In this document: positions 1 to 64,000 of the stretch, piece after piece
Numbering within the stretch: the stretch's first letter is position 1
Layout of the letters: each line of letters opens with the position of its first letter
Virus record (IMG/VR): IMGVR_UViG_3300027917_004314
DNA: 64,000 nt
Source: a virus
Taxonomy: Duplodnaviria; Caudoviricetes
Direction: 5' to 3' (one strand)
The notes under the pieces: generated by a model
The model's input: only the letters and a program-made list of their open reading frames with translations
What the model was told of the DNA's origin: nothing
Databases searched by the model: none
Made by a program: the position numbers and the translations under genes

Positions 1-300
1 CCAGTAACCAAAAAAACTTTTCGTCTGGTGAATGATTCTGATCAAGCTGCTACAACATATCGAATAGTTGTAGGGATTTGGGGAGAGACTGGTGATACCG
101 CAAGGTGTACGTTTGTAGTAGATAGCACTAGTAATTATGCAGAGACTACTGCGACTTCGGAAACTATTAAGTCAATTGAGGTTACTGCAACTGCCACTGA
201 AGACGACCCTATGACGGTAAATATTCAGTTATCCAGATCAGTGGGCAGCACAGACGATGTACATATAAAATATACAGATGTTTATGCAATTTTCTCATAA
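1..300 (+). CDS. 5'-truncated hypothetical protein, probably virion-associated
   Basis: Frame is open from base 1 (CCA GTA ACC...) to TAA at 298-300; Thr/Val/Ser-rich beta-type composition; next to the Gly-rich gene. Confidence 0.6.
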
Positions 301-317
301 TAGGAGGTAGTTCAAAT

Positions 318-1436
318 ATGGCTTGGACAGCAACTGGAGGTGGAGACCATGGTGGGGATGATTGGATTATAACCGTTCCAACGGACGTTGGAGGAACACA
401 TACCGGCGTTGGAATTTTTAGACTGCAAGCAGCTATTACTGTCATATCAAGTTTTTCTATATCGTGTGTCGAAATGCAAAAGACCGGCACTCCATGGTCA
501 ACTAGCGGTGTCGTTACTGTCACTGCCACCAGATCAATTGATATATATAGACATTCATCAAACGGTGGCAATGGTAGTAACGGAGCCTATGCCGGTGGAA
601 CTGCTGGCGCAAGTGGTGGTAGTGGCGGAACTGGCTCGCCAGGTGGTGAGTGTGGCGAATGTTGTAACGGTAATACTGGTGGTCTTGGAGGCCCTGGTCT
701 TAACGGCGGTGGCGACACTCCAGCTGGAAATGGTGGTGTGGGGGGTAGCGGAACTGCCGGTGGTTCTGGTAGCAACATCACACTAACTGCAGTTAAGATC
801 AGCTATGACACTCTATCTTGTTCTGGCGGTTCTGGCGGCAATGGTGGAAGCGCGCCAGGCGGTTATGGTGGTTCTGGCGGCAATGGCGGCAATGGTGGTA
901 CTGGTGGAGATGCAGAAGATATTGGATGTCCTGGCACGCCGTTCGACGGTGGCGATGGTGGGCAGGGTGGAGATGGCGGCAATGGCGGGCAGGGTGGCAA
1001 TGGTGGCTATGGCGGCAATGGCGGTTCTGGCGGCAATGGCGGCAATATTACTTTACGCCATGGACTCCCCGCTAGCACCTACTTAAATGTAGTTGTCGGT
1101 TATTACAATAATGGTGGGTCCGGTGGTAGCGCAGGTACTGCAAGTGCTGGCAGTGGCGGTGCCCTTGGTTTAGGAGGATATGGTGGCTCCGGTGGCAGTG
1201 GCATTAATGGAGGCTCTAACGGAAATACTGGAGCACAAGGTACCAACGGAAATAACGGTTCTTCTGGTAGTCCGGGCTATGGTGGGAGTCCAGGTGGTAG
1301 TGGTAGCAATGGAACATACAGAGATAGCGAGTGGACAGGACCAGGTGGTCCAACTGAAACAGTTGCTATGGACGGACGCGCTATTTATCAAGAAGGTGGG
1401 TCTTATGTACAACGTTTTAGGACATCCTTTTTCTAA
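318..1436 (+). CDS. Glycine-rich (GGxGGxGG repeat) protein, probable tail fibre/adhesin-type virion protein
   Basis: AGGAGG RBS; long [13 protein letters not shown] runs between non-repetitive N- and C-terminal parts. Confidence 0.7.
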
Positions 1437-1457
1437 GATTAAAGTAATAAGTTTTAT

Positions 1458-1488
1458 AAAGGGAGAGCAGAAATGCTCTCCCTTTTTT
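1458..1488 (+). terminator. Rho-independent terminator
   Basis: GGGAGAGCA-GAAA-TGCTCTCCC perfect 9-bp stem (1461-1482) followed by TTTTTT and preceded by AAA. Confidence 0.9.
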
Positions 1489-1570
1489 CTGTAAATAAGA
1501 TAGCAGATGTGCACCTTAAATCTATTAATAAAATTTCATTATTGTGTCAGTTTTCTTTAGGAGATGGAGT

Positions 1571-1792
1571 ATGGATGAAAAATTAAGTAAAAACAGCAAT
1601 ATACGTAAGCAAATTAACATCCGTTTAGAAAAGGAACTCTATGATTTTCTCGTACAGTATTCAAGAGACAATTATAAAACGGTAACCGCAACGGTTCGTG
1701 AAATGATAGCTGCTCTATATAAAGAGCATAAACAGCCAGTCGTGGTTAATGAGCGTGGTGAGATAGTACCAGTTAATAAAAAAGGAAGATAA
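1571..1792 (+). CDS. Ribbon-helix-helix (Arc/CopG/MetJ-like) DNA-binding protein
   Basis: KQINIRLEKELYDFLVQYSRDNYKTVTATVREMI fits the RHH strand-helix-helix pattern; GGAG just before ATG 1571 (ORF track starts at 1544). Confidence 0.7.
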   Translation: MDEKLSKNSNIRKQINIRLEKELYDFLVQYSRDNYKTVTATVREMIAALYKEHKQPVVVNERGEIVPVNKKGR

Positions 1793-1794
1793 AT

Positions 1795-4700
1795 ATGAAA
1801 ATTAGAGTTCACGGGATGTTAGGAACTTATCACTCATGGTCGCTAACTACACAGGCTTTAGTACGTGCTATGGTAAAGATCGGCGGCCATGAAATATTCC
1901 TAAAATCTACAAACAATCTAGAGAACTTTCCAGAAGATTTGAAAGATTTGTTGCTTCCGGGATATCATGGTGCCCTAGTTCAAGGGGATGCTAATTATAT
2001 TGATGGGCAAGGCAATGAAATAACAATTACGCCGAAAAATAGAGAACCGGAAATCAGAGACTTAAACAGGCCTTATGATTTGGAATTTTGTTATACGATC
2101 CCCTACCAACATCCAAGACGATTTTATCCAGAATCAAGGTGTAGGGCCGTTGTATGGAACTTTGAAAGCTCTATTTTACCACCTGGCTGGCATTATTATT
2201 CCAGAGCAGTCGACTATATGCTTCCATCTAGCCAATTTTCATACGACATATTCGCTCAAAATGGTATACCAGAAGAAAAACTTGTTGTGGTGCCACACGG
2301 TGTAGACACCAACATATTTAATCCTGATATTCCTCCGTTCAAGTTAAAGACTAAGAAACGGGTGAAATTATTACATAATGCTATTCCACATCACAGAAAG
2401 CTACATGAAAGGGTTATTAAAGGATATATCGATACGTTTACTGGCAATGACGATGTATGCTTAGTGCTCAAAACAAAATTTGTGAAGCCACCCAAGGAAA
2501 AGCCGTTTGAAGTAGATGTTAAAGAAATTCTTACCAAAGCTTTGCAGGGAAAAAGAAACCCACCAGAAATCGAAGTAATTAATGACAAATTTATTTCAAA
2601 TATAGGGTCTCTTTATACTGCCTGTGATGCTGTAGTTAGTATGAGTTCCACTGAAGGGTTTTGCCTGTTGCCAGGTACGCCCGTGGATACAATTTATGGC
2701 ACAGAGTCAATAGAAAATTTATCAACAATAGATCAGGTTTATACTCACCTTGGAAACGCAAAATATATTTCATCGGTAATGAGCCGTAATATTGACGAGG
2801 AAATTGTAAAGATGAGACGTCATGGCTGTGATGATTATTTTTGCGGTACGATCAACCATCCTCATTTGGTAGTGAAAAGAAAAAACAAGAAATTTTCTAC
2901 GTTAAAAAAAGACATGAGAGAAGGAAAACTTGAAACACAATGGGTTGGTTTAAAAGACGTGGAAAAAGGAGATTTAGTGGTTATTGCTAAGCCTAAATTA
3001 AATTTTCCGCCCCAAACAACAATAGATTTAAAAGATCATCTGCTTTGGTCAACTTTTGAAGAAAAAAACGGCAAAATTTGGCTGAAAGGAAGTTTTAAAA
3101 AAAGCAGTGGAAATAGTTCTCTGCGCGAAATAGCAAAACGTGCGGGTTGTTCTATTCAACATGCGTCGCAAGTGGTAAATGTGGGCACACATTCTAATAC
3201 CGATTTTAACAAAAATATAATTAAAATAGCAAAAGAGCTTAAATATGTAAAACCACAGCCAATTAAGTTCAATCGGTTTATTAAAATTGACAGTGTATTG
3301 GCCCAATTTTTTGGGTTATATATAGCAGAAGGCTCGGTTTCCGGCCTGAACGCGAAATCTTTTAACATAAATTTGCACGATGATGAAAATTATGGGAAGG
3401 ATTTAGTTAGATCCATATGTAAGCGTTTTGATATGCCGTTTTGTGAAATTAAATATGGAAAAAAATACCAACTTTCTGGGTCAAGTCACATTTTTTCCAT
3501 ACTACTCTCTCGCTTATTTGGTTCTAACGCACTTAACAAAATGATACCGTTTGCTATGTTAAACACTTCTTTTATTAAAGATATTATTCATGGCATATTT
3601 TATGGCGATGGAAGCGCGTCCAGAGGAAAATATTCATTTTCAACGTCTTCTCGCACATTGCGCGACCAAATTTTTCAAGTACTTTTGCACCATGGCATTT
3701 TTTCTAATTTAAGAACAGACAGACGTAGGGAACATGAAAACTACATAATAGAAATAGCTAGCACCTATAACGAAAAATTCAGTGACTTTGCAAATCCAGT
3801 AAAATACACTAAAAAAATAAAATTATTGAATACAAACAAAAACAGTGCAATAATTGAGGGTCGTGACCATTTCCTAGTTCCAGTCAGAGATGTTTATAAA
3901 GAGCACCACAAAGGTACAGTATATAACTTGGAAGTGGAAGATGACTCAACTTTCAATTCCTTAGGTATGAGCACACACAACTGTCTCCCTCTCCTCGAAG
4001 CTCTGGCGTGCGAAAAACTAATAATTGCCCCCAGACACGGCGGCCAACTCGATTTTCTTAACGACGAAAATTCTATACTAGTAGACACAGGTGAAATGCA
4101 GGCTCCCGCAACCATGCAGTATTGGGGTTATATGAAAGGCGCCGTTGTAGGCGATCCAGATATAGAACATTACAAGGAAATGTTAAAACACGTATATGAC
4201 AATCTTGACGAAGAAAAAAATAGAATACGTGAACCGGCTAAGAAAACCGTGAACAAGTTCACCTGGGAAGCTGCCGCGCAAATGATTTTGGATCTCCCAA
4301 TACCCGAAAAAAGTTTTAAGCTTCATAGCAAAAAAAGAGTTCTATATATAGTTCCATATAAGATGGTTGGTGGTGGGGAAGTGTGGATTAGAGAAGCCAT
4401 ATCCAGGTTAGATAGAGCAAAATATGAGCCACATGTGGCCTTGGTTTCGGGCTCGTCGCCCGAATTAGAAAAGCTGTTTGAAGGATTGGGCATAACCATA
4501 GAAGATTTATCTAACAATCTAACAAAAGATGGTGCTTTAAAGTGCTTAATAGAAGCCGGCAACTACGATATTATTCATTTTTATAATAGTGTTGGCGTGT
4601 ATAGAATAATACGAGAAGCGTGTCGTCAAATGGGGTTTCGTGGTCGTGTCGTAGAAACCGTACACAGTGAATTATTGTGGGCTGATTCTATGTCTAAAGT

Positions 4701-5400
4701 GTCCTCACGCGAGCAATTTGTTAGTGTTATTGCGGCTGTATCAAACGCTATGGCACGGAAACTTCTAAGCATGGGCAACAAAAATGTGGTATCTATGCCC
4801 CAACATGTAGATTGGAACAGGTTTCTTAATCTTGAAAGATCTAAAGATATTTTAGAAAAACACAGCATTCCAAAAAATTTTGTTGTAGGTTTTGTTGGCA
4901 GATTGTCCCCAGAAAAAAACATACCGGCTTTACTAGAGTGCGCTAGAATACTTCGCGACGTGTCTTTTGTTGTGATCGGAGACGGGCCTCAAAAAGAGCC
5001 TCTTAGCCAGATAGCCAGAGAGCTAAAGAATGTTTTCTTTATGGGCCGAAGGACAGATTTAGAACGCTGGTACCCAGCATTTGATCTGCTAATGTTGCCT
5101 TCAACAATGGAAGGTATGCCATTAGTGGTATTAGAAGCCATGGCTTCGGGAACACCAGTTGTGGCGTCAGACGTCGGCGCAATGTCGGAAGTTGTTTTAG
5201 ATGGCATTACCGGTAGTTTGGTGTGGAACCCAAAGAATCCGGTTTTATTTGCTAATGTGATTAAATCCTTTAAAACAAATAGCGTCTTGTGGAATAGGTG
5301 CTCTGCTAACGCTAGAATGGTGGCTGCATCTCTCAGAGAAAAATCTAATGGATTTAATATAAATCATCTTTATAGAATGCTTGAAGGAGGGGGCAACTAA
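1795..5400 (+). CDS. Tandem GT4 (GT-B) glycosyltransferase, two GT4 units, interrupted by an intein
   Basis: PHGVD, STEGF|CLPLLEALAC in the first unit; GFVGRLSPEKN, EGMPLVVLEAMASGTPVVASDVG in the second. Confidence 0.9.
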   Translation: MKIRVHGMLGTYHSWSLTTQALVRAMVKIGGHEIFLKSTNNLENFPEDLKDLLLPGYHGALVQGDANYIDGQGNEITITPKNREPEIRDLNRPYDLEFCYTIPYQHPRRFYPESRCRAVVWNFESSILPPGWHYYSRAVDYMLPSSQFSYDIFAQNGIPEEKLVVVPHGVDTNIFNPDIPPFKLKTKKRVKLLHNAIPHHRKLHERVIKGYIDTFTGNDDVCLVLKTKFVKPPKEKPFEVDVKEILTKALQGKRNPPEIEVINDKFISNIGSLYTACDAVVSMSSTEGFCLLPGTPVDTIYGTESIENLSTIDQVYTHLGNAKYISSVMSRNIDEEIVKMRRHGCDDYFCGTINHPHLVVKRKNKKFSTLKKDMREGKLETQWVGLKDVEKGDLVVIAKPKLNFPPQTTIDLKDHLLWSTFEEKNGKIWLKGSFKKSSGNSSLREIAKRAGCSIQHASQVVNVGTHSNTDFNKNIIKIAKELKYVKPQPIKFNRFIKIDSVLAQFFGLYIAEGSVSGLNAKSFNINLHDDENYGKDLVRSICKRFDMPFCEIKYGKKYQLSGSSHIFSILLSRLFGSNALNKMIPFAMLNTSFIKDIIHGIFYGDGSASRGKYSFSTSSRTLRDQIFQVLLHHGIFSNLRTDRRREHENYIIEIASTYNEKFSDFANPVKYTKKIKLLNTNKNSAIIEGRDHFLVPVRDVYKEHHKGTVYNLEVEDDSTFNSLGMSTHNCLPLLEALACEKLIIAPRHGGQLDFLNDENSILVDTGEMQAPATMQYWGYMKGAVVGDPDIEHYKEMLKHVYDNLDEEKNRIREPAKKTVNKFTWEAAAQMILDLPIPEKSFKLHSKKRVLYIVPYKMVGGGEVWIREAISRLDRAKYEPHVALVSGSSPELEKLFEGLGITIEDLSNNLTKDGALKCLIEAGNYDIIHFYNSVGVYRIIREACRQMGFRGRVVETVHSELLWADSMSKVSSREQFVSVIAAVSNAMARKLLSMGNKNVVSMPQHVDWNRFLNLERSKDILEKHSIPKNFVVGFVGRLSPEKNIPALLECARILRDVSFVVIGDGPQKEPLSQIARELKNVFFMGRRTDLERWYPAFDLLMLPSTMEGMPLVVLEAMASGTPVVASDVGAMSEVVLDGITGSLVWNPKNPVLFANVIKSFKTNSVLWNRCSANARMVAASLREKSNGFNINHLYRMLEGGGN
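2662..3981 (+). mobile_element. Intein (440 aa) with LAGLIDADG homing endonuclease, inside the GT4 gene
   Basis: Starts CLLPGTPV, ends ...VYNLEVEDDSTFNSLGMSTHN followed by Cys+1; LAQFFGLYIAEGS and IIHGIFYGDGS blocks; excision restores EGFCLPLLEA. Confidence 0.92.
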
Positions 5401-5404
5401 TTGA

Positions 5405-6934
5405 ATGGAAATTTTACAGCCTTCATGGAGAGGCAGATCTACGAACATAAGGAAAGACGCTAATGGTAGAAAATATACAGCAATGGTCGGCAAAAATTCG
5501 TTGTTGTATATTCCCATTCATGTTAAAGAAAAGTCCAATTACCGGGTTACCATAGAGCTATGCCGAGAAAGCGGCAACGGTATTGTTTTTTGTAATATAT
5601 ACGGTAACAAAAATTTTGACTTTCCTGCTAAGAAAATAGAGTGCAACGACGAGAATTGGTGCACATATGATATAGATATTGAAACAAAGTCCTTTCCTAA
5701 AACGGTACCAATGATGTTTAGGATATGGAGACCAGATAATGGCACTGGTACTGTGTTGATAAGAAAAGTTATTGTGGAGCTTTTAGAAAATAAAGTTGCT
5801 ACTGACGGAGACCCAATAATAGTGTCGACAGAAAATGTTGTGCCAATGCAACGCAATATAAGGCGCCATGTAAAATCAAATGCAAAACATGGCACCGGGG
5901 CGAGACCAAGGTCTAAAGTTAGGTCTGGGAATCGTAAACTTGGAACGCCACCTCATCAAATTGCTAGGGGATCACCGCACAGGAGAAAGCCAAGGCGACC
6001 AAAAGAAATTAAACCAATACTCCCTATTGGTAAGTTTATGCCAGAAGTAGACGAGTTGACTGCTGGAGAAGATGGAATTAAAAATTCTGTTATTATATCA
6101 ATTAGCAACAGGAGAGAGTTTTTCGACAGGACTCTGCTCACTTATGCCAAACAAACCATGCGCAAAGAAGAGTTTGAGTTGGTCGTCGTAGACGACGGCA
6201 GCACTGAAGATATTCTTGGGTTGTGTAAACAACATGCAAAAAAGTCTGGCCTACAGTTTCAATACATTAGAGCCGATTCAAACAGGGGCACGGTGCCACA
6301 ACGTGGATGGACGCCAGCTCTCACAAATAACATAGGGTTTCGGAAAGCTCGCGGTTCTGTGTTTATTATAACTGGGCCAGAGACCCTGCAGCGCGAAACA
6401 AACATGGAGAGAACGTGGTATGTGTGTCATGACCCTGTGTGTATATATGGGATAGTTTATAAATCTGATGCATCTTTTGTTGATGCAATTAGAAACAATT
6501 CCAGGTGGGTTGGATATGAGCATTTTACACACCTTATACGCAAATATACAACAAACCTAGAGCGACCTTCAACTGGCGGATTTTGGTGGTATTATGCGGC
6601 AACTAGAAAAGAATACATTATGACAGTCCGTGGCGTTGATGAAAGGTTTATGTTGGGCATAACTGCTGAAGACGATGATTTTGCAGAACGTATGAGATTT
6701 TTAGGGTTGAAGCTCGCACATGATTTCGAAATAATAGGAATACATCAAAATCACTCGCGTGAAGACAGAACATCTACAACACACGGATGGCGCTTTAATG
6801 AAACCAAATGGCGCAATATGCGAGCCCACAATATGAAACTTTTATATGATCGAAAAAGATCTGGTGATCCAATCGTCAATAAAGGCATTGACTGGGGGAC
6901 AGACATAGCGATATTGGATATGGAGGTGTTTTAA
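5405..6934 (+). CDS. GT2-family glycosyltransferase with an N-terminal beta-rich domain and a basic linker
   Basis: C-half SVIISISNR...ELVVVDDGS, AEDDDF; R/K/P-rich linker. Confidence 0.8.
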   Translation: MEILQPSWRGRSTNIRKDANGRKYTAMVGKNSLLYIPIHVKEKSNYRVTIELCRESGNGIVFCNIYGNKNFDFPAKKIECNDENWCTYDIDIETKSFPKTVPMMFRIWRPDNGTGTVLIRKVIVELLENKVATDGDPIIVSTENVVPMQRNIRRHVKSNAKHGTGARPRSKVRSGNRKLGTPPHQIARGSPHRRKPRRPKEIKPILPIGKFMPEVDELTAGEDGIKNSVIISISNRREFFDRTLLTYAKQTMRKEEFELVVVDDGSTEDILGLCKQHAKKSGLQFQYIRADSNRGTVPQRGWTPALTNNIGFRKARGSVFIITGPETLQRETNMERTWYVCHDPVCIYGIVYKSDASFVDAIRNNSRWVGYEHFTHLIRKYTTNLERPSTGGFWWYYAATRKEYIMTVRGVDERFMLGITAEDDDFAERMRFLGLKLAHDFEIIGIHQNHSREDRTSTTHGWRFNETKWRNMRAHNMKLLYDRKRSGDPIVNKGIDWGTDIAILDMEVF

Positions 6935-7779
6935 TGTCTGCTATTTGTATGCTTTTTAATGGTGGCATGTATGCAATAGAAGGCTGGGTGTGTCACTACA
7001 CTCTGCACCAACTAGATCCCGATCTCAAGGTGTATCTATTATGTATAGATAATGAAGTATTGGAAAAGGCAAAAACGCTGGTGGATAAAGGTGTTGTGCC
7101 AATTTCATTGCATGATTTTGAAAAAACGTATCCGAAATTATTAAATATTAAAAATTCTAGGGCTTTGAAGGAATATATTGTCACAATGAAGCCCTTTTTG
7201 CCTGAGTACATTTTTAATAACTTTGGAGAAGAGAAGTTGATTTTTGCAGACTCGGACATTGCGTTTTGGAATGATCCGTCCGAAATTTTTGAAGAGCTAG
7301 ATAAATGTTCTTTTTGGGCTAAAGATCATGAAATTGAACCACCAAGAAGTGCTGGCCGGTTTAATGTTGGTTTGCTAGGATACAAAGATGACAACAATTG
7401 TAGAACCTGGCTTAAGTGGTGGCAAGAAAGATGTATTGAATGGTGTCAATGGAGAGCACATAACGGTAAATTTGCAGAACAGGGATATTTAAATATATTA
7501 CATGATAACCCATCAAAGTTTAACGGATTTACATCCATAAAACATCCAGGCGTTAATCTAGCTCCATGGAATATATCGAAACATACGGTATATCAAGAAG
7601 ATAATAAACTAAAGGTGGATGGACAAAACCTAATTTGTTATCACTACCATGAATTTGAAATAACGAACAGAGGTTATCATCCCACGGGCTGGAAGTTGCC
7701 GCCTGGTACTAAACAACTAATCTACGAAAAGTATTTTGGGCTGGTTCAAAAATCTATGAGTAATATTTTGTGGAGATAA
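6934..7779 (+). CDS. GT-A fold nucleotide-diphospho-sugar transferase-like protein
   Basis: FADSD DxD motif, FNVG, EQGYLN, NLAPWN, YHYH. Confidence 0.65.
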   Translation: MSAICMLFNGGMYAIEGWVCHYTLHQLDPDLKVYLLCIDNEVLEKAKTLVDKGVVPISLHDFEKTYPKLLNIKNSRALKEYIVTMKPFLPEYIFNNFGEEKLIFADSDIAFWNDPSEIFEELDKCSFWAKDHEIEPPRSAGRFNVGLLGYKDDNNCRTWLKWWQERCIEWCQWRAHNGKFAEQGYLNILHDNPSKFNGFTSIKHPGVNLAPWNISKHTVYQEDNKLKVDGQNLICYHYHEFEITNRGYHPTGWKLPPGTKQLIYEKYFGLVQKSMSNILWR

Positions 7780-7783
7780 TCCC

Positions 7784-8686
7784 ATGAAGATATCCTTTGG
7801 TATGATTGTATTTAATGGCGATTACGTATTAAACGAACTGTTGGAAACTATTTATAGTTTTGCACATGAAATTATAATTTCAGAGGGGCCGGTAAAACAC
7901 TACCAAAAACAGGGCCTAAAGGAATCAACGGATAATACCGTAGAAATTATAAAGTCTTTCCCTGACCCAGCTAATAAAATAAAGCTATTACAAAACCAAT
8001 GGGCCAATAAAGATGCCATGTGTAACGCGTTTTTAAAACACATGACAGGTGATTATGTTTGGCATGTTGATTCTGATGAGTTGTATAAGCCAGAAGATAT
8101 TGAGAAGGTAATTAAGTATTTGGAAAAAAACAAAAAAACATGTTTTTCTATGTCTTTTAAACTAGCATCATTTTATGGTGGCTTTCAAAGACAGATTTCC
8201 GGTTTCGAAGAAACATTTGAGGTACACAGAATCAAAAAAATTATTCCAGGGAGATCTAGGTGGATCACACATAGGCCGCCCACTATGCTGTGGCCGCCAA
8301 CCGGCAAAAAATGTAGGGATATGGGTCATGTTGACCATAATGTAACAGACACATGGGGCGTCAGGATTTTTCACTACTCTTTTGTTTTTCCAAAACAGGT
8401 TAAGGCGAAAACTAAATATTACTATGATCGAGATCCACGAGGCATAGTCCCAAACTATTGGGATAAACTATACGTTCCATGGATGCGTGCAACAACAGGC
8501 GAAGAAAAGCATAGAATTGAAATGCCGACCAGAGGAGTACATGTGTGGCTGCCACACAGAAGGGGTGATGCTTTTACAAAAGAATTTGATGACAAGCACC
8601 CAGCAGCAATAGAACAAGCCATACCGGCGTTAGAACAAAGAATCTTAGATGAAGGCAGAGACTTGGGTATATGGCCGCGAAAATGA
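7784..8686 (+). CDS. GT2-like glycosyltransferase
   Basis: ISFGMIVFN start, WHVDSDE motif, HYS near the C-terminus. Confidence 0.75.
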   Translation: MKISFGMIVFNGDYVLNELLETIYSFAHEIIISEGPVKHYQKQGLKESTDNTVEIIKSFPDPANKIKLLQNQWANKDAMCNAFLKHMTGDYVWHVDSDELYKPEDIEKVIKYLEKNKKTCFSMSFKLASFYGGFQRQISGFEETFEVHRIKKIIPGRSRWITHRPPTMLWPPTGKKCRDMGHVDHNVTDTWGVRIFHYSFVFPKQVKAKTKYYYDRDPRGIVPNYWDKLYVPWMRATTGEEKHRIEMPTRGVHVWLPHRRGDAFTKEFDDKHPAAIEQAIPALEQRILDEGRDLGIWPRK

Positions 8687-9609
8687 AAATATACTCAGAT
8701 AAACGCTATTTAAAAAACCTGAAACACATTAGGCCGATACTAATGCCTTTCTGGGGACATGATGAAGACCATACTGCTCCAACTGCCGGCCGTTTCGATG
8801 ATTGGATTTCAAATGGACCTAATATATTCGAAATGGTTTCATTAGAAAACGCAGATATTGTCGTATACCCAATGGACCCAACAATAGATAGGAATGGTTT
8901 CAGGAGATTTCAGGAAGACACAAAAGATAAAAAAATCGTTGCTTTTTTTAATTCAGACTCAGATGAAATTCTTTCTTATAAGGACGGTGTGTACATTTTT
9001 AGAACATCTTTTTATAAATCGACACAACGTCATTCAGAATTTGCAGTACCAGGGTGGAGTGAAGATTGGGGAGCTTTTAAGCCTAGGTCTTGGGGCGAAA
9101 AGCCTGTTGTGGGCTTTTGCGGTCAGGTCCACAGGCCACAAATTAGGGCACGCAGTTTAGCTGTGCTCGAAGCAGATAAAAAAATAGAAACACATTTTAT
9201 TAAAAAACGTGCCTTTTGGGGTGGTTGGATTGATCGTGGAAAAAAGCCGCATGATGGTAAGATGCTTCGTAATGAGTTTGTTAACAACATAAAAAATAGC
9301 GATTATACCGTATGTGCAAGAGGTGGCGGCAATTTCTCGTATAGGATTTACGAGACGCTCATGAGTGGAAGAATCCCTATTTTTATTGACACAGACTGCG
9401 TGCTTCCATATGATTTTATCGTTGACTGGAAAAAAGAATTTCTGGTTGTTCGAGATACTGATATAAATCTGTTAGGGGCCAAACTAATAGAGTTTCATAA
9501 TTCAATACGCGAGCGTTTTGAAAACCGACAAGAACATATGAGGAAACTGTGGGAACAGTGGATTTCACCAACCGGGTTTTTTACAAACTTTAATAAACAC
9601 TTTGAGTAA
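8683..9609 (+). CDS. Exostosin-family (GT47) glycosyltransferase
   Basis: SDYTVCARGGGNFSYRIYETLMSGRIPIFIDTDCVLPY; ATGA overlap supports start 8683. Confidence 0.8.
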   Translation: MKIYSDKRYLKNLKHIRPILMPFWGHDEDHTAPTAGRFDDWISNGPNIFEMVSLENADIVVYPMDPTIDRNGFRRFQEDTKDKKIVAFFNSDSDEILSYKDGVYIFRTSFYKSTQRHSEFAVPGWSEDWGAFKPRSWGEKPVVGFCGQVHRPQIRARSLAVLEADKKIETHFIKKRAFWGGWIDRGKKPHDGKMLRNEFVNNIKNSDYTVCARGGGNFSYRIYETLMSGRIPIFIDTDCVLPYDFIVDWKKEFLVVRDTDINLLGAKLIEFHNSIRERFENRQEHMRKLWEQWISPTGFFTNFNKHFE

Positions 9610-9618
9610 GGAGCTAAA

Positions 9619-10266
9619 ATGAAGGCTACGGGCGACAGCTGGAAACATGAAGAAATTCCGAAAAGGCAGTATGAGTTGACTAGCAAAGAATTAGATGATT
9701 TAAAAAATAACGAGCCACACATTGTGTGGCAAACTATTTGTGACACCATAAATGAACATATACCAAGTGAGATTAAAACGGTATTAGATTTTGGTTGTGC
9801 TTCCGGTTATTTCTACGATGTTTTTCGCCACCTGCTTAAGAACATTCTTGGATATGTTGGAGCAGATTATTCAGATGAAATGGTTAAGCTTGCACGACAA
9901 AATTATCCAGATGTTTATTTTTTTGTTGATGATGTAAGAAACATAACCCTACCAGATAAATCTCAAGATTTCGTTTTTTCTAATGCTGTTTTAGAACATG
10001 TTCCAGAATGGCGAAAGGGTTTTACAGAACTGTGTAGAATAACGTCAAAATATTTAATGCTAAGCAAGATGCCCACTGATGATGAATCTTTTAGTACCAT
10101 TGAGAAAGAAATATATGGCGGTATCCCGGTCTTTTTTAATAAATTTAACCGTTCTGATATTATCGAATTGGCACGAAACGAAGGTTTCAGCCTAGTATGC
10201 GAGAAAAAAACGCACCCGGCCGCAAACAACATATATAGAATTTTCGTTTTCAAAAGAGAGGAATAA
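9619..10266 (+). CDS. Class I SAM-dependent methyltransferase
   Basis: VLDFGCASG, GADYS, AVLEHV. Confidence 0.85.
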   Translation: MKATGDSWKHEEIPKRQYELTSKELDDLKNNEPHIVWQTICDTINEHIPSEIKTVLDFGCASGYFYDVFRHLLKNILGYVGADYSDEMVKLARQNYPDVYFFVDDVRNITLPDKSQDFVFSNAVLEHVPEWRKGFTELCRITSKYLMLSKMPTDDESFSTIEKEIYGGIPVFFNKFNRSDIIELARNEGFSLVCEKKTHPAANNIYRIFVFKREE

Positions 10267-11217
10267 ATGAAAGTTTATTGCATTATAACAACAGTAGCTT
10301 TTTGTCAGCTATCCTGTCCATTCTGTAGGGCTGGTAATGCACTTAGGAAAGAATATGATTTTGTTAAGCGTGGCAAGATGTCTGCAGAAACATTGACAAA
10401 TATAATGGACAAGGTTCCTTTTACGAAGTGTAACTACCACAATTGGGGAGAACCGCTGCTGCATCCGAACATAGTGGAATTTGTGGAGGAAGGTAAGCGA
10501 AGAAATAAAATGATAGAGCTGCACACCAATATGCAGAAAATGACACCAGAAACGGCCGAAGGCTTTGTTAAGGCGAAAATAGATATAATTTCAGTATCTT
10601 GTGATGGTACGACTCAAGAAGTGTATGAAAAATATCGTGTTGGTGGGAACTTAGAAAAGGTGATTAAGGGCGCAGAGTTACTTGCTCATTTCAAAAAAAA
10701 GCATAACTCAAAGTTTCCACACATCAGGTGGCAAATGGTTGTAAACAAACATAATCAACACCAAGCCGATGAGTTCAAACGCTTTGCATTAAGCCATGGG
10801 GCTAACACTGCGGTATGTGCTGATATGTATTCTCAGACTCCCGAGGGTTGGTTTAAAATTAAGGAGTATGCTACAACCGACAAAAGGTGGAAAGCGGTTA
10901 AAGTAATAGGAACGGTTACAAAATGTAATGAGCCAAATCACCGGTTTGCCGTAGACTGGAATGGTGATGTATATACGTGTTGCAACACAGTAGGGATAGA
11001 AAGTTATAAAATGGGCAACATAAACGAGCAGAGTTTTGAAGAGATTTGGCATGGAGACAAATATGAATATGTTAGAAGGTTTTGTAAAACTGGCAAACCA
11101 GAAGACAATGGTTTCGAAATACAATGCCACGCATGTTTTGACAAATTCCCTAATGATAAGATGAGAAATGGTGATATGTGGGCACGTTGTTTAGCTGCTC
11201 GTAAAAACGCGGAGTAA
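10267..11217 (+). CDS. Radical SAM protein with SPASM/twitch domain
   Basis: CQLSCPFC (CxxxCxxC), NWGEPLLHP, AVDWNGDVYTCC, C-terminal CxxC. Confidence 0.88.
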   Translation: MKVYCIITTVAFCQLSCPFCRAGNALRKEYDFVKRGKMSAETLTNIMDKVPFTKCNYHNWGEPLLHPNIVEFVEEGKRRNKMIELHTNMQKMTPETAEGFVKAKIDIISVSCDGTTQEVYEKYRVGGNLEKVIKGAELLAHFKKKHNSKFPHIRWQMVVNKHNQHQADEFKRFALSHGANTAVCADMYSQTPEGWFKIKEYATTDKRWKAVKVIGTVTKCNEPNHRFAVDWNGDVYTCCNTVGIESYKMGNINEQSFEEIWHGDKYEYVRRFCKTGKPEDNGFEIQCHACFDKFPNDKMRNGDMWARCLAARKNAE

Positions 11218-11219
11218 CA

Positions 11220-12653
11220 ATGGTTTCGGTTATAAAACTGCTTGGTGTGGAAAGGTCTGCCACTACTTACTGTCAGTGGCTAATAGTAAATAATTTTGAT
11301 AATGTAATAGTAACGGTTGCCGCACTGGGTGGTAAACACTATATGTTGCCCGACTATTTCCATACCATTGATTGGGTAGATGGTACAGCTCCGCCACAAA
11401 AGGAGTTGGTCGATAAGGTTATATCTGGGTTAAAACAAGAAATAGGTAAAAATTGGAGTGCCAGGCATGGCATACCATGGGATTGTACTCCAAAACGAGC
11501 AAAAAGCTGTGCACATACTTCTACGCATGCTGAAAAGCATGTTAAAAAGGCTTTGGAGATGTCATCAATCAAATTTGTTTTATGTACTAAAAACCCATAC
11601 AGCTGGTTTCTAAGTTCACTTAGAAGGTTTAAGCCAAAAAATAAAAAACATTCGAGAGAGCGGCTTATAAGAGAAAGGGTCGGCGGTTGGGTCAGGAGAA
11701 ACAAAAAATGGCTGGAATTTTATGAAAAAAATGAACAAGTATCTTTTATTTTTAAATACGAAGATGTGTTGGCCAATCATACAAAAATTCTAACGCAATT
11801 AGAACAAAAATTAAAGTTGACAAAAATCGACGAAAATTACAAAGATGTTGCAAAATATTTCTTGTCATCCGGAAAACTTACAGCAAAGCGCTTTGATAGA
11901 ACATATTATACTAAACAAAAATTTATGGGGGAGTTAAGTCAAAAAGATATTAAAATTTTTGAGGATGTTTTGCCAAAGGATTTAATGGATAAGTTGGGAT
12001 ATGAAATATACCAAGAGTCTGAGGTGGCAAAACGACCGGCACAAAAACAAATAGTAGTGGCAGAGACAAATGAAATAACTAAAGCAACAAAGTCATGGGA
12101 AGAACGCCTGAAAGAAATAAGAAACCATCTTAAAAACGACAAAGTGTCAAATTTTAAACAATGGGGTGTGATTAAGCAGACCATGCTGGTTTCAGAAGCA
12201 AAATATAACGATTTTTTTCAAATTCTAGAGGAACACGTAAAGTGGCCTTCTTACAAACAAATCATTGAGTTCGGAGCCGGATTTGGGTGTTTGTGCAAAA
12301 TGATATTTGAAAATGGATTTGGCGGCACATATTATACCTTTGATTTTCCAGAATTGCTGCAACTTCAAAAACACTATTTAGAAGGGCTTAATGTTAAGTT
12401 TACAAATAATTTTCATGAATTGCCAACTATACAAGATGACTCTTTGTTTATATCCGTTAACGCGTTAGAAGAGGCTCCTCAAAATGTTAGCAAGCGCATG
12501 TTTGAATACATCATGGATTGCAGAGATTTTATATTTAAGTTCTGTGCCGGCTCGCGTCAATTTTCAAATTTCTCTAACAGTGTCGATAGGGAATGGATAA
12601 GCATAAAAAATTTCGCGAATCGCGCACATATATTAATAGGCAAGAGGAAATAA
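11220..12653 (+). CDS. Sulfotransferase-like domain fused to a putative sugar O-methyltransferase domain
   Basis: GVERSATT (GxxRSGT-like), KNPYSWFLS, KYEDV; C-terminal IIEFGAGFG...FDFPELLQLQKHYL. Confidence 0.65.
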   Translation: MVSVIKLLGVERSATTYCQWLIVNNFDNVIVTVAALGGKHYMLPDYFHTIDWVDGTAPPQKELVDKVISGLKQEIGKNWSARHGIPWDCTPKRAKSCAHTSTHAEKHVKKALEMSSIKFVLCTKNPYSWFLSSLRRFKPKNKKHSRERLIRERVGGWVRRNKKWLEFYEKNEQVSFIFKYEDVLANHTKILTQLEQKLKLTKIDENYKDVAKYFLSSGKLTAKRFDRTYYTKQKFMGELSQKDIKIFEDVLPKDLMDKLGYEIYQESEVAKRPAQKQIVVAETNEITKATKSWEERLKEIRNHLKNDKVSNFKQWGVIKQTMLVSEAKYNDFFQILEEHVKWPSYKQIIEFGAGFGCLCKMIFENGFGGTYYTFDFPELLQLQKHYLEGLNVKFTNNFHELPTIQDDSLFISVNALEEAPQNVSKRMFEYIMDCRDFIFKFCAGSRQFSNFSNSVDREWISIKNFANRAHILIGKRK

Positions 12654-13925
12654 ATGAAAAATATTGAAAGGCTGCGCGGTGTAATAGATCTATTTCTTGA
12701 AAATTCAGAGCGTATAAATAGCAAAAAAGAACATAAATATTGGTATCCGCTTAGCATGGCTGTGTATGGTGTGGATGAAATTTTAGAGGCGTTAGATTCT
12801 ATGTGTTCATTTCGCACCACAATGTGGGAAAAAACTGAGCAGTTTGAGAAAATGTTTGCACAATATATTGGGTGTGCTGAAGCTGTTATGGTAAACAGTG
12901 GTTCTTCGGCTGACCTTATATTGACACACCTATTAAGAAAAAAGGTTGGCAGCGATTCAGATAAAAACGCTGTTATAATGCCAGCTGTGACTTGGCCCAC
13001 TCAAATTTGGTCTACCATAAATGCTGGATTTGATGTACGACTAGTGGATATTGATCCAATAACATTAAATATTTGTTATGCTGAGCTGGAAAAAGCTGTG
13101 GACGATCGCACAGCTGCAATATTTTTGGTGCATTTAATGGGCAACCCGTGTGACGCTGATAGAGTTAAGAGTATAATAGGTGACAGAGACATAGAAATAT
13201 TAGAGGACTGTTGTGAGTCGTTAGGGGCGACCATATGTGGTAAACACACTGGAAATTTTGGTTTTGGTGGCTCATATTCTTTTTTCTTTTCTCACCATAT
13301 GACGACCATGGAAGGTGGTATGATTGTCCTCAACTCGCCAGAATTGGCTGCGCAGGCACGCATAATGAGGGCTCATGGATGGACGAGGAACGTTGAATTT
13401 AGTGGTTACGGGGACATAGATCCAAGATACACTTTTGTAGATGATGGATTTAACCTCAGACCCACAGAATTACAGGCTGCTTTTGGACTGCACCAGTTGA
13501 AGAAACTGGGCGATTTTAATAGGAAAAGAGAGATTTTATCTACTAAATTTTTTGCATATATAAGTAGAAAAAAATGGGTGCATTGTCCTATTAGCTTCGG
13601 CCAACCATCTTGGTTAGGATTACCAATTATAGTAAAGCGTAATGCTCCTTTTTCCAGAAATGAGATGGTACGATATCTTGAGTCGCAGGGAATTGAGACC
13701 AGGCCTATTGTTGCTGGGAACTTGATGCGTCACCCAGTAGCTTCAAAAGTAAAAATGGAAATATTTGGTACACTTGATGGCGCAGACAGGATTCATGATT
13801 GCGGATTTTATATCGGATTATCACCAATGTTTGAGGAACACCACATCGATAGGCTCACGGAAATATTTGATGCTTATTTAAGAGTTTATGGAGACGGAGA
13901 GTATGATATCAGGACCACATATTGA
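12654..13925 (+). CDS. colD: DegT-fold PLP enzyme of the ColD type (GDP-4-keto-6-deoxymannose 3-dehydratase-like)
   Basis: SFFFSHHMTTMEGG has His where aminotransferases have the Schiff-base Lys; IIGDRDIEILEDCCESLGAT and RAHGWTRN resemble ColD. Confidence 0.75.
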   Translation: MKNIERLRGVIDLFLENSERINSKKEHKYWYPLSMAVYGVDEILEALDSMCSFRTTMWEKTEQFEKMFAQYIGCAEAVMVNSGSSADLILTHLLRKKVGSDSDKNAVIMPAVTWPTQIWSTINAGFDVRLVDIDPITLNICYAELEKAVDDRTAAIFLVHLMGNPCDADRVKSIIGDRDIEILEDCCESLGATICGKHTGNFGFGGSYSFFFSHHMTTMEGGMIVLNSPELAAQARIMRAHGWTRNVEFSGYGDIDPRYTFVDDGFNLRPTELQAAFGLHQLKKLGDFNRKREILSTKFFAYISRKKWVHCPISFGQPSWLGLPIIVKRNAPFSRNEMVRYLESQGIETRPIVAGNLMRHPVASKVKMEIFGTLDGADRIHDCGFYIGLSPMFEEHHIDRLTEIFDAYLRVYGDGEYDIRTTY

Positions 13926-14619
13926 TGATTTGCCGACTGATGATGGCATGGAAAATAAAACTGTCGTACTGATGATAACATGTAGGCGCTACGAACAAGC
14001 TTGGGATCCGTTTGTAACGTTGTTTAAAAGGTATTGGCCAGATTGCCCATATAGATTTGTGGTCGGTACAGACTTTGGTACGATAGACGGCGTAGAGACA
14101 ATTACTATAGGAAAAGATTTGGGTTGGTCAGATAATTGCATTTATCTACTTGAGCAGTTAGAAGAAGAAAGGGTTATCTTATTTTTCGAAGATTTTTTAC
14201 CTATGGCACCATTTAATACTGAACGTATAAGAAAATTGGTCCGGCACTCGTATGACCACGATATTGGCTGTCTGCGGCTAGCACCTTGTCCAGGTCCTAC
14301 GGCACCATGGGACAAAACAAAATCGCTTGGCGTATTACAACCACAGGACCCGTACAGGCTATCTTTGCAAACAGCGTTGTGGAAAAGAACTCTTTTGTTA
14401 GATTTACTGCAGCCTGGAGAAACTGGGTGGGCCACTGAAGTAAAGGGTACGGTTAGAGCCAGCAAGCGAACCGAGCCTTTTGTTAGCGTGTGGAGAGGAG
14501 AATCTCCGACTCCATATTATATTACTGCAATAGTCAAAGGTGTGTGGCAAGACAAAGCATTAGAAATGCTAGCTAAGGAAAAGATACCTATGGATAAAAT
14601 TACTAAAAGAATTAAATAG
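13903..14619 (+). CDS. Hypothetical protein, probable GT-A-like enzyme of polysaccharide clusters
   Basis: ILFFEDF, LQTALWKR...GETGWATE pattern; GGAG before ATG 13903 (track 13888). Confidence 0.5.
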   Translation: MISGPHIDDLPTDDGMENKTVVLMITCRRYEQAWDPFVTLFKRYWPDCPYRFVVGTDFGTIDGVETITIGKDLGWSDNCIYLLEQLEEERVILFFEDFLPMAPFNTERIRKLVRHSYDHDIGCLRLAPCPGPTAPWDKTKSLGVLQPQDPYRLSLQTALWKRTLLLDLLQPGETGWATEVKGTVRASKRTEPFVSVWRGESPTPYYITAIVKGVWQDKALEMLAKEKIPMDKITKRIK

Positions 14620-14627
14620 AGGTATGT

Positions 14628-15560
14628 ATGTCTGGCAAACTAGCGTCTATACTTATTCCAACGCGTAATCGATTTGATAGCTTACTTAAAGCTATCAACT
14701 CTATCGTGAACACCACCAAAGATTTGTCTAGAGTAGAAATTCTAATTAGATTTGATGAAGACGATGAAAGTTCAATCTCTAGAATAAAAGAGTTGCCAAC
14801 AGATGAAATCGATATTAATATAATAATCGGTAAACGATACAAATATGAAGAGTTGCACCGATATGTTAATGAGATGTGTGAGGAAACGAAGGGAGAATTT
14901 ATAGTTTGGTTTAACGACGATTGTATTATACAAAGCAATGGCTGGGATGACATCATTGCAGAATATATAGGGAAAACAATTTGTTTTTATCCCAACAATA
15001 AAAAAACTGGGTCCGGGAATATTTTCCCGATAATAAGCAGAAAAATTTATGAAACGTTGGGGCATTTCTCTTTATCTCAGCAGGTGGATACTTGGCAGGC
15101 ACATGTGTGTAATAAAGCTGGTCTGGAAATTAGAAGAGATGATCTTGTATTTATACATAATAGAAAACAATCATATGTGTCAGATGAAAACAGACAATCG
15201 ATTCTAAACAAAACACGTCGAGTATGGAACAAAACCAAGAAGAAACGACTGGAAGATGTGGAAAAATTGAAAAAGAAATTTGGAAGGGCAGAAAAACCAG
15301 CGGCAGATAAAAAGAAAAAAACTGCAGATAAAAAGAAAGTTGATCAAAAAACGACAAAAGCACAGAAAAAGGTTGAAGATGCAAGAAAAGCCGCAAGAGC
15401 GGCTCGCTGGAGAAAAGATGTAGCAAGAAAAGAAGCTGCAAAGAAGAAAGCTGAAGAGACGGAAAAAATAGAAGAAGCTAAAAAGGCTGCTCGTGCGGAG
15501 AGATGGAAAAAAGCCGCCGCTAAAAAGGAAGCTGAGGCGGCAAGAAAAAAGAAGAAATAG
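14628..15560 (+). CDS. GT2-like glycosyltransferase with a Lys/Ala-rich C-terminal tail
   Basis: SILIPTRNR, RFDEDD, WFNDDC; last ~90 aa are K/A/E/R-rich with a repeated KAARAxRWxK unit. Confidence 0.75.
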   Translation: MSGKLASILIPTRNRFDSLLKAINSIVNTTKDLSRVEILIRFDEDDESSISRIKELPTDEIDINIIIGKRYKYEELHRYVNEMCEETKGEFIVWFNDDCIIQSNGWDDIIAEYIGKTICFYPNNKKTGSGNIFPIISRKIYETLGHFSLSQQVDTWQAHVCNKAGLEIRRDDLVFIHNRKQSYVSDENRQSILNKTRRVWNKTKKKRLEDVEKLKKKFGRAEKPAADKKKKTADKKKVDQKTTKAQKKVEDARKAARAARWRKDVARKEAAKKKAEETEKIEEAKKAARAERWKKAAAKKEAEAARKKKK

Positions 15561-15570
15561 GGGCAAACAG

Positions 15571-16416
15571 ATGAGATATTTAATCTTAGGTTCAGAGGGA
15601 CAGATAGGTAAACACTTAGTTCAATATGTGCGTCGACAAGGGCACGAAGCCATTGAATACGATATTAGGAGAGACAGACATCAAGACCTAAGACTGTTCG
15701 GGCATGAGAGAGATAGAAAACGACACATCTTAGAAAAAAGTGTTGCAAACTGTGACTTTATATTCTTTTTGGCGTGGGATGTTGGCGGGAGTAAATATCT
15801 CTCTGGTGCAGAGTCGTCATTTGGTTTTATCCATAATAATACGGCAATAATGAATGAGACATTTTTCATGCTCAAAAAATACAAAAAGCCATTCATATTT
15901 ACATCTAGCCAGATGGCAGCGATGGCACATTCGCCCTATGGCAACACTAAACTGGTAGGAGAAAGATTTACTAGAACGCTTAATGGCATATTTGTCAGAT
16001 TATGGAATGTGTATGGATACGAAAAAAAGGTAGATGAAAGATCACATGTAATTACCGATTTTGTTAACATGGCTTTAAACGACAGTATAATTAAGATGCG
16101 AACAGATGGTGCTGAGACCAGACAATTTTTGTACGTAGAAGATTGTTGCGAGGCCTTGTTTGTTTTAAGTAATTTATATGACGAAATGCCAAGGTGCAAT
16201 GAATTTCATGTTTCAAGTTACGAATGGACCTCCATAGAAAAAATTGCTGAAATAGTATCTACACTATGTAGTTGTAAATATATTAAAGGAATTTCAAAAG
16301 ACGACGTACAAATGGCTATCCAGCACGACCCAAACAAAAATATTTTAGAATACTGGAAACCTAAAATTTCAATTGTTGAGGGAATCAGTTGCATTATCAA
16401 AAAAATGAAAGGTTAA
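15571..16416 (+). CDS. NAD-dependent epimerase/dehydratase (extended SDR)
   Basis: ILGSEGQIG, YGNTK (YxxxK), NVYG, RQFLYVEDC; track start 15493 overlaps the previous gene. Confidence 0.85.
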   Translation: MRYLILGSEGQIGKHLVQYVRRQGHEAIEYDIRRDRHQDLRLFGHERDRKRHILEKSVANCDFIFFLAWDVGGSKYLSGAESSFGFIHNNTAIMNETFFMLKKYKKPFIFTSSQMAAMAHSPYGNTKLVGERFTRTLNGIFVRLWNVYGYEKKVDERSHVITDFVNMALNDSIIKMRTDGAETRQFLYVEDCCEALFVLSNLYDEMPRCNEFHVSSYEWTSIEKIAEIVSTLCSCKYIKGISKDDVQMAIQHDPNKNILEYWKPKISIVEGISCIIKKMKG

Positions 16417-17108
16417 CTGGGCTAATAGAAAATAAACGTGTAGTTTTGGTGGGTCCTGCACAATATTTGGTTGGTAGGGGTTTAGGCAACGCAATAAACG
16501 AATATGATACCGTATGTAGGGTGAACTATATGGCGCCGTCTAATTTTGTTTCAGATTATGGCAACAGAACTGATATAATGTTTTACAATTGTGCTACTTT
16601 AAGCTTGGAACAAATGGAGCAGCATTTTGAAAAATACCCCGATTTCACTGAAAATCTTAAACTTACAGTATGTCCAGTAGTTAAGGGGTTAGGGCCTGAC
16701 AAGTGGACGGAATGGCCTTCAGATTATATAGCACCGGTTGTCACAAATTTTAATAGCATAAATAAATATGGAATTGATTTTCATTGGATTGGAATGTCAA
16801 ACTATAGATATTTATTTGATGTAATAAACTGTCGTGAGCCTAGTTCTGGACCATTATCGATGAAGATAATATTAGAACACAACCCTAAAGAATTTTTTAT
16901 CACTGGGATAACCTTTTATCTTGATGGAATTGAAAATTCGTATTTTAAAGATTATGCTACAGAAGCGAATGGGTATCGTGGCCCAGGTCATCCACAAAAA
17001 AAACAAATAGAATTTTTTAAAAAATGTGTCCTTAGAAAAAATGTGAAAATTGACTCACATTTAAATAGCTTATTAAAAATAAAACATAGTAACGTAAAAA
17101 TCATATAA
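16389..17108 (+). CDS. GT29 sialyltransferase-like protein
   Basis: VVLVGPA...GLGNAINEYDTVCRVN...YGNRTD resembles sialylmotif L; PSSGPLSMKIIL...ITGITFY resembles motif S; GAGGG RBS before TTG. Confidence 0.65.
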   Translation: MHYQKNERLTGLIENKRVVLVGPAQYLVGRGLGNAINEYDTVCRVNYMAPSNFVSDYGNRTDIMFYNCATLSLEQMEQHFEKYPDFTENLKLTVCPVVKGLGPDKWTEWPSDYIAPVVTNFNSINKYGIDFHWIGMSNYRYLFDVINCREPSSGPLSMKIILEHNPKEFFITGITFYLDGIENSYFKDYATEANGYRGPGHPQKKQIEFFKKCVLRKNVKIDSHLNSLLKIKHSNVKII

Positions 17109-17126
17109 AGTTGGGGGTGGCATAAA

Positions 17127-17720
17127 ATGGATTTCAGCGTAAACTATTTGATCGATAAAACAATTAACGGAACGGGAGATATTGATGCCCACCTAATGAC
17201 ATTGTTTTCGCTTGCTTTGAGCATAAAAGCAAAAAATATGGTTGAATTGGGCGTGCGGCTCGGTCATACCACAACTCCTCTATTACTAGCAGCTCAAAAA
17301 CTAAATGCAAAGCTTTATTCTGTTGATATTTTAAATCGGGTGTGGGACATTCCTTTCCCAGAAGAGTTGACGAGACACTGGGAGTTCCACGAAAAAGATT
17401 CCGTTAAATTTTTAAATCAATGGGACAAGAACACACCCATTGATTTAATTTTAATAGACGATTTACACACCTACGAACACGTCGCCCAAGAGCTTAAAAT
17501 AATAAGAGATTTGGTTACTCCGAGTAGCATTGTATTATTACACGACTTAATGTATGCCAATTGGGAACCAAAATATCATACGGACAGAGTAGCCACAGGT
17601 CAGTGGGCTAATGGTGGTCCCTATAGAGCCGTAAGCGAGCTGGATAAAGAACTTTGGGAATTTTCTACAATCCCCTCTTGTAACGGCCTAACGATTTTAC
17701 GGAAAAGGGGTGATAAATGA
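17127..17720 (+). CDS. Class I SAM methyltransferase (Methyltransf_24-like)
   Basis: VELGVRLG, LILIDDLHTYEHV, LLHD. Confidence 0.8.
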   Translation: MDFSVNYLIDKTINGTGDIDAHLMTLFSLALSIKAKNMVELGVRLGHTTTPLLLAAQKLNAKLYSVDILNRVWDIPFPEELTRHWEFHEKDSVKFLNQWDKNTPIDLILIDDLHTYEHVAQELKIIRDLVTPSSIVLLHDLMYANWEPKYHTDRVATGQWANGGPYRAVSELDKELWEFSTIPSCNGLTILRKRGDK

Positions 17721-18766
17721 ATTTTGATATTCTGCGAAAACACAATGAAATGCCAGGAGCTAAAAAAGTGTTTTTTGTACCCATAAATACTGGGCAATTA
17801 GATCTATATGAGGGGTTTATGGCCAATGGTTTCGAATTATATTCATTAAATTTTGGCGGTATTAAAGGTTGGAGCGAGAGTGTTTATATGAAACGCCGGG
17901 GTGAGATGGATAGTGTTTTCTTAAAAGCATGTGACGACATCAGACCAGATTGGGTTTATATGATGTTAGACAGTGCCCGTCTTTCTCCTGGTGCTATCAA
18001 AAAGGCTAAAAAAATATTGCCAAACGCTATATTTACGAATTGGACCGGAGATGTGAGAAGAGAACCAAAGCCATTTGTTGTAGAGCTTGGAAAAATTGTC
18101 GATATTACCTTAATTGTGAGCACAGGTCAATTGGAACAGTATAGACGCCATGGTTTAAATCGTGTGGAATTTTTGCAAGCCGGGATAGATACTGGTAAAT
18201 TTTTCCGTATGTCTGAAAAAGAGAGAGAAGTTCTAAGAAAAGAACTGAAACACGATGTGGTATTTTGTGCTCATAATACCACAGCTCATCCTGGTTCTGC
18301 ACAAAGAAACGAAATTGGCATCAAATTATCTAAACTTTATGGTAGTCGTTGTGCTCTATATGGTGGGGGTTGGAAAAAATGTAAGGCAAGTGCTCGCGGA
18401 CCTATTCCATATTTTGACCAGAATAAAGTGTATAACGGATCAAAAATTGTTATTAGTATAAACAATTATAATGATATAGAAATGTACTTCTCTGCAAGAC
18501 AGTTGGCAGCTATGGGTTCTGGAACCATAACAGTTTCTCGTTATATCCCCGGCTTAGAAAAATATTTCGATAACGGGCACGATTTGGTGTGGTTTACAAC
18601 TACCGATGAATGCATGAAACTCGTTGATTACTATTTAAAAAACGAAGATGAAGCTCGCCAAATTGGAATTAACGGTGCTAAAAAAATACAAGAATGTCAT
18701 TCTAGGGTAGAGTTTGTTAGAAAAATAGCAACGCAACTGGGTTTTCTGGGACAGAAGGAACTCTAA
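17717..18766 (+). CDS. CgeB-like glycosyltransferase (Glyco_trans_1_2-type C-terminus)
   Basis: KIVISIN...SARQLAAMGSG...YIPGLEKYFDNG...YYLKNEDEARQIG. Confidence 0.75.
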   Translation: MNFDILRKHNEMPGAKKVFFVPINTGQLDLYEGFMANGFELYSLNFGGIKGWSESVYMKRRGEMDSVFLKACDDIRPDWVYMMLDSARLSPGAIKKAKKILPNAIFTNWTGDVRREPKPFVVELGKIVDITLIVSTGQLEQYRRHGLNRVEFLQAGIDTGKFFRMSEKEREVLRKELKHDVVFCAHNTTAHPGSAQRNEIGIKLSKLYGSRCALYGGGWKKCKASARGPIPYFDQNKVYNGSKIVISINNYNDIEMYFSARQLAAMGSGTITVSRYIPGLEKYFDNGHDLVWFTTTDECMKLVDYYLKNEDEARQIGINGAKKIQECHSRVEFVRKIATQLGFLGQKEL

Positions 18767-19698
18767 TGTTAGACTTAATTATTTTTATAGTAAGCGATGG
18801 CCCACACGCAACGCCAGATATTTTAACGAAAACAGTTTCATCAATAGAGAGTACTATCGGATTGGTTGAGTATAAATATTATTTAGTGTTGAGCGCACAA
18901 CAGGAAAAAGTAATCTTAAAAATGATCAAAACGGGAACGCTAAATAAAGAAAAAATTTTAAAGATTAAAAAATCTATAGGTTCGTGGGCACATGAATATA
19001 ACCAGTTTTTTGATTCGTGTAAAAAATTAACAAAATATATCCTTTATTCCCACGATGATTTAATTATAAGAACAAAAGATTTTTTTAATACTACTATGAG
19101 ATTAATTGCTGGAAAAGAAAAAGAGATAGGGTGGATCACTTTTACTGGTGATTTTTACTATCGTATTTTGGGGAGACCCTGGGCTGTTTCGGCTAGACCA
19201 GGATTTCATACGGACAAAGATAAATGGCCTTATCTTTTTGAATGCCACCGGTTTAATGACTCTCATAGGGGCAAATCCAAAGAAAACCTACACCTGTTAG
19301 ATATGCCAAAATCAGGAAAACTTGTTAAAATTCACGCGCCGTATATGCACTTTAATATCGTAAGCGTTGAGTCGATGGAAATAATAGGTCCCTGCGAAGA
19401 GTGGACATTATATCCGCACTTGAACGATGAAGATTGGGGGCTTGAGGCTCTTAAGAAAAATTTATGGAATATATGGATTCCTGATGTTTATTATACTCAT
19501 CCAATCAATTTTCACAAACGTAAAGGTGGCAACCGCTGGACGGAAGAGGCTCATGCCGGATTTATTAAAAAATGGGGTTTTGATGAAGGTACAAATAATC
19601 CTACTGCTGTACAAATTGAAGAAATAAAAGCAGAACACAAAAACAACCTGATCCCTTGGTCGTTGAATTATAATACATATGATTGGCAATACTTATGA
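18766..19698 (+). CDS. GT2-like glycosyltransferase
   Basis: YSHDD, DEDWG, YYTH motifs; cluster context. Confidence 0.6.
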   Translation: MLDLIIFIVSDGPHATPDILTKTVSSIESTIGLVEYKYYLVLSAQQEKVILKMIKTGTLNKEKILKIKKSIGSWAHEYNQFFDSCKKLTKYILYSHDDLIIRTKDFFNTTMRLIAGKEKEIGWITFTGDFYYRILGRPWAVSARPGFHTDKDKWPYLFECHRFNDSHRGKSKENLHLLDMPKSGKLVKIHAPYMHFNIVSVESMEIIGPCEEWTLYPHLNDEDWGLEALKKNLWNIWIPDVYYTHPINFHKRKGGNRWTEEAHAGFIKKWGFDEGTNNPTAVQIEEIKAEHKNNLIPWSLNYNTYDWQYL

Positions 19699-20471
19699 CA
19701 AAGAAAATTTCCACTATGGATGACTATAAATGCGGAGCAATAAACGATGGCATTCAAAACATTGCCTATGCGACAGAATATCATAACAGAAGGAAAGATC
19801 AGAGAAGGTCGTTTTCGTTGAATTTACTATCTCGTATCGGATTTTTGTCAAAAAACATGAATTTTATATCTTTATGTTGTGGATTTGCCGGCGAAGAGTC
19901 TTTGTTGGTGCCACACTTCGCAAACACGGTATTATTGGACCAGCATCCAAAAACTATTGATTTGACCAAACAAATATACACAGCCTTCTGTTTGACTGAA
20001 AGGGTGGAATTTATTGCTAAGAGTGTTCAGGAATATGTCCCGGAAAAGAAATTTAATATAATTTATACTTCTAGCCCATCTGATTGGATGAAAAACCCAG
20101 TAGGACCAATGCCTGAGCACTATGCGAATTTTATATCAAAGCACCTACATAATTGTGGAGTTTTCATTGCAAGACTTTATGGTGGTTCATATACTCATAA
20201 TGGAAACAAAGAACATCTAAATGATGAAAATTTTTGTAGCGATATGAATGAATACATTAGTAAATACGGACTAGAGATAATTGAATGGGAAGTTTGTCCT
20301 GAGCGCATAGAATCGAATGTTTTAATAATCGGGAAGTCAGCTGCACTGCCGATAATAAAATTTGATCAATTAGATAGTGGTGTAAGCTCTTGGACGCAGC
20401 CAAAACCCGCCCATTTTGCGTTGAGATCTGCTCACTCTATCCTTAAACAACAAGGGGATTTAGAAAAATGA
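19695..20471 (+). CDS. Putative SAM-dependent methyltransferase
   Basis: FISLCCGFAGEE resembles motif I, LLDQ, FNIIY; ATGA overlap start. Confidence 0.5.
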   Translation: MTKKISTMDDYKCGAINDGIQNIAYATEYHNRRKDQRRSFSLNLLSRIGFLSKNMNFISLCCGFAGEESLLVPHFANTVLLDQHPKTIDLTKQIYTAFCLTERVEFIAKSVQEYVPEKKFNIIYTSSPSDWMKNPVGPMPEHYANFISKHLHNCGVFIARLYGGSYTHNGNKEHLNDENFCSDMNEYISKYGLEIIEWEVCPERIESNVLIIGKSAALPIIKFDQLDSGVSSWTQPKPAHFALRSAHSILKQQGDLEK

Positions 20472-21844
20472 AAATATTGTTAATAGCATACGACAACGGC
20501 TCTCATCTTAATTTGTTTCCAATAGGAATTGGGTATATCGCTTCAGTTCTACTGAAAAAGGGTCATAAAGTAGTAATATATAATCAAGATATATACCATC
20601 ATTCTCCGAAACATTTGACAGATTTTCTTGATAATCATAATTTTGATGCTGTTGGTATGGGGGTTGTTGGTGGATATTATCAGTACAAAAAATTATTAGA
20701 AATTTCGAACGCCATTAATAATTCCAAAAAGCGTCCTCTATATATAATAGGGGGTTATGGACCAACACCAGAGCCAGAATTCTTTTTAAAAAAAACTCGG
20801 GCGGATATTGTTGTTATGGGTGAAGGCGAAGATACTATTGTTGAGCTATTTAGTGGCAAAAATTTGTATGATGTTAATGGAATCGCTTTTAGAGACCAAA
20901 ATGAGATAGTTATTAATGAGCGAAGAAAGCTGATCCGTGATTTAGACAGCATTCCTTTTCCAGCCTATGAACTTTTTCCGATGGAGATTTATAGGCTAAA
21001 GAGGGTCCCAAACACGACCCTCACAGACTTTGTTGTACCGATGGTTTCTGGTCGGGGTTGCAAGTTTAAGTGCAATTTTTGTTATAGAATGGATAAGGGA
21101 GCGCGTGAGAGAAGCAATGAACATATTGTAGAAGAAATGAAAATGCTTAAAACAGATTATTCTATAACAGTAGTAGATTTTTGTGATGATTTACTTATGT
21201 CATCTAAAAATAGAGCCATAGCGTTGAGCCAAGAAATAATAAGTGCGAACCTAAATATGCGGTGGCATTGTAATGGTAGGCTTAATTACGCCACCCCTGA
21301 TGTGATAAAAATCATGAAGGAGGCTGGCTGCGTGTATATAAACTACGGAATAGAGTGTTTTGATGACGGTGTTTTAAAAACCATGAATAAAGCTCTAACG
21401 ACAGAACAAATAGTAAAAGGTATTAAAGCCACTTTAGAACATGGAGTAAGTCCAGGGTTTAACATTATCTTTGGAAATATTGATGAAGATGAAAAAACGC
21501 TTAAAAAAAGTGTAGATTTTCTATTGGAATATGGCGATTGGGCAGAAATGAGAACTATAAGACCTGTAACTCCGTATCCTGGCTCTCCTTTATATTATTA
21601 TGCCCTAGAAAAGGGTTTGTTAAAGGATGCCGAAGATTTTTATGAGAATAAACATATTAATTCGGATCTACTGACAGTTAATTTTACCAAATTGTCGGAT
21701 GAAGACTTTTATAAATATTTATACGAAGCAAATAAAAAATTGATCAGGGCTTATTTGGATAAAAAAATGGAACTAATAAAAGGAGATATGGATAAGTTAT
21801 ACTGTGATTTAAATGTCAATTTTAGGGGATTTCGAGATGTATGA
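20468..21844 (+). CDS. Cobalamin-binding radical SAM protein (class B methyltransferase-like)
   Basis: N-terminal B12-binding domain (PIGIGYIAS, IIGGYGPT, VMGEGE); SGRGCKFKCNFC; GIE. Confidence 0.88.
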   Translation: MKILLIAYDNGSHLNLFPIGIGYIASVLLKKGHKVVIYNQDIYHHSPKHLTDFLDNHNFDAVGMGVVGGYYQYKKLLEISNAINNSKKRPLYIIGGYGPTPEPEFFLKKTRADIVVMGEGEDTIVELFSGKNLYDVNGIAFRDQNEIVINERRKLIRDLDSIPFPAYELFPMEIYRLKRVPNTTLTDFVVPMVSGRGCKFKCNFCYRMDKGARERSNEHIVEEMKMLKTDYSITVVDFCDDLLMSSKNRAIALSQEIISANLNMRWHCNGRLNYATPDVIKIMKEAGCVYINYGIECFDDGVLKTMNKALTTEQIVKGIKATLEHGVSPGFNIIFGNIDEDEKTLKKSVDFLLEYGDWAEMRTIRPVTPYPGSPLYYYALEKGLLKDAEDFYENKHINSDLLTVNFTKLSDEDFYKYLYEANKKLIRAYLDKKMELIKGDMDKLYCDLNVNFRGFRDV

Positions 21845-21887
21845 AAATGAAGAAGGTTGTTTCACAAAGTGTTAGGGAGGATTCAAA

Positions 21888-23336
21888 ATGGAATTACGTT
21901 ATAAAATGGGGCAAAAATACAAGCAGGGTCAAATTGTTGAAAAAGAATGTTTTAGTGGTAATAAAGCCTTGGCAGTATGGTGTTTATCAATGCGAAATAA
22001 ATATAATATTAAAACTGTAATTGAGACTGGAACAAACTTCGCCAAAACTACAGAGTTTTTTGCTAATGCTTTCGAGAAGGTATATACTATAGATATACAA
22101 GAAGAATTCACTAAAATGGCTAGAAAAAAGTTTTCTGGAAAAGAAAATGTAGAGTGTATATGTGGCAATTCTTCTAAGGTGTTAGCTTCTCTTTGTGGCA
22201 AAATACCAAAAGATGAAGTCGTTTTATTATTTCTAGATGCTCATGGTAATTATGAAAAAGATTTAATTGATGTGGGTGTTAAAAATCGGTCTAAAAAAAG
22301 TCTTGAATATTATCCAAAAAACGCCACACAGTTTAATCCCATATGTGTGGAACTTGACACTATTTCTCAACATTTGTGTGGGAGGTGTGTGCTTATTATA
22401 GATGACATACCAAGTCCATATTGTAATCCCAACGTGCAATTTGGACAGTTCAAAACAAGCCAATCAGGTTTTCGTAACATAGTGTCTAAGTGTTTTCAAA
22501 AAAAATATAAAATGAGAGATACTATGGTGCGTCTAGGAAATAAAAGAAAATCTTCTTTGATTATAGAGCCGGATAATATAAAAAGGGGTGTGTTTATTAC
22601 TGCAAGAGTGGACTCAAAGAGGTTGCCAAGAAAGCATCTCTTAAAAATCGACGGCAAACATTGCATAGAACATGTTATGGAAAGAGTTAAAAAATCAAAA
22701 CGAGCAGATAAGATAGTGTTATGTACTACCACATTAGATCAAGATAAGAGGCTCTGTGAAATTGCGAAAAAGTATAATATTAGTGTTTTTAGGGGAAGTG
22801 TTGTTGACAAGTTAGACAGGTGGAGGGGCGCCACTGAAAAATATGATATTGATTTTTTTGTAACTGCAGATGCTGATGATTTGTTCTGTGATCCTGAATT
22901 AATTGACCTAGCTTTTGATCAGTACGATAGGACTAAGGCAGATTTTATAGAATGGGACCAAGATAATTTTATATGTGGTGCTTTCACATATGGGATTTGT
23001 TCTGATGCTTTACGTTTTGTGTGCGAAAACAAACAAACAAACAACACTGAAATGATGTGGGTTTTCTTTGATAAAAATCATTTCAAAAAAGAAAAATTAC
23101 AAAATGTGCCGAAAATATTTATGCGGCCGGAGATACGAGCCACACTAGATTACGAAGAAGATTTTGAATTTTTTAAGAAAATATATTCTTACATGGAAAA
23201 TAAAGAATTTACTTTAAAAGACGTTGTCTCTTTAATAGACGACCACCCAGAAATTATAAAAATAAATAATGCTAGACACCACGATTGGAAAAAAAATCAA
23301 GAAAAAGAGTTAAAACATGTCAACGAAAATCAATAA
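21888..23336 (+). CDS. Methyltransferase-like domain fused to a SpsF/NeuA/KdsB-type cytidylyltransferase
   Basis: IETGT...FLDAH in the N-half; ITARVDSKRLPRK...ADADD...LDYEEDF in the C-half. Confidence 0.8.
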   Translation: MELRYKMGQKYKQGQIVEKECFSGNKALAVWCLSMRNKYNIKTVIETGTNFAKTTEFFANAFEKVYTIDIQEEFTKMARKKFSGKENVECICGNSSKVLASLCGKIPKDEVVLLFLDAHGNYEKDLIDVGVKNRSKKSLEYYPKNATQFNPICVELDTISQHLCGRCVLIIDDIPSPYCNPNVQFGQFKTSQSGFRNIVSKCFQKKYKMRDTMVRLGNKRKSSLIIEPDNIKRGVFITARVDSKRLPRKHLLKIDGKHCIEHVMERVKKSKRADKIVLCTTTLDQDKRLCEIAKKYNISVFRGSVVDKLDRWRGATEKYDIDFFVTADADDLFCDPELIDLAFDQYDRTKADFIEWDQDNFICGAFTYGICSDALRFVCENKQTNNTEMMWVFFDKNHFKKEKLQNVPKIFMRPEIRATLDYEEDFEFFKKIYSYMENKEFTLKDVVSLIDDHPEIIKINNARHHDWKKNQEKELKHVNENQ

Positions 23337-24504
23337 AAAATATGCGGGTAAAGAATTAGATTACCTGACTAAAGTATTAAATTCAGAAAGTTGGTCGTCT
23401 ACTGAAGGTTCTTGGACCAACACCCTAGAATCTAAATTTGCTGAAAAGTTTAATGCCAAATATGCGATTGCAATGAATAGTGGCACCTCGGTTTTACACG
23501 CTGCGTTGGTTGCTTGTGGTATTCGACCAGGCGATGAGGTTATTACACCAGCACTAACTGTTTTTATGGATACAAGTTCTATTATACACTGCAATGCTAT
23601 TCCTATTTATGCTGATGTACAAAAAGATACATTTAATATAGATCCAGCAGATGTGCGTAAAAAAATAACTCCAAAAACCAAGGCCATTATAGCCGTATCA
23701 TTATATGGACTAGAATGTGATATTCCTGCTTTGATGAAAATAGCTAATCAATATGACTTATATTTGATAGTAGACAACGCTCAACATATGGGAAAACACA
23801 AGGGTCATATCACCACATATTCATTTGAAAACAGCAAACATATTTCCTGCGGGGAAGGTGGTATTGTTATTACAAACAGCCAAGCTATGGCTTCGTGTAT
23901 GAGAAAACTAAGTAATCATGGTTTTAAAAATAGTACTGCCAAAGAAGGTAGAATTAAATTAAATTTAGATGAGTTTCAAAGTCCACACTATAAAAGACAC
24001 AGCATGATAGGATGGAATTATAGACTTTCAGAATTCTGTGCTGCTGTGGCTTTGGCACAACTAGAAAGAGTTGACGAATTAGTAGCTCGTAGAAGAAACG
24101 TGGCTAAAGCGTATATGGATGTAATAAATGAGGAACACTCAAGTTTAATACCACAGTTCCACAATTTAGATCATACGTATTGGACTTTTGCGGTTAGAAT
24201 GTATAACTGGAAAGCCTTTCGTAAACTATATGTTTCCAACGGAGGTGATGGTTTTTATGGTGCTTGGTCTGTTCCGTATTTAGAACCAGCGATGCAGAAT
24301 AGAATGTTTGTCAGGATTAATCCCAAAATATATAAAGATGTCAAATACGAGGGCAAAATTTGCCCTGTAGCGGAAAGTATTCAACCAACAATAGCGCAGT
24401 TTAAAACAAACTATAGAGTCGAATCGGAGATTAACGCTCAAATTGGAGCTTTCAGAAAAACCATAAGGAACTTGAAAGCGCCCCTAGGAGGTTTTTATAA
24501 ATGA
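23317..24504 (+). CDS. DegT/DnrJ/EryC1/StrS sugar aminotransferase
   Basis: MNSGTSVLH, DNAQ, SFENSKHISCGEGG (catalytic Lys present), GWNYR. Confidence 0.9.
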   Translation: MSTKINKKYAGKELDYLTKVLNSESWSSTEGSWTNTLESKFAEKFNAKYAIAMNSGTSVLHAALVACGIRPGDEVITPALTVFMDTSSIIHCNAIPIYADVQKDTFNIDPADVRKKITPKTKAIIAVSLYGLECDIPALMKIANQYDLYLIVDNAQHMGKHKGHITTYSFENSKHISCGEGGIVITNSQAMASCMRKLSNHGFKNSTAKEGRIKLNLDEFQSPHYKRHSMIGWNYRLSEFCAAVALAQLERVDELVARRRNVAKAYMDVINEEHSSLIPQFHNLDHTYWTFAVRMYNWKAFRKLYVSNGGDGFYGAWSVPYLEPAMQNRMFVRINPKIYKDVKYEGKICPVAESIQPTIAQFKTNYRVESEINAQIGAFRKTIRNLKAPLGGFYK

Positions 24505-25340
24505 AATTGGAAAATTTTCCTTATTTTATAGGAGAAATTGGCATTAATCATAATGGAGATTTACAGATTGCCAAGCAGCTGATAGATGCCATCTCTGCGT
24601 GTGGTTGGCACTGTGCCAAATTTCAAAAAAGAAATCCAGACGTGTGTGTCCCTGAAGAGCAAAAAATAAAAAAGCGAGCCACGCCGTGGGGAGAGATTAC
24701 TTATTTAGAGTATAAACACAAAGTGGAATTTCGGAAAAAAGAATATGAATATATAGATATGTACTGCAGAGAAAAGCCGCTTGATTGGTCTGCTTCTGTT
24801 TGGGATTTAGACAGCCTTAATTTTATTATAGATTTTGACGTGCCCTTTATTAAAATTGGTTCAGCGATGTTAACCAATAATGATTTAATTATAGAGGCTG
24901 CAAAAACTAAAAAACAGCTTATAGTTTCAACTGGAATGTCGACTTTAGAGGAGATAGATAACTCATTTAATTTAATTCTTAAACACGGGCTTATACCAAT
25001 TTTGATGCATACAAATGCTAGTTATCCGACTCCACCTGAGGAGCTAAATCTTAAAATAATTCCTATGCTTATAGAGAGGTATAAGTGTGTTGTGGGGTAT
25101 TCTGGGCATGAAAAAGATCTAGAACCTACTGTGATTGCTGCTGCTCTTGGTGCAAAAGTAATTGAAAGACACATTACCCTTGATCACAACATGTGGGGTA
25201 CAGACCAAAAAGCAAGTCTAGAAATAATGGGCATGGATATACTTAAAAAAAGAATAGATGCTATAGATACAATTTTGGGGTCCGATGAAAAATATATAAC
25301 TCCCAGTGAAATATCTATAAGAAAAAAACTCCGAGGTTAA
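24501..25340 (+). CDS. neuB: NeuB-family nonulosonic acid synthase (short form, no C-terminal SAF domain)
   Basis: EIGINHNGD, AKFQK, IKIGS, STGM, GYSGHE, IERHIT. Confidence 0.88.
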   Translation: MKLENFPYFIGEIGINHNGDLQIAKQLIDAISACGWHCAKFQKRNPDVCVPEEQKIKKRATPWGEITYLEYKHKVEFRKKEYEYIDMYCREKPLDWSASVWDLDSLNFIIDFDVPFIKIGSAMLTNNDLIIEAAKTKKQLIVSTGMSTLEEIDNSFNLILKHGLIPILMHTNASYPTPPEELNLKIIPMLIERYKCVVGYSGHEKDLEPTVIAAALGAKVIERHITLDHNMWGTDQKASLEIMGMDILKKRIDAIDTILGSDEKYITPSEISIRKKLRG

Positions 25341-25343
25341 AAA

Positions 25344-26018
25344 ATGAAGATCATTATAACAGGCTCCGAAGGAATAATCGGACAGAAGCTAGTTCCATTA
25401 CTTACAGGTAATGGTCATAAAATTGTTAAGTGCGATAGGGATTTGGGGCATGATCTTTCCGATAAAAAATGCGTGGAGAGTTTTTTTGAAACACACCGTG
25501 CCGATGCCCTGATAAATCTATTCGCTCTGGATGATAAATTAACAAATAACACAAAATCTGACACGGTCTGGGACTTTTCTTTAGATTTATTCATGGAATA
25601 TATGGAAACAAATGTAGTATCGCTTTTTTCTGTGTGCCGAGAATTTGCCAAACATAATGATTCTGGGAGTATAATAAATTTTTCGTCGATTTATGGAGTA
25701 GTTTCTCCTGATTATTCGTTATATGAGTTAAACAAACATAAACATATTGGCTATTGTGTGTCTAAAGCAGCAGTTCTTCAAATGTCAAGATATTTAGCAG
25801 TTCATTTAGTGCCGTGTAGAGTAAACAGTATCGTTTGTGGGGCAATTGAAAACAAGCAAGAGTTAAAATTTGTTGAACGTTTTTCCAAGCGAGTTCCAAT
25901 TGGCAGAATGATGAGTGCCGATGAATTGGTTGGTTTGGTAGAATATCTCTGTTCTAATAAGTCATCTTATTGTACTGGCGGAGAATTTACTATTGATGGT
26001 GGATATACCATATGGTGA
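25344..26018 (+). CDS. Classical SDR oxidoreductase (PtmA-like)
   Basis: ITGSEGIIG, NFSSIYG, YCVSK (YxxxK), DGGYT. Confidence 0.85.
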   Translation: MKIIITGSEGIIGQKLVPLLTGNGHKIVKCDRDLGHDLSDKKCVESFFETHRADALINLFALDDKLTNNTKSDTVWDFSLDLFMEYMETNVVSLFSVCREFAKHNDSGSIINFSSIYGVVSPDYSLYELNKHKHIGYCVSKAAVLQMSRYLAVHLVPCRVNSIVCGAIENKQELKFVERFSKRVPIGRMMSADELVGLVEYLCSNKSSYCTGGEFTIDGGYTIW

Positions 26019-26022
26019 AAAA

Positions 26023-26901
26023 ATGATGAAAGTTTCCGTAGTTATTTCAGTTTGTGATAATCGAACCAATTTTTTTGAGAGATCTCTACATACGTGGTCT
26101 AATCAAACTCTACCAAAAAATGAATTCGAGTTAATTATTGTAGATGATGCCTCACGTGATGATATCAAGGATCTATGTTTTAAATTTCATGAAGAAACCG
26201 GCATGCAATTTCAATATATTAAAATAGATAGCTCTAAGTGTGACGTACCAATAACGACCTTTTTACCCATACTTACTAATAATGTGGGAATTAGAAAATC
26301 TAAAGGTGATGTTATCGTGATAACTGGACCGGAGACTTTACAGGGAAAAGGAAACTTGCTAATAGCCTCTAGCATGATTGATAGGCGAGAATGCGCATAT
26401 GGTCTGTGTTATAAATCTAACACTGAGTTTGTTGGAGAGTTGGATAAGAACTGGGATAAATATAAAGATTTACATATGTCTGGCTTACTCAGAATGAAGG
26501 GGGCTGCTGTTTCTTGTTTGACGCGTCCTCCGCATCCACCAGCATATTGGTATATAATGGCAGTAGCAAAGAAACATATAGAGCGGATTGGAGGAGTAGA
26601 TGAGGCTTTTGGCACTGGTTATTGTGCTGAAGATGATGATTTTGCAAATAGAATGCGTATGTCGGGCATAATACCCGTTTTTGAACATAAAATTATAGGT
26701 ATACATCAAGATCATTCAGCCCAAGATGCTAAAGATAAAGTACACTCAGTAAGAAACGAGGAAAGGGGAAGACGCCTTAGACAAAAAAATATAGCGCTCA
26801 TGAGAAAAAACTTACGTGAGGGAAAAATGATCGCTAATCAAGATCATGTTTGGGGAGATGAAAAAGTCATAACTTTTTCTGAAATGTGGTGTCAAAAATG
26901 A
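26023..26901 (+). CDS. GT2 glycosyltransferase, paralog of the C-domain of 5405-6934
   Basis: SVVISV, IIVDD, ITGPETLQ, AEDDDFANRMR, IIGIHQDHS. Confidence 0.8.
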   Translation: MMKVSVVISVCDNRTNFFERSLHTWSNQTLPKNEFELIIVDDASRDDIKDLCFKFHEETGMQFQYIKIDSSKCDVPITTFLPILTNNVGIRKSKGDVIVITGPETLQGKGNLLIASSMIDRRECAYGLCYKSNTEFVGELDKNWDKYKDLHMSGLLRMKGAAVSCLTRPPHPPAYWYIMAVAKKHIERIGGVDEAFGTGYCAEDDDFANRMRMSGIIPVFEHKIIGIHQDHSAQDAKDKVHSVRNEERGRRLRQKNIALMRKNLREGKMIANQDHVWGDEKVITFSEMWCQK

Positions 26902-27467
26902 AATTACATCTAGGGTGCGGCGCGATACTTTTAAAAGGATATATTAACGTGGATATCGATCCTAAATATTTGACAAAAGACGCACCTTTTGAAATCTTAG
27001 AACAAAACATCACTACTATTGAGAAATATTATAAACACGAATTTTGTAAAGGATCTGGCGTTTGTGTCGCCGACGTTAAAGCAGCCATCGATGATCTTCC
27101 GTTTGATGCTGAATCCTGTGACGAAGTGGTTCTTATACATGTTCTGGAACATGTCCCTAGTTATAATGTAACTAAGGTTTTAAACGAAATTAATAGAGTA
27201 CTTAAAAATAAAGGAACATTCCATTTAGGTGTGCCCGACTTAAAAGAAACTGCACGAGGCTTAATTAAAGCGAAATCTCCTGAAGAAGAAGATTGGTATA
27301 TGAGATTGATATATGGTACACAAAGAAGCGAATGGTCACATCATTATTGTGGGTACACAGAAAGAACTATTAAAAACTTGGTCTTTGATCATGGGTTTGC
27401 TGGATATGAGAAATTACCCAATATTAACTTTTATCCTGCTATACATTTTAAAACTTTTAAGGAATAA
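26898..27467 (+). CDS. SAM-dependent methyltransferase (KLHLGCG type)
   Basis: KLHLGCG...GYINVD, HVLEHV, RVLK...VPD. Confidence 0.85.
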   Translation: MKLHLGCGAILLKGYINVDIDPKYLTKDAPFEILEQNITTIEKYYKHEFCKGSGVCVADVKAAIDDLPFDAESCDEVVLIHVLEHVPSYNVTKVLNEINRVLKNKGTFHLGVPDLKETARGLIKAKSPEEEDWYMRLIYGTQRSEWSHHYCGYTERTIKNLVFDHGFAGYEKLPNINFYPAIHFKTFKE

Positions 27468-27504
27468 GGCAACATTCAGTGGGGTCCACAAGAAAATAAA
27501 CATT

Positions 27505-27579
27505 ATGAAAAATAAGTTATCTGATGAAGAGTTTATAAAATTATGTTGTTTGGTATCAAAATATTCGGAGAAAAGATAA
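27505..27579 (+). CDS. Possible 24-aa micro-ORF (MKNKLSDEEFIKLCCLVSKYSEKR)
   Basis: Fills the gap and its TAA overlaps the next ATG (TAATG); no other support. Confidence 0.25.
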   Translation: MKNKLSDEEFIKLCCLVSKYSEKR

Positions 27580-28520
27580 TGAAAATATTAGTAACTGGTG
27601 GTACTGGATTTCTTGGAAAATATGTTGTAACGGAAATCGAAAAAAGAAAATATAAAATAAAAGCAATTGGTAGTAATCATGACCTTACTCAGTTTGGTGT
27701 GGCTACAAAAATTGTTGACAGTTACCGCCCAAATGTGATAGTGCATTTGGCAGCTGCGTGTGGCGGAATCAAGGCAAACATAAATTGTCCTGGAAACTTT
27801 TTTAGAGATAATATATTAATGGGGATTAATATAATAGACGCTGCACGTTTATTAAAAGTAGAAAAAATTATATATGTTGGTACAACATGTAGTTATCCTA
27901 AAAATACTCCTGTTCCATTTCGTGAAGAAAACATATGGAGTAATTTCCCAGAAAAAACGAATGCTCCATATGGCATTGCCAAAAGGGCTTTGCTCGTTAT
28001 GTTACAAGCATATCGAAAACAATATGGATTAAATGGTATCTATCTCATACCGTCCAATCTATATGGACCTGGAGACCATTTTGATTTAGAAAATTCTCAT
28101 GTTATTCCCGCACTTATAAGAAAGTTTTATGAGGCAAAAATAAATGGGGAAAAGGCTGTGGAGATTTGGGGTACTGGTAATGCTTGTAGAGAATTTCTAT
28201 ACGCAAAAGATGCTGCCACAGGCATCGTAGATGCGATGGAAAAATATAATGGGAATGATCCTGTTAACTTAGGAACCGGCTGCGAAATTTCAATTCGCGA
28301 TTTGGTTACACTTATTAAGAAAAAAGTCGACTTTAATGGCGATATTGAATGGAATACTAAGATGCCAGATGGTCAACCCAGACGTTGCTTGGATGTATCC
28401 AAAGCTGCAGAATTTTTTGGTTTTCGTGCCTCGACCTCTCTTAGTGATGGGCTAGATGAAACAATTCAGTGGTATATTGATAATAGGGAAAATATTTTAA
28501 AAGGAGAAACAGAAGCGTGA
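27579..28520 (+). CDS. fcl: GDP-L-fucose synthase/ColC-type epimerase-reductase
   Basis: VTGGTGFLG, HLAAACGGI, GTTCSYP, YGIAK, SHVIPALIRKF, WGTG..CREFLY, DGQPRR. Confidence 0.92.
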   Translation: MKILVTGGTGFLGKYVVTEIEKRKYKIKAIGSNHDLTQFGVATKIVDSYRPNVIVHLAAACGGIKANINCPGNFFRDNILMGINIIDAARLLKVEKIIYVGTTCSYPKNTPVPFREENIWSNFPEKTNAPYGIAKRALLVMLQAYRKQYGLNGIYLIPSNLYGPGDHFDLENSHVIPALIRKFYEAKINGEKAVEIWGTGNACREFLYAKDAATGIVDAMEKYNGNDPVNLGTGCEISIRDLVTLIKKKVDFNGDIEWNTKMPDGQPRRCLDVSKAAEFFGFRASTSLSDGLDETIQWYIDNRENILKGETEA

Positions 28521-29530
28521 AAAAGAAAACTGCATTAATAACTGGCGTTGCTGGACAGGCTGGAAGTTATATGGCTGAGTTTCTTTTGGAAAAAGATTAT
28601 GAGGTTGTTGGTGTAATTAGACGAAACGCAACGAGAAATTTAGGCACTGTAGCCCATTTAGAGAGCGAAATAGATATAGTAGAGGGCGATGTAACAGATA
28701 TGTCTTCTATGTTGAAGATAATACAGGATGTCCGCCCAAAAGAATTATACAATCTTGCTGCTCAATCTCATGTCCATACAAGTTTTGAACAACCCGTGGC
28801 GGCAATAAATATTAATACGCTTGGGGTAATTAATATATTAGAAACAGTTAAGGTATTAGGGTATTCTACCAGAATATATCAGGCTAGCACTTCTGAATTG
28901 TGGGGGTCTTCGCCCCCGCCCCAAAATGAAGAAACAATAATGCAACCACAATCGCCTTATGCCATAGCTAAACTGGCGGCTCATTGGTTAGTTAAACTTT
29001 ATAGAAAAGCATATAAAATGTATTGTTGCTGTGGCATAACTCACAACTTTGAAAGTCCCAGAAGAGGGCCGCTTTTTGTTACAAGAAAAATTTCGATGGG
29101 CGTCGCAAAATGTCTACAAAATTCCAAATACAAACTAAAACTGGGCAATTTAAATGCTCAAAGGGATTGGGGATATTGTCCAGATTATGTGAAGGGCTGG
29201 TGGCAAATGCTTCAACAAGAAACGCCCGATGATTTTGTTTTTGCCACAAACGAAATGCATTCCGTAAAAGAGTTTTGTGAAATAGCGTTTTCACACGTAG
29301 GTTTGAACTGGGAAGATTATGTAGAAGTAGATAGATTTCTTCGGAGACCAGCAGAAGTAGAGGCTTTGTGTGGCGACTATTCTAAAGCTAAAGAAATTTT
29401 AGGTTGGGAACCTAAAATAAAATTTGAGGAACTGGTTAAAATTATGGTTGAACATGATTGTAAACTTTTAGGAGTATATCCAGATGCGAGTGATAAACAC
29501 GACTGCGAAACTGAACCTATGTTTGAATAA
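28517..29530 (+). CDS. gmd: GDP-mannose 4,6-dehydratase
   Basis: TGVAGQAGSY, LAAQSHV..SF, QASTSE, SPYAIAK, ESPRRG..FVTRKI, GNLNAQRDWG. Confidence 0.95.
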   Translation: MKKKTALITGVAGQAGSYMAEFLLEKDYEVVGVIRRNATRNLGTVAHLESEIDIVEGDVTDMSSMLKIIQDVRPKELYNLAAQSHVHTSFEQPVAAININTLGVINILETVKVLGYSTRIYQASTSELWGSSPPPQNEETIMQPQSPYAIAKLAAHWLVKLYRKAYKMYCCCGITHNFESPRRGPLFVTRKISMGVAKCLQNSKYKLKLGNLNAQRDWGYCPDYVKGWWQMLQQETPDDFVFATNEMHSVKEFCEIAFSHVGLNWEDYVEVDRFLRRPAEVEALCGDYSKAKEILGWEPKIKFEELVKIMVEHDCKLLGVYPDASDKHDCETEPMFE

Positions 29531-29786
29531 AAAATTAAAATTCCACCCAGATTATATAAAGTGGTTAAGTACCTGGGACTCAAATATTACTAGAAGTCCA
29601 ACATTTATAATTCATGATTTTTGCTTTTCAGATAAGCATAAAGCATTTTGGCTCAGGTTGTATTGCCAAGGACGTACGAAAGATTTGGAATATTGGATTA
29701 CGCCGGACAATAAAATGTATATATTGCCGGGAGTAACTACATTTTTAAGAAATTATGATGGTAAAGTATTTATAAATACAGAGTAA
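29484..29786 (+). CDS. Hypothetical protein
   Basis: Fills the gap; true start may be TTG 29523. Confidence 0.5.
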   Translation: MRVINTTAKLNLCLNKKLKFHPDYIKWLSTWDSNITRSPTFIIHDFCFSDKHKAFWLRLYCQGRTKDLEYWITPDNKMYILPGVTTFLRNYDGKVFINTE

Positions 29787-29790
29787 AGGA

Positions 29791-30054
29791 ATGAAAATTC
29801 TAAATACTGATAAATTTAAAGTAGAGATTGGGGATAAAATAGAATTAAATCACAACTATAAAAAAATTTTAAAGAATTATAAAGATACTTTTTATATTGT
29901 AAAAAATATAACATATGTTAAAGAAGAGTTGTGGTTGGAAGTTTTAGATTCCAGTGGAAAACCATGGTTTATTGATATAACACCAAACAACAGACTTTTG
30001 CCGAAAGAAAAGTTCATGAACTATAAGGGTAGAGTAATAAGGAAAATAAGGTGA
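29791..30054 (+). CDS. Small hypothetical protein (SH3-like, KVEIGDKI)
   Basis: AGGA RBS; similar N-terminus to the next ORF. Confidence 0.6.
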   Translation: MKILNTDKFKVEIGDKIELNHNYKKILKNYKDTFYIVKNITYVKEELWLEVLDSSGKPWFIDITPNNRLLPKEKFMNYKGRVIRKIR

Positions 30055-30395
30055 AAATTGTAAATCCAAATAGATTTTTAGTACGTGTCGGTGATATGTT
30101 AGAATACAATCAAAAAGCAATAGATTATATTAATGTTTTCAAGAAAAAATTGGGGCATAAAATAATGCCTTCTGCCCCTGAACTTAATAAGCAAAATCCA
30201 ACTGTTAAAAAATATGAAAAAGGTGTGGCTAGTAATGGAGAAAAATTTATAGAATTGTGGGTTGAACACAATGATAAATATACTGGATTTTCTGGTGTTG
30301 TTTGGGGTCCAAAAACAGATGTGTGGTGCCTAGATTTAGATGGCAGCATTAATGGATGTCCAGATCCTTTGTTTAAAAGGAAAATTGTAAATTAG
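30051..30395 (+). CDS. Small hypothetical protein, probable paralog of 29791-30054
   Basis: MKIVNPNRFLVRVGDMLEYN vs MKILNTDKFKVEIGDKIELN. Confidence 0.6.
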   Translation: MKIVNPNRFLVRVGDMLEYNQKAIDYINVFKKKLGHKIMPSAPELNKQNPTVKKYEKGVASNGEKFIELWVEHNDKYTGFSGVVWGPKTDVWCLDLDGSINGCPDPLFKRKIVN

Positions 30396-30405
30396 GGGGA
30401 GATTA

Positions 30406-31206
30406 ATGTCTATTGGAATATTTGTGCCCTGTTTTAATGTGAGACCTTATATTAGAGAATCACTAGAAAGCATTTTAAAACAAACTTACAAAGATTGGGA
30501 GCTTGTTATTATAGATGATTGTTCTACAGATGGTACTTATGAAAAACTTAAAAGTTTTCGTACGTGGCTTTCTGATGATAATTTCTCCATTCATCAAAGA
30601 GAAAGTCATTGTGGCTTAATAGGTAAAGTTAAAAACGAGGCCATCTCCAAGTTTACTAGAGAGCATGAATATATATGTCATGTTGGCTCAGATGATATAA
30701 TACCAGAATATTGTTTACAAGTATGTGTAGATTATATGGATAAACATCCAGAAATAGGAGCGTGCTGTGGAAACTTTGTATGTTTTGACGACCAAGGTAA
30801 CAAATGGACTTTTCCGCATGTGGCAAACAGCGGAGACTATGATCCAAGTGTCCTTCTTCGATATATGTGTTTATTTCCCCACAGATTTTATCGTCGGTCT
30901 GTGGTAGAACAAGTTGGTGGATATTCAAATGAACTTAGTTCTGCTGTTGATTATGACCTTGCTTTAAAACTAGATGAGGTAACTCAAATACATAGAATAA
31001 AAGATCCAATTACATATTATTATCGGCAACATGCACAGCAAGTTTCTACAAGAGCGCGACCCGAACAGGATGCAAATGCTAAAAAAGCCTTAAAAGCTGC
31101 CCTTGAGAGAAGAAATATAGATGCGATTGTTAAAAATGAAAAAATGCCCTTTGAAATTAAATATATAGAAGAAGAACATTTTATATGGGGAGGCGGCGGT
31201 GAGTAG
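30406..31206 (+). CDS. GT2 glycosyltransferase
   Basis: FVPCFN, IIDDCSTDGT, HVGSDD, VDYDL. Confidence 0.9.
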   Translation: MSIGIFVPCFNVRPYIRESLESILKQTYKDWELVIIDDCSTDGTYEKLKSFRTWLSDDNFSIHQRESHCGLIGKVKNEAISKFTREHEYICHVGSDDIIPEYCLQVCVDYMDKHPEIGACCGNFVCFDDQGNKWTFPHVANSGDYDPSVLLRYMCLFPHRFYRRSVVEQVGGYSNELSSAVDYDLALKLDEVTQIHRIKDPITYYYRQHAQQVSTRARPEQDANAKKALKAALERRNIDAIVKNEKMPFEIKYIEEEHFIWGGGGE

Positions 31207-32050
31207 AAAGAAAAAGACGAAAATCTTAGTGTGTGGGTCGGCCCAGTTTTTGATATCAAATTTTATACGTTACATTTTGTATAGGTCACAAGATTATAAC
31301 ATTGTAAGCGTAGATAATTTAGAAAAGCCATCCGACATTAAAAGAATTTATTTTCATAAAAATCATAGGTTTTATGTTGGTGATTCATCCGATGAATATT
31401 TTATAGATAGGATATTTTATATAGAGAGGCCTAATATAATAATATGTGGCGATGAACAGCTTGATTATGAAAAATTATTAAAAACGGCGCAAAATTTAAT
31501 TAAATTTAATGTGCCTATTATTACAATATCTCCAACCGTATGTTGTGGTGAAGGAAATGATTTATATGGGATCTATAGCTCTGTAGATAAATTTATTACA
31601 ACTAATAGAGGTATGGTAATAAGGTTACCAAATAGATTTGGAATGCGACAAAGACCAAGTATGCTTGAAAAGCAAGGAGTAAATCTGGCGTATATTATGG
31701 GCTGCGTTTTAAATAAAATTTATTTTAAAGTTAATAATGTTGAGTTACCTTGGGTATATGCTGAAGATGTTGCATCTTTTCTTTGGTATTCAATAGAGAA
31801 TTATCAAAAGGGCGAGACCATTTATATGCCGCCGCTTGGATTGAAGAGTGGTAAAGATATAGTTGAAAAAGTAATTGAAATGTATAACTTAAAGTCTGTT
31901 CCACATTGCGTTGAAGAAATTCCTAATGCAAATTGTGGTAATGAAGTTTATCGTATGGTTGGATGGATTCCAGATTCACAAGATATGGAGCATGCTTTAG
32001 AGAAGACTATTAAGTGGTTTGATGTTAATAGGTGGGCCTTTAATGAGTAA
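31199..32050 (+). CDS. Degenerate RmlB (dTDP-glucose 4,6-dehydratase)-like protein
   Basis: ILVCGSAQFLISNFIRY, FYVGD, NRFG..Q, WVYAEDVA, LEKTIKWF track RmlB, but GxxGxxG and YxxxK are missing. Confidence 0.6.
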   Translation: MSRKKKTKILVCGSAQFLISNFIRYILYRSQDYNIVSVDNLEKPSDIKRIYFHKNHRFYVGDSSDEYFIDRIFYIERPNIIICGDEQLDYEKLLKTAQNLIKFNVPIITISPTVCCGEGNDLYGIYSSVDKFITTNRGMVIRLPNRFGMRQRPSMLEKQGVNLAYIMGCVLNKIYFKVNNVELPWVYAEDVASFLWYSIENYQKGETIYMPPLGLKSGKDIVEKVIEMYNLKSVPHCVEEIPNANCGNEVYRMVGWIPDSQDMEHALEKTIKWFDVNRWAFNE

Positions 32051-32077
32051 TAAAATATTTTCCTCGCCTCTTCGAAA

Positions 32078-32108
32078 TTGACTTAACTCGGACATCCGGG
32101 TTTGTCAA
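32078..32108. repeat. Imperfect inverted repeat upstream of the tubulin gene
   Basis: TTGAC..AACTCGG-ACAT-CCGGGTT.GTCAA. Confidence 0.4.
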
Positions 32109-32139
32109 GAAAAAAATGCACAAAGGAGTGAAAAAAATT

Positions 32140-33585
32140 ATGGCTGATGAAAAAACAATTAAAAATCGGGTGGTTGTCACAGACGAAGTCGGTGAGGTGA
32201 CTCGTGTGAAGTCCGACGCCGAAATTGTTGAAGAAAACCGACAACTCGAAGAAGCTTTGCGAGCCAAAAAAGAAAAGCCAGAAGTGCCAAAACTAGATCC
32301 AAACGTTCTTGCAAAACTAAAAGAGAAATCAATGGAGGATAATAAAATGAAGGCCGTTACGAAACGTGATAGAAGCCTGTATTTCGGAATAGTCGGATTG
32401 GGACAAGCGGGCAGCCGAATCACGGAAACGTGTTATGGGTTGGGATATGAGGCATGTGTATTCAATACTGCCACTCAAGACCTTGAACATATTAAACTTC
32501 CTGATAACAAAAAAATCTTTCTACCATTTGCACTAGGAGGTGCTGGCAAAGAACTGGATAATGGTAGACAGGCAGTAGAACAAAATGGAGAACTTATTCT
32601 TCAAAAACTTAATGAGACTTTTGGCGACGAACAAGAAATGCTGATATTAGCTGTCTCAGGTGGCGGTGGAACGGGCTCAGGCGGCGCAGAAGCGCTTTTA
32701 GGGCTGATGGCCTCACTTGGCAAGCCGATTGGCGTAATTTATGTGCTGCCAATGGAATCTGAAGATGCGCTGAGCAAACATAACTCTGTAGTAACATTGG
32801 GTAAATTGGCCAAGATGGCAAGCACAGACGCCATCACAACGTTAATTGTTGTCGACAATGCTAAAATCGAGCTAATATATCCAGGATTGAGCAAAGCCGA
32901 TTTTTGGAACACGGCTAACAACGCCATCGTTGAGCCTCTGCATTTGTTTAATCATTTGTCTGCTATGCCAACACAATACGATAGTCTAGATTCAATGGAT
33001 TTTGGAAGGATCTTTACTACAGGAGACTGCACAATTTATGGGATGTTGGAAGTAGAAGATTATATGGAGACAACAGCTATAGCAGAAGCTGTAGTAGAAA
33101 ACCTAGAAGCTGGTTTGCTTACGAACGATTTTAATCTCAAAGAAACTAGGTTTGGTGGATTTATCGTAACTGGCAGCCCAGAAGTTCTCAGAGAGCTTCC
33201 AGCTATGAACATTCATTATGCTTCCCACATGATTAGTGAAGCATGTGATTCTCCCAGCTTAGTAAGCGGCGTTTATGAAGTTCCAACCAAGGACAATATC
33301 GTTAGGGTTTATACGCTTTTTAGTGGACTTGGCTTACCGTCGGCCAGGATAGAGGCGCTACAAAAAGACGCAGGCGAAAGAATGGCGGTTCTACGAGAAA
33401 AGGAAAAATCCCGTGCAGACAAAATGAACATAGAATATGGATCTGGTGTAGATACCAAATCTAAAGCTCAAGAGGTCCATAGAATGATTCAACAAAAAAA
33501 ATCAGGCTTTGGAAAATTGACCGGTAATGCTAGTAAAAAAGTGTCAGGTAGTACAAAGGTAATTAAGGATAGGAGAAAACGATGA
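32140..33585 (+). CDS. Tubulin/FtsZ-superfamily GTPase (PhuZ/TubZ/CetZ-like)
   Basis: GLGQAGSRI, GGAGK, SGGGGTGSGG signature, VDN, T7-like SLDSMDF; start may be GTG 32128 or ATG 32116. Confidence 0.9.
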   Translation: MADEKTIKNRVVVTDEVGEVTRVKSDAEIVEENRQLEEALRAKKEKPEVPKLDPNVLAKLKEKSMEDNKMKAVTKRDRSLYFGIVGLGQAGSRITETCYGLGYEACVFNTATQDLEHIKLPDNKKIFLPFALGGAGKELDNGRQAVEQNGELILQKLNETFGDEQEMLILAVSGGGGTGSGGAEALLGLMASLGKPIGVIYVLPMESEDALSKHNSVVTLGKLAKMASTDAITTLIVVDNAKIELIYPGLSKADFWNTANNAIVEPLHLFNHLSAMPTQYDSLDSMDFGRIFTTGDCTIYGMLEVEDYMETTAIAEAVVENLEAGLLTNDFNLKETRFGGFIVTGSPEVLRELPAMNIHYASHMISEACDSPSLVSGVYEVPTKDNIVRVYTLFSGLGLPSARIEALQKDAGERMAVLREKEKSRADKMNIEYGSGVDTKSKAQEVHRMIQQKKSGFGKLTGNASKKVSGSTKVIKDRRKR

Positions 33586-33612
33586 AAACCAAGGAGAAAA
33601 CGATGAAAACCA
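33571..33612 (+). repeat. Perfect 21-bp tandem duplication containing RBS plus ATG
   Basis: AGGAGAAAACGATGAAAACCA occurs at 33571-33591 and 33592-33612. Confidence 0.95.
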
Positions 33613-33962
33613 AAATTGAAGAGTTGGAAGCATATTTTAATATGCAAAGACAAGCTGGTCATACTACAGCTGTAATTCGTGGCGCAGCGGCAGTTGCCGA
33701 TGATAAAAAAAGAACTATTATAATTGCACATAACGAAGAAATGGCCCGCTATATACGTGGAATGATAGCACAAGAATATGCAGAAGCATATGATTACATA
33801 AAAGTTATATCAGTTCATAGCCTGGAAAAACTGCGTGGCATGTCCGGTCCCATGTTGGTTGACAATGCTGTATTTTGTACACTGGCCGCAGAGGCTAGGA
33901 AATTAAGAGAAGAAAAAGAACAGCTAGAAGAAAAGATAGAAGCAATTAAAAAGGTAATATAA
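33582..33962 (+). CDS. Small degenerate P-loop-like protein with C-terminal coiled coil
   Basis: RQAGHTT, TIIIAH, LRGMSGPMLVDN; LAAEARKLREEKEQLEEKIE. Confidence 0.55.
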   Translation: MKTKEKTMKTKIEELEAYFNMQRQAGHTTAVIRGAAAVADDKKRTIIIAHNEEMARYIRGMIAQEYAEAYDYIKVISVHSLEKLRGMSGPMLVDNAVFCTLAAEARKLREEKEQLEEKIEAIKKVI

Positions 33963-33964
33963 AA

Positions 33965-34189
33965 GTGATTATCACCGGCCAGCACCCCGACGCCAAAAAG
34001 ATACATGTCTATAATAGATATGGGCATTTAATATCGAAAATTCTTGAAATAGATACACATAAAATGATTGCTAAAATTAGTAGCGATAACGGGGTAGAAG
34101 TAGTAAAAGTATATAAAATAAAAGGGCCGGGCATCTATTTTAAAAGAAAGCCGCTTAGCTCAAGAACCATAAATACGAGAAAGAAATGA
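33965..34189 (+). CDS. Hypothetical protein
   Basis: Fills the gap; GTG start; ATGA overlap with the helicase. Confidence 0.5.
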   Translation: MIITGQHPDAKKIHVYNRYGHLISKILEIDTHKMIAKISSDNGVEVVKVYKIKGPGIYFKRKPLSSRTINTRKK

Positions 34190-35715
34190 CAGTTCAAATT
34201 GTTGTTAACAATGTATGGTCCCGCATACGTGGCCTCAAAAATATTAAAACCGTTGATGCCTTGGATAGGAAAACTAGCTTTTACGTTGAGGGGTACCAAT
34301 ATACCAAAGCTTTCAGAGAAGGGTTTTATGATCATAAGCGCGGACGCTTTGTACATTGGGACGGGAAAAAGCATTTGTTAACACAGAAGATGGTTTTTCC
34401 AACCGGTCTTTTGTCAAGGGTGCGCAAATTTCTTGAAAAATATGGTGAAGATGTAGAGATTATTGATCAAAGAGGTGATGTAAAGTTAGGTCGAGAAATT
34501 AAAATTAAGAAATACACTCCTAGAAAATATCAGCAGGAAGCTGCAGATGCTGCTATTGCGCAAGGTCGCGGAATTATTAGGGTTGGGACCGGAGGCGGCA
34601 AGACGCTGATTTCCGCAATGATTACCGCAAAGTACAACGTGCCGACTATGATTTATGTAGTAGGTAAAGATCTGCTTTACCAGTTTCATAAGGAAATGGA
34701 AAAGACTTTAGGGATAAAGGTTGGCATTATCGGCGATGGTCACTGCGACGTTAAAAAGATTAACGTATGTTCTGTCTGGACTGCTATTACAGCCTTTAAT
34801 TTAAAAACCAAGATATCCTTAGATGATGAGGATTGGTCACCAGAAGTTGTCTCTGTCGATAATAAGGGTAAGGCGCGGATCAGAGAAGCCATACAAAAAT
34901 CAAAATTATCTATCTTTGATGAAGCTCATTTTTTGGCCACTGATACATTACAATCCATCTTCAAAGCCAGTAAAAATTGCCGCTATTTGTTCGGCCTGTC
35001 TGGTACGGACTGGCGAGATGATGGCGCAGATCTTTTGCTAGAATCGGTATGCGGTGAGCGCATTTACAATATGCCGTCCTCTAAGCTGATTGAACAGAAC
35101 TTTTTAGTGCCACCAAATATTGTTCTACTAGACGTCCCGCAATATGAAGGAGATCTTAACAAAAACTACTCATCTATATACAGCAGATATATTACCAAAA
35201 ACTCTGTAAGGAACGGCATGGTAGTAGACTCTGCCCGCAAGTTAATAGATAAGGGTAAAAAGGTACTTATATTGGTACGATATCTTTCCCACGGCAATGC
35301 AATAGCAGAAGAGCTTTCAGATCTGCCAATATATTTTGTTAATGGTGAAGTAGACGGCAAAACCAGGATCGCTGTGAAACGCGATTTCGAAAATGGCGAG
35401 CTTAAATGTCTAATAGCTTCGAGCGTTTTCGACATCGGAATAAATATACCTAGTTTAGACGCATTAATACTTGCTGGCGGAGGAAAATCAACGGTTCGTA
35501 CTTTACAACGAATAGGAAGGGTTATTCGTACATGCGGTAACAAAAAGCGTGCTATTGTAGTAGATTTTATAGATAATGCGAAATATTTGGATAAGCATTC
35601 TGCAATAAGAATAGCAGTATATGAGACAGAGCCGCTGTTTAAAATGAAATTTCCGAAGAATTTTGACCGATCTGTTCTGAAAGCTCCGAGCAAAATAATC
35701 CGAAAAGTAAAATAA
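34186..35715 (+). CDS. Superfamily 2 helicase (UvsW/XPB-like)
   Basis: GTGGGKT, IFDEAH, GLSGT, DIGINIP, QRIGRVIR. Confidence 0.93.
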   Translation: MTVQIVVNNVWSRIRGLKNIKTVDALDRKTSFYVEGYQYTKAFREGFYDHKRGRFVHWDGKKHLLTQKMVFPTGLLSRVRKFLEKYGEDVEIIDQRGDVKLGREIKIKKYTPRKYQQEAADAAIAQGRGIIRVGTGGGKTLISAMITAKYNVPTMIYVVGKDLLYQFHKEMEKTLGIKVGIIGDGHCDVKKINVCSVWTAITAFNLKTKISLDDEDWSPEVVSVDNKGKARIREAIQKSKLSIFDEAHFLATDTLQSIFKASKNCRYLFGLSGTDWRDDGADLLLESVCGERIYNMPSSKLIEQNFLVPPNIVLLDVPQYEGDLNKNYSSIYSRYITKNSVRNGMVVDSARKLIDKGKKVLILVRYLSHGNAIAEELSDLPIYFVNGEVDGKTRIAVKRDFENGELKCLIASSVFDIGINIPSLDALILAGGGKSTVRTLQRIGRVIRTCGNKKRAIVVDFIDNAKYLDKHSAIRIAVYETEPLFKMKFPKNFDRSVLKAPSKIIRKVK

Positions 35716-35805
35716 AAAACGCATTTTTCAATGGTTTTCGACGTTTGGCTAAATAATGTCGACAAAAGTTGAGAGTGCGCAATAAATCAGGAAAAGAGAG
35801 GCAAG

Positions 35806-36621
35806 ATGCCTAAGAAATGCCCAAAATGTCAAAAACTTAAAGAAAATGATATGTTTTTTCGCAACTCCTCTTAAAAGGATGGGTTATCTTATTGGTGTAA
35901 GAAATGTTCCAAAAAGAAAAAAGAAAACTGTTCATTTTGTGGAAAACGCCGCGCCGTTTACTCTAGAAAACAAAATAGGCCGTACTGTACCAAATGTTAT
36001 AGGGAAAAATATTCTATAAAAACAAAATGTATAAGTTGTGGTAGGTTTTGTTTTCCAGTTTTAAAAGAGGGTATTTGTCAAGCTTGTTATGATTTGCGTC
36101 CCAGGGTGTGTCGATGTTCCATATGTAACAAAATGGGGCAAATAAAGTTAAATAATAAAAAAGAAAAAATATGTGTTGCGTGTTATGAAAAAGAACGAAG
36201 GCCGCGAAAAAGGTGCATTATGTGTGGGGAAACCAAAAGGGTGGGAAAATTATTAAAAAATGGCCCTCTATGCATATCTTGTTATGATGCTCAACCAGAA
36301 AGAATAATAGCTCGGATTAAAACTCATTATAAAAGGAAAAATCAAGATCCATTTGAGCTATCTCCAAACGAATGGTATAATCTAATGGAAGAATTTGACT
36401 GGAAATGTTTTTATTGTGGAAGTTCTATATCTGGGGCAAACAGAACTGTTGATCATATAATTCCAGTATTTAAAGGTGGTATAACCAAATACGAAAATTT
36501 AGTTCCAGCTTGTCGCACGTGCAATGGAAGAAAAGGAACAAAAGATTTTTTAAAATGGTCAAATGAAATGGGCCTGTCGCACTCTAAAGTGCGATACGTT
36601 TTAGAAAGGTTTAATAAATGA
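35806..36621 (+). pseudogene. Multi-Zn-finger HNH endonuclease interrupted by one in-frame TAA (35872-35874)
   Basis: MPKKCPKCQKLK...RNSS*KDGLSYWCKKC continues in frame into ORF 36094-36621; four CxxC...CxxCY repeats; CFYCG...TVDHIIP...NLVPACRTCNGRK HNH. Confidence 0.8.
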
Positions 36622-37316
36622 AAAAATCTCACAATTGTAAAACGTGCGGCGCACAAAAAGAGGTGGTGTTTGAAGGAGACGGGGTTCAATACCCCGTTTT
36701 TTCTTGTCCAGAACATGGCCCAGACAGTCGCAATGAATGGAAAATATGGTGGGAACAATACCGTGACCGATGGAGAGAAAAGAGATATTGGGATAAGCCG
36801 GCGGATAAGTTGTCCTGTATAATAGGGTATTTTTGTCATAAATATAAAGAGTTCTATGAATATGACTATACATTTGATTATAGTAATCCAATTCCTTACA
36901 AGAGTAAAGATTTTGTAATAGCAAGAAGGATTCTGGCCATGTTTAATGCGGATGCTAACGATGTGCGAACATACATCAGATGGGTATTTGCTAAGAAACT
37001 AAAATCTCAAAAATATAATGTGACAAGTTTTGGATTCTTTGCTTCCGCACCATTTGTAAATGAATATAAGGCTGCCAAAGCATATAGCCAAGTTTTAAGA
37101 AGGTCTACGAAGTTGCCAGATCATTTTCTAAATTGGTGTCGTGCTTATTATCCTGACGTTCTAGAAACACACAGCCTAGAAACCTGGAATGACCTTAATG
37201 GGTTGGTCACATTTATTAATAGCTATGGCAAGGATAATACTGAATATTGTGTAGTTAGAGAGGCGATACATAGGGGTATGCTTCCAGAACATGGATATAG
37301 AAGTTTGGAGGACTAA
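36618..37316 (+). CDS. Hypothetical protein with N-terminal Zn ribbon; possibly replication-associated
   Basis: CKTC...CPEH; lies upstream of loader and helicase genes. Confidence 0.55.
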   Translation: MKKSHNCKTCGAQKEVVFEGDGVQYPVFSCPEHGPDSRNEWKIWWEQYRDRWREKRYWDKPADKLSCIIGYFCHKYKEFYEYDYTFDYSNPIPYKSKDFVIARRILAMFNADANDVRTYIRWVFAKKLKSQKYNVTSFGFFASAPFVNEYKAAKAYSQVLRRSTKLPDHFLNWCRAYYPDVLETHSLETWNDLNGLVTFINSYGKDNTEYCVVREAIHRGMLPEHGYRSLED

Positions 37317-37636
37317 TGCTGCTACAACACATTTTATCGAAACACGTAGTAATAATAATGAGTAATGGACATGTGGCAAGAGGGTTTGTCCACAGTGAAG
37401 AGGATGGTTATCTTAAGCTAATAAGAACTGATAATCGTGAAGCAATTATAAAAGTTACGGATATTAGTGTTGCCGAGATCGCGGCCGAGAATCAAATGGC
37501 CGACTATCAAGCGTTGGATCGCCAATATGTCCAATCAGATAACGACTTTTCCATGGTGGCATCGCCTATAGAATCTGACAGTACGTACGCCAGTCAGACC
37601 GAGTTCGTTAGGCAGACTCCTAGAGGTCGAGAATGA
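37316..37636 (+). CDS. Hypothetical protein, possible Sm/Hfq-like fold
   Basis: VVIIMSNGHVARGFV..EEDGYLKL...AIIKVTDI plus acidic tail. Confidence 0.45.
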   Translation: MLLQHILSKHVVIIMSNGHVARGFVHSEEDGYLKLIRTDNREAIIKVTDISVAEIAAENQMADYQALDRQYVQSDNDFSMVASPIESDSTYASQTEFVRQTPRGRE

Positions 37637-38307
37637 TATCCTATAAAAAGGTAGAGGCAGAAAAAAAGAAAATAATCAGTAACTGTCGTGCGTGCGACGG
37701 GAATGGCTGCAACGCGTGTTTTGGATATGCTGCCTATATTGATAAAATGGCTGCGGCACACATTCCAGTTGATTACTGGTTTCGTGATATGAAGGGTTTT
37801 TATGGTGAACAACACTTCAAAGATAATGTGTTATCATATATGAATAATTTACATACTGAGTTTAATAATGGATTGACGTTATGTTTTACAGGCGAAAGAG
37901 GTCGTGGGAAAACGATGGCCGCTTGTGCTATACTTAAACAAGCGTTACTTGATAATTATACCGCTTTTTATACGACCATGGTGGAAGCCGTTGACAGGTT
38001 AATGACTCCAGATTCTTATGTTTTTAGAGAAGCCATCAAAAACATTGATTTTTTTGTTATTGATGAAGTGGATCGGCGATTTTTCCCGTCGCGAGGCAGC
38101 ATGGAGTTGTATGGCAATCACTTTGAAAGTATGCTTCGAAGTAGGACACAGAATAGGATGCCAACAATCATATGCACAAATTCTCAAGACACTAAACAGA
38201 TTTTTGGTGGTGAATTTCAGAAATCATTTGCATCGCTAGAGTCGCAGTTTTTTAGGATACTGCATGCTGGTGGTAAAGATGCACGAAAAGGCGAGGAAAA
38301 GTTATGA
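37633..38307 (+). CDS. DnaC/IstB-like AAA+ helicase loader
   Basis: GERGRGKT, FFVIDEVD, PTIICTN. Confidence 0.85.
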   Translation: MISYKKVEAEKKKIISNCRACDGNGCNACFGYAAYIDKMAAAHIPVDYWFRDMKGFYGEQHFKDNVLSYMNNLHTEFNNGLTLCFTGERGRGKTMAACAILKQALLDNYTAFYTTMVEAVDRLMTPDSYVFREAIKNIDFFVIDEVDRRFFPSRGSMELYGNHFESMLRSRTQNRMPTIICTNSQDTKQIFGGEFQKSFASLESQFFRILHAGGKDARKGEEKL

Positions 38308-39719
38308 TTCCTGAACTCGATATAAGAATCTTAGGATATTTGTTTGCAAACAAATCGTTAACACTAAAAGTAATAAATTCTGTTTCAGTAGAATATTTAA
38401 AGCCCAAGTACCAGCCTTTCATGCATTTGATTAAAGCATGTACTAAATTATATAATGAAACACCTACTAAACGAATGCTGGAAAGTCAAGAAGCGTGGGA
38501 CAACAGTCTCGTAGAGTTTTACGAGCAGGCATTAGGTTTTAGAGACTCAGAAAATTTCGACCAGGCAGATTTTGCGCTGGACTATGAAGAACTGAAAACT
38601 CGATATAACAAGCAGACAATTCTTGTTATGGGTAAGGAAGTGTTCAAGTCAAATTGGGATGGCAGCGATTTTAAAGATTTAACTGAGGCAAACAGAGCGA
38701 TCAAAAAAGCTATAGGAACGATAGATAGTATACACACCAATGAAGTCTTCAAGGAAGGTTCTTTGTCAGGAACGGCAGCAGAAGCTAGGACACGATATCA
38801 GCAGATTAAAGACAATCCGGCACTAGCCAGAGGAATCCATGTCGGTATTAGGGAATTTGATAGAATTACAAATGGCCTGCAGCCTGGCGAATTGGTGTTA
38901 ATTGGCGGTGAATCCAGCGCAGGCAAATCGGCGCTCGCCATGAATATGGCTATAAACGCGTGGAAGGGTAGTAACCCGTTGCCGGACTCAGCAGATTTTA
39001 CGTTAGATAATTTTGCGACGGACGGCGTAAATGTAATGTATTTTACAATTGAGATGCCGTGGGATCCGTTAAGGCGTCGTGTAGATGCATGTGTGTCTGG
39101 TGTTAAATTGTATGGCATACGTGATGGTACATTGAGCACAGATGAAGAGTCTCGGTTTGAGGCCGGGCTGGAATTTCAGGAACGATATCCGAAAGAATTT
39201 CAAATTATTGATATTCCTCGAGGATGTACAGTTGGCCAGATAGAATCCAAGTACATAGAGTTGTTGTATGATTTCACGCCAGAACTCGTAGTTGTAGATT
39301 ATATCAGCTTGATGAAGGTTGAACATGATATGGCATCCGACTGGCTCAATATTGGAAAACTTGCTGAGATGTTGCATGAATTTTGCAGAACATACAACAT
39401 TCCATGTGTTACGCCTGTGCAGCTTAATAGACCTAAACAAGCTGGCGCAGCTGGAGATATCCAACCCCCCGACCAACATAGGGTGGGGAGAAGTATAATG
39501 TTACCGCAAAATTGCAACATTATGCTCAATATTACTTCTAGACCAGATGAAGATACGCGATCTGATATGCCTATTAATATTGCAAAGATGCGGGACGGCG
39601 AAAAAGGGGCTTTCACGTTGTGGAAAAGGTTCGATATTATGAGGGTTTATAATGATGCTCCTGAAGGATGGAGCCCAGAATCATATGATGCCAGTGCGGA
39701 GGACGACGATCATGTCTGA
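38304..39719 (+). CDS. dnaB: DnaB-like replicative helicase
   Basis: GLQPGELVLIGGESSAGKS, YFTIEM, VVVDYISL, PVQLNR, IAKMRDG. Confidence 0.93.
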   Translation: MIPELDIRILGYLFANKSLTLKVINSVSVEYLKPKYQPFMHLIKACTKLYNETPTKRMLESQEAWDNSLVEFYEQALGFRDSENFDQADFALDYEELKTRYNKQTILVMGKEVFKSNWDGSDFKDLTEANRAIKKAIGTIDSIHTNEVFKEGSLSGTAAEARTRYQQIKDNPALARGIHVGIREFDRITNGLQPGELVLIGGESSAGKSALAMNMAINAWKGSNPLPDSADFTLDNFATDGVNVMYFTIEMPWDPLRRRVDACVSGVKLYGIRDGTLSTDEESRFEAGLEFQERYPKEFQIIDIPRGCTVGQIESKYIELLYDFTPELVVVDYISLMKVEHDMASDWLNIGKLAEMLHEFCRTYNIPCVTPVQLNRPKQAGAAGDIQPPDQHRVGRSIMLPQNCNIMLNITSRPDEDTRSDMPINIAKMRDGEKGAFTLWKRFDIMRVYNDAPEGWSPESYDASAEDDDHV

Positions 39720-39981
39720 CATAGAAATAGCTAAACTTCTTAATGTTAAGGTAGATACCAAGACAGGGCGAGTTTTTTTAGAGATGGAGGTTACAGATCC
39801 AACTTGGAAGCAAAAAATCTTAAGAGAATGGCAAGATGTAGAGGTGAAGCTTGTTATTGAAGAGAAACTTTTTAGTGACGAATTGATAAAAGATTGTGAA
39901 GATCGTCTAGAAAAAGGTTTCGGTAAAGAAGATTTTAAAAATATGTTGAAAAGTATGAAAAATTGGTTTCCTAAAGGATAA
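39712..39981 (+). CDS. Hypothetical protein
   Basis: GGAGG before ATG 39712. Confidence 0.6.
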   Translation: MSDIEIAKLLNVKVDTKTGRVFLEMEVTDPTWKQKILREWQDVEVKLVIEEKLFSDELIKDCEDRLEKGFGKEDFKNMLKSMKNWFPKG

Positions 39982-39985
39982 TAAC

Positions 39986-40246
39986 ATGCCGTTTTATGAA
40001 TATAGATGTAAACAATGTAAACATGAATTCGAAGAATTTCAAAAAATGTCGGACGATCCGCTGACCGAATGTCCTGAGTGTAAAGGGATTGTGGTCAGGC
40101 TAATTTCTATCGGGATGTGTGACGTGAAATATGACGCACGGGAGCTGTATGAGAAGGTAATAAGGCCTGAAGCAAAAGAAATTGCCGACAAGATCAGGAA
40201 CGGCGATGAAGATGCGGCGGCAGATATTTTTGGAGAGCCAAAATAG
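39986..40246 (+). CDS. FmdB-family zinc ribbon protein
   Basis: MPFYEYRCKQCKHEFE...CPECKG..VRLIS. Confidence 0.85.
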   Translation: MPFYEYRCKQCKHEFEEFQKMSDDPLTECPECKGIVVRLISIGMCDVKYDARELYEKVIRPEAKEIADKIRNGDEDAAADIFGEPK

Positions 40247-40250
40247 TTGG

Positions 40251-40279
40251 TTGATTTTACATGCGCTCATACGTATTAT
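40251..40279 (+). promoter_or_regulatory. Sigma70-type promoter upstream of prkA
   Basis: TTGATT-N17-TATTAT in the intergenic gap. Confidence 0.6.
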
Positions 40280-40335
40280 ATTATATGTGTTTAATTTTAC
40301 CCTTGTGTATGGGGTTTTAGAACGAAGGAGATAAA

Positions 40336-42315
40336 ATGAAGGTTAAAAATTCTAATGGAAGGAAAGGAGAACGGGAAATGAGCGAAATCACAGACATTTT
40401 TTCTGCCCTTGCGAAATGTAATGTTAAAGAGGATACCACTCCGTGGTCTGGGACTTTGAAAGATTATCTCCCTATGGTTATTGATGACCCAAATCTCAAC
40501 GAGACTGCGCATGCTAGAATATGTAGAATGATTGAAAGTAAAGGGGTAGAGTTTGAAGACGAAGAGAAAAAAGAACACCCGCGCTATAAATTCTTCACTG
40601 ACGATTTGTTTGGTATTAATCATGTAATAGAAAAAACTATGAAGTTTTTTAGAGGTGCGGCAGCAGGATCTGAAGTTAGAAAGAGGATATTGTTACTTTG
40701 GGGGCCAACCAGCTCTGGTAAAAGCGAATTTGTAATTCTATTAAAGAAGGGCTTAGAGGAGTTTTCAAAAACCAAAGAAGGAAGAGTTTTTGCAATAGAT
40801 GGTTGTCCCATGTTTGAAAATCCGTTGAATGCTATACCAATTCCGCAGAGGAAACTGCTGAAAGAAAAATATGACCTTGTAATTGAGGGAGAGTTGTGTC
40901 CGCGTTGTGCTTATAAATTAGCACACGATCCGAAATTTTCTGGTAAGTGGGAAAATATTCCTGTTAAAAGAATATTTCTTTCTGAAATGAATAGAACAGG
41001 CATTGGTACTTTTCAACCGGGGGATAGAAAAAGCCAATCGCAGTCAGAACTTGTTGGCTCTGTGAATTTTGCGCAATTGGAAGAATATGGTGTGGAATCA
41101 CATCCACTCGCTTATAATTTTGACGGAGAATTAAATGTTGCAAACAGAGGCTTAATGGAATTTATTGAGCTATTAAAAGTAGATCCCAAATTCCGACACA
41201 TACTTTTAACCCTTACACAGGAGAAGAGAATCAAAGTAGAACGTTTTCCTCTTATTTTTGCTGATTTGTTTCCAATTGCACACAGTAATGAAACCGAATT
41301 TGTAAAATTCAAAGCCGATAAAGCCGAGGAAGCCTTACATGATCGAACCAGTTTAATGAAATTCCCCTACAATCTAATCCTCAACGAAGAAGTAAGAATC
41401 TATGAGAAACTTATTTGTCATACGCCGGGCTTTAAAAATATTCATATTGCTCCACATACATTAAAAATTGCCTCGATGTTTGCTATTTTGTCCCGACTTA
41501 CGGAACCAAAAGATAAAAGTATTACACTGCTGCAAAAAATGCAACTTTATAATGGGGAAGAAGTAGACGGGTTTAGCAAAGAAAATATAAAGGATCTACA
41601 AAAAGAATCAGAGCGGGAGGGGCTAGATGGTATTTCTCCAAGATATATCGTTAATTGCCTATCTGACTGCTTCGCTAAGCCTGGAGTTACATATGTTACC
41701 CCCATAAGTGCTTTGCGTAGTATAAAAGAGAACCTTCCAACTAATGCGAAACTAGAAAATGATGAAGTGTCTAGACTTGAGAATTTAATTTCAGATTGCA
41801 TCGTTGAATATAATAAAATTGCAACCAACGAGGTACAAAAAGCGTTTTTCGTGAATTTTGAGCGCGAAATTAAAAACTTATTAGAGAACTATTTGGATAA
41901 TGTTGGTGCCTACTTAGATGACCACAAGACGAAGAACGAGTGGGGTGATATGGTGGATCCAGATGAAAACCTGATGAGAAGTGTTGAAGAAAAGGTAGAA
42001 ATTACTAACCCTGGTAAAGACTCATTCCGTGAAGAGGTTTATCGTAAAATGTTGGAATCTAAGAATAAAACTGGTGAATATGGTTATCAAAATCATCCAA
42101 AACTAAGGGAAGCGCTGGAAAAACAATTGTTTGACGAACGTGCAGATGTAATACGTCTTACAGTATCTTCGAGAAATCCAGACCCTGAAGCTTTAAGAAA
42201 GCTTAATGAAGTGATCGATGCGCTGGTTGTACATTATGGATATAATGCGGACAGTGCTAATGAGTTATTACGATATGTAAATAATATTATGTCCAAGACC
42301 GCTAACAAGGGGTAA
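40336..42315 (+). CDS. prkA: PrkA/YeaG-family AAA+ protein
   Basis: WGPTSSGKS, FDGELNVANRGLMEFIELLK, HSNETE, HIAPHT, GISPRY, YGYNADSANELL. Confidence 0.92.
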   Translation: MKVKNSNGRKGEREMSEITDIFSALAKCNVKEDTTPWSGTLKDYLPMVIDDPNLNETAHARICRMIESKGVEFEDEEKKEHPRYKFFTDDLFGINHVIEKTMKFFRGAAAGSEVRKRILLLWGPTSSGKSEFVILLKKGLEEFSKTKEGRVFAIDGCPMFENPLNAIPIPQRKLLKEKYDLVIEGELCPRCAYKLAHDPKFSGKWENIPVKRIFLSEMNRTGIGTFQPGDRKSQSQSELVGSVNFAQLEEYGVESHPLAYNFDGELNVANRGLMEFIELLKVDPKFRHILLTLTQEKRIKVERFPLIFADLFPIAHSNETEFVKFKADKAEEALHDRTSLMKFPYNLILNEEVRIYEKLICHTPGFKNIHIAPHTLKIASMFAILSRLTEPKDKSITLLQKMQLYNGEEVDGFSKENIKDLQKESEREGLDGISPRYIVNCLSDCFAKPGVTYVTPISALRSIKENLPTNAKLENDEVSRLENLISDCIVEYNKIATNEVQKAFFVNFEREIKNLLENYLDNVGAYLDDHKTKNEWGDMVDPDENLMRSVEEKVEITNPGKDSFREEVYRKMLESKNKTGEYGYQNHPKLREALEKQLFDERADVIRLTVSSRNPDPEALRKLNEVIDALVVHYGYNADSANELLRYVNNIMSKTANKG

Positions 42316-42317
42316 TA

Positions 42318-43499
42318 ATGAGTGATGATTTTAAAGATATTTGGAGTTTGCGCAAACCTGGCGCTAAAGATTCAAAGCGTCATAAAGAGCGCATACGGGA
42401 AGCTATAAAAGAAAATCTTCACGATCTCATCTCTGAGGAAAATATTATTTCGTCAAGCGGTGGAAAGAAAGTCAAGGTACCAATAAAATACCTCGACATG
42501 TGGCGGTTTAAATTCGGGAAAAATAACAAGCATAAGGGTGTTGGACATGGTAAGGGCGCACCAGGCGATGTTATTTATAAAGAGGACCCAATGAGTGGGC
42601 AAGGAAAAGCTGGTGATAAGGCCGGTGAAGAGGTATACGAAGAAGAAGTAGAAATCGAAGAAATCATAGAGATGATGCTCGAAAACCTAGATTTGCCATG
42701 GATGGAAGAAAAGGAAAACGTTAGGGAAATAGAAACTGAAGAAACAGTATTCCAAGATATAGCTGAAAGGGGGTTGCCAGCAAACATAGATAAGAGAAGA
42801 ACAATTTTGCGCAATCTTAAACGAAATGCACTTAAGGGCAAAATGCGAATTGGTGGTTTTGCCCTAGACGATCTGCGCTACAGGGTGTGGGAGCAAGTCA
42901 TAGAAAAACATTCAAATGCCGCTGTGTTTTTATTGATGGATAGATCTGGGAGTATGACATCCGAAAAAAAATATATAGTAAAATCTTTTTTCTGGTGGAT
43001 GGTGAAATTTCTAGAGAGAAAATATGAAAACGTTGAGTTGATTTTCATTGCACATGATACAGAGGCGCATGAGGTCGAAGAAGAGAACTTTTTTAAAATT
43101 TCACACGGCGGTGGCACAATGGTCAGCTCCGCGTTTAAACTGGCTCAGACCATTATTGAAGACAGATATTCTCATAAAACCTGGAACAATTATGTGTTTG
43201 CATTTTCTGATGGCGACAATTGGCCCGAAGATAATGTAAGATGTGTTCAGTCCATAAAGGACATTTTACCGTTTTGTCAGGCCGTCGGCTATGGAGAGGT
43301 TGATATAAACGACAGTTTTTACAAATGGGGCAGTTCTACCAGTTCTTCAATGTGGTCTAATTTGGCGCAAATTTTTGAAAAAGATACAGAATTATCTGAA
43401 AATGAAAGGTTTATAGTGGCAACAATAGAGAAGCGAGAAGATATCTACGCCGGCCTTAGAAAGTTTTTGAAAGGAGTCGATAAACAAAATGAAAGATAG
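42318..43499 (+). CDS. yeaH: YeaH/YhbH (DUF444) vWA protein
   Basis: RHKERIREAIK, MDRSGSM MIDAS, FIAHDTEA, GGGT.VSSA, FSDGDNW. Confidence 0.92.
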   Translation: MSDDFKDIWSLRKPGAKDSKRHKERIREAIKENLHDLISEENIISSSGGKKVKVPIKYLDMWRFKFGKNNKHKGVGHGKGAPGDVIYKEDPMSGQGKAGDKAGEEVYEEEVEIEEIIEMMLENLDLPWMEEKENVREIETEETVFQDIAERGLPANIDKRRTILRNLKRNALKGKMRIGGFALDDLRYRVWEQVIEKHSNAAVFLLMDRSGSMTSEKKYIVKSFFWWMVKFLERKYENVELIFIAHDTEAHEVEEENFFKISHGGGTMVSSAFKLAQTIIEDRYSHKTWNNYVFAFSDGDNWPEDNVRCVQSIKDILPFCQAVGYGEVDINDSFYKWGSSTSSSMWSNLAQIFEKDTELSENERFIVATIEKREDIYAGLRKFLKGVDKQNER

Positions 43500-44919
43500 A
43501 ATGGAAGAAATTTTACGGCTTGCAAAAAATCTCGGGCTAGATCCTTATCCAATTGTATATGAAACTGTAGAAAGAACTACAATGTTCAACGTATGTGCAT
43601 ACGGTCTTCCGACTAGGGCTAGACATTGGAGCTATGGACGATCTTATGATCATCAAAAAACACACGGCGAAATGGGGCTATCAAAAGTCTATGAAATTAT
43701 TTTGAATAATGACCCCTCATACGCATTCCTGTTAGATACCAACAGTGAGGTCCAGAATCTTTTTATTGCTGCGCATTGCATCGGTCACTCGGATTTTTTT
43801 AAAAATAACTGTATGTTTGCAGGTTCTAATCGAAATATGATACGACATGCCGCACAACATGCTGGAAGAATTGAAGAATATATAGAACGATTTGGTTTCG
43901 AAAAGGTTGAGCACATTATGGATATAGGTTTTGCACTTGATAACAATATCGACTGGAACAAGGGGTTGCACAGAAAGCCATATGGACAAAAGCATGTCGT
44001 GACCAAATACCGCAAGCGCGGAGAGTTTGATGATTTATTATATAGAGAGCAAAAGCCGACTGTAATTAGGAAGACGGTAAATGACAAGTTCCCGCCGCGT
44101 CCCGAACAAGATTTGCTATGGTTTTTAGTTAACTACGCTCCGCTTGATGATTGGGAGCGCGACGTTCTAGATATTATCAGAGAAGAATCGTTTTATTTTT
44201 ATCCACAAAAAATGACTAAAATTATGAACGAAGGTTGGGCTAGTTATTGGCACGCGGAGTTAATGTTCAGATACGAAGGTCTTACTCCCGAAGAGCATAT
44301 GGATTTTGTGCGCGACCATGAAAAAGTTGTTCAGCCTGGCATGAACCCGTTTAGAATAAATCCGTATTTTCTTGGATACAGAATTTTTAAGGATATAGAA
44401 AAGAGATGGGATGCAAAACATGGGAAAGGAGCTGGCCGCGAAAAAATGTTTCAGGTTAGGTGTGAGGATGATGACATTTCGTTTCTGAGAAACTATCTTA
44501 CTACAGAACTGGTCGAAGAATTAGAGCTATTCACGTATGGATATATGAAAGATTATCCCAAGGACCACGGCGGTTCAAAATATATCATAATTAAGGAAAG
44601 GCTCAGGGATGAAATCGTTGAAAGCATGATTAAACCGCTGTATAATGGCGGAGCCCCCAAAATTTCAATAACAGGGGTTGGTCAAGAGGGCGAGCTAATT
44701 TTAAAACACGAGAGTGAAGAAATATGTACATTGGATTTTCGCTTTGCTGAAAAAACTATTGAGTATTTGTGGGATTTGTGGGCCGCTCCCATCGAACTGC
44801 ATGTAAAAGACGATCCTGGTGATGACGTCGTGTTGTGTTTTGATGAAGCGGGTTTCTACCAAAAAGAGCGGATAGATGAGCTTAATTTTGGTGAAGAAGA
44901 CATAGAGTTGGAGATATAA
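43489..44919 (+). CDS. spoVR: SpoVR/YcgB-family protein
   Basis: GLPTRARHWSYG, YEIILNNDP, AHCIGHSDFFKNN, TKIMNEGWASYWH, NPYFLG. Confidence 0.93.
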   Translation: MKDRMEEILRLAKNLGLDPYPIVYETVERTTMFNVCAYGLPTRARHWSYGRSYDHQKTHGEMGLSKVYEIILNNDPSYAFLLDTNSEVQNLFIAAHCIGHSDFFKNNCMFAGSNRNMIRHAAQHAGRIEEYIERFGFEKVEHIMDIGFALDNNIDWNKGLHRKPYGQKHVVTKYRKRGEFDDLLYREQKPTVIRKTVNDKFPPRPEQDLLWFLVNYAPLDDWERDVLDIIREESFYFYPQKMTKIMNEGWASYWHAELMFRYEGLTPEEHMDFVRDHEKVVQPGMNPFRINPYFLGYRIFKDIEKRWDAKHGKGAGREKMFQVRCEDDDISFLRNYLTTELVEELELFTYGYMKDYPKDHGGSKYIIIKERLRDEIVESMIKPLYNGGAPKISITGVGQEGELILKHESEEICTLDFRFAEKTIEYLWDLWAAPIELHVKDDPGDDVVLCFDEAGFYQKERIDELNFGEEDIELEI

Positions 44920-44931
44920 GGGGATATAATT

Positions 44932-45495
44932 ATGGTAAAAATAGCAATTACCGGACACAGGCCTGACGCGTTCTTGGTGTCACACTATGCACCAGAAACA
45001 GTAATGCGAATCGCAGATGATCTGGTTGTGCAATTACAAAGAGAATACAAACATGAGCTATGTCTTAATCTCGGCGGCGCAATTGGTGTTGATCAATGGG
45101 TGGGGACAGCTTGTATGGCGCACGAAGTTAAATTTCATTTATACCTCCCGTTTCACCCAAGCGTTCAGGCAAAATATTGGTCCGATGAACAGAAAGCAGA
45201 GTTGGACAAACAAATGCAATATGCCGCCGGTATAAATATCGTAGAACCAAACCCGGAAGCTCCATATAATGTAGCATTATATCAAGAGAGAAATAGGAAA
45301 ATGGTCGACGATGCCAATTTTACGATTGCTTTTTGGGTGGGCAAAAAGAGAGGCGGCACAGTAAATGCTATTAAATATTCTTTAAAACAATCGAAATTTG
45401 TGTTAAATGCTATGGATGGCCTACGTCCACTTTTCAAAGAGGATATTAAAAATGGTTGGACGCCCCCTACAACAAAGGGTTTTAAAGATGAGTAA
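44932..45495 (+). CDS. SLOG-superfamily protein (YspA/DUF1273-like)
   Basis: IAITGHRP, GGAIGVDQW, YQERNRKMVDDA, GGTVNAIKY. Confidence 0.8.
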   Translation: MVKIAITGHRPDAFLVSHYAPETVMRIADDLVVQLQREYKHELCLNLGGAIGVDQWVGTACMAHEVKFHLYLPFHPSVQAKYWSDEQKAELDKQMQYAAGINIVEPNPEAPYNVALYQERNRKMVDDANFTIAFWVGKKRGGTVNAIKYSLKQSKFVLNAMDGLRPLFKEDIKNGWTPPTTKGFKDE

Positions 45496-46123
45496 AAAAG
45501 ACAATTCAAAATGGAACAAGTATTACGTCAACAATCACGAAGCTCTGGCGTTGGTAAAAATTTGGAAAACAAGCTCCGCTAAGAATAGAGCAGCTGTAGA
45601 GAGACATATAGTTCGAAGATTGTCATATTTAGTGTGTGCTAGAATTCGTCATTATAGAAGTCAGTCTTATTACGAAGATTTGTTGCAGGAAGGGAAAGCG
45701 GGGTTGATAGAATCGATAAGAAGATTTGATTCAAGTCGTGGCATTAATTTTTTTAAATTTGGTAATTGGTATATCAAAAATAAAGTAAATAGGTATCTTA
45801 AATCATGCAGAAAATATAATAGGTTCGAGGTACTTAGCGGTGAGATAAGTTGTATTCCAGAAGGTCGTCGTATCAACCCAGACGCATGGTACGAAATGGA
45901 AGAGGGTAAGAGGATTTTAAGGTCTGCGCTCAATTCTTTGCCGGATATTGACAGGCAAATAGTATCAATGCGGTTTGGCATGGACGGCAATGGTAGCCGT
46001 ACTTATCAGCAGATAGGGGATGTGTTTTCTGTATCGCGTCAATATGCAGAACAGGTCACTTCGCGGGCCATTGCATCTCTTAGAAAAAACAATCAGGTTA
46101 AAAATTTCTTTTGTGAATTATAA
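45488..46123 (+). CDS. Sigma70-family alternative sigma factor (regions 2 and 4)
   Basis: EDLLQEGKAGLIESIRRFDSSRG..F..FGNWYIK; RTYQQIGDVFSVSRQYAEQVTSRAIASLR. Confidence 0.88.
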   Translation: MSKKDNSKWNKYYVNNHEALALVKIWKTSSAKNRAAVERHIVRRLSYLVCARIRHYRSQSYYEDLLQEGKAGLIESIRRFDSSRGINFFKFGNWYIKNKVNRYLKSCRKYNRFEVLSGEISCIPEGRRINPDAWYEMEEGKRILRSALNSLPDIDRQIVSMRFGMDGNGSRTYQQIGDVFSVSRQYAEQVTSRAIASLRKNNQVKNFFCEL

Positions 46124-46136
46124 ATACGGTGGTGAA

Positions 46137-48512
46137 ATGGAGCTTATTTATCTGACCGACGATATAGATGCGGTAGTGGAACGAATTCTTTCGGACAATG
46201 AACTTGATAATTGTGGACTTGGTAAAAGAAAAGTAACAAGATGTTTAAAATCTTTCAGTGGTGATGAAATTGCATGTTCCGTCTTTTTTAAAAAATATGC
46301 TTTAAGAGACGAAAATAATATTATACTGGAGTCTACACTTGAGGAGGCTAAGGAAAGGTGGGCAAAAACTGTGTCCGAGGCGGAGAACTTATTTAAAAGA
46401 AAAAAGGGGCGCTTTCTGAAACCAAGTCCATATGAGTATTTTAGAGAGTTGTACGAATATTTTTTGCCAGCTGGAAGGCAGATGTTTGCGTTGGGCAACA
46501 CTTATGTGACCAAAGCCACTTATACAAACTGTTATGTTACAAAAATCGAGGAAGACAGCATAGAAGGCATATTTAATGCTGCTAAAAAAATTGCTCGCAC
46601 ATATTCGTACGGCGGAGGTATTGGTTTGTGTATAGGAGAGCTAAGACCTGCTCAATCTAAAGTTTCCAATAGTGCTAAATTTTCCACTGGAGCTGTCAGT
46701 TTTATGGAATTATACTCCAGAACTACGGGGCTGATAGGACAACTTTCTCGTCGAGGGGCTTTGATGATTACTTTGCCAGTGAGTCATCCAGATATAGAAG
46801 AATTTATAGAAATTAAACATAATAATATTGACAAAGTAAAACATGCAAACCTTAGTGTTAAGATGACCGATGACTTTATGCACGCCGTGATGGATAATAA
46901 AGATTTTACATTAAAATTTGTTACTCAACACGAAACGCTGGAAAAAACTATTAAAGCTCGTGAACTTTGGAACAAAATTGTAAAATCAGCTCGCGACTCC
47001 GCAGAACCTGGCATTCTGTTTTGGGACAGGGCCGTAGAAACATCTCCGTCAGAAGTTTACCCAAGTCTGCGAATTCACTCAACAAATCCATGTGGAGAAG
47101 AAATTTTGGAGCCCGGCGGCGCTTGTATGTTGTCTTCTTTATTATTACACAAATTTGTTAAAAAGCCATTTACAAATGAAGCTCAATTTGATTACGAATT
47201 ATTTAGCGAAATGGTTAAAAGAGGAGTTCGTCATTTAGATAATATTGTTGAGCTAAATATGGATAGACATGGCTTAGAAGAACAAAAAAAGGCTTCTCAA
47301 CTTGGTCGCAGAATAGGTTTGGGTGTTACTGGTTTGGGCGACATGTATATAGCCCTGGGGGTCAAGTATGATTCCGCAGAGGCATTAAAGTTGGCCGAGC
47401 AAATTATGGATACAAAAAGACGTGCAGAATATGGTGCTTCTATAGACTTATCAATAGAACGAGGGCCATTTCCACTCTTTGACCCGAATAAACATTTTAC
47501 TAGGGGGTTTGCTGCCACTTTGCCAGAAGAGCTTATAAAGATGGCTAAACTTCATGGTTTAAGGAACGTAGCTATATCCACAGTGGCTCCAAACGGATCG
47601 TTGTCAATTATAGCCCAATGTTCAAGTGGAATAGAACCAATATTTGCATTGAAATATCGTAGATTTGTTGAGATGGGCCAAAAAGAAAAGAAAAGGTTTA
47701 TAATTCTACATCAAGGATTGGCCAGGTTTCTTGAAGTACATCCAAGTAATAGTAACGGTGACAGTTGGTCAACTGATTTATCAGATTTACCAAATTATTG
47801 GGTTGTTGCACATGAGATAGATTACAAAAATAGAGTTAAGTTGCAGGGAATTATACAAAAATATACAGATGCAGGTATAAGTAGTACAATTAACTTACCT
47901 AGAGACATTGATGCTGAGACTGTGGGACAAATATATATAGATGCTTGGAAAGAAGGCTTAAAAGGTATCACGGTATATAGAGAGGGTTCTCGTGAGGGCA
48001 TTCTTTTAACGGATGAGTTTGCTAAGCTGGCTGGGTCACCTACCATGGATACAGCTATATATTGCGTACGTGCTGAGGGCGGCGACAAATTTTATATAAT
48101 GATCTCTTACAAAAACAAAGATATTAAAAATCCGTATCAGGTTTTTGTGTTAAATTATAAAAGGTCCGAGCACGATTCTTTTATAAAAATAAGCAACAGT
48201 CTGATAAAAATGCTTTTGGAAAGTGGCGTCCCGCAAAAAAGGGTGGATAAGTATATAACAAGGAGCACAAATTCGTTGGCCAAACTCACTAGATTTATAT
48301 CACTTTCAATGAAAACGGAGAATTTAGAAAAAGCTGTAGATATTCTCGAAGACCATGCATTTGTCGGCACTTTGGCTTACCAACTGCATGACATATTAAG
48401 TAAAAGTGTGGCAGTAAAGTCAGTTGTATGCAGAAATTGCGGCGGCTCTAACATGAGGATGGAGGAAGGATGTATGCGGTGTCTTGATTGTGATTGGGCC
48501 GGGTGCACATGA
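46137..48512 (+). CDS. nrdJ: Class II (adenosylcobalamin-dependent) ribonucleotide reductase
   Basis: PAGR, GGGIG, RRGALM, TNPCGE, RRIGLGVTG, VAPNGSLS, SGIEP, ISSTINLP, GLKGITVYREGSR, C-terminal Zn ribbon. Confidence 0.93.
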   Translation: MELIYLTDDIDAVVERILSDNELDNCGLGKRKVTRCLKSFSGDEIACSVFFKKYALRDENNIILESTLEEAKERWAKTVSEAENLFKRKKGRFLKPSPYEYFRELYEYFLPAGRQMFALGNTYVTKATYTNCYVTKIEEDSIEGIFNAAKKIARTYSYGGGIGLCIGELRPAQSKVSNSAKFSTGAVSFMELYSRTTGLIGQLSRRGALMITLPVSHPDIEEFIEIKHNNIDKVKHANLSVKMTDDFMHAVMDNKDFTLKFVTQHETLEKTIKARELWNKIVKSARDSAEPGILFWDRAVETSPSEVYPSLRIHSTNPCGEEILEPGGACMLSSLLLHKFVKKPFTNEAQFDYELFSEMVKRGVRHLDNIVELNMDRHGLEEQKKASQLGRRIGLGVTGLGDMYIALGVKYDSAEALKLAEQIMDTKRRAEYGASIDLSIERGPFPLFDPNKHFTRGFAATLPEELIKMAKLHGLRNVAISTVAPNGSLSIIAQCSSGIEPIFALKYRRFVEMGQKEKKRFIILHQGLARFLEVHPSNSNGDSWSTDLSDLPNYWVVAHEIDYKNRVKLQGIIQKYTDAGISSTINLPRDIDAETVGQIYIDAWKEGLKGITVYREGSREGILLTDEFAKLAGSPTMDTAIYCVRAEGGDKFYIMISYKNKDIKNPYQVFVLNYKRSEHDSFIKISNSLIKMLLESGVPQKRVDKYITRSTNSLAKLTRFISLSMKTENLEKAVDILEDHAFVGTLAYQLHDILSKSVAVKSVVCRNCGGSNMRMEEGCMRCLDCDWAGCT

Positions 48513-48859
48513 GCGAAACTATCATTTTAGCTGATCGAGGAGATCAGAATAGAGTTATCGCAGAAGAAAAGCGAGAATGGCTGGTCAATGTTTTGTTGGC
48601 GCTCGGAGTCAGGGAAGAGGCATTAGAGCTTGGGTCACACGAGCTTGTAAAATATCTTTCTATGGCAGGTATAGAGGTGTGGAGTAATTGTGACGGGTCA
48701 TTGGACATATATAGGTTCGATGGAGAAGACAACAAGAAAATTGTCGCCCAATGGAAAGTGCCAGATTTGATATTGATTAAAGATACACCACGAAAATGGT
48801 ACTATGAAATACATCTAAACGAATGGGCCCTGCCGTTTCAGATGAAAAATAGGAGATAG
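48509..48859 (+). CDS. Hypothetical protein
   Basis: ATGA overlap with nrdJ. Confidence 0.65.
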   Translation: MSETIILADRGDQNRVIAEEKREWLVNVLLALGVREEALELGSHELVKYLSMAGIEVWSNCDGSLDIYRFDGEDNKKIVAQWKVPDLILIKDTPRKWYYEIHLNEWALPFQMKNRR

Positions 48860-48860
48860 C

Positions 48861-49322
48861 ATGTCAGAGTTTTATATGAAAAACGCAGATGGTAAATATA
48901 TACCAATAAGTTTTAAGCAAATTATTACCAAAGATTGGGAAAATAAACTGATCGTTGTGCGAATAGGTAGCGATGAGTGCCCGGCCGAGGAATCAGAAAT
49001 TGAGGAGACGTTAGATAGTTTAAACGACGCTGACGCTCTAGAAAGTCTAGAGAATACTAGTTTTCTAATTACAATGCATAGCTTAAGTTTTGAAGTGCTA
49101 GACAGTGTAAAGGATGTGGCTTCTAAATGTGTAGCAGTTAAAGTTACCGGAGACGATGACCTTTCTCGCTTAGGAAAGTTGCAAAAAAAAGCTAGAGAAC
49201 AGTTGAGAGGGAAGGCAAAGAAGGTTGTTGTATTACCTACTCCGCTAACAGTTGATGAATATAATAAAATTATGGATATAAAAAAGAGGTGCGACACAAG
49301 AAGGAGCAGAAGGGGTAGTTAG
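48861..49322 (+). CDS. Hypothetical protein
   Basis: AGGAG RBS; fills the gap. Confidence 0.65.
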   Translation: MSEFYMKNADGKYIPISFKQIITKDWENKLIVVRIGSDECPAEESEIEETLDSLNDADALESLENTSFLITMHSLSFEVLDSVKDVASKCVAVKVTGDDDLSRLGKLQKKAREQLRGKAKKVVVLPTPLTVDEYNKIMDIKKRCDTRRSRRGS

Positions 49323-49384
49323 ACTACTAATATTTTTGTATAATACCAGCCGCAAGAAACCTACCTACAGGAGGCTAGTACATT

Positions 49385-50671
49385 TTGAAAAAATTTATTT
49401 TGGATGCGAATGTTTTGTTACACGATCCAAAAGCCCTCCAGGTGTTCGACGACAATGAGGTCGTCATTCCCGTCTCAGTACTAGATGAACTCGACAATGC
49501 TAAAACAAGACCAGATGAGCGCGGAAGAAACGCCAGGGCAGTAGTGCGCCTTTTGGATAAGTTGAGGGCAAGTGGATCTTTAAGCGAAGGGGTCAAGTTA
49601 CATGAATCAATAATTAAAGTGGAATTGAATCACAGGGGTAATGTACCTCGAGGATTGTCGTCTGATAAGACAGATAATCGCATTATTAGCACTGCATTAG
49701 GGCTTAAAGCGGAGTGCGATTGCCCTGTGATAGTCGTATCTAAAGACATTAATCTGAGAGTAAAATGTGATGCCCTCAGCATAGAGGCGCAAGACTATGT
49801 TAAAGATAAAATTACTACAGATTTAGAGTCCATTTATAGTGGAGTTAAGACAGTCAGAGTTACTCCGCGTACCATAGACCAATTGTACGATGAGGGGTAT
49901 CTTGAAGGAGATCCTGGGTACGGCAAATGTTATCCCAATCAATTTGTCATACTAAAATCCCATAATAATCAATCTGGTATAGCAAGATGTGTAGGATCTA
50001 ATAGGTTTGAGAAGTTTAACCCACCACAAGAGATTTGGGACATTAGGCCAAGAAACGTGGAGCAAAAGTGCGCCATGGAACTTTTGATGGATCCCAATAT
50101 CAAGCTGGTAACTCTCATAGGACGCGCTGGAGCTGGGAAAACATTGCTTGCCGCCGCTGCTGCTCTTCACCATATCCTTAATAATTCTGGCACGTTCCAA
50201 AGAGCGCTAATTTCTAGGCCAATACAACCTATGGGTAGAGATATAGGTTTCCTTCCTGGCGACCTGGAAGACAAACTTAAACCGTGGATGCAACCTATTT
50301 ACGATAATTTGGAGTTTCTATTAGGCTCTGATTATCAGATGCTTAATGAATATAAGTATAATGGACTTATTCAGGTTGAACCACTTACCTACATAAGAGG
50401 CAGAAGCATACCTAAGTCCTTCATATTATTGGATGAAGCTCAAAATTTAACCGCCAAGGAAATCAAGACCGTTATTACGCGCATTGGCCAAGATAGTAAG
50501 ATTGTCATAACTGGGGATATCGAGCAGATTGACAATCCTTACGTAGACTTTGCCGACAACGGACTGACGCATGTTGTTGAAAGGTTTAAGGATAAGGCTG
50601 TTGCTGGCCACGTAACCTTGCGAAAAGGTGAGAGATCTGAGCTTGCCACCCTTGCCTCTGAAATCCTCTAA
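49385..50671 (+). CDS. phoH: PIN-domain plus PhoH-family ATPase
   Basis: FILDANVLLHD...ELD PIN; GRAGAGKT, RGRSI, LDEAQN, TGDIEQID; GGAGG before TTG. Confidence 0.92.
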   Translation: MKKFILDANVLLHDPKALQVFDDNEVVIPVSVLDELDNAKTRPDERGRNARAVVRLLDKLRASGSLSEGVKLHESIIKVELNHRGNVPRGLSSDKTDNRIISTALGLKAECDCPVIVVSKDINLRVKCDALSIEAQDYVKDKITTDLESIYSGVKTVRVTPRTIDQLYDEGYLEGDPGYGKCYPNQFVILKSHNNQSGIARCVGSNRFEKFNPPQEIWDIRPRNVEQKCAMELLMDPNIKLVTLIGRAGAGKTLLAAAAALHHILNNSGTFQRALISRPIQPMGRDIGFLPGDLEDKLKPWMQPIYDNLEFLLGSDYQMLNEYKYNGLIQVEPLTYIRGRSIPKSFILLDEAQNLTAKEIKTVITRIGQDSKIVITGDIEQIDNPYVDFADNGLTHVVERFKDKAVAGHVTLRKGERSELATLASEIL

Positions 50672-50718
50672 GATATCATAAATATATTAATAATGTCACA
50701 TTTATACGGATATCTATG

Positions 50719-50736
50719 GTATCCTTATTAGGATAC
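50719..50736. repeat. Short intergenic palindrome before the virion-gene block
   Basis: GTATCCT-TATT-AGGATAC, no U-tract. Confidence 0.4.
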
Positions 50737-50767
50737 GTGTAAATAAAATAGATGGGGTTATAACGAT

Positions 50768-52021
50768 ATGGCTGGTAGTAGAAGATTTCTTAATTTTCTG
50801 TATCCTGGTGGCACTTTTAATCATTATACGATAATTAATAGAATAATTGTGGAATTCGCCACGCAGGTGTTGGGGTGGACCCTCTATGATTCAAGTGGGT
50901 CTGGTTGGACTAGTGTTGTAGCTAGCGGGTCTTCTGCTGATACCACCTCATATCCTGATACGCTTGATATGACCGGTTCTGGCAGGTCATGGTCTGCAGG
51001 TGATGAAGACATGCTTATTACATTAACCGGCGTATCTGGCGCAGATGCTGCAGAAGAACAGTGCAATGGTATTTATAGAATTAAGGAAGTGGTTGATTCA
51101 AACACAATTAAGGTTAATATACAGCGTGGCGTCCATAGCGATGGCCTAATTGATGGTTACACAAATTTGAGCTGGCGTTTATTCGATCCTGAAAACTCTT
51201 CTTACAGTCCATCCGCTGCCGATTGGGCAGTCATTAGGTCTTCTTATTCACATGCGCCGTCGGAGCCGAATTTTGATATTAGAATAGAAGTGGGCCCTAA
51301 TGATAATACTTGGAAAATGTTGCCGCGATTTGAAATGGGACCATACGGAACTTGGGATAGCGGCAGTCATTCGTGGGGCGACAGCAGAAATACAGGACAA
51401 CTTTTGCGGGGATCAAGCACCGCACTCGCAGCTAACGGCGTCGATTCGGTGTTTGCGTTTGGCGATAGTGATCATATATGGATGTGGTGGAACCACGGCA
51501 CTACCACAACATATTGGCATTGTCTCGGGTTAGGCCAGATAATTGACCCCTTTAACCCCAACGAAGATACAAACCCAGGATCTATTTACTATGCGCATGA
51601 TAGCATGACATTACCTGATCAGATGGTCGGAATTGAGTCTGGCGGGACCAACTTTACGGACAAAGGTTATATGTTAGCCGAAGATGATGCAACTTCAATC
51701 GTTTTTTATACGATGATTCCTTCTTGTCCTCCAGTAAATCACGCGGAATCTGCGATACCAATTTGGCATGGATACCAAAGACGAATCTCGAGAAGAGGGA
51801 ATGGGTATTTTAGAGCAGAAATATTAGCCGAGTCCATTACAGCTTCGCATATGGAAATTAGAGGGAGATTGGTTGATATGTGGGTGGGCGGGGCCTATCC
51901 GCCATTTGGGCGCCCATTTGGAAACTCATATATTCATTTGTTTAGCGGATTAAGCCATCCGTGGCATAATAGTGATGTACTTTATTTAGTGCCATATTCT
52001 TTTGATTGGCCGACTACGTAG
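50768..52021 (+). CDS. Hypothetical, probable virion/tail protein
   Basis: S/G/T/W-rich beta composition; similar layout to the next ORF. Confidence 0.55.
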   Translation: MAGSRRFLNFLYPGGTFNHYTIINRIIVEFATQVLGWTLYDSSGSGWTSVVASGSSADTTSYPDTLDMTGSGRSWSAGDEDMLITLTGVSGADAAEEQCNGIYRIKEVVDSNTIKVNIQRGVHSDGLIDGYTNLSWRLFDPENSSYSPSAADWAVIRSSYSHAPSEPNFDIRIEVGPNDNTWKMLPRFEMGPYGTWDSGSHSWGDSRNTGQLLRGSSTALAANGVDSVFAFGDSDHIWMWWNHGTTTTYWHCLGLGQIIDPFNPNEDTNPGSIYYAHDSMTLPDQMVGIESGGTNFTDKGYMLAEDDATSIVFYTMIPSCPPVNHAESAIPIWHGYQRRISRRGNGYFRAEILAESITASHMEIRGRLVDMWVGGAYPPFGRPFGNSYIHLFSGLSHPWHNSDVLYLVPYSFDWPTT

Positions 52022-52032
52022 GAGTGTGAGTT

Positions 52033-53265
52033 ATGGCGATACATTGGACTAGAGAACTAATACATACTGCAGGCGAGCCACGTAATGGATTTTCTTTGTG
52101 GGTTAAGCAAATTGTTATGATGATGTACCATATCGGTGGTTTCACTAATTTTAGCGAGTCGGTCAGTGGGGGCACTTGGGATCCAACAAGCTTTACCAAA
52201 AGCGGATCAGACGGCTATTTTACCGGCTCTGACAAACGGTTCACGGACAATGTGGCGTCGTCTTTTACGGTAACCGACACCGGGTCTTATATATTAATTA
52301 AGGATACTACCTATCCTAGAAATTCTGGCTGGTATAAAATGACTTACGTTGATTCTAGCAATATAGATCTTGACTTTCGTAGTGGTGCAACTGAGTATCC
52401 AGACGCTTCCGGCGGCTTATCTTGGTGGACACTAGATAAACTTAGCGGTTTTCCAGCTGGAAATGGCGATTATTGCAGAATACGTGGAGATACTGGTTGG
52501 GAAATTGAATTTAAAAACTATTATCACGTAGGTCAGTGGCAAAGAACAAATATAGACATTAGAGTGAGTATGGATGGTGATTGGTCTGGTAGCGGCAAAA
52601 TTGTCGGGAGCTGGAGATATGGAACAGGCAGTACGTATGAAACCGATATTTCTGCGGAACAAGTGCGCTATATGATTGTTGATACAGATGCAAGTACAAT
52701 AATATTTTGGCAAGAATTTAGTGTGGATGGTGGCAATATTGGCTTCGCTCATGTGCCTGTAATACCTTATGAATCGATTCCACCCAGAGACAACACTGAA
52801 AAATATGCTATGGCTGGGTCAGGATATGGCCCAACGGTTATTGGTACCAATCTAATTTCCATTACTTGGGCTCAGAGCGGTAATCGCTATTGGGGAGATG
52901 GTGTTCGCCACTGGAACGAACAAAATGGAGGTAACGATCGTGAATTGTGGCCGATAGATTATTCAAGATGGGCTAGTGCACAAGGACTAATTGGATGGAC
53001 CGGCAGAGAGATTAATGCCCGAAGTGGTAGATGGGATGTGTTAAATGGCATACCAATGTGGGCAGATATTAGTAACTCTAATAATGAACATACGCCTTTC
53101 GCTTCTATGGGCGAGATTAACAATCTAATGTTTACTATACCAGGGTGGTCTGTTGCCGTATCTCCGCGCGCCGCGCTTGATATAGATTCTGCCGATGGTT
53201 ATGCTTTTCATATTAGTTATGGCATTGGTGTGATCTGGCCGCTCAACATTACACCGCAGTATTAA
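52033..53265 (+). CDS. Hypothetical, probable virion/tail protein
   Basis: NSGWYKMTYVDSSNIDL parallels CNGIYRIKEVVDSNTIKV of the previous ORF. Confidence 0.55.
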   Translation: MAIHWTRELIHTAGEPRNGFSLWVKQIVMMMYHIGGFTNFSESVSGGTWDPTSFTKSGSDGYFTGSDKRFTDNVASSFTVTDTGSYILIKDTTYPRNSGWYKMTYVDSSNIDLDFRSGATEYPDASGGLSWWTLDKLSGFPAGNGDYCRIRGDTGWEIEFKNYYHVGQWQRTNIDIRVSMDGDWSGSGKIVGSWRYGTGSTYETDISAEQVRYMIVDTDASTIIFWQEFSVDGGNIGFAHVPVIPYESIPPRDNTEKYAMAGSGYGPTVIGTNLISITWAQSGNRYWGDGVRHWNEQNGGNDRELWPIDYSRWASAQGLIGWTGREINARSGRWDVLNGIPMWADISNSNNEHTPFASMGEINNLMFTIPGWSVAVSPRAALDIDSADGYAFHISYGIGVIWPLNITPQY

Positions 53266-53271
53266 ATTATT

Positions 53272-54600
53272 ATGGCATCGTTTTCGGCTAATATAACTAC
53301 AGAACAACTAGAAGACCCCAAGCTGGTGGCGGTCCACGAATACCAAGGATCGAATCAGGCAGCTTTGTGGCGAAACTCAGATTTTGGGTGGGATTTATTT
53401 GATCCACAACCTTCTTGGCGTACGGATTCTCAAGCCCAGGCTGTGTGGAGCGATGGATATGGGCGAATCGTAGTCCATGACTCTATTTCAACTAACCGTT
53501 TTATGCATTATGACGGATACTCCTGGTCAAATGTGTTAGGATTTCTACCGGACGCTTGGGTATGTGAAGCTTTGGGTGGCATGAGTATGTCAGAATTGTG
53601 GGCTGGCGGTGATGGTTATGTGGGATTTTATGATGGCTATTCGTGGACGGAAGCGCTAGGGCCTTTAGATGAACTGGTTCCAGTATACAGCATATGGTCC
53701 AAACGCTCTGAAATGATTACCAAAACGTGGGTAGTTGGCGGGTCCGCTGGTAATGAGGGCGTATATTACTACGATGGCTATTCATGGACTAATTTCTATT
53801 CAGATATAGAGCTAGTTGACGAATATGTTGGTGTTCCGATGGCAGTTTGGGGCAGTTACTTAGCAGATGATGTTTGGGTTGCCTTTGATCTTTGTGATAA
53901 TCCTACCGTAAGTGGCCGAGTGGCTCATTATAATGGTGTAAGTTGGTCTATTATAGGTGGCGTGTTAGACGAGGGTCAACAAGTGTTGTGGGGCTTAACT
54001 TTTACTGCCAACGAATTATGGTCGGCAGGAGATGACAGCGCCGGTATCGCTCCTATCGTAGTTGGCTGGAATGGTTCAACCTGGGACAATAAACTAACTG
54101 GCGATTATGTAGCACGTCGTATGCTCGGGCTTCAATCAGGACTAAGTAACGGCGTATATCTTGCTACTGGTACCGGTGCTACCTCTAATGGCGCGGTTTA
54201 CAGACGATGGGATCGCAGCGGGTTAGACGGGGAACATGTATGGCTTTCAGATCAAGTTATACCTCGGCAGTGGCGTGATTTGGCGGTTCTAGAAGATGCG
54301 CCAGTACAACCGTATTTTTATATGGAAATAGAGGAGGGGTATGGTTTAGGATATGAGACAGCTTTCGACGGTTATTTCTTGCCGCCATTTGAAAATTCTA
54401 CCGTTACGTTTAGCGATGCTGACGGCTGGCAAGGTTACGATATTGAAATCATAAAAGATTCTTATTGGGATCTGGGAAGAATCACTATGGATATAACCAT
54501 TGATGCGTACAACAACCCAGTCAATTTAGAGCCAGAGCCTGGGTCTTTTGATCGAAGCAGAGACTCTGTGGTTAGATTTCGTTTAAGAAAAACGCCTTAG
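53272..54600 (+). CDS. Beta-propeller-like virion protein with (H/Y)YDGxSW repeats
   Basis: HYDGYSW, FYDGYSW, YYDGYSW, HYNGVSW, WNGSTW blades with W(A/V)xG strands. Confidence 0.65.
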   Translation: MASFSANITTEQLEDPKLVAVHEYQGSNQAALWRNSDFGWDLFDPQPSWRTDSQAQAVWSDGYGRIVVHDSISTNRFMHYDGYSWSNVLGFLPDAWVCEALGGMSMSELWAGGDGYVGFYDGYSWTEALGPLDELVPVYSIWSKRSEMITKTWVVGGSAGNEGVYYYDGYSWTNFYSDIELVDEYVGVPMAVWGSYLADDVWVAFDLCDNPTVSGRVAHYNGVSWSIIGGVLDEGQQVLWGLTFTANELWSAGDDSAGIAPIVVGWNGSTWDNKLTGDYVARRMLGLQSGLSNGVYLATGTGATSNGAVYRRWDRSGLDGEHVWLSDQVIPRQWRDLAVLEDAPVQPYFYMEIEEGYGLGYETAFDGYFLPPFENSTVTFSDADGWQGYDIEIIKDSYWDLGRITMDITIDAYNNPVNLEPEPGSFDRSRDSVVRFRLRKTP

Positions 54601-54699
54601 GAGATTTTGTAGAGCCAGAAGCTGGCTCATATGACCAGCCAAAAGGTTCGGTGATCAAATTTCGGTTAAGAAGTGTTTAATTGTGGAGTGCCTATATAA

Positions 54700-57168
54700 A
54701 TGGTAACTTACTTATCAGATAAATTATTTTTGGATGGATACGCAACAAATGACGTATCATTTGGTTCCGACAACTCTCCTTGTCAAGGGTGGAGTGATAG
54801 GCCGTTATGTCTTGCTGGCAAAACCATGGTCGGTGGTAGTCCAACCAAAGATACTTCACGAGGCGAGTTGGATGTCTGGAACTGGAATTCGGCTCTTGAT
54901 ACCTGGGTACGCAAGCATCACATTACCCACCCAGATGATGCTCCAAATACTTTGTTCGGGTTTCATGTCGCTATGGACAAGACAATGCTGGTGCCGCTCG
55001 TCCTCGTCGTCGGGTGTTTCGGATACGCGACACAGACAGGTCGCGTCTACGTCTTTGAACGTGCCGACATCAACTCCGACTTCAGCTTGGTCACCAAGTT
55101 GGAGGCCAGCGACAAAGGGGCGAACGACCAATTCGGGTGGCGAGTCGCAGTAGACGAGATCAACGGTATCATTGCTGTGACCGCCAGGGGCTGGGACGAT
55201 CCAACGTACAGCAATGCCGGGAAGATCTACCTGTTCGAAAAGGACGGTGACTCGTGGCCTGGTAGTGTGGTTACCCCCGGCACCGAGGATGCCTCCGTTG
55301 TTCTGCCTGGTAGTGAGTTGCTCGGTGGTAACTACTATCTTGGCATCGGCCTAGCACTCCGCAATGGGCACTTGCTCGCAACTGGTGGGGGGCAAGCGTA
55401 CAAGAAGGTCAACTACTGGTTAAGGTCGTCTAAGACCAGCTGGCCACATCAGCAAACGCTTGACTACAGCACCGATGTTGGATTGACAGACGTCGATATG
55501 GATGCCACCGCCACCTATGCTGTGACCGGCGTTGATGACAGCGATAGGATTCGTTTATTGAAGCGTACCGGATCCGGGTCCTCAACGTGGGAAGAGAAGG
55601 ACGTCGAGACCCGGGACGGCGGCGGTGGGGCGGGTTGGTTCGGCGTGATCGTCAAGTTGGCTCCAGATGGTACAAGCGTGGCAACGTCCGCAGGTTTTTA
55701 CGATGACGCTTACAACGAGCAGGGCCGAGCTTGGATTATCCCGATTGTTTCCGATGCTTTTGATACAGGCAATGAGGAGATTTTTGCAGCAGCGGATGCA
55801 GAAGACTATCATTATTTTGGCAGTTCTCTTGATTGGAATGGCCACCACATAGCAATTGGCGCGTGCGGCGATGATGAAGCTGCCGAGAATGCTGGAGCGT
55901 TATATTATGATCTGGCAGGCGAAGATTATCCAGGAGGCGGTTTTTTGGATAATCAAGATCCACCGCACGATTCTTACGGGGCTCTGCCGTCTACGAACAT
56001 ATCTACGGACATATTAGGTCTGTACACGGGTATAAATCTCAACACAATAGATGCATATGTTAACGGAGCCTTAGCATTTACCGGTCCGTCAACCTTTATA
56101 TCGCCATACAACGGACCCTCATCTTCAATTACTGCCACCACTGTGGACGGCTATGATGGTTATAACATAGTATTCGACAATACAACCGATTTCAGTATAG
56201 GCTCGGCCGTTACTACTAGAATCGTATGTCAAGATAACTATGGAGCTTCTATAGATGAAAGTTGGACATTTCATATAGCACAAACCGTACTTTCATTGGT
56301 GCACGGCCCTTATGAAATTACCTTTGATATTACTTTTTCTGGCGAAGTATCCTCTAGTGCGCTAAATCCTGCTTACTATTTGTTTGATAATGGAATGTAT
56401 GCCAGATTAGTAGAGCACATGGAAAACGATACGTATAGGCTGTGGACAGAACTTTATGAGGGTGATTCAACATTTAGCCTAACTGTTTCGCCCAATCTAA
56501 AAGACAGTTACGGCGGTTCTATATATACGGATCCCATAACTACCACACCTTTTTATTCTTCTGCCGATATGAGTAATTATGATGGAAAAGTTAGATCGTG
56601 GCGTCAGAGCAATTTGATAAGCGCAGATAGTCAGAGAATTTATTTAGCTGGCACAAGAGGAATAGATGTTTTTCGTAAAGTTACTGAAGTAAATCCAGTA
56701 AGATGGGGTCAAATATTAGACGAATACGGTATTAACGCCATGTTTGTGGCCAATTACACTAGCGACTTAGTGATTACTGATACAGTGCCGCCATACGTAA
56801 CAGATCAGGATCCGCCGGCCTCGGGCACTTCTTACACTTCAGATCCTATATTGTTTACGGTTACAGACGTTTCTTCAGCGGTGGAAATCCCTTCCACCAC
56901 CGTATATGTCAACGATGTCATAGCTTTTAATGGTGGCGACGGCGGCTGGGATAATGGATATACTGGCACTATTACAGTGGAGTTTAGGAGACTTGATTTT
57001 GTTATAAACCCACCTGTACCATTCACTCCAGAGTCCACTGTAAGAGTTAGAGTGGTGGCATCAGATTTGCTCGGAAATCTTTTAGACATCACATATTCAT
57101 TCACGGTTACTTCCACTACCGGGTTTGGGTTTTCAATATACGGCACGTCGTCATTTGGAGGGGTATAA
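54700..57168 (+). CDS. Virion protein with FG-GAP beta-propeller and Ig-like domains
   Basis: DQFGWRVAV, YFGSSLDW...IAIGACGDDEAAENAGALY FG-GAP repeats; two NQDP...ESWTF-type Ig-like units. Confidence 0.75.
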   Translation: MVTYLSDKLFLDGYATNDVSFGSDNSPCQGWSDRPLCLAGKTMVGGSPTKDTSRGELDVWNWNSALDTWVRKHHITHPDDAPNTLFGFHVAMDKTMLVPLVLVVGCFGYATQTGRVYVFERADINSDFSLVTKLEASDKGANDQFGWRVAVDEINGIIAVTARGWDDPTYSNAGKIYLFEKDGDSWPGSVVTPGTEDASVVLPGSELLGGNYYLGIGLALRNGHLLATGGGQAYKKVNYWLRSSKTSWPHQQTLDYSTDVGLTDVDMDATATYAVTGVDDSDRIRLLKRTGSGSSTWEEKDVETRDGGGGAGWFGVIVKLAPDGTSVATSAGFYDDAYNEQGRAWIIPIVSDAFDTGNEEIFAAADAEDYHYFGSSLDWNGHHIAIGACGDDEAAENAGALYYDLAGEDYPGGGFLDNQDPPHDSYGALPSTNISTDILGLYTGINLNTIDAYVNGALAFTGPSTFISPYNGPSSSITATTVDGYDGYNIVFDNTTDFSIGSAVTTRIVCQDNYGASIDESWTFHIAQTVLSLVHGPYEITFDITFSGEVSSSALNPAYYLFDNGMYARLVEHMENDTYRLWTELYEGDSTFSLTVSPNLKDSYGGSIYTDPITTTPFYSSADMSNYDGKVRSWRQSNLISADSQRIYLAGTRGIDVFRKVTEVNPVRWGQILDEYGINAMFVANYTSDLVITDTVPPYVTDQDPPASGTSYTSDPILFTVTDVSSAVEIPSTTVYVNDVIAFNGGDGGWDNGYTGTITVEFRRLDFVINPPVPFTPESTVRVRVVASDLLGNLLDITYSFTVTSTTGFGFSIYGTSSFGGV

Positions 57169-57198
57169 AACTATAAGGAGATGAGTTTTTAAAAAAAC

Positions 57199-58779
57199 AT
57201 GCCCACTTGGTATTTTGAAACAGGCAACCCGCCTTTCTATGATAATCAAAGTCCTCAAGATGGCTACTCTAATGTGGACAAGTTTACACTTGTTTCCATA
57301 GATGTTGCAGACGCAGAATCTTACGTAGATTTATCAACGCTTGATGCGTATGTCAACGGTGCTGATGCTTATAGAATTGGCGTTGGGTTTGTAGCTCCTT
57401 ATGATGGATATTTTTCCAGCATTACACCTACGATTCTAGATGGTTATGATGGATATACTATTACCTTTGATAGAACTGGATATTATCCTCCGCTATCTTA
57501 CGTTACTTTTCGCATTGTGGTTGATGATTACGGCGGCAATACGCTGGACGAGTCATGGACTTTTCAAATTGAGACGTCATTAGATCCGTTTGTTGATAAT
57601 GAGAGTCCTGCTAGAAATGCCACTGGCGTGTCTCAGTCGTCACTCATTTCCTTTGACGTGCTGGATCCAGAGGGCGAGATGGGCTCGGATACTATAAATA
57701 TATATGTAGAAGGAAATCTTGCGTACGGTGGCGGTACATTTATATCGCCGTATGACGGTGTTAGCTCTTATGTTTCCTTTACGAGTCAGCCCGGTGGAGA
57801 TGGCTATCATGTTGTTATTGATAAAACCTCTGCGCTCGATGCTATAGTACCGGTCAGAGTTATAGCTAGCGACCCAACCGGCGGCACCCTAGACGACTCC
57901 TGGGGTTTTACAACACTTTTTGAAAATATCAATGTCATCTATTACTCTGATGGGTATGGCATAAAGAAAATATATATTGCCAATATAGCTGGAGAAAGTC
58001 AGAGTCAAGCCGTTACGATTTTGGATTATCCGCTGATACCATCAAATAACGTAATCTCGCTTTCTGGTAATTTCATATCCAGCAATTCTTATCTGGTTTC
58101 TTGCTATGACGACTATGGAGGTGTAATAGATGCTTATGGTATGGCTGACGATGCGTACGGAGTATCTGTCATACGTAATGAGGCCGGTGTCACACAGTAT
58201 TTAGATGGGTACAGCACCAATGACGGTGCTATAACTGATAAAGGAATTTTATATGTAATAAATAGAAATCTTAACAGAATAGAAGTCTACTATGGGGCTC
58301 ATTTCAGAAGCGGCAGTAGAGGTCCAGACTTTATTTACAATACCGCGTCTTCACCGTCTTTGTTTCCAGGAGAAATTCTATGTATGCATGTAGAAGATGG
58401 GAATTCAGTTGTGCTAAGCGGTGGTGCTAGACTATTTGTTGGGACATCTCTGGGTATGACTCGCATTGATACATATGATCAGCAAACGGTAGACGGATAT
58501 AGCGACGGATATGATGGGTATGGTCTTGCCACAACATTTGGCATAATAGGAAGCGGCGCCGAATATGAATCAATTGGTGGAACAATTCCGAGGGTTACGG
58601 CCGTGTCCTCAGACGAATTGTCGACTATTTTCGTCGTAACGAATGATGGATATGGTGATGGCGGTTTAACACAAATCGCTATTTCTGGAAATCGCAGATT
58701 GGCATTTTTGACGGAGGCCACCGGTTTTGTGCCGTCAAATGATATAAGAGATATTTTTGGTAAGAATTTTAGTAATTAA
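57199..58779 (+). CDS. Virion protein with two Ig-like repeats and a propeller-like C-terminus
   Basis: DNQSP...LDAYVNG...LDESWTF and DNESP...LDDSWGF repeats; 11 DGY motifs. Confidence 0.7.
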   Translation: MPTWYFETGNPPFYDNQSPQDGYSNVDKFTLVSIDVADAESYVDLSTLDAYVNGADAYRIGVGFVAPYDGYFSSITPTILDGYDGYTITFDRTGYYPPLSYVTFRIVVDDYGGNTLDESWTFQIETSLDPFVDNESPARNATGVSQSSLISFDVLDPEGEMGSDTINIYVEGNLAYGGGTFISPYDGVSSYVSFTSQPGGDGYHVVIDKTSALDAIVPVRVIASDPTGGTLDDSWGFTTLFENINVIYYSDGYGIKKIYIANIAGESQSQAVTILDYPLIPSNNVISLSGNFISSNSYLVSCYDDYGGVIDAYGMADDAYGVSVIRNEAGVTQYLDGYSTNDGAITDKGILYVINRNLNRIEVYYGAHFRSGSRGPDFIYNTASSPSLFPGEILCMHVEDGNSVVLSGGARLFVGTSLGMTRIDTYDQQTVDGYSDGYDGYGLATTFGIIGSGAEYESIGGTIPRVTAVSSDELSTIFVVTNDGYGDGGLTQIAISGNRRLAFLTEATGFVPSNDIRDIFGKNFSN

Positions 58780-58789
58780 GGAGAACAAC

Positions 58790-59062
58790 ATGGTAGTTGA
58801 AAAGCTTTCACTCACAGAGCTATTACTAACGAGACAATGGCTAATAATGGTCGGAAATTCGCGCGATTCTTGTGGCATGAAGAAAGAGCAGGCCGCAAAG
58901 GTTAGCCTTAGAATTCGTGAAGTAGATGCTGAATTAACTCGCAGAGTTATAGACGGCGACTTCAGTGTTATCTGGTTTAATGACCCAGATTTTGAAAACA
59001 CATTGCAAGAATTAAGAGAAAATAGGGAGATGTCTGAAGGAGATTCAGATGATGGAACATGA
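58790..59062 (+). CDS. Hypothetical protein
   Basis: AGGAG before ATG 58790. Confidence 0.6.
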   Translation: MVVEKLSLTELLLTRQWLIMVGNSRDSCGMKKEQAAKVSLRIREVDAELTRRVIDGDFSVIWFNDPDFENTLQELRENREMSEGDSDDGT

Positions 59063-59330
59063 TAAAATAGTAGCCGCCATTTTGAAGGAAAAAATGGACC
59101 TGGAAAAAAATGGTTTCAAACCTAGAATTATTTTGCTTGGAAGCGAAATACATCAAATGATAGAAGATGAATGGATTGAATCCGTAAAAGAGCTTCCTTG
59201 GGGCGATACATTAATATATGAAATGGAGCAAAAACGAGCTATTGGCAAAAATGTTTTTTTGGGCGATGGGTCTATGTTTGGCTTGTGGGTAATAAGAGTT
59301 GACACCATTGACAACTTTAAGGTTTATTGA
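59049..59330 (+). CDS. Hypothetical protein
   Basis: GGAG RBS; abuts map. Confidence 0.6.
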   Translation: MMEHDKIVAAILKEKMDLEKNGFKPRIILLGSEIHQMIEDEWIESVKELPWGDTLIYEMEQKRAIGKNVFLGDGSMFGLWVIRVDTIDNFKVY

Positions 59331-60086
59331 ATGATAGTTTATATAAAAGATAGAGAAGATATAGAAAATTTTAAATTGGTTGGCAAATGCACTGCGGAAA
59401 TACTTTCAATATTACTTAACAAAGCAAAAGAAGGAGTAACTACTAGAGAACTTGATTCAGTGGCACAAACAGAATGCCAAAATCGCGGCGTCACGCCGGC
59501 ATTTTTAAACTATCGCGGCTTCCCGGCCGCGATTTGCACATCTGTCAATAAAACTTTGGTGCACGGGGTTCCTGATGATACGGCCCTTGTAAACGGTGAC
59601 ATATTGTCGATAGATATTGGTGTAGAAAAACAAGGATATATAGGAGACTCAGCTGAGTCCATTATCGTGGGCGGCGAACCAAATGATTTGATAGAGAAAT
59701 GTAGGATCGCTTTAAAAAATGGAATTGACAAGGTTAGGGCTGGCAACAGACTGAGCAACATATCACAAGCAATTTATGACGTTTCTAGAAAAGCTGGATA
59801 TTCGATAGCGCGTGGATATGGGGGGCATGGGATTGACAGACACCGTTTACATGCGGATCCCTTTGTGTCGAACATTCCAGTTGAAGATGAAGACGACATA
59901 AAGTTGCGTCCAGGTATGATTATTGCCATAGAACCAATGTTAATCGCTTATAATAATGGAAAGACACGTGTGTCGGATCAAGACAACTGGTCCGTTATCG
60001 CAAGTGGCATGGCTGCTCATTGTGAACATACTATTTTAGTAACAGACGGGAAGCCATTTATTTTAACAGATAGGAGTAATAATTGA
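59331..60086 (+). CDS. map: Type I methionine aminopeptidase
   Basis: ICTSVN..LVHGVP, SIDIG, GDSA, GHGI, IEPM, EHT metal ligands. Confidence 0.93.
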   Translation: MIVYIKDREDIENFKLVGKCTAEILSILLNKAKEGVTTRELDSVAQTECQNRGVTPAFLNYRGFPAAICTSVNKTLVHGVPDDTALVNGDILSIDIGVEKQGYIGDSAESIIVGGEPNDLIEKCRIALKNGIDKVRAGNRLSNISQAIYDVSRKAGYSIARGYGGHGIDRHRLHADPFVSNIPVEDEDDIKLRPGMIIAIEPMLIAYNNGKTRVSDQDNWSVIASGMAAHCEHTILVTDGKPFILTDRSNN

Positions 60087-61129
60087 TATCTCTAGATTCT
60101 TTGTTGTTGACCCCAAGCGGAGCCAAAAGGGCTGAAGAGATAGGGCCTGGAGATGACGTCTATATTTATAGGGGATCTAATATGGGTGTACAAGCTGTTA
60201 CTTTTGTGAAAAGTGTTTCAAGTGAAGCCGTCGCTATAAAATATTACTCTAAAAACATATGCGTGGTGCCAAAAACAGCAAAAGTGATTGTTAGTGACGA
60301 CAGAAGAAAACACTTATCAAAGGAAAAACAAGTGTCGGATGTTGGCCGGCATGACCTTGTTCATAGGAAATTCGTAGATATTAGTATGGGCACAGCTGAC
60401 GAGCCGCATGCCTATTCCATTGGCGCTTTACTCGGAGACGGTTGTTGTTGTGAAGGAAAAAACGCAATATACATTAGCTCAGATAGCCGGCACATACCAC
60501 AGTTTGTTGGAGAACAGCTAGGTGCCAAACATATAAGAAAACAAAGGGGAGATAACTACACATATATTATAAGCAATGGCATAGGGTGTGCGGGTAATGT
60601 GGGGCATCCGGCCGTTATTTGTCATCACTATAATAAGTGGTGTAAAAACAGAAAAGCACATCAAAAAATTGTTAACCTAGACATAATTAAGACATGGAAT
60701 AGGGATAGCTGTATAAGATTTCTTTCCGGACTGTTGGACACAGACGGATCAATAGAAGTTGATGATATGCGCATTACCGTTAATTGGTTTAGTCAGTCGA
60801 AATCCATCATAGATGGTATATATTTTATAATTTTGTCGCTATGGCAGACTGAACCACTTATTTGTGTAGATGGAAGGAGCAAATATGTGAACGGACCAGT
60901 GTACAAAATATATGTAAGGAAAAATTTATTCTCAAAAAGAATACTAGAGGAGTGTTCTCCACACCTATTAAAAAAGAAATGCGGTGAATTTGTCGGTAGG
61001 ACACACAAAGCCTGTTATGGGTTTATAAAACCACAATTTATTTGTCAAGGCGAACAGCGTTTTTTAGATTTTGGCTTTGACGGCTTTTTTATAACTTCAA
61101 ACCAAGGTGTTTTGGTGAGGGGAGATTAA
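60083..61129 (+). mobile_element. Free-standing intein-derived (Hint plus LAGLIDADG) homing endonuclease gene
   Basis: ISLDSLLLTPSGAKRAEEIGPGDDV (intein block A without Cys1); IGALLGDG and LSGLLDTDGS; ends FITSNQGVLVRGD without HN; own AGGAG RBS and TTG. Confidence 0.75.
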
Positions 61130-61794
61130 TGAAACCATTATTTATTTCTTTTGAAGGTATAGACGGGAGTTCTAAAACTACACAAGCAGAGTTGCTTTCA
61201 GGATGGATGGGTGAACGTGCTATTGGACACGTTTTAACTAAAGAACCAGGTACTCCGTATATAGTGGAGTGCAAGGTTATAAGAAACTTACTACTTAGCC
61301 CAGAATATAATCTTTCGGATAAGTCAGAATTATTTTTATTTCTAGCAGATAGGTCGCAACATGTACACAGTCTCATTAGACCGTCGCTAGATGCAGGAAA
61401 GCATGTAATATGCGATAGATATTCAGATTCAACACGAGTATATCAGTGTGCTAGAGGATTAAGCAGGGATAAGGTAGATATACTTTTAGACTTCGCTACT
61501 GATGGTTTGCTGCCAGACCTAACTTTTGTTTTAGACATTCCTGTGGATGTTGGGTTGGCAAGAGCAAAGGCCAAGAGCATTTACAAGGAAGGGGACAGGA
61601 TGGAAAAGGCCGGTACCAAATTCCATGAAGATGTGCGGTACGGTTTCCTAAAGCTGGCGGAAAGCATCAAGGAACAACATAGATTTCAAATAATTAACGC
61701 CGCGCCCCCAAAGACCATAGAGCAGATCCATGATGAAATAGTTGAACACATCTCAAAAAGAATATGGATAACTAATGTGATGGAGGAGGCATGA
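61129..61794 (+). CDS. tmk: Thymidylate kinase
   Basis: FEGIDGSSKTTQ, KEPG, LFLADRSQH, CDRYSDS, PDLTFVLD. Confidence 0.92.
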   Translation: MKPLFISFEGIDGSSKTTQAELLSGWMGERAIGHVLTKEPGTPYIVECKVIRNLLLSPEYNLSDKSELFLFLADRSQHVHSLIRPSLDAGKHVICDRYSDSTRVYQCARGLSRDKVDILLDFATDGLLPDLTFVLDIPVDVGLARAKAKSIYKEGDRMEKAGTKFHEDVRYGFLKLAESIKEQHRFQIINAAPPKTIEQIHDEIVEHISKRIWITNVMEEA

Positions 61795-62828
61795 ACACAT
61801 CTATTGTCGTTTGTGGGAAGAAATACGATATAGGGACAAGGGTTGTTTTATGGGATGAACCTGGCGGGCTAAATGCGTATGATACCTCCAAATATACCTA
61901 CACTCAAACCGTACAGGATAGAAAAACCGGCAAAGAAAAGAAAAAGAAGGTAACGGTATCTGGGGTTAGATATAGTAGGAGAAACAAACTCAAGAAAAAT
62001 TTATCGTTGAAACAGTTGCAGGGAATGGTAGACCAGTTTTTTTTACACCATTCTGGTCTATATAGAGCAGAAGATACATTTCATGTGCTACACCGACAGA
62101 GAAGACTATCCGTACATTTTATTTTGGACGATGATGGGATATTATATCAGACGTTAGATCTTAGAGAAAAGGCGTGGCATGGAGGGAAAAATAACCCCCA
62201 GTCTGTAGGCATTGAGATAGATTCTAGAGCGCATGCGGAAAGGTTTCCCAACGCCTATGATGAAGCCCATCAGAAGAAACATAGGGTGGGAAGTAGAAAG
62301 AAAAGAATCGATTTCGTCGGCAATCGTTGGATTTTGGGCTACGAATATAATGACAAACAATATATTACACTGATGCGGTTAGGAATTGTATTAAAGAAAA
62401 CATTCCCGCTCATGAGTGGCTCTGCTGTTGGAACTTATATGGATTTTCCAAGAAATTCGAAAGGAAGGATTATCACATCGGAGCTTAAAAAACCTCATAA
62501 ACATAGTGGCCTTATCTGTCATTATAACAACAGCGCAACCAAAAACGATCCTATATCTTTAGACCACTACAGGTTAATTAAAGGCATCATGAATGATAAT
62601 CCATATCAATCATCGACTTTTATGCGAACTGATAATTGGCGTGACAGACAAAAATGGTTAGCAGCGGTTGGTTATGATCCTGGGCCCGTTGATGGTGATT
62701 TTGGGCCAAAAACAAAAGTTGCTTTGCAAAAGTTTCAGAAGGATAATAAATTAAGCCCCGATGGAGTTTGGGGAGCAAAAACTGAGTACATGTTGGATTT
62801 AGTAACGAAAGAAAAAGGAGTAAGATAG
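61791..62828 (+). CDS. Endolysin: Amidase_2-type domain plus C-terminal peptidoglycan-binding domain
   Basis: FLHH, SVHFILDDDG, AWHGG, SVGIEI, ICH; GYDPGPVDGDFGPKT..AL..FQ....L.PDGVWG. Confidence 0.85.
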   Translation: MNTSIVVCGKKYDIGTRVVLWDEPGGLNAYDTSKYTYTQTVQDRKTGKEKKKKVTVSGVRYSRRNKLKKNLSLKQLQGMVDQFFLHHSGLYRAEDTFHVLHRQRRLSVHFILDDDGILYQTLDLREKAWHGGKNNPQSVGIEIDSRAHAERFPNAYDEAHQKKHRVGSRKKRIDFVGNRWILGYEYNDKQYITLMRLGIVLKKTFPLMSGSAVGTYMDFPRNSKGRIITSELKKPHKHSGLICHYNNSATKNDPISLDHYRLIKGIMNDNPYQSSTFMRTDNWRDRQKWLAAVGYDPGPVDGDFGPKTKVALQKFQKDNKLSPDGVWGAKTEYMLDLVTKEKGVR

Positions 62829-62830
62829 CT

Positions 62831-63706
62831 ATGGACGGCAGTAGACAAGGAATTATAGATGCAATTGAACACGAGGCTGATCTAAAAAAGAAATATTTAA
62901 ATTCTCAAATTGGGTGTCTGGACAAAGGGTTTGTGCGACTGGTGGACTTCATGGGTTCTGACGCCTCAGTTGTCCAAGCAGCGCGAGTTAGCACTAATAA
63001 AGGAACAACTGATAAGAAAAGAGATGAAATGCTGATTAGATATTTAATGCGTATGCGTCATACAAGTCCTTTTGAACAAGTGGAGTTTAAGTTTCATTGT
63101 AAATTGCCAATTTTTTGTGCTCGACAAATGGTGCGACATAGAACTGCCAGTTTGAATGAAATGAGCGGCCGGTATTCGCAAATGCCTGAAGAATATTACA
63201 TACCAGAAATTGACAGGCTGCGAACACAAGATAAGGTAAATCTACAGGGTAGTGGCGAAGAGCAAATAGAAGAGGCCACTTGGATACAAGATTCTTTCAA
63301 GGATGAATGTAAACTGTCGTTCGAGAATTATAATAGTTACTTAAAATGCGGATTGGCTAGAGAAATAGCACGTATTAATCTTCCGCTTTCTACCTACACC
63401 CAGTGGTATTGGAAGATGGATTTACATAATCTTTTTCATTTTCTTGCACTTAGACTGCATCCGCACGCCCAGTATGAAATGCGGCAATACGCTAAAGCGA
63501 TTTTCGCATTGATACAACCAATTGTTCCAGTGTCTTGTCAGGCCTTCGCAGAATATAAATTGAATGCTAGAACGTTTTCTGGCAAAGAAATGAATATTAT
63601 AAAGGGGTTACTCAATAAAATTCATCCAAATGACATTTCTACGATGCTATGTGATAGCGGGCTCAGTAAACAAGAGCAGGAAGAATTACTGGATAAAATA
63701 ACATAA
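62831..63706 (+). CDS. thyX: FAD-dependent thymidylate synthase
   Basis: QAARVS, HTSPFE, RHRTASLNEMSGRY, AREIARINLP, AQYEMR. Confidence 0.95.
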   Translation: MDGSRQGIIDAIEHEADLKKKYLNSQIGCLDKGFVRLVDFMGSDASVVQAARVSTNKGTTDKKRDEMLIRYLMRMRHTSPFEQVEFKFHCKLPIFCARQMVRHRTASLNEMSGRYSQMPEEYYIPEIDRLRTQDKVNLQGSGEEQIEEATWIQDSFKDECKLSFENYNSYLKCGLAREIARINLPLSTYTQWYWKMDLHNLFHFLALRLHPHAQYEMRQYAKAIFALIQPIVPVSCQAFAEYKLNARTFSGKEMNIIKGLLNKIHPNDISTMLCDSGLSKQEQEELLDKIT

Positions 63707-63794
63707 ATGTAACTAATAATTGTCGACTACGCCCGTTATTCTGGAATATATTGTTTTTATAGAAGGGAAATAATAATTTGAGGTATTTATCAAA

Positions 63795-64000
63795 TTGCCG
63801 TTTGATTTTCTAGATGAATATAAAAAGATAAAAGTTGGCGGATTAGTGAGAATTAAGAACAAGTATCTTCCGCCAAATCATATACTCACTGGAGTGGTAC
63901 CGGTGCATTCTGATTTTGTGGATTATATATTGAAGAATGAAAATGTATTTACCATTACGTGTATCCAAGAATATTACGATGACGTATTAATTTCTGTATT
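63795..64000 (+). CDS. 3'-truncated hypothetical protein (MPFDFLDEYKKIKVGGLVRIKNK...)
   Basis: GAGGT RBS, TTG at 63795, open to the window end. Confidence 0.5.
   Translation, partial: MPFDFLDEYKKIKVGGLVRIKNKYLPPNHILTGVVPVHSDFVDYILKNENVFTITCIQEYYDDVLISV

Follow-up and report, generated by a model that had tools for sequence, protein, structure and literature searches.

A 30-kb island of soluble glycan enzymes in a large uncultured phage, most plausibly serving a variable glycan on the phage's own particle

Mycobacteriophages are known to glycosylate their virions, with glycans on the capsid and tail-tube proteins (Freeman et al. 2023, as relayed in PMC12619734 and PMC12801897). In these secondary accounts the cassettes consist of few genes, soluble phage-encoded glycosyltransferases (GTs) lie beside structural genes, glycosylation of particle proteins takes place in the cytoplasm and needs no export, and the acceptors (capsid and tail-tube C-termini) were shown by mass spectrometry. 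Virions of the jumbo phage XacN1 also contain glycoproteins (PMC5852040). Large sugar clusters are already known from big cyanophages: the cyanomyoviruses P-SSM2, S-SCSM1 and S-SCSM2R carry at least a dozen GTs, sugar epimerases and Kdo-type genes in several groups, with S-SCSM2R having 13 GTs, possibly the highest number among marine phages, and the literature reads them, without experiment, as modifying the host surface (PMC12801897). Chlorovirus capsid glycosylation is ER-independent and uses virus GMD/GMER and a GT-GT-MT protein; PBCV-1 has at least eight soluble GTs without signal peptides, GT-GT-methyltransferase multidomain proteins, methylated deoxyhexose chemistry and glycosylation apart from cellular membrane pathways, its N-linked glycans residing on a jelly-roll capsid protein and its genes being dispersed (PMC7019647). 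In the Bacillus subtilis spore crust, the products of sps and cge genes (a CgeB-type GT, GT2 enzymes and a nonulosonic acid pathway with NeuB-type synthase, DegT aminotransferase and cytidylyltransferase) are soluble enzymes that glycosylate a protein particle in the cytoplasm, and lysis frees it (PMC7439481, PMC13577073).

The island described here lies in a 64,000-nt window from an uncultured 461-kb phage of marine sediment, which spends about 30 kb on it. As in the mycobacteriophage accounts, soluble GTs are encoded beside structural genes, and addition in the cytoplasm is proposed; the island differs in having 31 genes, its own sugar-nucleotide pathways, a separate unit by the baseplate/fibre genes and a putative acceptor. 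Compared with the cyanomyovirus clusters, it packs 12 GT genes (13 domains) into one 30-kb unit, in another phage lineage, and its lack of membrane parts was examined clade-wide. The likeness to giant viruses that the first-pass annotation had drawn holds up in size and content: a virus-encoded GMD with fucose synthase, many soluble multidomain GTs and methyltransferases run parallel to PBCV-1, although here in a tailed phage and a single compact hypervariable island, and without a claim of common descent. The spore crust, which shares the proposed cytoplasmic assembly and the putative nonulosonic acid pathway, with PF13524 as the presumed counterpart of CgeB, belongs to cellular development under sigma K, and its likeness to the island is at family level only. 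ABC-transporter-dependent O-antigen loci such as that of E. coli O9a (WbdA/WbdD) require WecA priming, Wzm/Wzt export and WaaL ligation. With these loci the island has in common a soluble multidomain GT4, polymerising in O9a, and methylation or acid-sugar capping of chain ends, but WecA, Wzm/Wzt and WaaL are not encoded in the island or its relatives.

Table 1 Features of the island and its surroundings, by position in the window (GT, glycosyltransferase; MT, methyltransferase domain; RS, radical SAM; NS, nucleotide-sugar gene)
Position	Strand	Class	Feature	Evidence
1458..1492	+		Predicted intrinsic terminator of upstream fibre/baseplate-module gene	12-bp stem, 6 GC pairs, T run
1518..1542	+		Promoter-like motif AAATCTATTAATA-N6-CATTAT	relatives carry AAATCTATCAATA
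1571..1792	+		Small ribbon-helix-helix-like DNA-binding protein, 73 aa, opens unit	phrog_876 transcriptional repressor, E 2e-6
1795..5400	+	GT	Double GT4, conserved first enzyme	Pfam
2662..3981	+		LAGLIDADG intein, 440 aa, within EX7E motif of first GT4 domain
5405..6934	+	GT	GT2 with N-terminal CBM-like beta-sandwich	Pfam; model; fold search
6934..7779	+	GT	GT8-like GT-A, DxD motif	Atlas score 0.98, structural TM 0.9 to GT clusters
7784..8686	+	GT	GT2	Pfam
8671..9609	+	GT	GT47/exostosin-like	Pfam
9619..10266	+	MT	Class I SAM methyltransferase	Pfam
10267..11217	+	RS	Radical SAM with SPASM domain	Pfam, NCBIfam
11220..12653	+	MT (C-terminus)	Putative sulfotransferase N-terminus (lead only); sugar O-methyltransferase C-terminus, NanM-like
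12654..13925	+	NS	DegT-family PLP enzyme, nearest RfbH/ColD-type 3-dehydrases	below equivalog cut-off
13888..14619	+	GT	GT-A-like protein, lead	ESM Atlas
14628..15560	+	GT	GT2	Pfam/NCBIfam
15493..16416	+	NS	NAD-dependent sugar epimerase/reductase	Pfam, NCBIfam
16389..17108	+	GT	GT29-like (sialyltransferase-type) transferase	Pfam 4e-8, above cut-off; PDB ST6Gal1 7.5e-5; orthologue in G005
17127..17720	+	MT	Methyltransf_24 / rhamnosyl O-methyltransferase-like	Pfam
17717..18766	+	GT	GT-B, PF13524 (Glyco_trans_1_2)	Pfam
18766..19698	+	GT	Weak GT2_5-like	Pfam, below cut-off
19683..20471	+	MT (weak)	Possible methyltransferase
20468..21844	+	RS	B12-binding radical SAM, methylase-type	Pfam, NCBIfam
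21888..23336	+	MT (N-terminus, weak); NS (C-terminus)	Methyltransferase-like N-terminus; KdsB/PseF-type cytidylyltransferase	Pfam, NCBIfam
23317..24504	+	NS	PseC/LegC-like sugar aminotransferase	Pfam, NCBIfam
24501..25340	+	NS	NeuB-family ulosonic acid synthase, 279 aa	orthologue in G005
25344..26018	+	NS	Short-chain dehydrogenase	Pfam, NCBIfam
25993..26901	+	GT	GT2, core	Pfam; relatives
26886..27467	+	MT	Class I methyltransferase, near-core	orthologues G001, G003, G005, G006, G007; no match in G002
27543..28520	+	NS	GDP-L-fucose synthase-like, core	NCBIfam Fcl 1.6e-87
28517..29530	+	NS	GDP-mannose 4,6-dehydratase (GMD), core	61-71% identity to the relatives' enzymes
29484..30395	+		Three small paralogous ORFs (29484, 29791, 30051; 100, 87, 114 aa)	alike N-termini; no family match
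30406..31206	+	GT	GT2, core	Pfam/NCBIfam; 49-64% identical in relatives
31199..32050	+	NS	Epimerase/reductase-like; conserved, closes the island ahead of tubulin
50768..58779	+		Five putative surface proteins with many D-[GAS]-Y motifs; acceptor candidates, not part of the island

The ORF listing gives 31 consecutive genes, all on the plus strand from 1795 to 32050, with intergenic gaps of -68 to +75 nt, the very layout claimed in the first-pass annotation. Its further counts (28 glycan-related genes, about 12 GT genes, six methyltransferase domains, two radical SAM enzymes) were reproduced by Pfam, NCBIfam and ESM Atlas annotation, which leaves over the three small paralogous ORFs and puts the nucleotide-sugar genes at nine; the GT calls at 6934 and 13888 are predictions from ESM Atlas leads only, and five GT genes are GT2 by Pfam/NCBIfam. 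The NeuB-family synthase covers positions 2-274 of the 329-position NeuB model and is thus without the C-terminal part of full-length NeuB. PF13524 in ORF 17717 is, we take it, the CgeB domain; in G001 its counterpart forms a single 1197-aa protein together with a GT2 and another copy of itself. Homologues of ORF 6934 occur in G002, G005, G006 and G007. The small ORFs have one homologue in G002, and G005 encodes four small ORFs (93-111 aa) between its GMD and GT2 orthologues.

Judged by its sequence matches, the double GT4 is clade-specific. Orthologues with 51-59% identity open the island in all close relatives, and about 90 metagenomic homologues were found at 43% identity or more, many on contigs of 250-460 kb; beyond these, the next matches have 32% identity over half the length, with no close homologue in cellular genomes and none in any cultured relative. 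The bounds of its intein, which runs from a Cys to a His-Asn pair with Cys as the next residue, come from alignment with intein-free orthologues. In the second gene, a Pro-rich, disordered linker of about 100 aa joins the GT2 to a beta-sandwich (residues 15-127 of the predicted model, pLDDT 70-87) that matches many carbohydrate-binding modules (CBMs) in a fold search (Z 10-11.7, rmsd 2.4-3.0 over 112-125 residues) as well as the sugar-binding domain of phage KP32 gp38. Every close relative compared at full length (G002, G005, G006, G007) has a full-length orthologue, and G001 and G003 match at the GT2 domain only. This predicted CBM-like domain on a conserved GT2 fits action upon a large glycan-bearing surface.

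Absence of membrane export and priming genes from the locus, as first proposed, was borne out by hydropathy and Pfam searches and extends to eight related contigs. The Kyte-Doolittle mean over 19 residues stays below 1.6 in every island ORF, peaking at 1.51 within a Rossmann strand, and among the 31 genes there is no match to priming, flippase, polymerase, ligase or ABC families. Pfam searches of the whole window found no Bac_transf, Glycos_transf_4 (WecA/MraY), Wzx, Wzy_C, ABC2_membrane, GtrA or PMT. Across the eight relatives, including the complete genome G007 (441,904 bp, CheckV 100%), no Bac_transf, WecA/MraY, Wzx (two families), Wzy_C/WaaL, ABC-2, PMT_2 or GtrA scored over cut-off, and no ORF with six or more hydrophobic segments occurs in G001, G002, G004 or G007. 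The island is fully soluble.

Both flanks are phage DNA, where bacterial-chromosome flanks had been named as a refutation. Downstream follow tubulin, UvsW, DnaB, RNR and PhoH. Upstream the window covers just 1.8 kb, whose ORFs have no family match but do match proteins from the relatives' baseplate/fibre block, so that the earlier statement that the locus begins right after virion genes stands by synteny, not by in-window families, and with a terminator between the blocks. Every relative found has the island placed between the baseplate/fibre block and the phage tubulin gene, which bears out synteny with structural genes in related large phages, a check suggested in the first-pass annotation; in G001 a phrog_6 baseplate wedge gene is three genes 5' of it. 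Its length ranges from 14 to 34 kb, with conserved ends and a variable middle, and its core is retained over GC contents of 0.30 to 0.56. We propose that the conserved ends and swappable middle give the particle surface something akin to a serotype locus.

A predicted strong terminator (1458-1485), with hairpins at the matching position in G003, G005 and G006, divides the island from the upstream fibre/baseplate block, and by this sequence signal the island is its own transcription unit. The motif AAATCTATCAATA stands directly upstream of the island in 7/7 close relatives (intergenic region) and also 5' of the tail sheath orthologue in three genomes (G001, G003, G007). It is not virion-gene-specific, because in G003 it is found before thioredoxin-like, kinase-like and SSB-like genes as well; its role would be that of a promoter. 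An ORF at the regulator position is kept in G001, G002, G003, G005, G006 and G007.

Taken as a whole, the island would be a self-contained, lipid-independent cytoplasmic pathway whose product is a complex glycan with heavy tailoring. Within this scheme the gene content, the solubility, the clade-wide lack of membrane parts, the synteny and the conserved motif are observed, whereas we infer when the genes are expressed, which sugars are made and, most of all, what the acceptor is. The promoter-like motif behind the fibre/baseplate terminator would drive a single long unit with the ribbon-helix-helix regulator first. The core GMD and fucose synthase would convert host GDP-mannose to GDP-L-fucose. 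Further modules are present in this phage: the RfbH/ColD-like enzyme with a reductase probably adds a 3,6-dideoxyhexose, and the NeuB-like synthase, aminotransferase, dehydrogenase and cytidylyltransferase probably yield a CMP-activated ulosonic or nonulosonic acid. Twelve soluble GTs would build the chain, including the double GT4, which would depend on intein splicing, the CBM-tethered GT2 and, for the acid sugar, the GT29-like transferase; six methyltransferase domains, a possible sulfotransferase and two radical SAM enzymes would tailor it. The glycan would most likely be joined to outward-facing particle proteins during virion assembly in the cytoplasm, with no export required because lysis frees the particles.

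We give glycosylation of virion proteins by the island enzymes about an even chance, and a variable glycan on the phage's own particle is most plausibly the product. Indirect support comes from the fixed position by baseplate/fibre genes, the promoter-like motif common with the tail sheath gene, the core kept over the wide GC range and the CBM-like domain joined to a GT2. Neighbouring particle proteins also show an enrichment, about 10-fold, of a Tyr-specific D-[GAS]-Y motif, and the mycobacteriophage, XacN1 and chlorovirus cases serve as precedents. Against it speak the separation of the unit from the virion operon by the strong terminator, the motif's occurrence before non-virion genes and the lack of the double GT4 from any cultured relative. 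The first-pass claim of lipid-independent virion glycosylation stands as regards phage DNA, solubility and the lack of export or priming genes in the eight relatives, but these do not imply the acceptor, because the cytosolic GT2 and GT4 enzymes that serve bacterial O-antigen pathways are soluble as well and because the host could provide a lipid primer and exporter, a use compatible with the missing membrane genes. This leads to a reading that we consider rather unlikely, in which the phage GTs extend a glycan on the host's undecaprenyl-pyrophosphate primer and host flippase or ABC transporter plus ligase export it, so that the infected cell surface would be altered, e.g., with superinfection blocked or progeny kept off debris. 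Soluble GT2/GT4 enzymes occur in bacterial exopolysaccharide pathways too, and a double GT4 with methyl/acid-sugar caps is reminiscent of ABC-dependent O-antigen systems (WbdA/WbdD, WbbB). In NCBIfam, several GTs come closest to named bacterial families (EpsD/EpsE, TuaG, PglI) that act in exopolysaccharide, teichuronic acid and lipid-linked oligosaccharide pathways, and known protein-initiating families (Maf, GT41) were not recognised in the island, both of which count against the virion reading. Known phage serotype-conversion systems carry their own membrane components, unlike the island and its eight relatives, one of them a complete genome. Core and position are constant over presumably very different hosts, the island adjoins baseplate/fibre genes and shares its motif with the sheath gene, and the predicted CBM-tethered GT2 would be better suited to a large acceptor in solution than to a lipid in the membrane. 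The published interpretation of the P-SSM2, S-SCSM1 and S-SCSM2R clusters as host cell-wall modification favours remodelling of the envelope (PMC12801897).

A free or protein-linked cytoplasmic glycoconjugate outside the particle, for instance host proteins or non-structural proteins of the phage that bear sugars, a polysaccharide for storage or protection that lysis sets free, or a small molecule with sugars attached, strikes us as improbable. B12 and SPASM radical SAM enzymes, DegT and many methyltransferases are typical of natural-product clusters too, and the island is its own predicted unit with its own regulator; yet aglycone-forming genes (PKS, NRPS, cyclases) were not found in the island, 12 GTs imply a long chain and not a decorated small molecule, and the constant location beside particle genes in all relatives would be left unexplained. 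The first-pass alternative of DNA as acceptor is unlikely, and a glycan on modified phage bases as a shield against restriction is very improbable. Phage GTs are reported to add di- and trisaccharides to hydroxymethylated bases (bioRxiv 10.1101/2023.12.21.572611), but a thymidylate synthase/hydroxymethylase family gene is present in 1/4 relatives, far from the island, and scores as ordinary ThyA. Among the island's GTs, no family that binds DNA or flips bases could be recognised, and a set of 31 genes that includes 12 GTs, an acid-sugar pathway and a CBM-like domain goes far beyond the DNA glycosylation systems known so far.

For the preferred virion acceptor, the putative surface proteins encoded at 50768-58779 are candidates. 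They contain 33 D-[GAS]-Y motifs against 3.9 expected, compared with 2 against 4 in the island, and one of them, ORF 54700, has FG-GAP repeats. The motif could be structural or sugar-binding instead of a sequon. The same Tyr-specific, about 10-fold enrichment recurs in every relative, in large proteins just 5' of the island.

Coding DNA in the window lies entirely on the + strand according to the ORF listing, and 31 ORFs follow one another from 1795 to 32050 with intergenic gaps of -68 to +75 nt. A glycan role could be assigned to 28 of the 31 from Pfam, NCBIfam and ESM Atlas matches. Twelve encode glycosyltransferases (GTs): one double GT4 (ORF 1795-5400, the first enzyme of the island), five GT2, a GT47-like, a GT29-like and a PF13524 (Glyco_trans_1_2) protein, one weak GT2_5 match, and a GT8-like and a GT-A-like protein that are ESM Atlas leads only. 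The island also holds six methyltransferase domains, two radical SAM enzymes (one SPASM, one B12) and nine nucleotide-sugar genes. Cytosolic GTs and nucleotide-sugar genes in one co-oriented block are a feature of bacterial polysaccharide loci that the island possesses, and it fails every membrane-dependent feature of such loci and of phage serotype-conversion cassettes.

Every island ORF lacks a 19-residue hydrophobic stretch at a Kyte-Doolittle value of 1.6 or more, no multi-pass ORF occurs in the window, and no window ORF gave a family match to a priming transferase, flippase, polymerase, ligase, ABC permease, GtrA or PMT. Family searches, in which control genomes gave matches, were extended to eight related phage contigs from IMG/VR (G001-G008) reached via the tubulin and double GT4 genes. 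Priming transferases (Bac_transf, PF02397; WecA/MraY-type Glycos_transf_4, PF00953) and the polymerase/ligase family Wzy_C (PF04932) were found in none of the eight and in no window ORF, and flippases (Polysacc_synt, PF01943; Polysacc_synt_3, PF13440), the ABC-2 permease (ABC2_membrane, PF01061), GtrA (PF04138) and PMT_2 exceeded the cut-off in none of the eight. Six-frame scans found no ORF with six or more hydrophobic segments in G001, G002, G004 and the complete G007; the few ORFs with 4-7 segments in G003 comprise an M50 peptidase, unknowns and an EamA transporter that lies 130 kb from the island. The absence of membrane parts covers the 64-kb window and the eight relatives, the latter standing in for the remainder of the 461-kb genome to which the window belongs. 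The first-pass annotation had counted 31 genes, 28 of them glycan-related, and had seen no membrane-spanning protein and no membrane export or priming gene; its tallies match ours exactly, the hydropathy scan of the island agrees with it, and the missing machinery is borne out at family cut-offs in the window and all eight relatives. Whereas the GtrABC serotype cassette is a small unit of temperate phages with a GtrA flippase and membrane transferases, the island spans 30 kb and encodes no TM proteins. It differs likewise from Maf flagellin-type O-glycosylation, as the Maf/MptE-like transferase domain (PF01973) is absent from the window and gave only sub-threshold matches in G008.

One gene order recurs in the seven contigs in which both anchors were found: a baseplate wedge gene (phrog_6), very large proteins of ~2300 and ~950 aa, the island, and the tubulin gene. 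The island opens with a double GT4 orthologue of 51-59% identity (32% and single-domain in the distant relative G004) and ends in the relatives with a conserved GT2 and an epimerase-like gene ahead of tubulin. Its length is 14 kb in G001 and G003, 19.5 kb in G007 (441,904 bp, rated 100% complete), 22 kb in G006, 30 kb in the window, 31 kb in G004, 32.6 kb in G005 and 34 kb in G002, and GC across the relatives is 0.30-0.56. The core comprises the double GT4, the CBM-GT2 (ORF 5405-6934), GT2 25993, the GDP-fucose synthase, the GDP-mannose dehydratase (GMD), GT2 30406 and the terminal epimerase-like gene; full-length matches to the CBM-GT2 occur in G002, G005, G006 and G007, and G001 and G003 match its GT2 domain only. 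Methyltransferase 26886 has an orthologue in every close relative but G002, and ORFs 6934, 7784, 8671, 9619 and 13888 are common to most larger islands. The NeuB-like synthase and GT29-like transferase are shared by G005 alone, and G002 carries SIS, HAD and nucleotidyltransferase-kinase genes instead, which suggests other sugars. The trio of small paralogous ORFs has one homologue in G002 and none in the short islands; in G005 the interval between the counterparts of GMD and the last GT2 holds four small ORFs of 93-111 aa.

We found about 90 full-length metagenomic homologues of the double GT4, many on contigs of 250-460 kb; the next matches fall to 32% identity across half the length, and alignment against 185,579 prokaryote genomes (one per species) gave only partial matches of 22-29%. 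This set of clade homologues, the sharp drop in identity and the merely partial prokaryote matches argue that the island backbone is a property of this phage clade and not a recent bacterial import. Given those partial matches, no bacterial gene neighbourhood was usable for guessing the acceptor. The double GT4 was found in no cultured phage, and megablast of 8 kb of the window against cultured phages gave no match; the sole cultured-phage match of the tubulin is an FtsZ-like gene of Bacillus phage G (24% identity), with no glycan genes around it. An exact 44-mer of the window had no match in viral or metagenome contigs, and an exact search for the tubulin protein gave none either. The window's first enzyme was found on a 460,921-bp contig (P0023), and window DNA is present in marine-sediment metagenomes.

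A promoter-like motif and a small putative regulator precede the island. As AAATCTATCAATA, the motif stands at the equivalent position in all seven close relatives, often 3' of an equivalent hairpin, and has 2-6 copies per genome on the coding strand, nearly always intergenic. It also lies 5' of the tail sheath orthologue (phrog_2839; 64-70% identity) in G001, G003 and G007, and in G003 5' of thioredoxin-like, kinase-like and SSB-like genes. Because these last are not virion genes, the motif appears to mark a phage promoter class and not virion genes alone. The 9-mer CTATCAATA, with one mismatch allowed, is not over-represented across the whole window; its significance lies solely in its conservation at the same site in the relatives. 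A scan for sigma-70 promoters gave results at chance level, and no strong terminator was found inside the island. In G002 a LAGLIDADG/HNH homing endonuclease ORF (205184-206083 in re-oriented coordinates) sits between the motif and the ribbon-helix-helix gene, and G005 has a similar ORF-sized extra insert upstream of its island.

Family assignments allow several sugars to be predicted. GMD (NCBIfam gmd, 6.7e-112) and fucose synthase (Fcl, 1.6e-87), both core in all relatives, would together make GDP-L-fucose, and a 3,6-dideoxyhexose is the sugar suggested by the RfbH/ColD-like PLP enzyme and a reductase. Four further genes suggest a CMP-activated ulosonic acid, which the GT29-like ORF would transfer: those for a NeuB-family synthase (matching the 329-position NeuB model from 2 to 274), a PseC/LegC-like aminotransferase, a dehydrogenase, and a KdsB/PseF-like cytidylyltransferase that is joined to a methyltransferase-like domain. 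The putative sulfotransferase of ORF 11220 possibly indicates a sulfated glycan. In ORF 5405 a disordered, Pro-rich stretch of ~100 aa links a beta-sandwich at the N-terminus (pLDDT 70-87) to a GT2 domain; the AlphaFold model of this ORF is poor outside residues 15-127 (mean pLDDT 45), and only the N-terminal domain was interpreted. In fold, the sandwich resembles numerous carbohydrate-binding modules as well as the sugar-binding domain of phage KP32 gp38 (Z 10-11.7); a shared fold is no proof of sugar binding, and a GT tethered in this manner would fit a large acceptor surface. ORF 17717 matches PF13524 (1.7e-22), which we take to be a CgeB domain. In the PDB sequence search, ORFs 17717, 11220 and 318-1436 had no match and ORFs 5405 and 16389 only generic GT2 or ST6Gal matches. 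G001 encodes a triple GT as a single 1197-aa protein.

Features in and around the glycan island
Feature	Coordinates	Strand	Remarks
Strong terminator	1458-1485	+	Closes the upstream gene
Promoter-like motif AAATCTATTAATA-N6-CATTAT	1518-1542	+	Between terminator and first gene
Ribbon-helix-helix-like protein (phrog_876)		+	73 aa; first gene of the unit; conserved in relatives
LAGLIDADG intein	2662-3981	+	440 aa (residues 290-729), exactly within the EX7E motif of the first GT4 domain; intein-free orthologues are uninterrupted
Sulfotransferase-like N-terminal 265 residues fused to NanM-like sugar O-methyltransferase	11220-12653	+	Atlas TM 0.77 by target, feature score 0.84; lead only
Three small paralogous ORFs without family match	29484-30395	+	100, 87 and 114 aa; similar N-termini; between GMD and last GT2
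Tubulin/FtsZ-family gene	32116-33585	+	Conserved right-hand neighbour of the island; 70-78% identity in close relatives
Complete PrkA/DUF444 (YeaH)/SpoVR triad, then SLOG-family protein and sigma-70-type factor	40336-46123	+	66-74% identity in G001

By analogy, the island would work most like soluble glycosylation systems. In the mycobacteriophages described in PMC12619734, capsid and tail-tube C-termini are glycosylated by a few phage GTs. Jumbo phage XacN1 encodes two GTs, and its virions contain at least two glycoproteins (PMC5852040). Chloroviruses rely on neither ER nor Golgi to glycosylate their capsid; they encode GMD, GMER, no fewer than eight GTs and a protein of GT-GT-methyltransferase layout for this purpose (PMC7019647). 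The island resembles them in gene content through a virus-encoded GDP-mannose dehydratase and fucose synthase, soluble multidomain GTs (the double GT4), its methyltransferase domains and the lack of a membrane pathway. In the Bacillus subtilis spore crust, sps/cge enzymes, CgeB and a nonulosonic acid pathway among them, carry out glycosylation in the mother-cell cytoplasm (PMC7439481, PMC13577073), which offers a cellular parallel to a particle that receives its glycans in the cytoplasm and is then set free by lysis; a PF13524 GT and a NeuB/DegT/cytidylyltransferase acid-sugar pathway are shared with the island at family level only. What sets the island apart is its size, the conservation of the locus across the clade around a swappable middle, a putative promoter and regulator of its own, and also the CBM-tethered GT, the intein-split GT and the GT29-like/ulosonic acid module. 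We found no larger single phage sugar-gene cluster than these 31 genes described in the literature compared here.

The first-pass annotation had read the locus as lipid-independent and acting on a soluble acceptor, most plausibly virion proteins. That reading is partly supported: the locus is membrane-free across the clade and, on the question of synteny with structural genes that the annotation had raised, follows the baseplate/fibre block in all relatives, so that soluble GTs adjoining virion structural genes, a mycobacteriophage-type feature, are present in each. We regard proteins of the phage's own particle as the acceptor with about even confidence. They are favoured because the island is fixed beside baseplate/fibre genes, because a motif is common to the island and the sheath gene, because a clade-specific core is kept across phages presumably on different hosts, because export is unnecessary for particles that assemble in the cytoplasm and leave the cell by lysis, and because of a striking enrichment of the tripeptide D-[GAS]-Y. 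It occurs 33 times in ORFs 50768-58779 against 3.9 expected, and within the island 2 times against 4. Genome-wide it exceeds expectation 2-4-fold in G001-G004 and G007, and the excess is ~10-fold in a few large proteins, among them those immediately upstream of the island in every relative. None of the controls (D-x-F, D-x-W, E-x-Y, N-x-Y, reversed motif) departs from expectation, the enrichment being Tyr-specific. D-[GAS]-Y could be a sequon, or it could be a structural or ligand-binding motif instead. Two candidates for explaining it were rejected. The GT8-like ORF 6934, as a glycogenin-like tyrosine primer, is not a general initiator because G001 and G003 have no homologue yet are enriched, and the putative sulfotransferase 11220 has no homologue in G001, G003, G006 and G007, of which G001, G003 and G007 are still enriched.

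Several findings speak against a firm conclusion on the acceptor. Soluble GT2/GT4 enzymes are equally typical of lipid-linked pathways; among named families, those of EPS, teichuronic acid and PglI-type enzymes come closest; no recognised protein-initiating GT family is present; and the island is a separate operon. Remodelling of the host envelope using host machinery is unlikely but deserves serious attention: large cyanomyoviruses, which carry as many as 13 GTs and 22 genes related to the wall, are read in the literature as modifying the host surface, a reading made without experiment (PMC12801897), and this host-wall reading of large phage sugar clusters is challenged by a clade without any glycan-export part. 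Some other soluble product is a quite improbable reading, set beside the fixed position next to baseplate/fibre genes. DNA as acceptor is barely credible; PF00303, searched as a test for a hydroxymethylated-base pathway, was matched in one of four relatives, with a ThyA-like score and far from the island.

In its most specific form, the particle-protein reading is that a clade of 300-460 kb phages coats baseplate/fibre proteins with a lipid-independent, strain-variable heteroglycan of fucose, dideoxyhexose and a sialic-acid-like sugar, started on the Tyr of a D-[G/A/S]-Y sequon; the island would then be a particle serotype locus, a phage counterpart of giant-virus coats combined with glycogenin-style Tyr priming. 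We consider it distinctly unlikely that all of these parts hold together. With the glycan on the particle, huge phages would take their place beside mycobacteriophages and giant eukaryotic viruses as makers of their own glycan coat. Such a coat could determine how particles adhere to host surfaces or to sediment particles, conceal them from grazers and defences, and confer serotypes. The core (GMD, fucose synthase, about five GTs and one methyltransferase) is small enough for co-expression with a candidate acceptor.

The genome is that of a phage: 3' of the island lie tubulin, UvsW and DnaB helicases, PrkA/DUF444/SpoVR, a sigma factor, class II RNR and PhoH, and, after these, five putative surface proteins. 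G002 and G003 are labelled 'provirus' in IMG/VR. In G003 (IMGVR_UViG_3300028840_008185) the region at ~110-200 kb in re-oriented coordinates is of higher GC (reaching 0.54), has genes on both strands and encodes several membrane proteins (EamA transporter, M50 peptidase), and the sugar island itself may look host-like to provirus classifiers. About 15 metagenomic double-GT4 homologues carry an intein at the window's site. Several orthologues in G001 (L001-L007) and G002 are far longer than those of the window (GMD 717-729 vs 337 aa, UvsW 852 vs 509, PrkA 1436 vs 659 aa, RNR 1598 vs 830 aa), which suggests further inteins at other sites.
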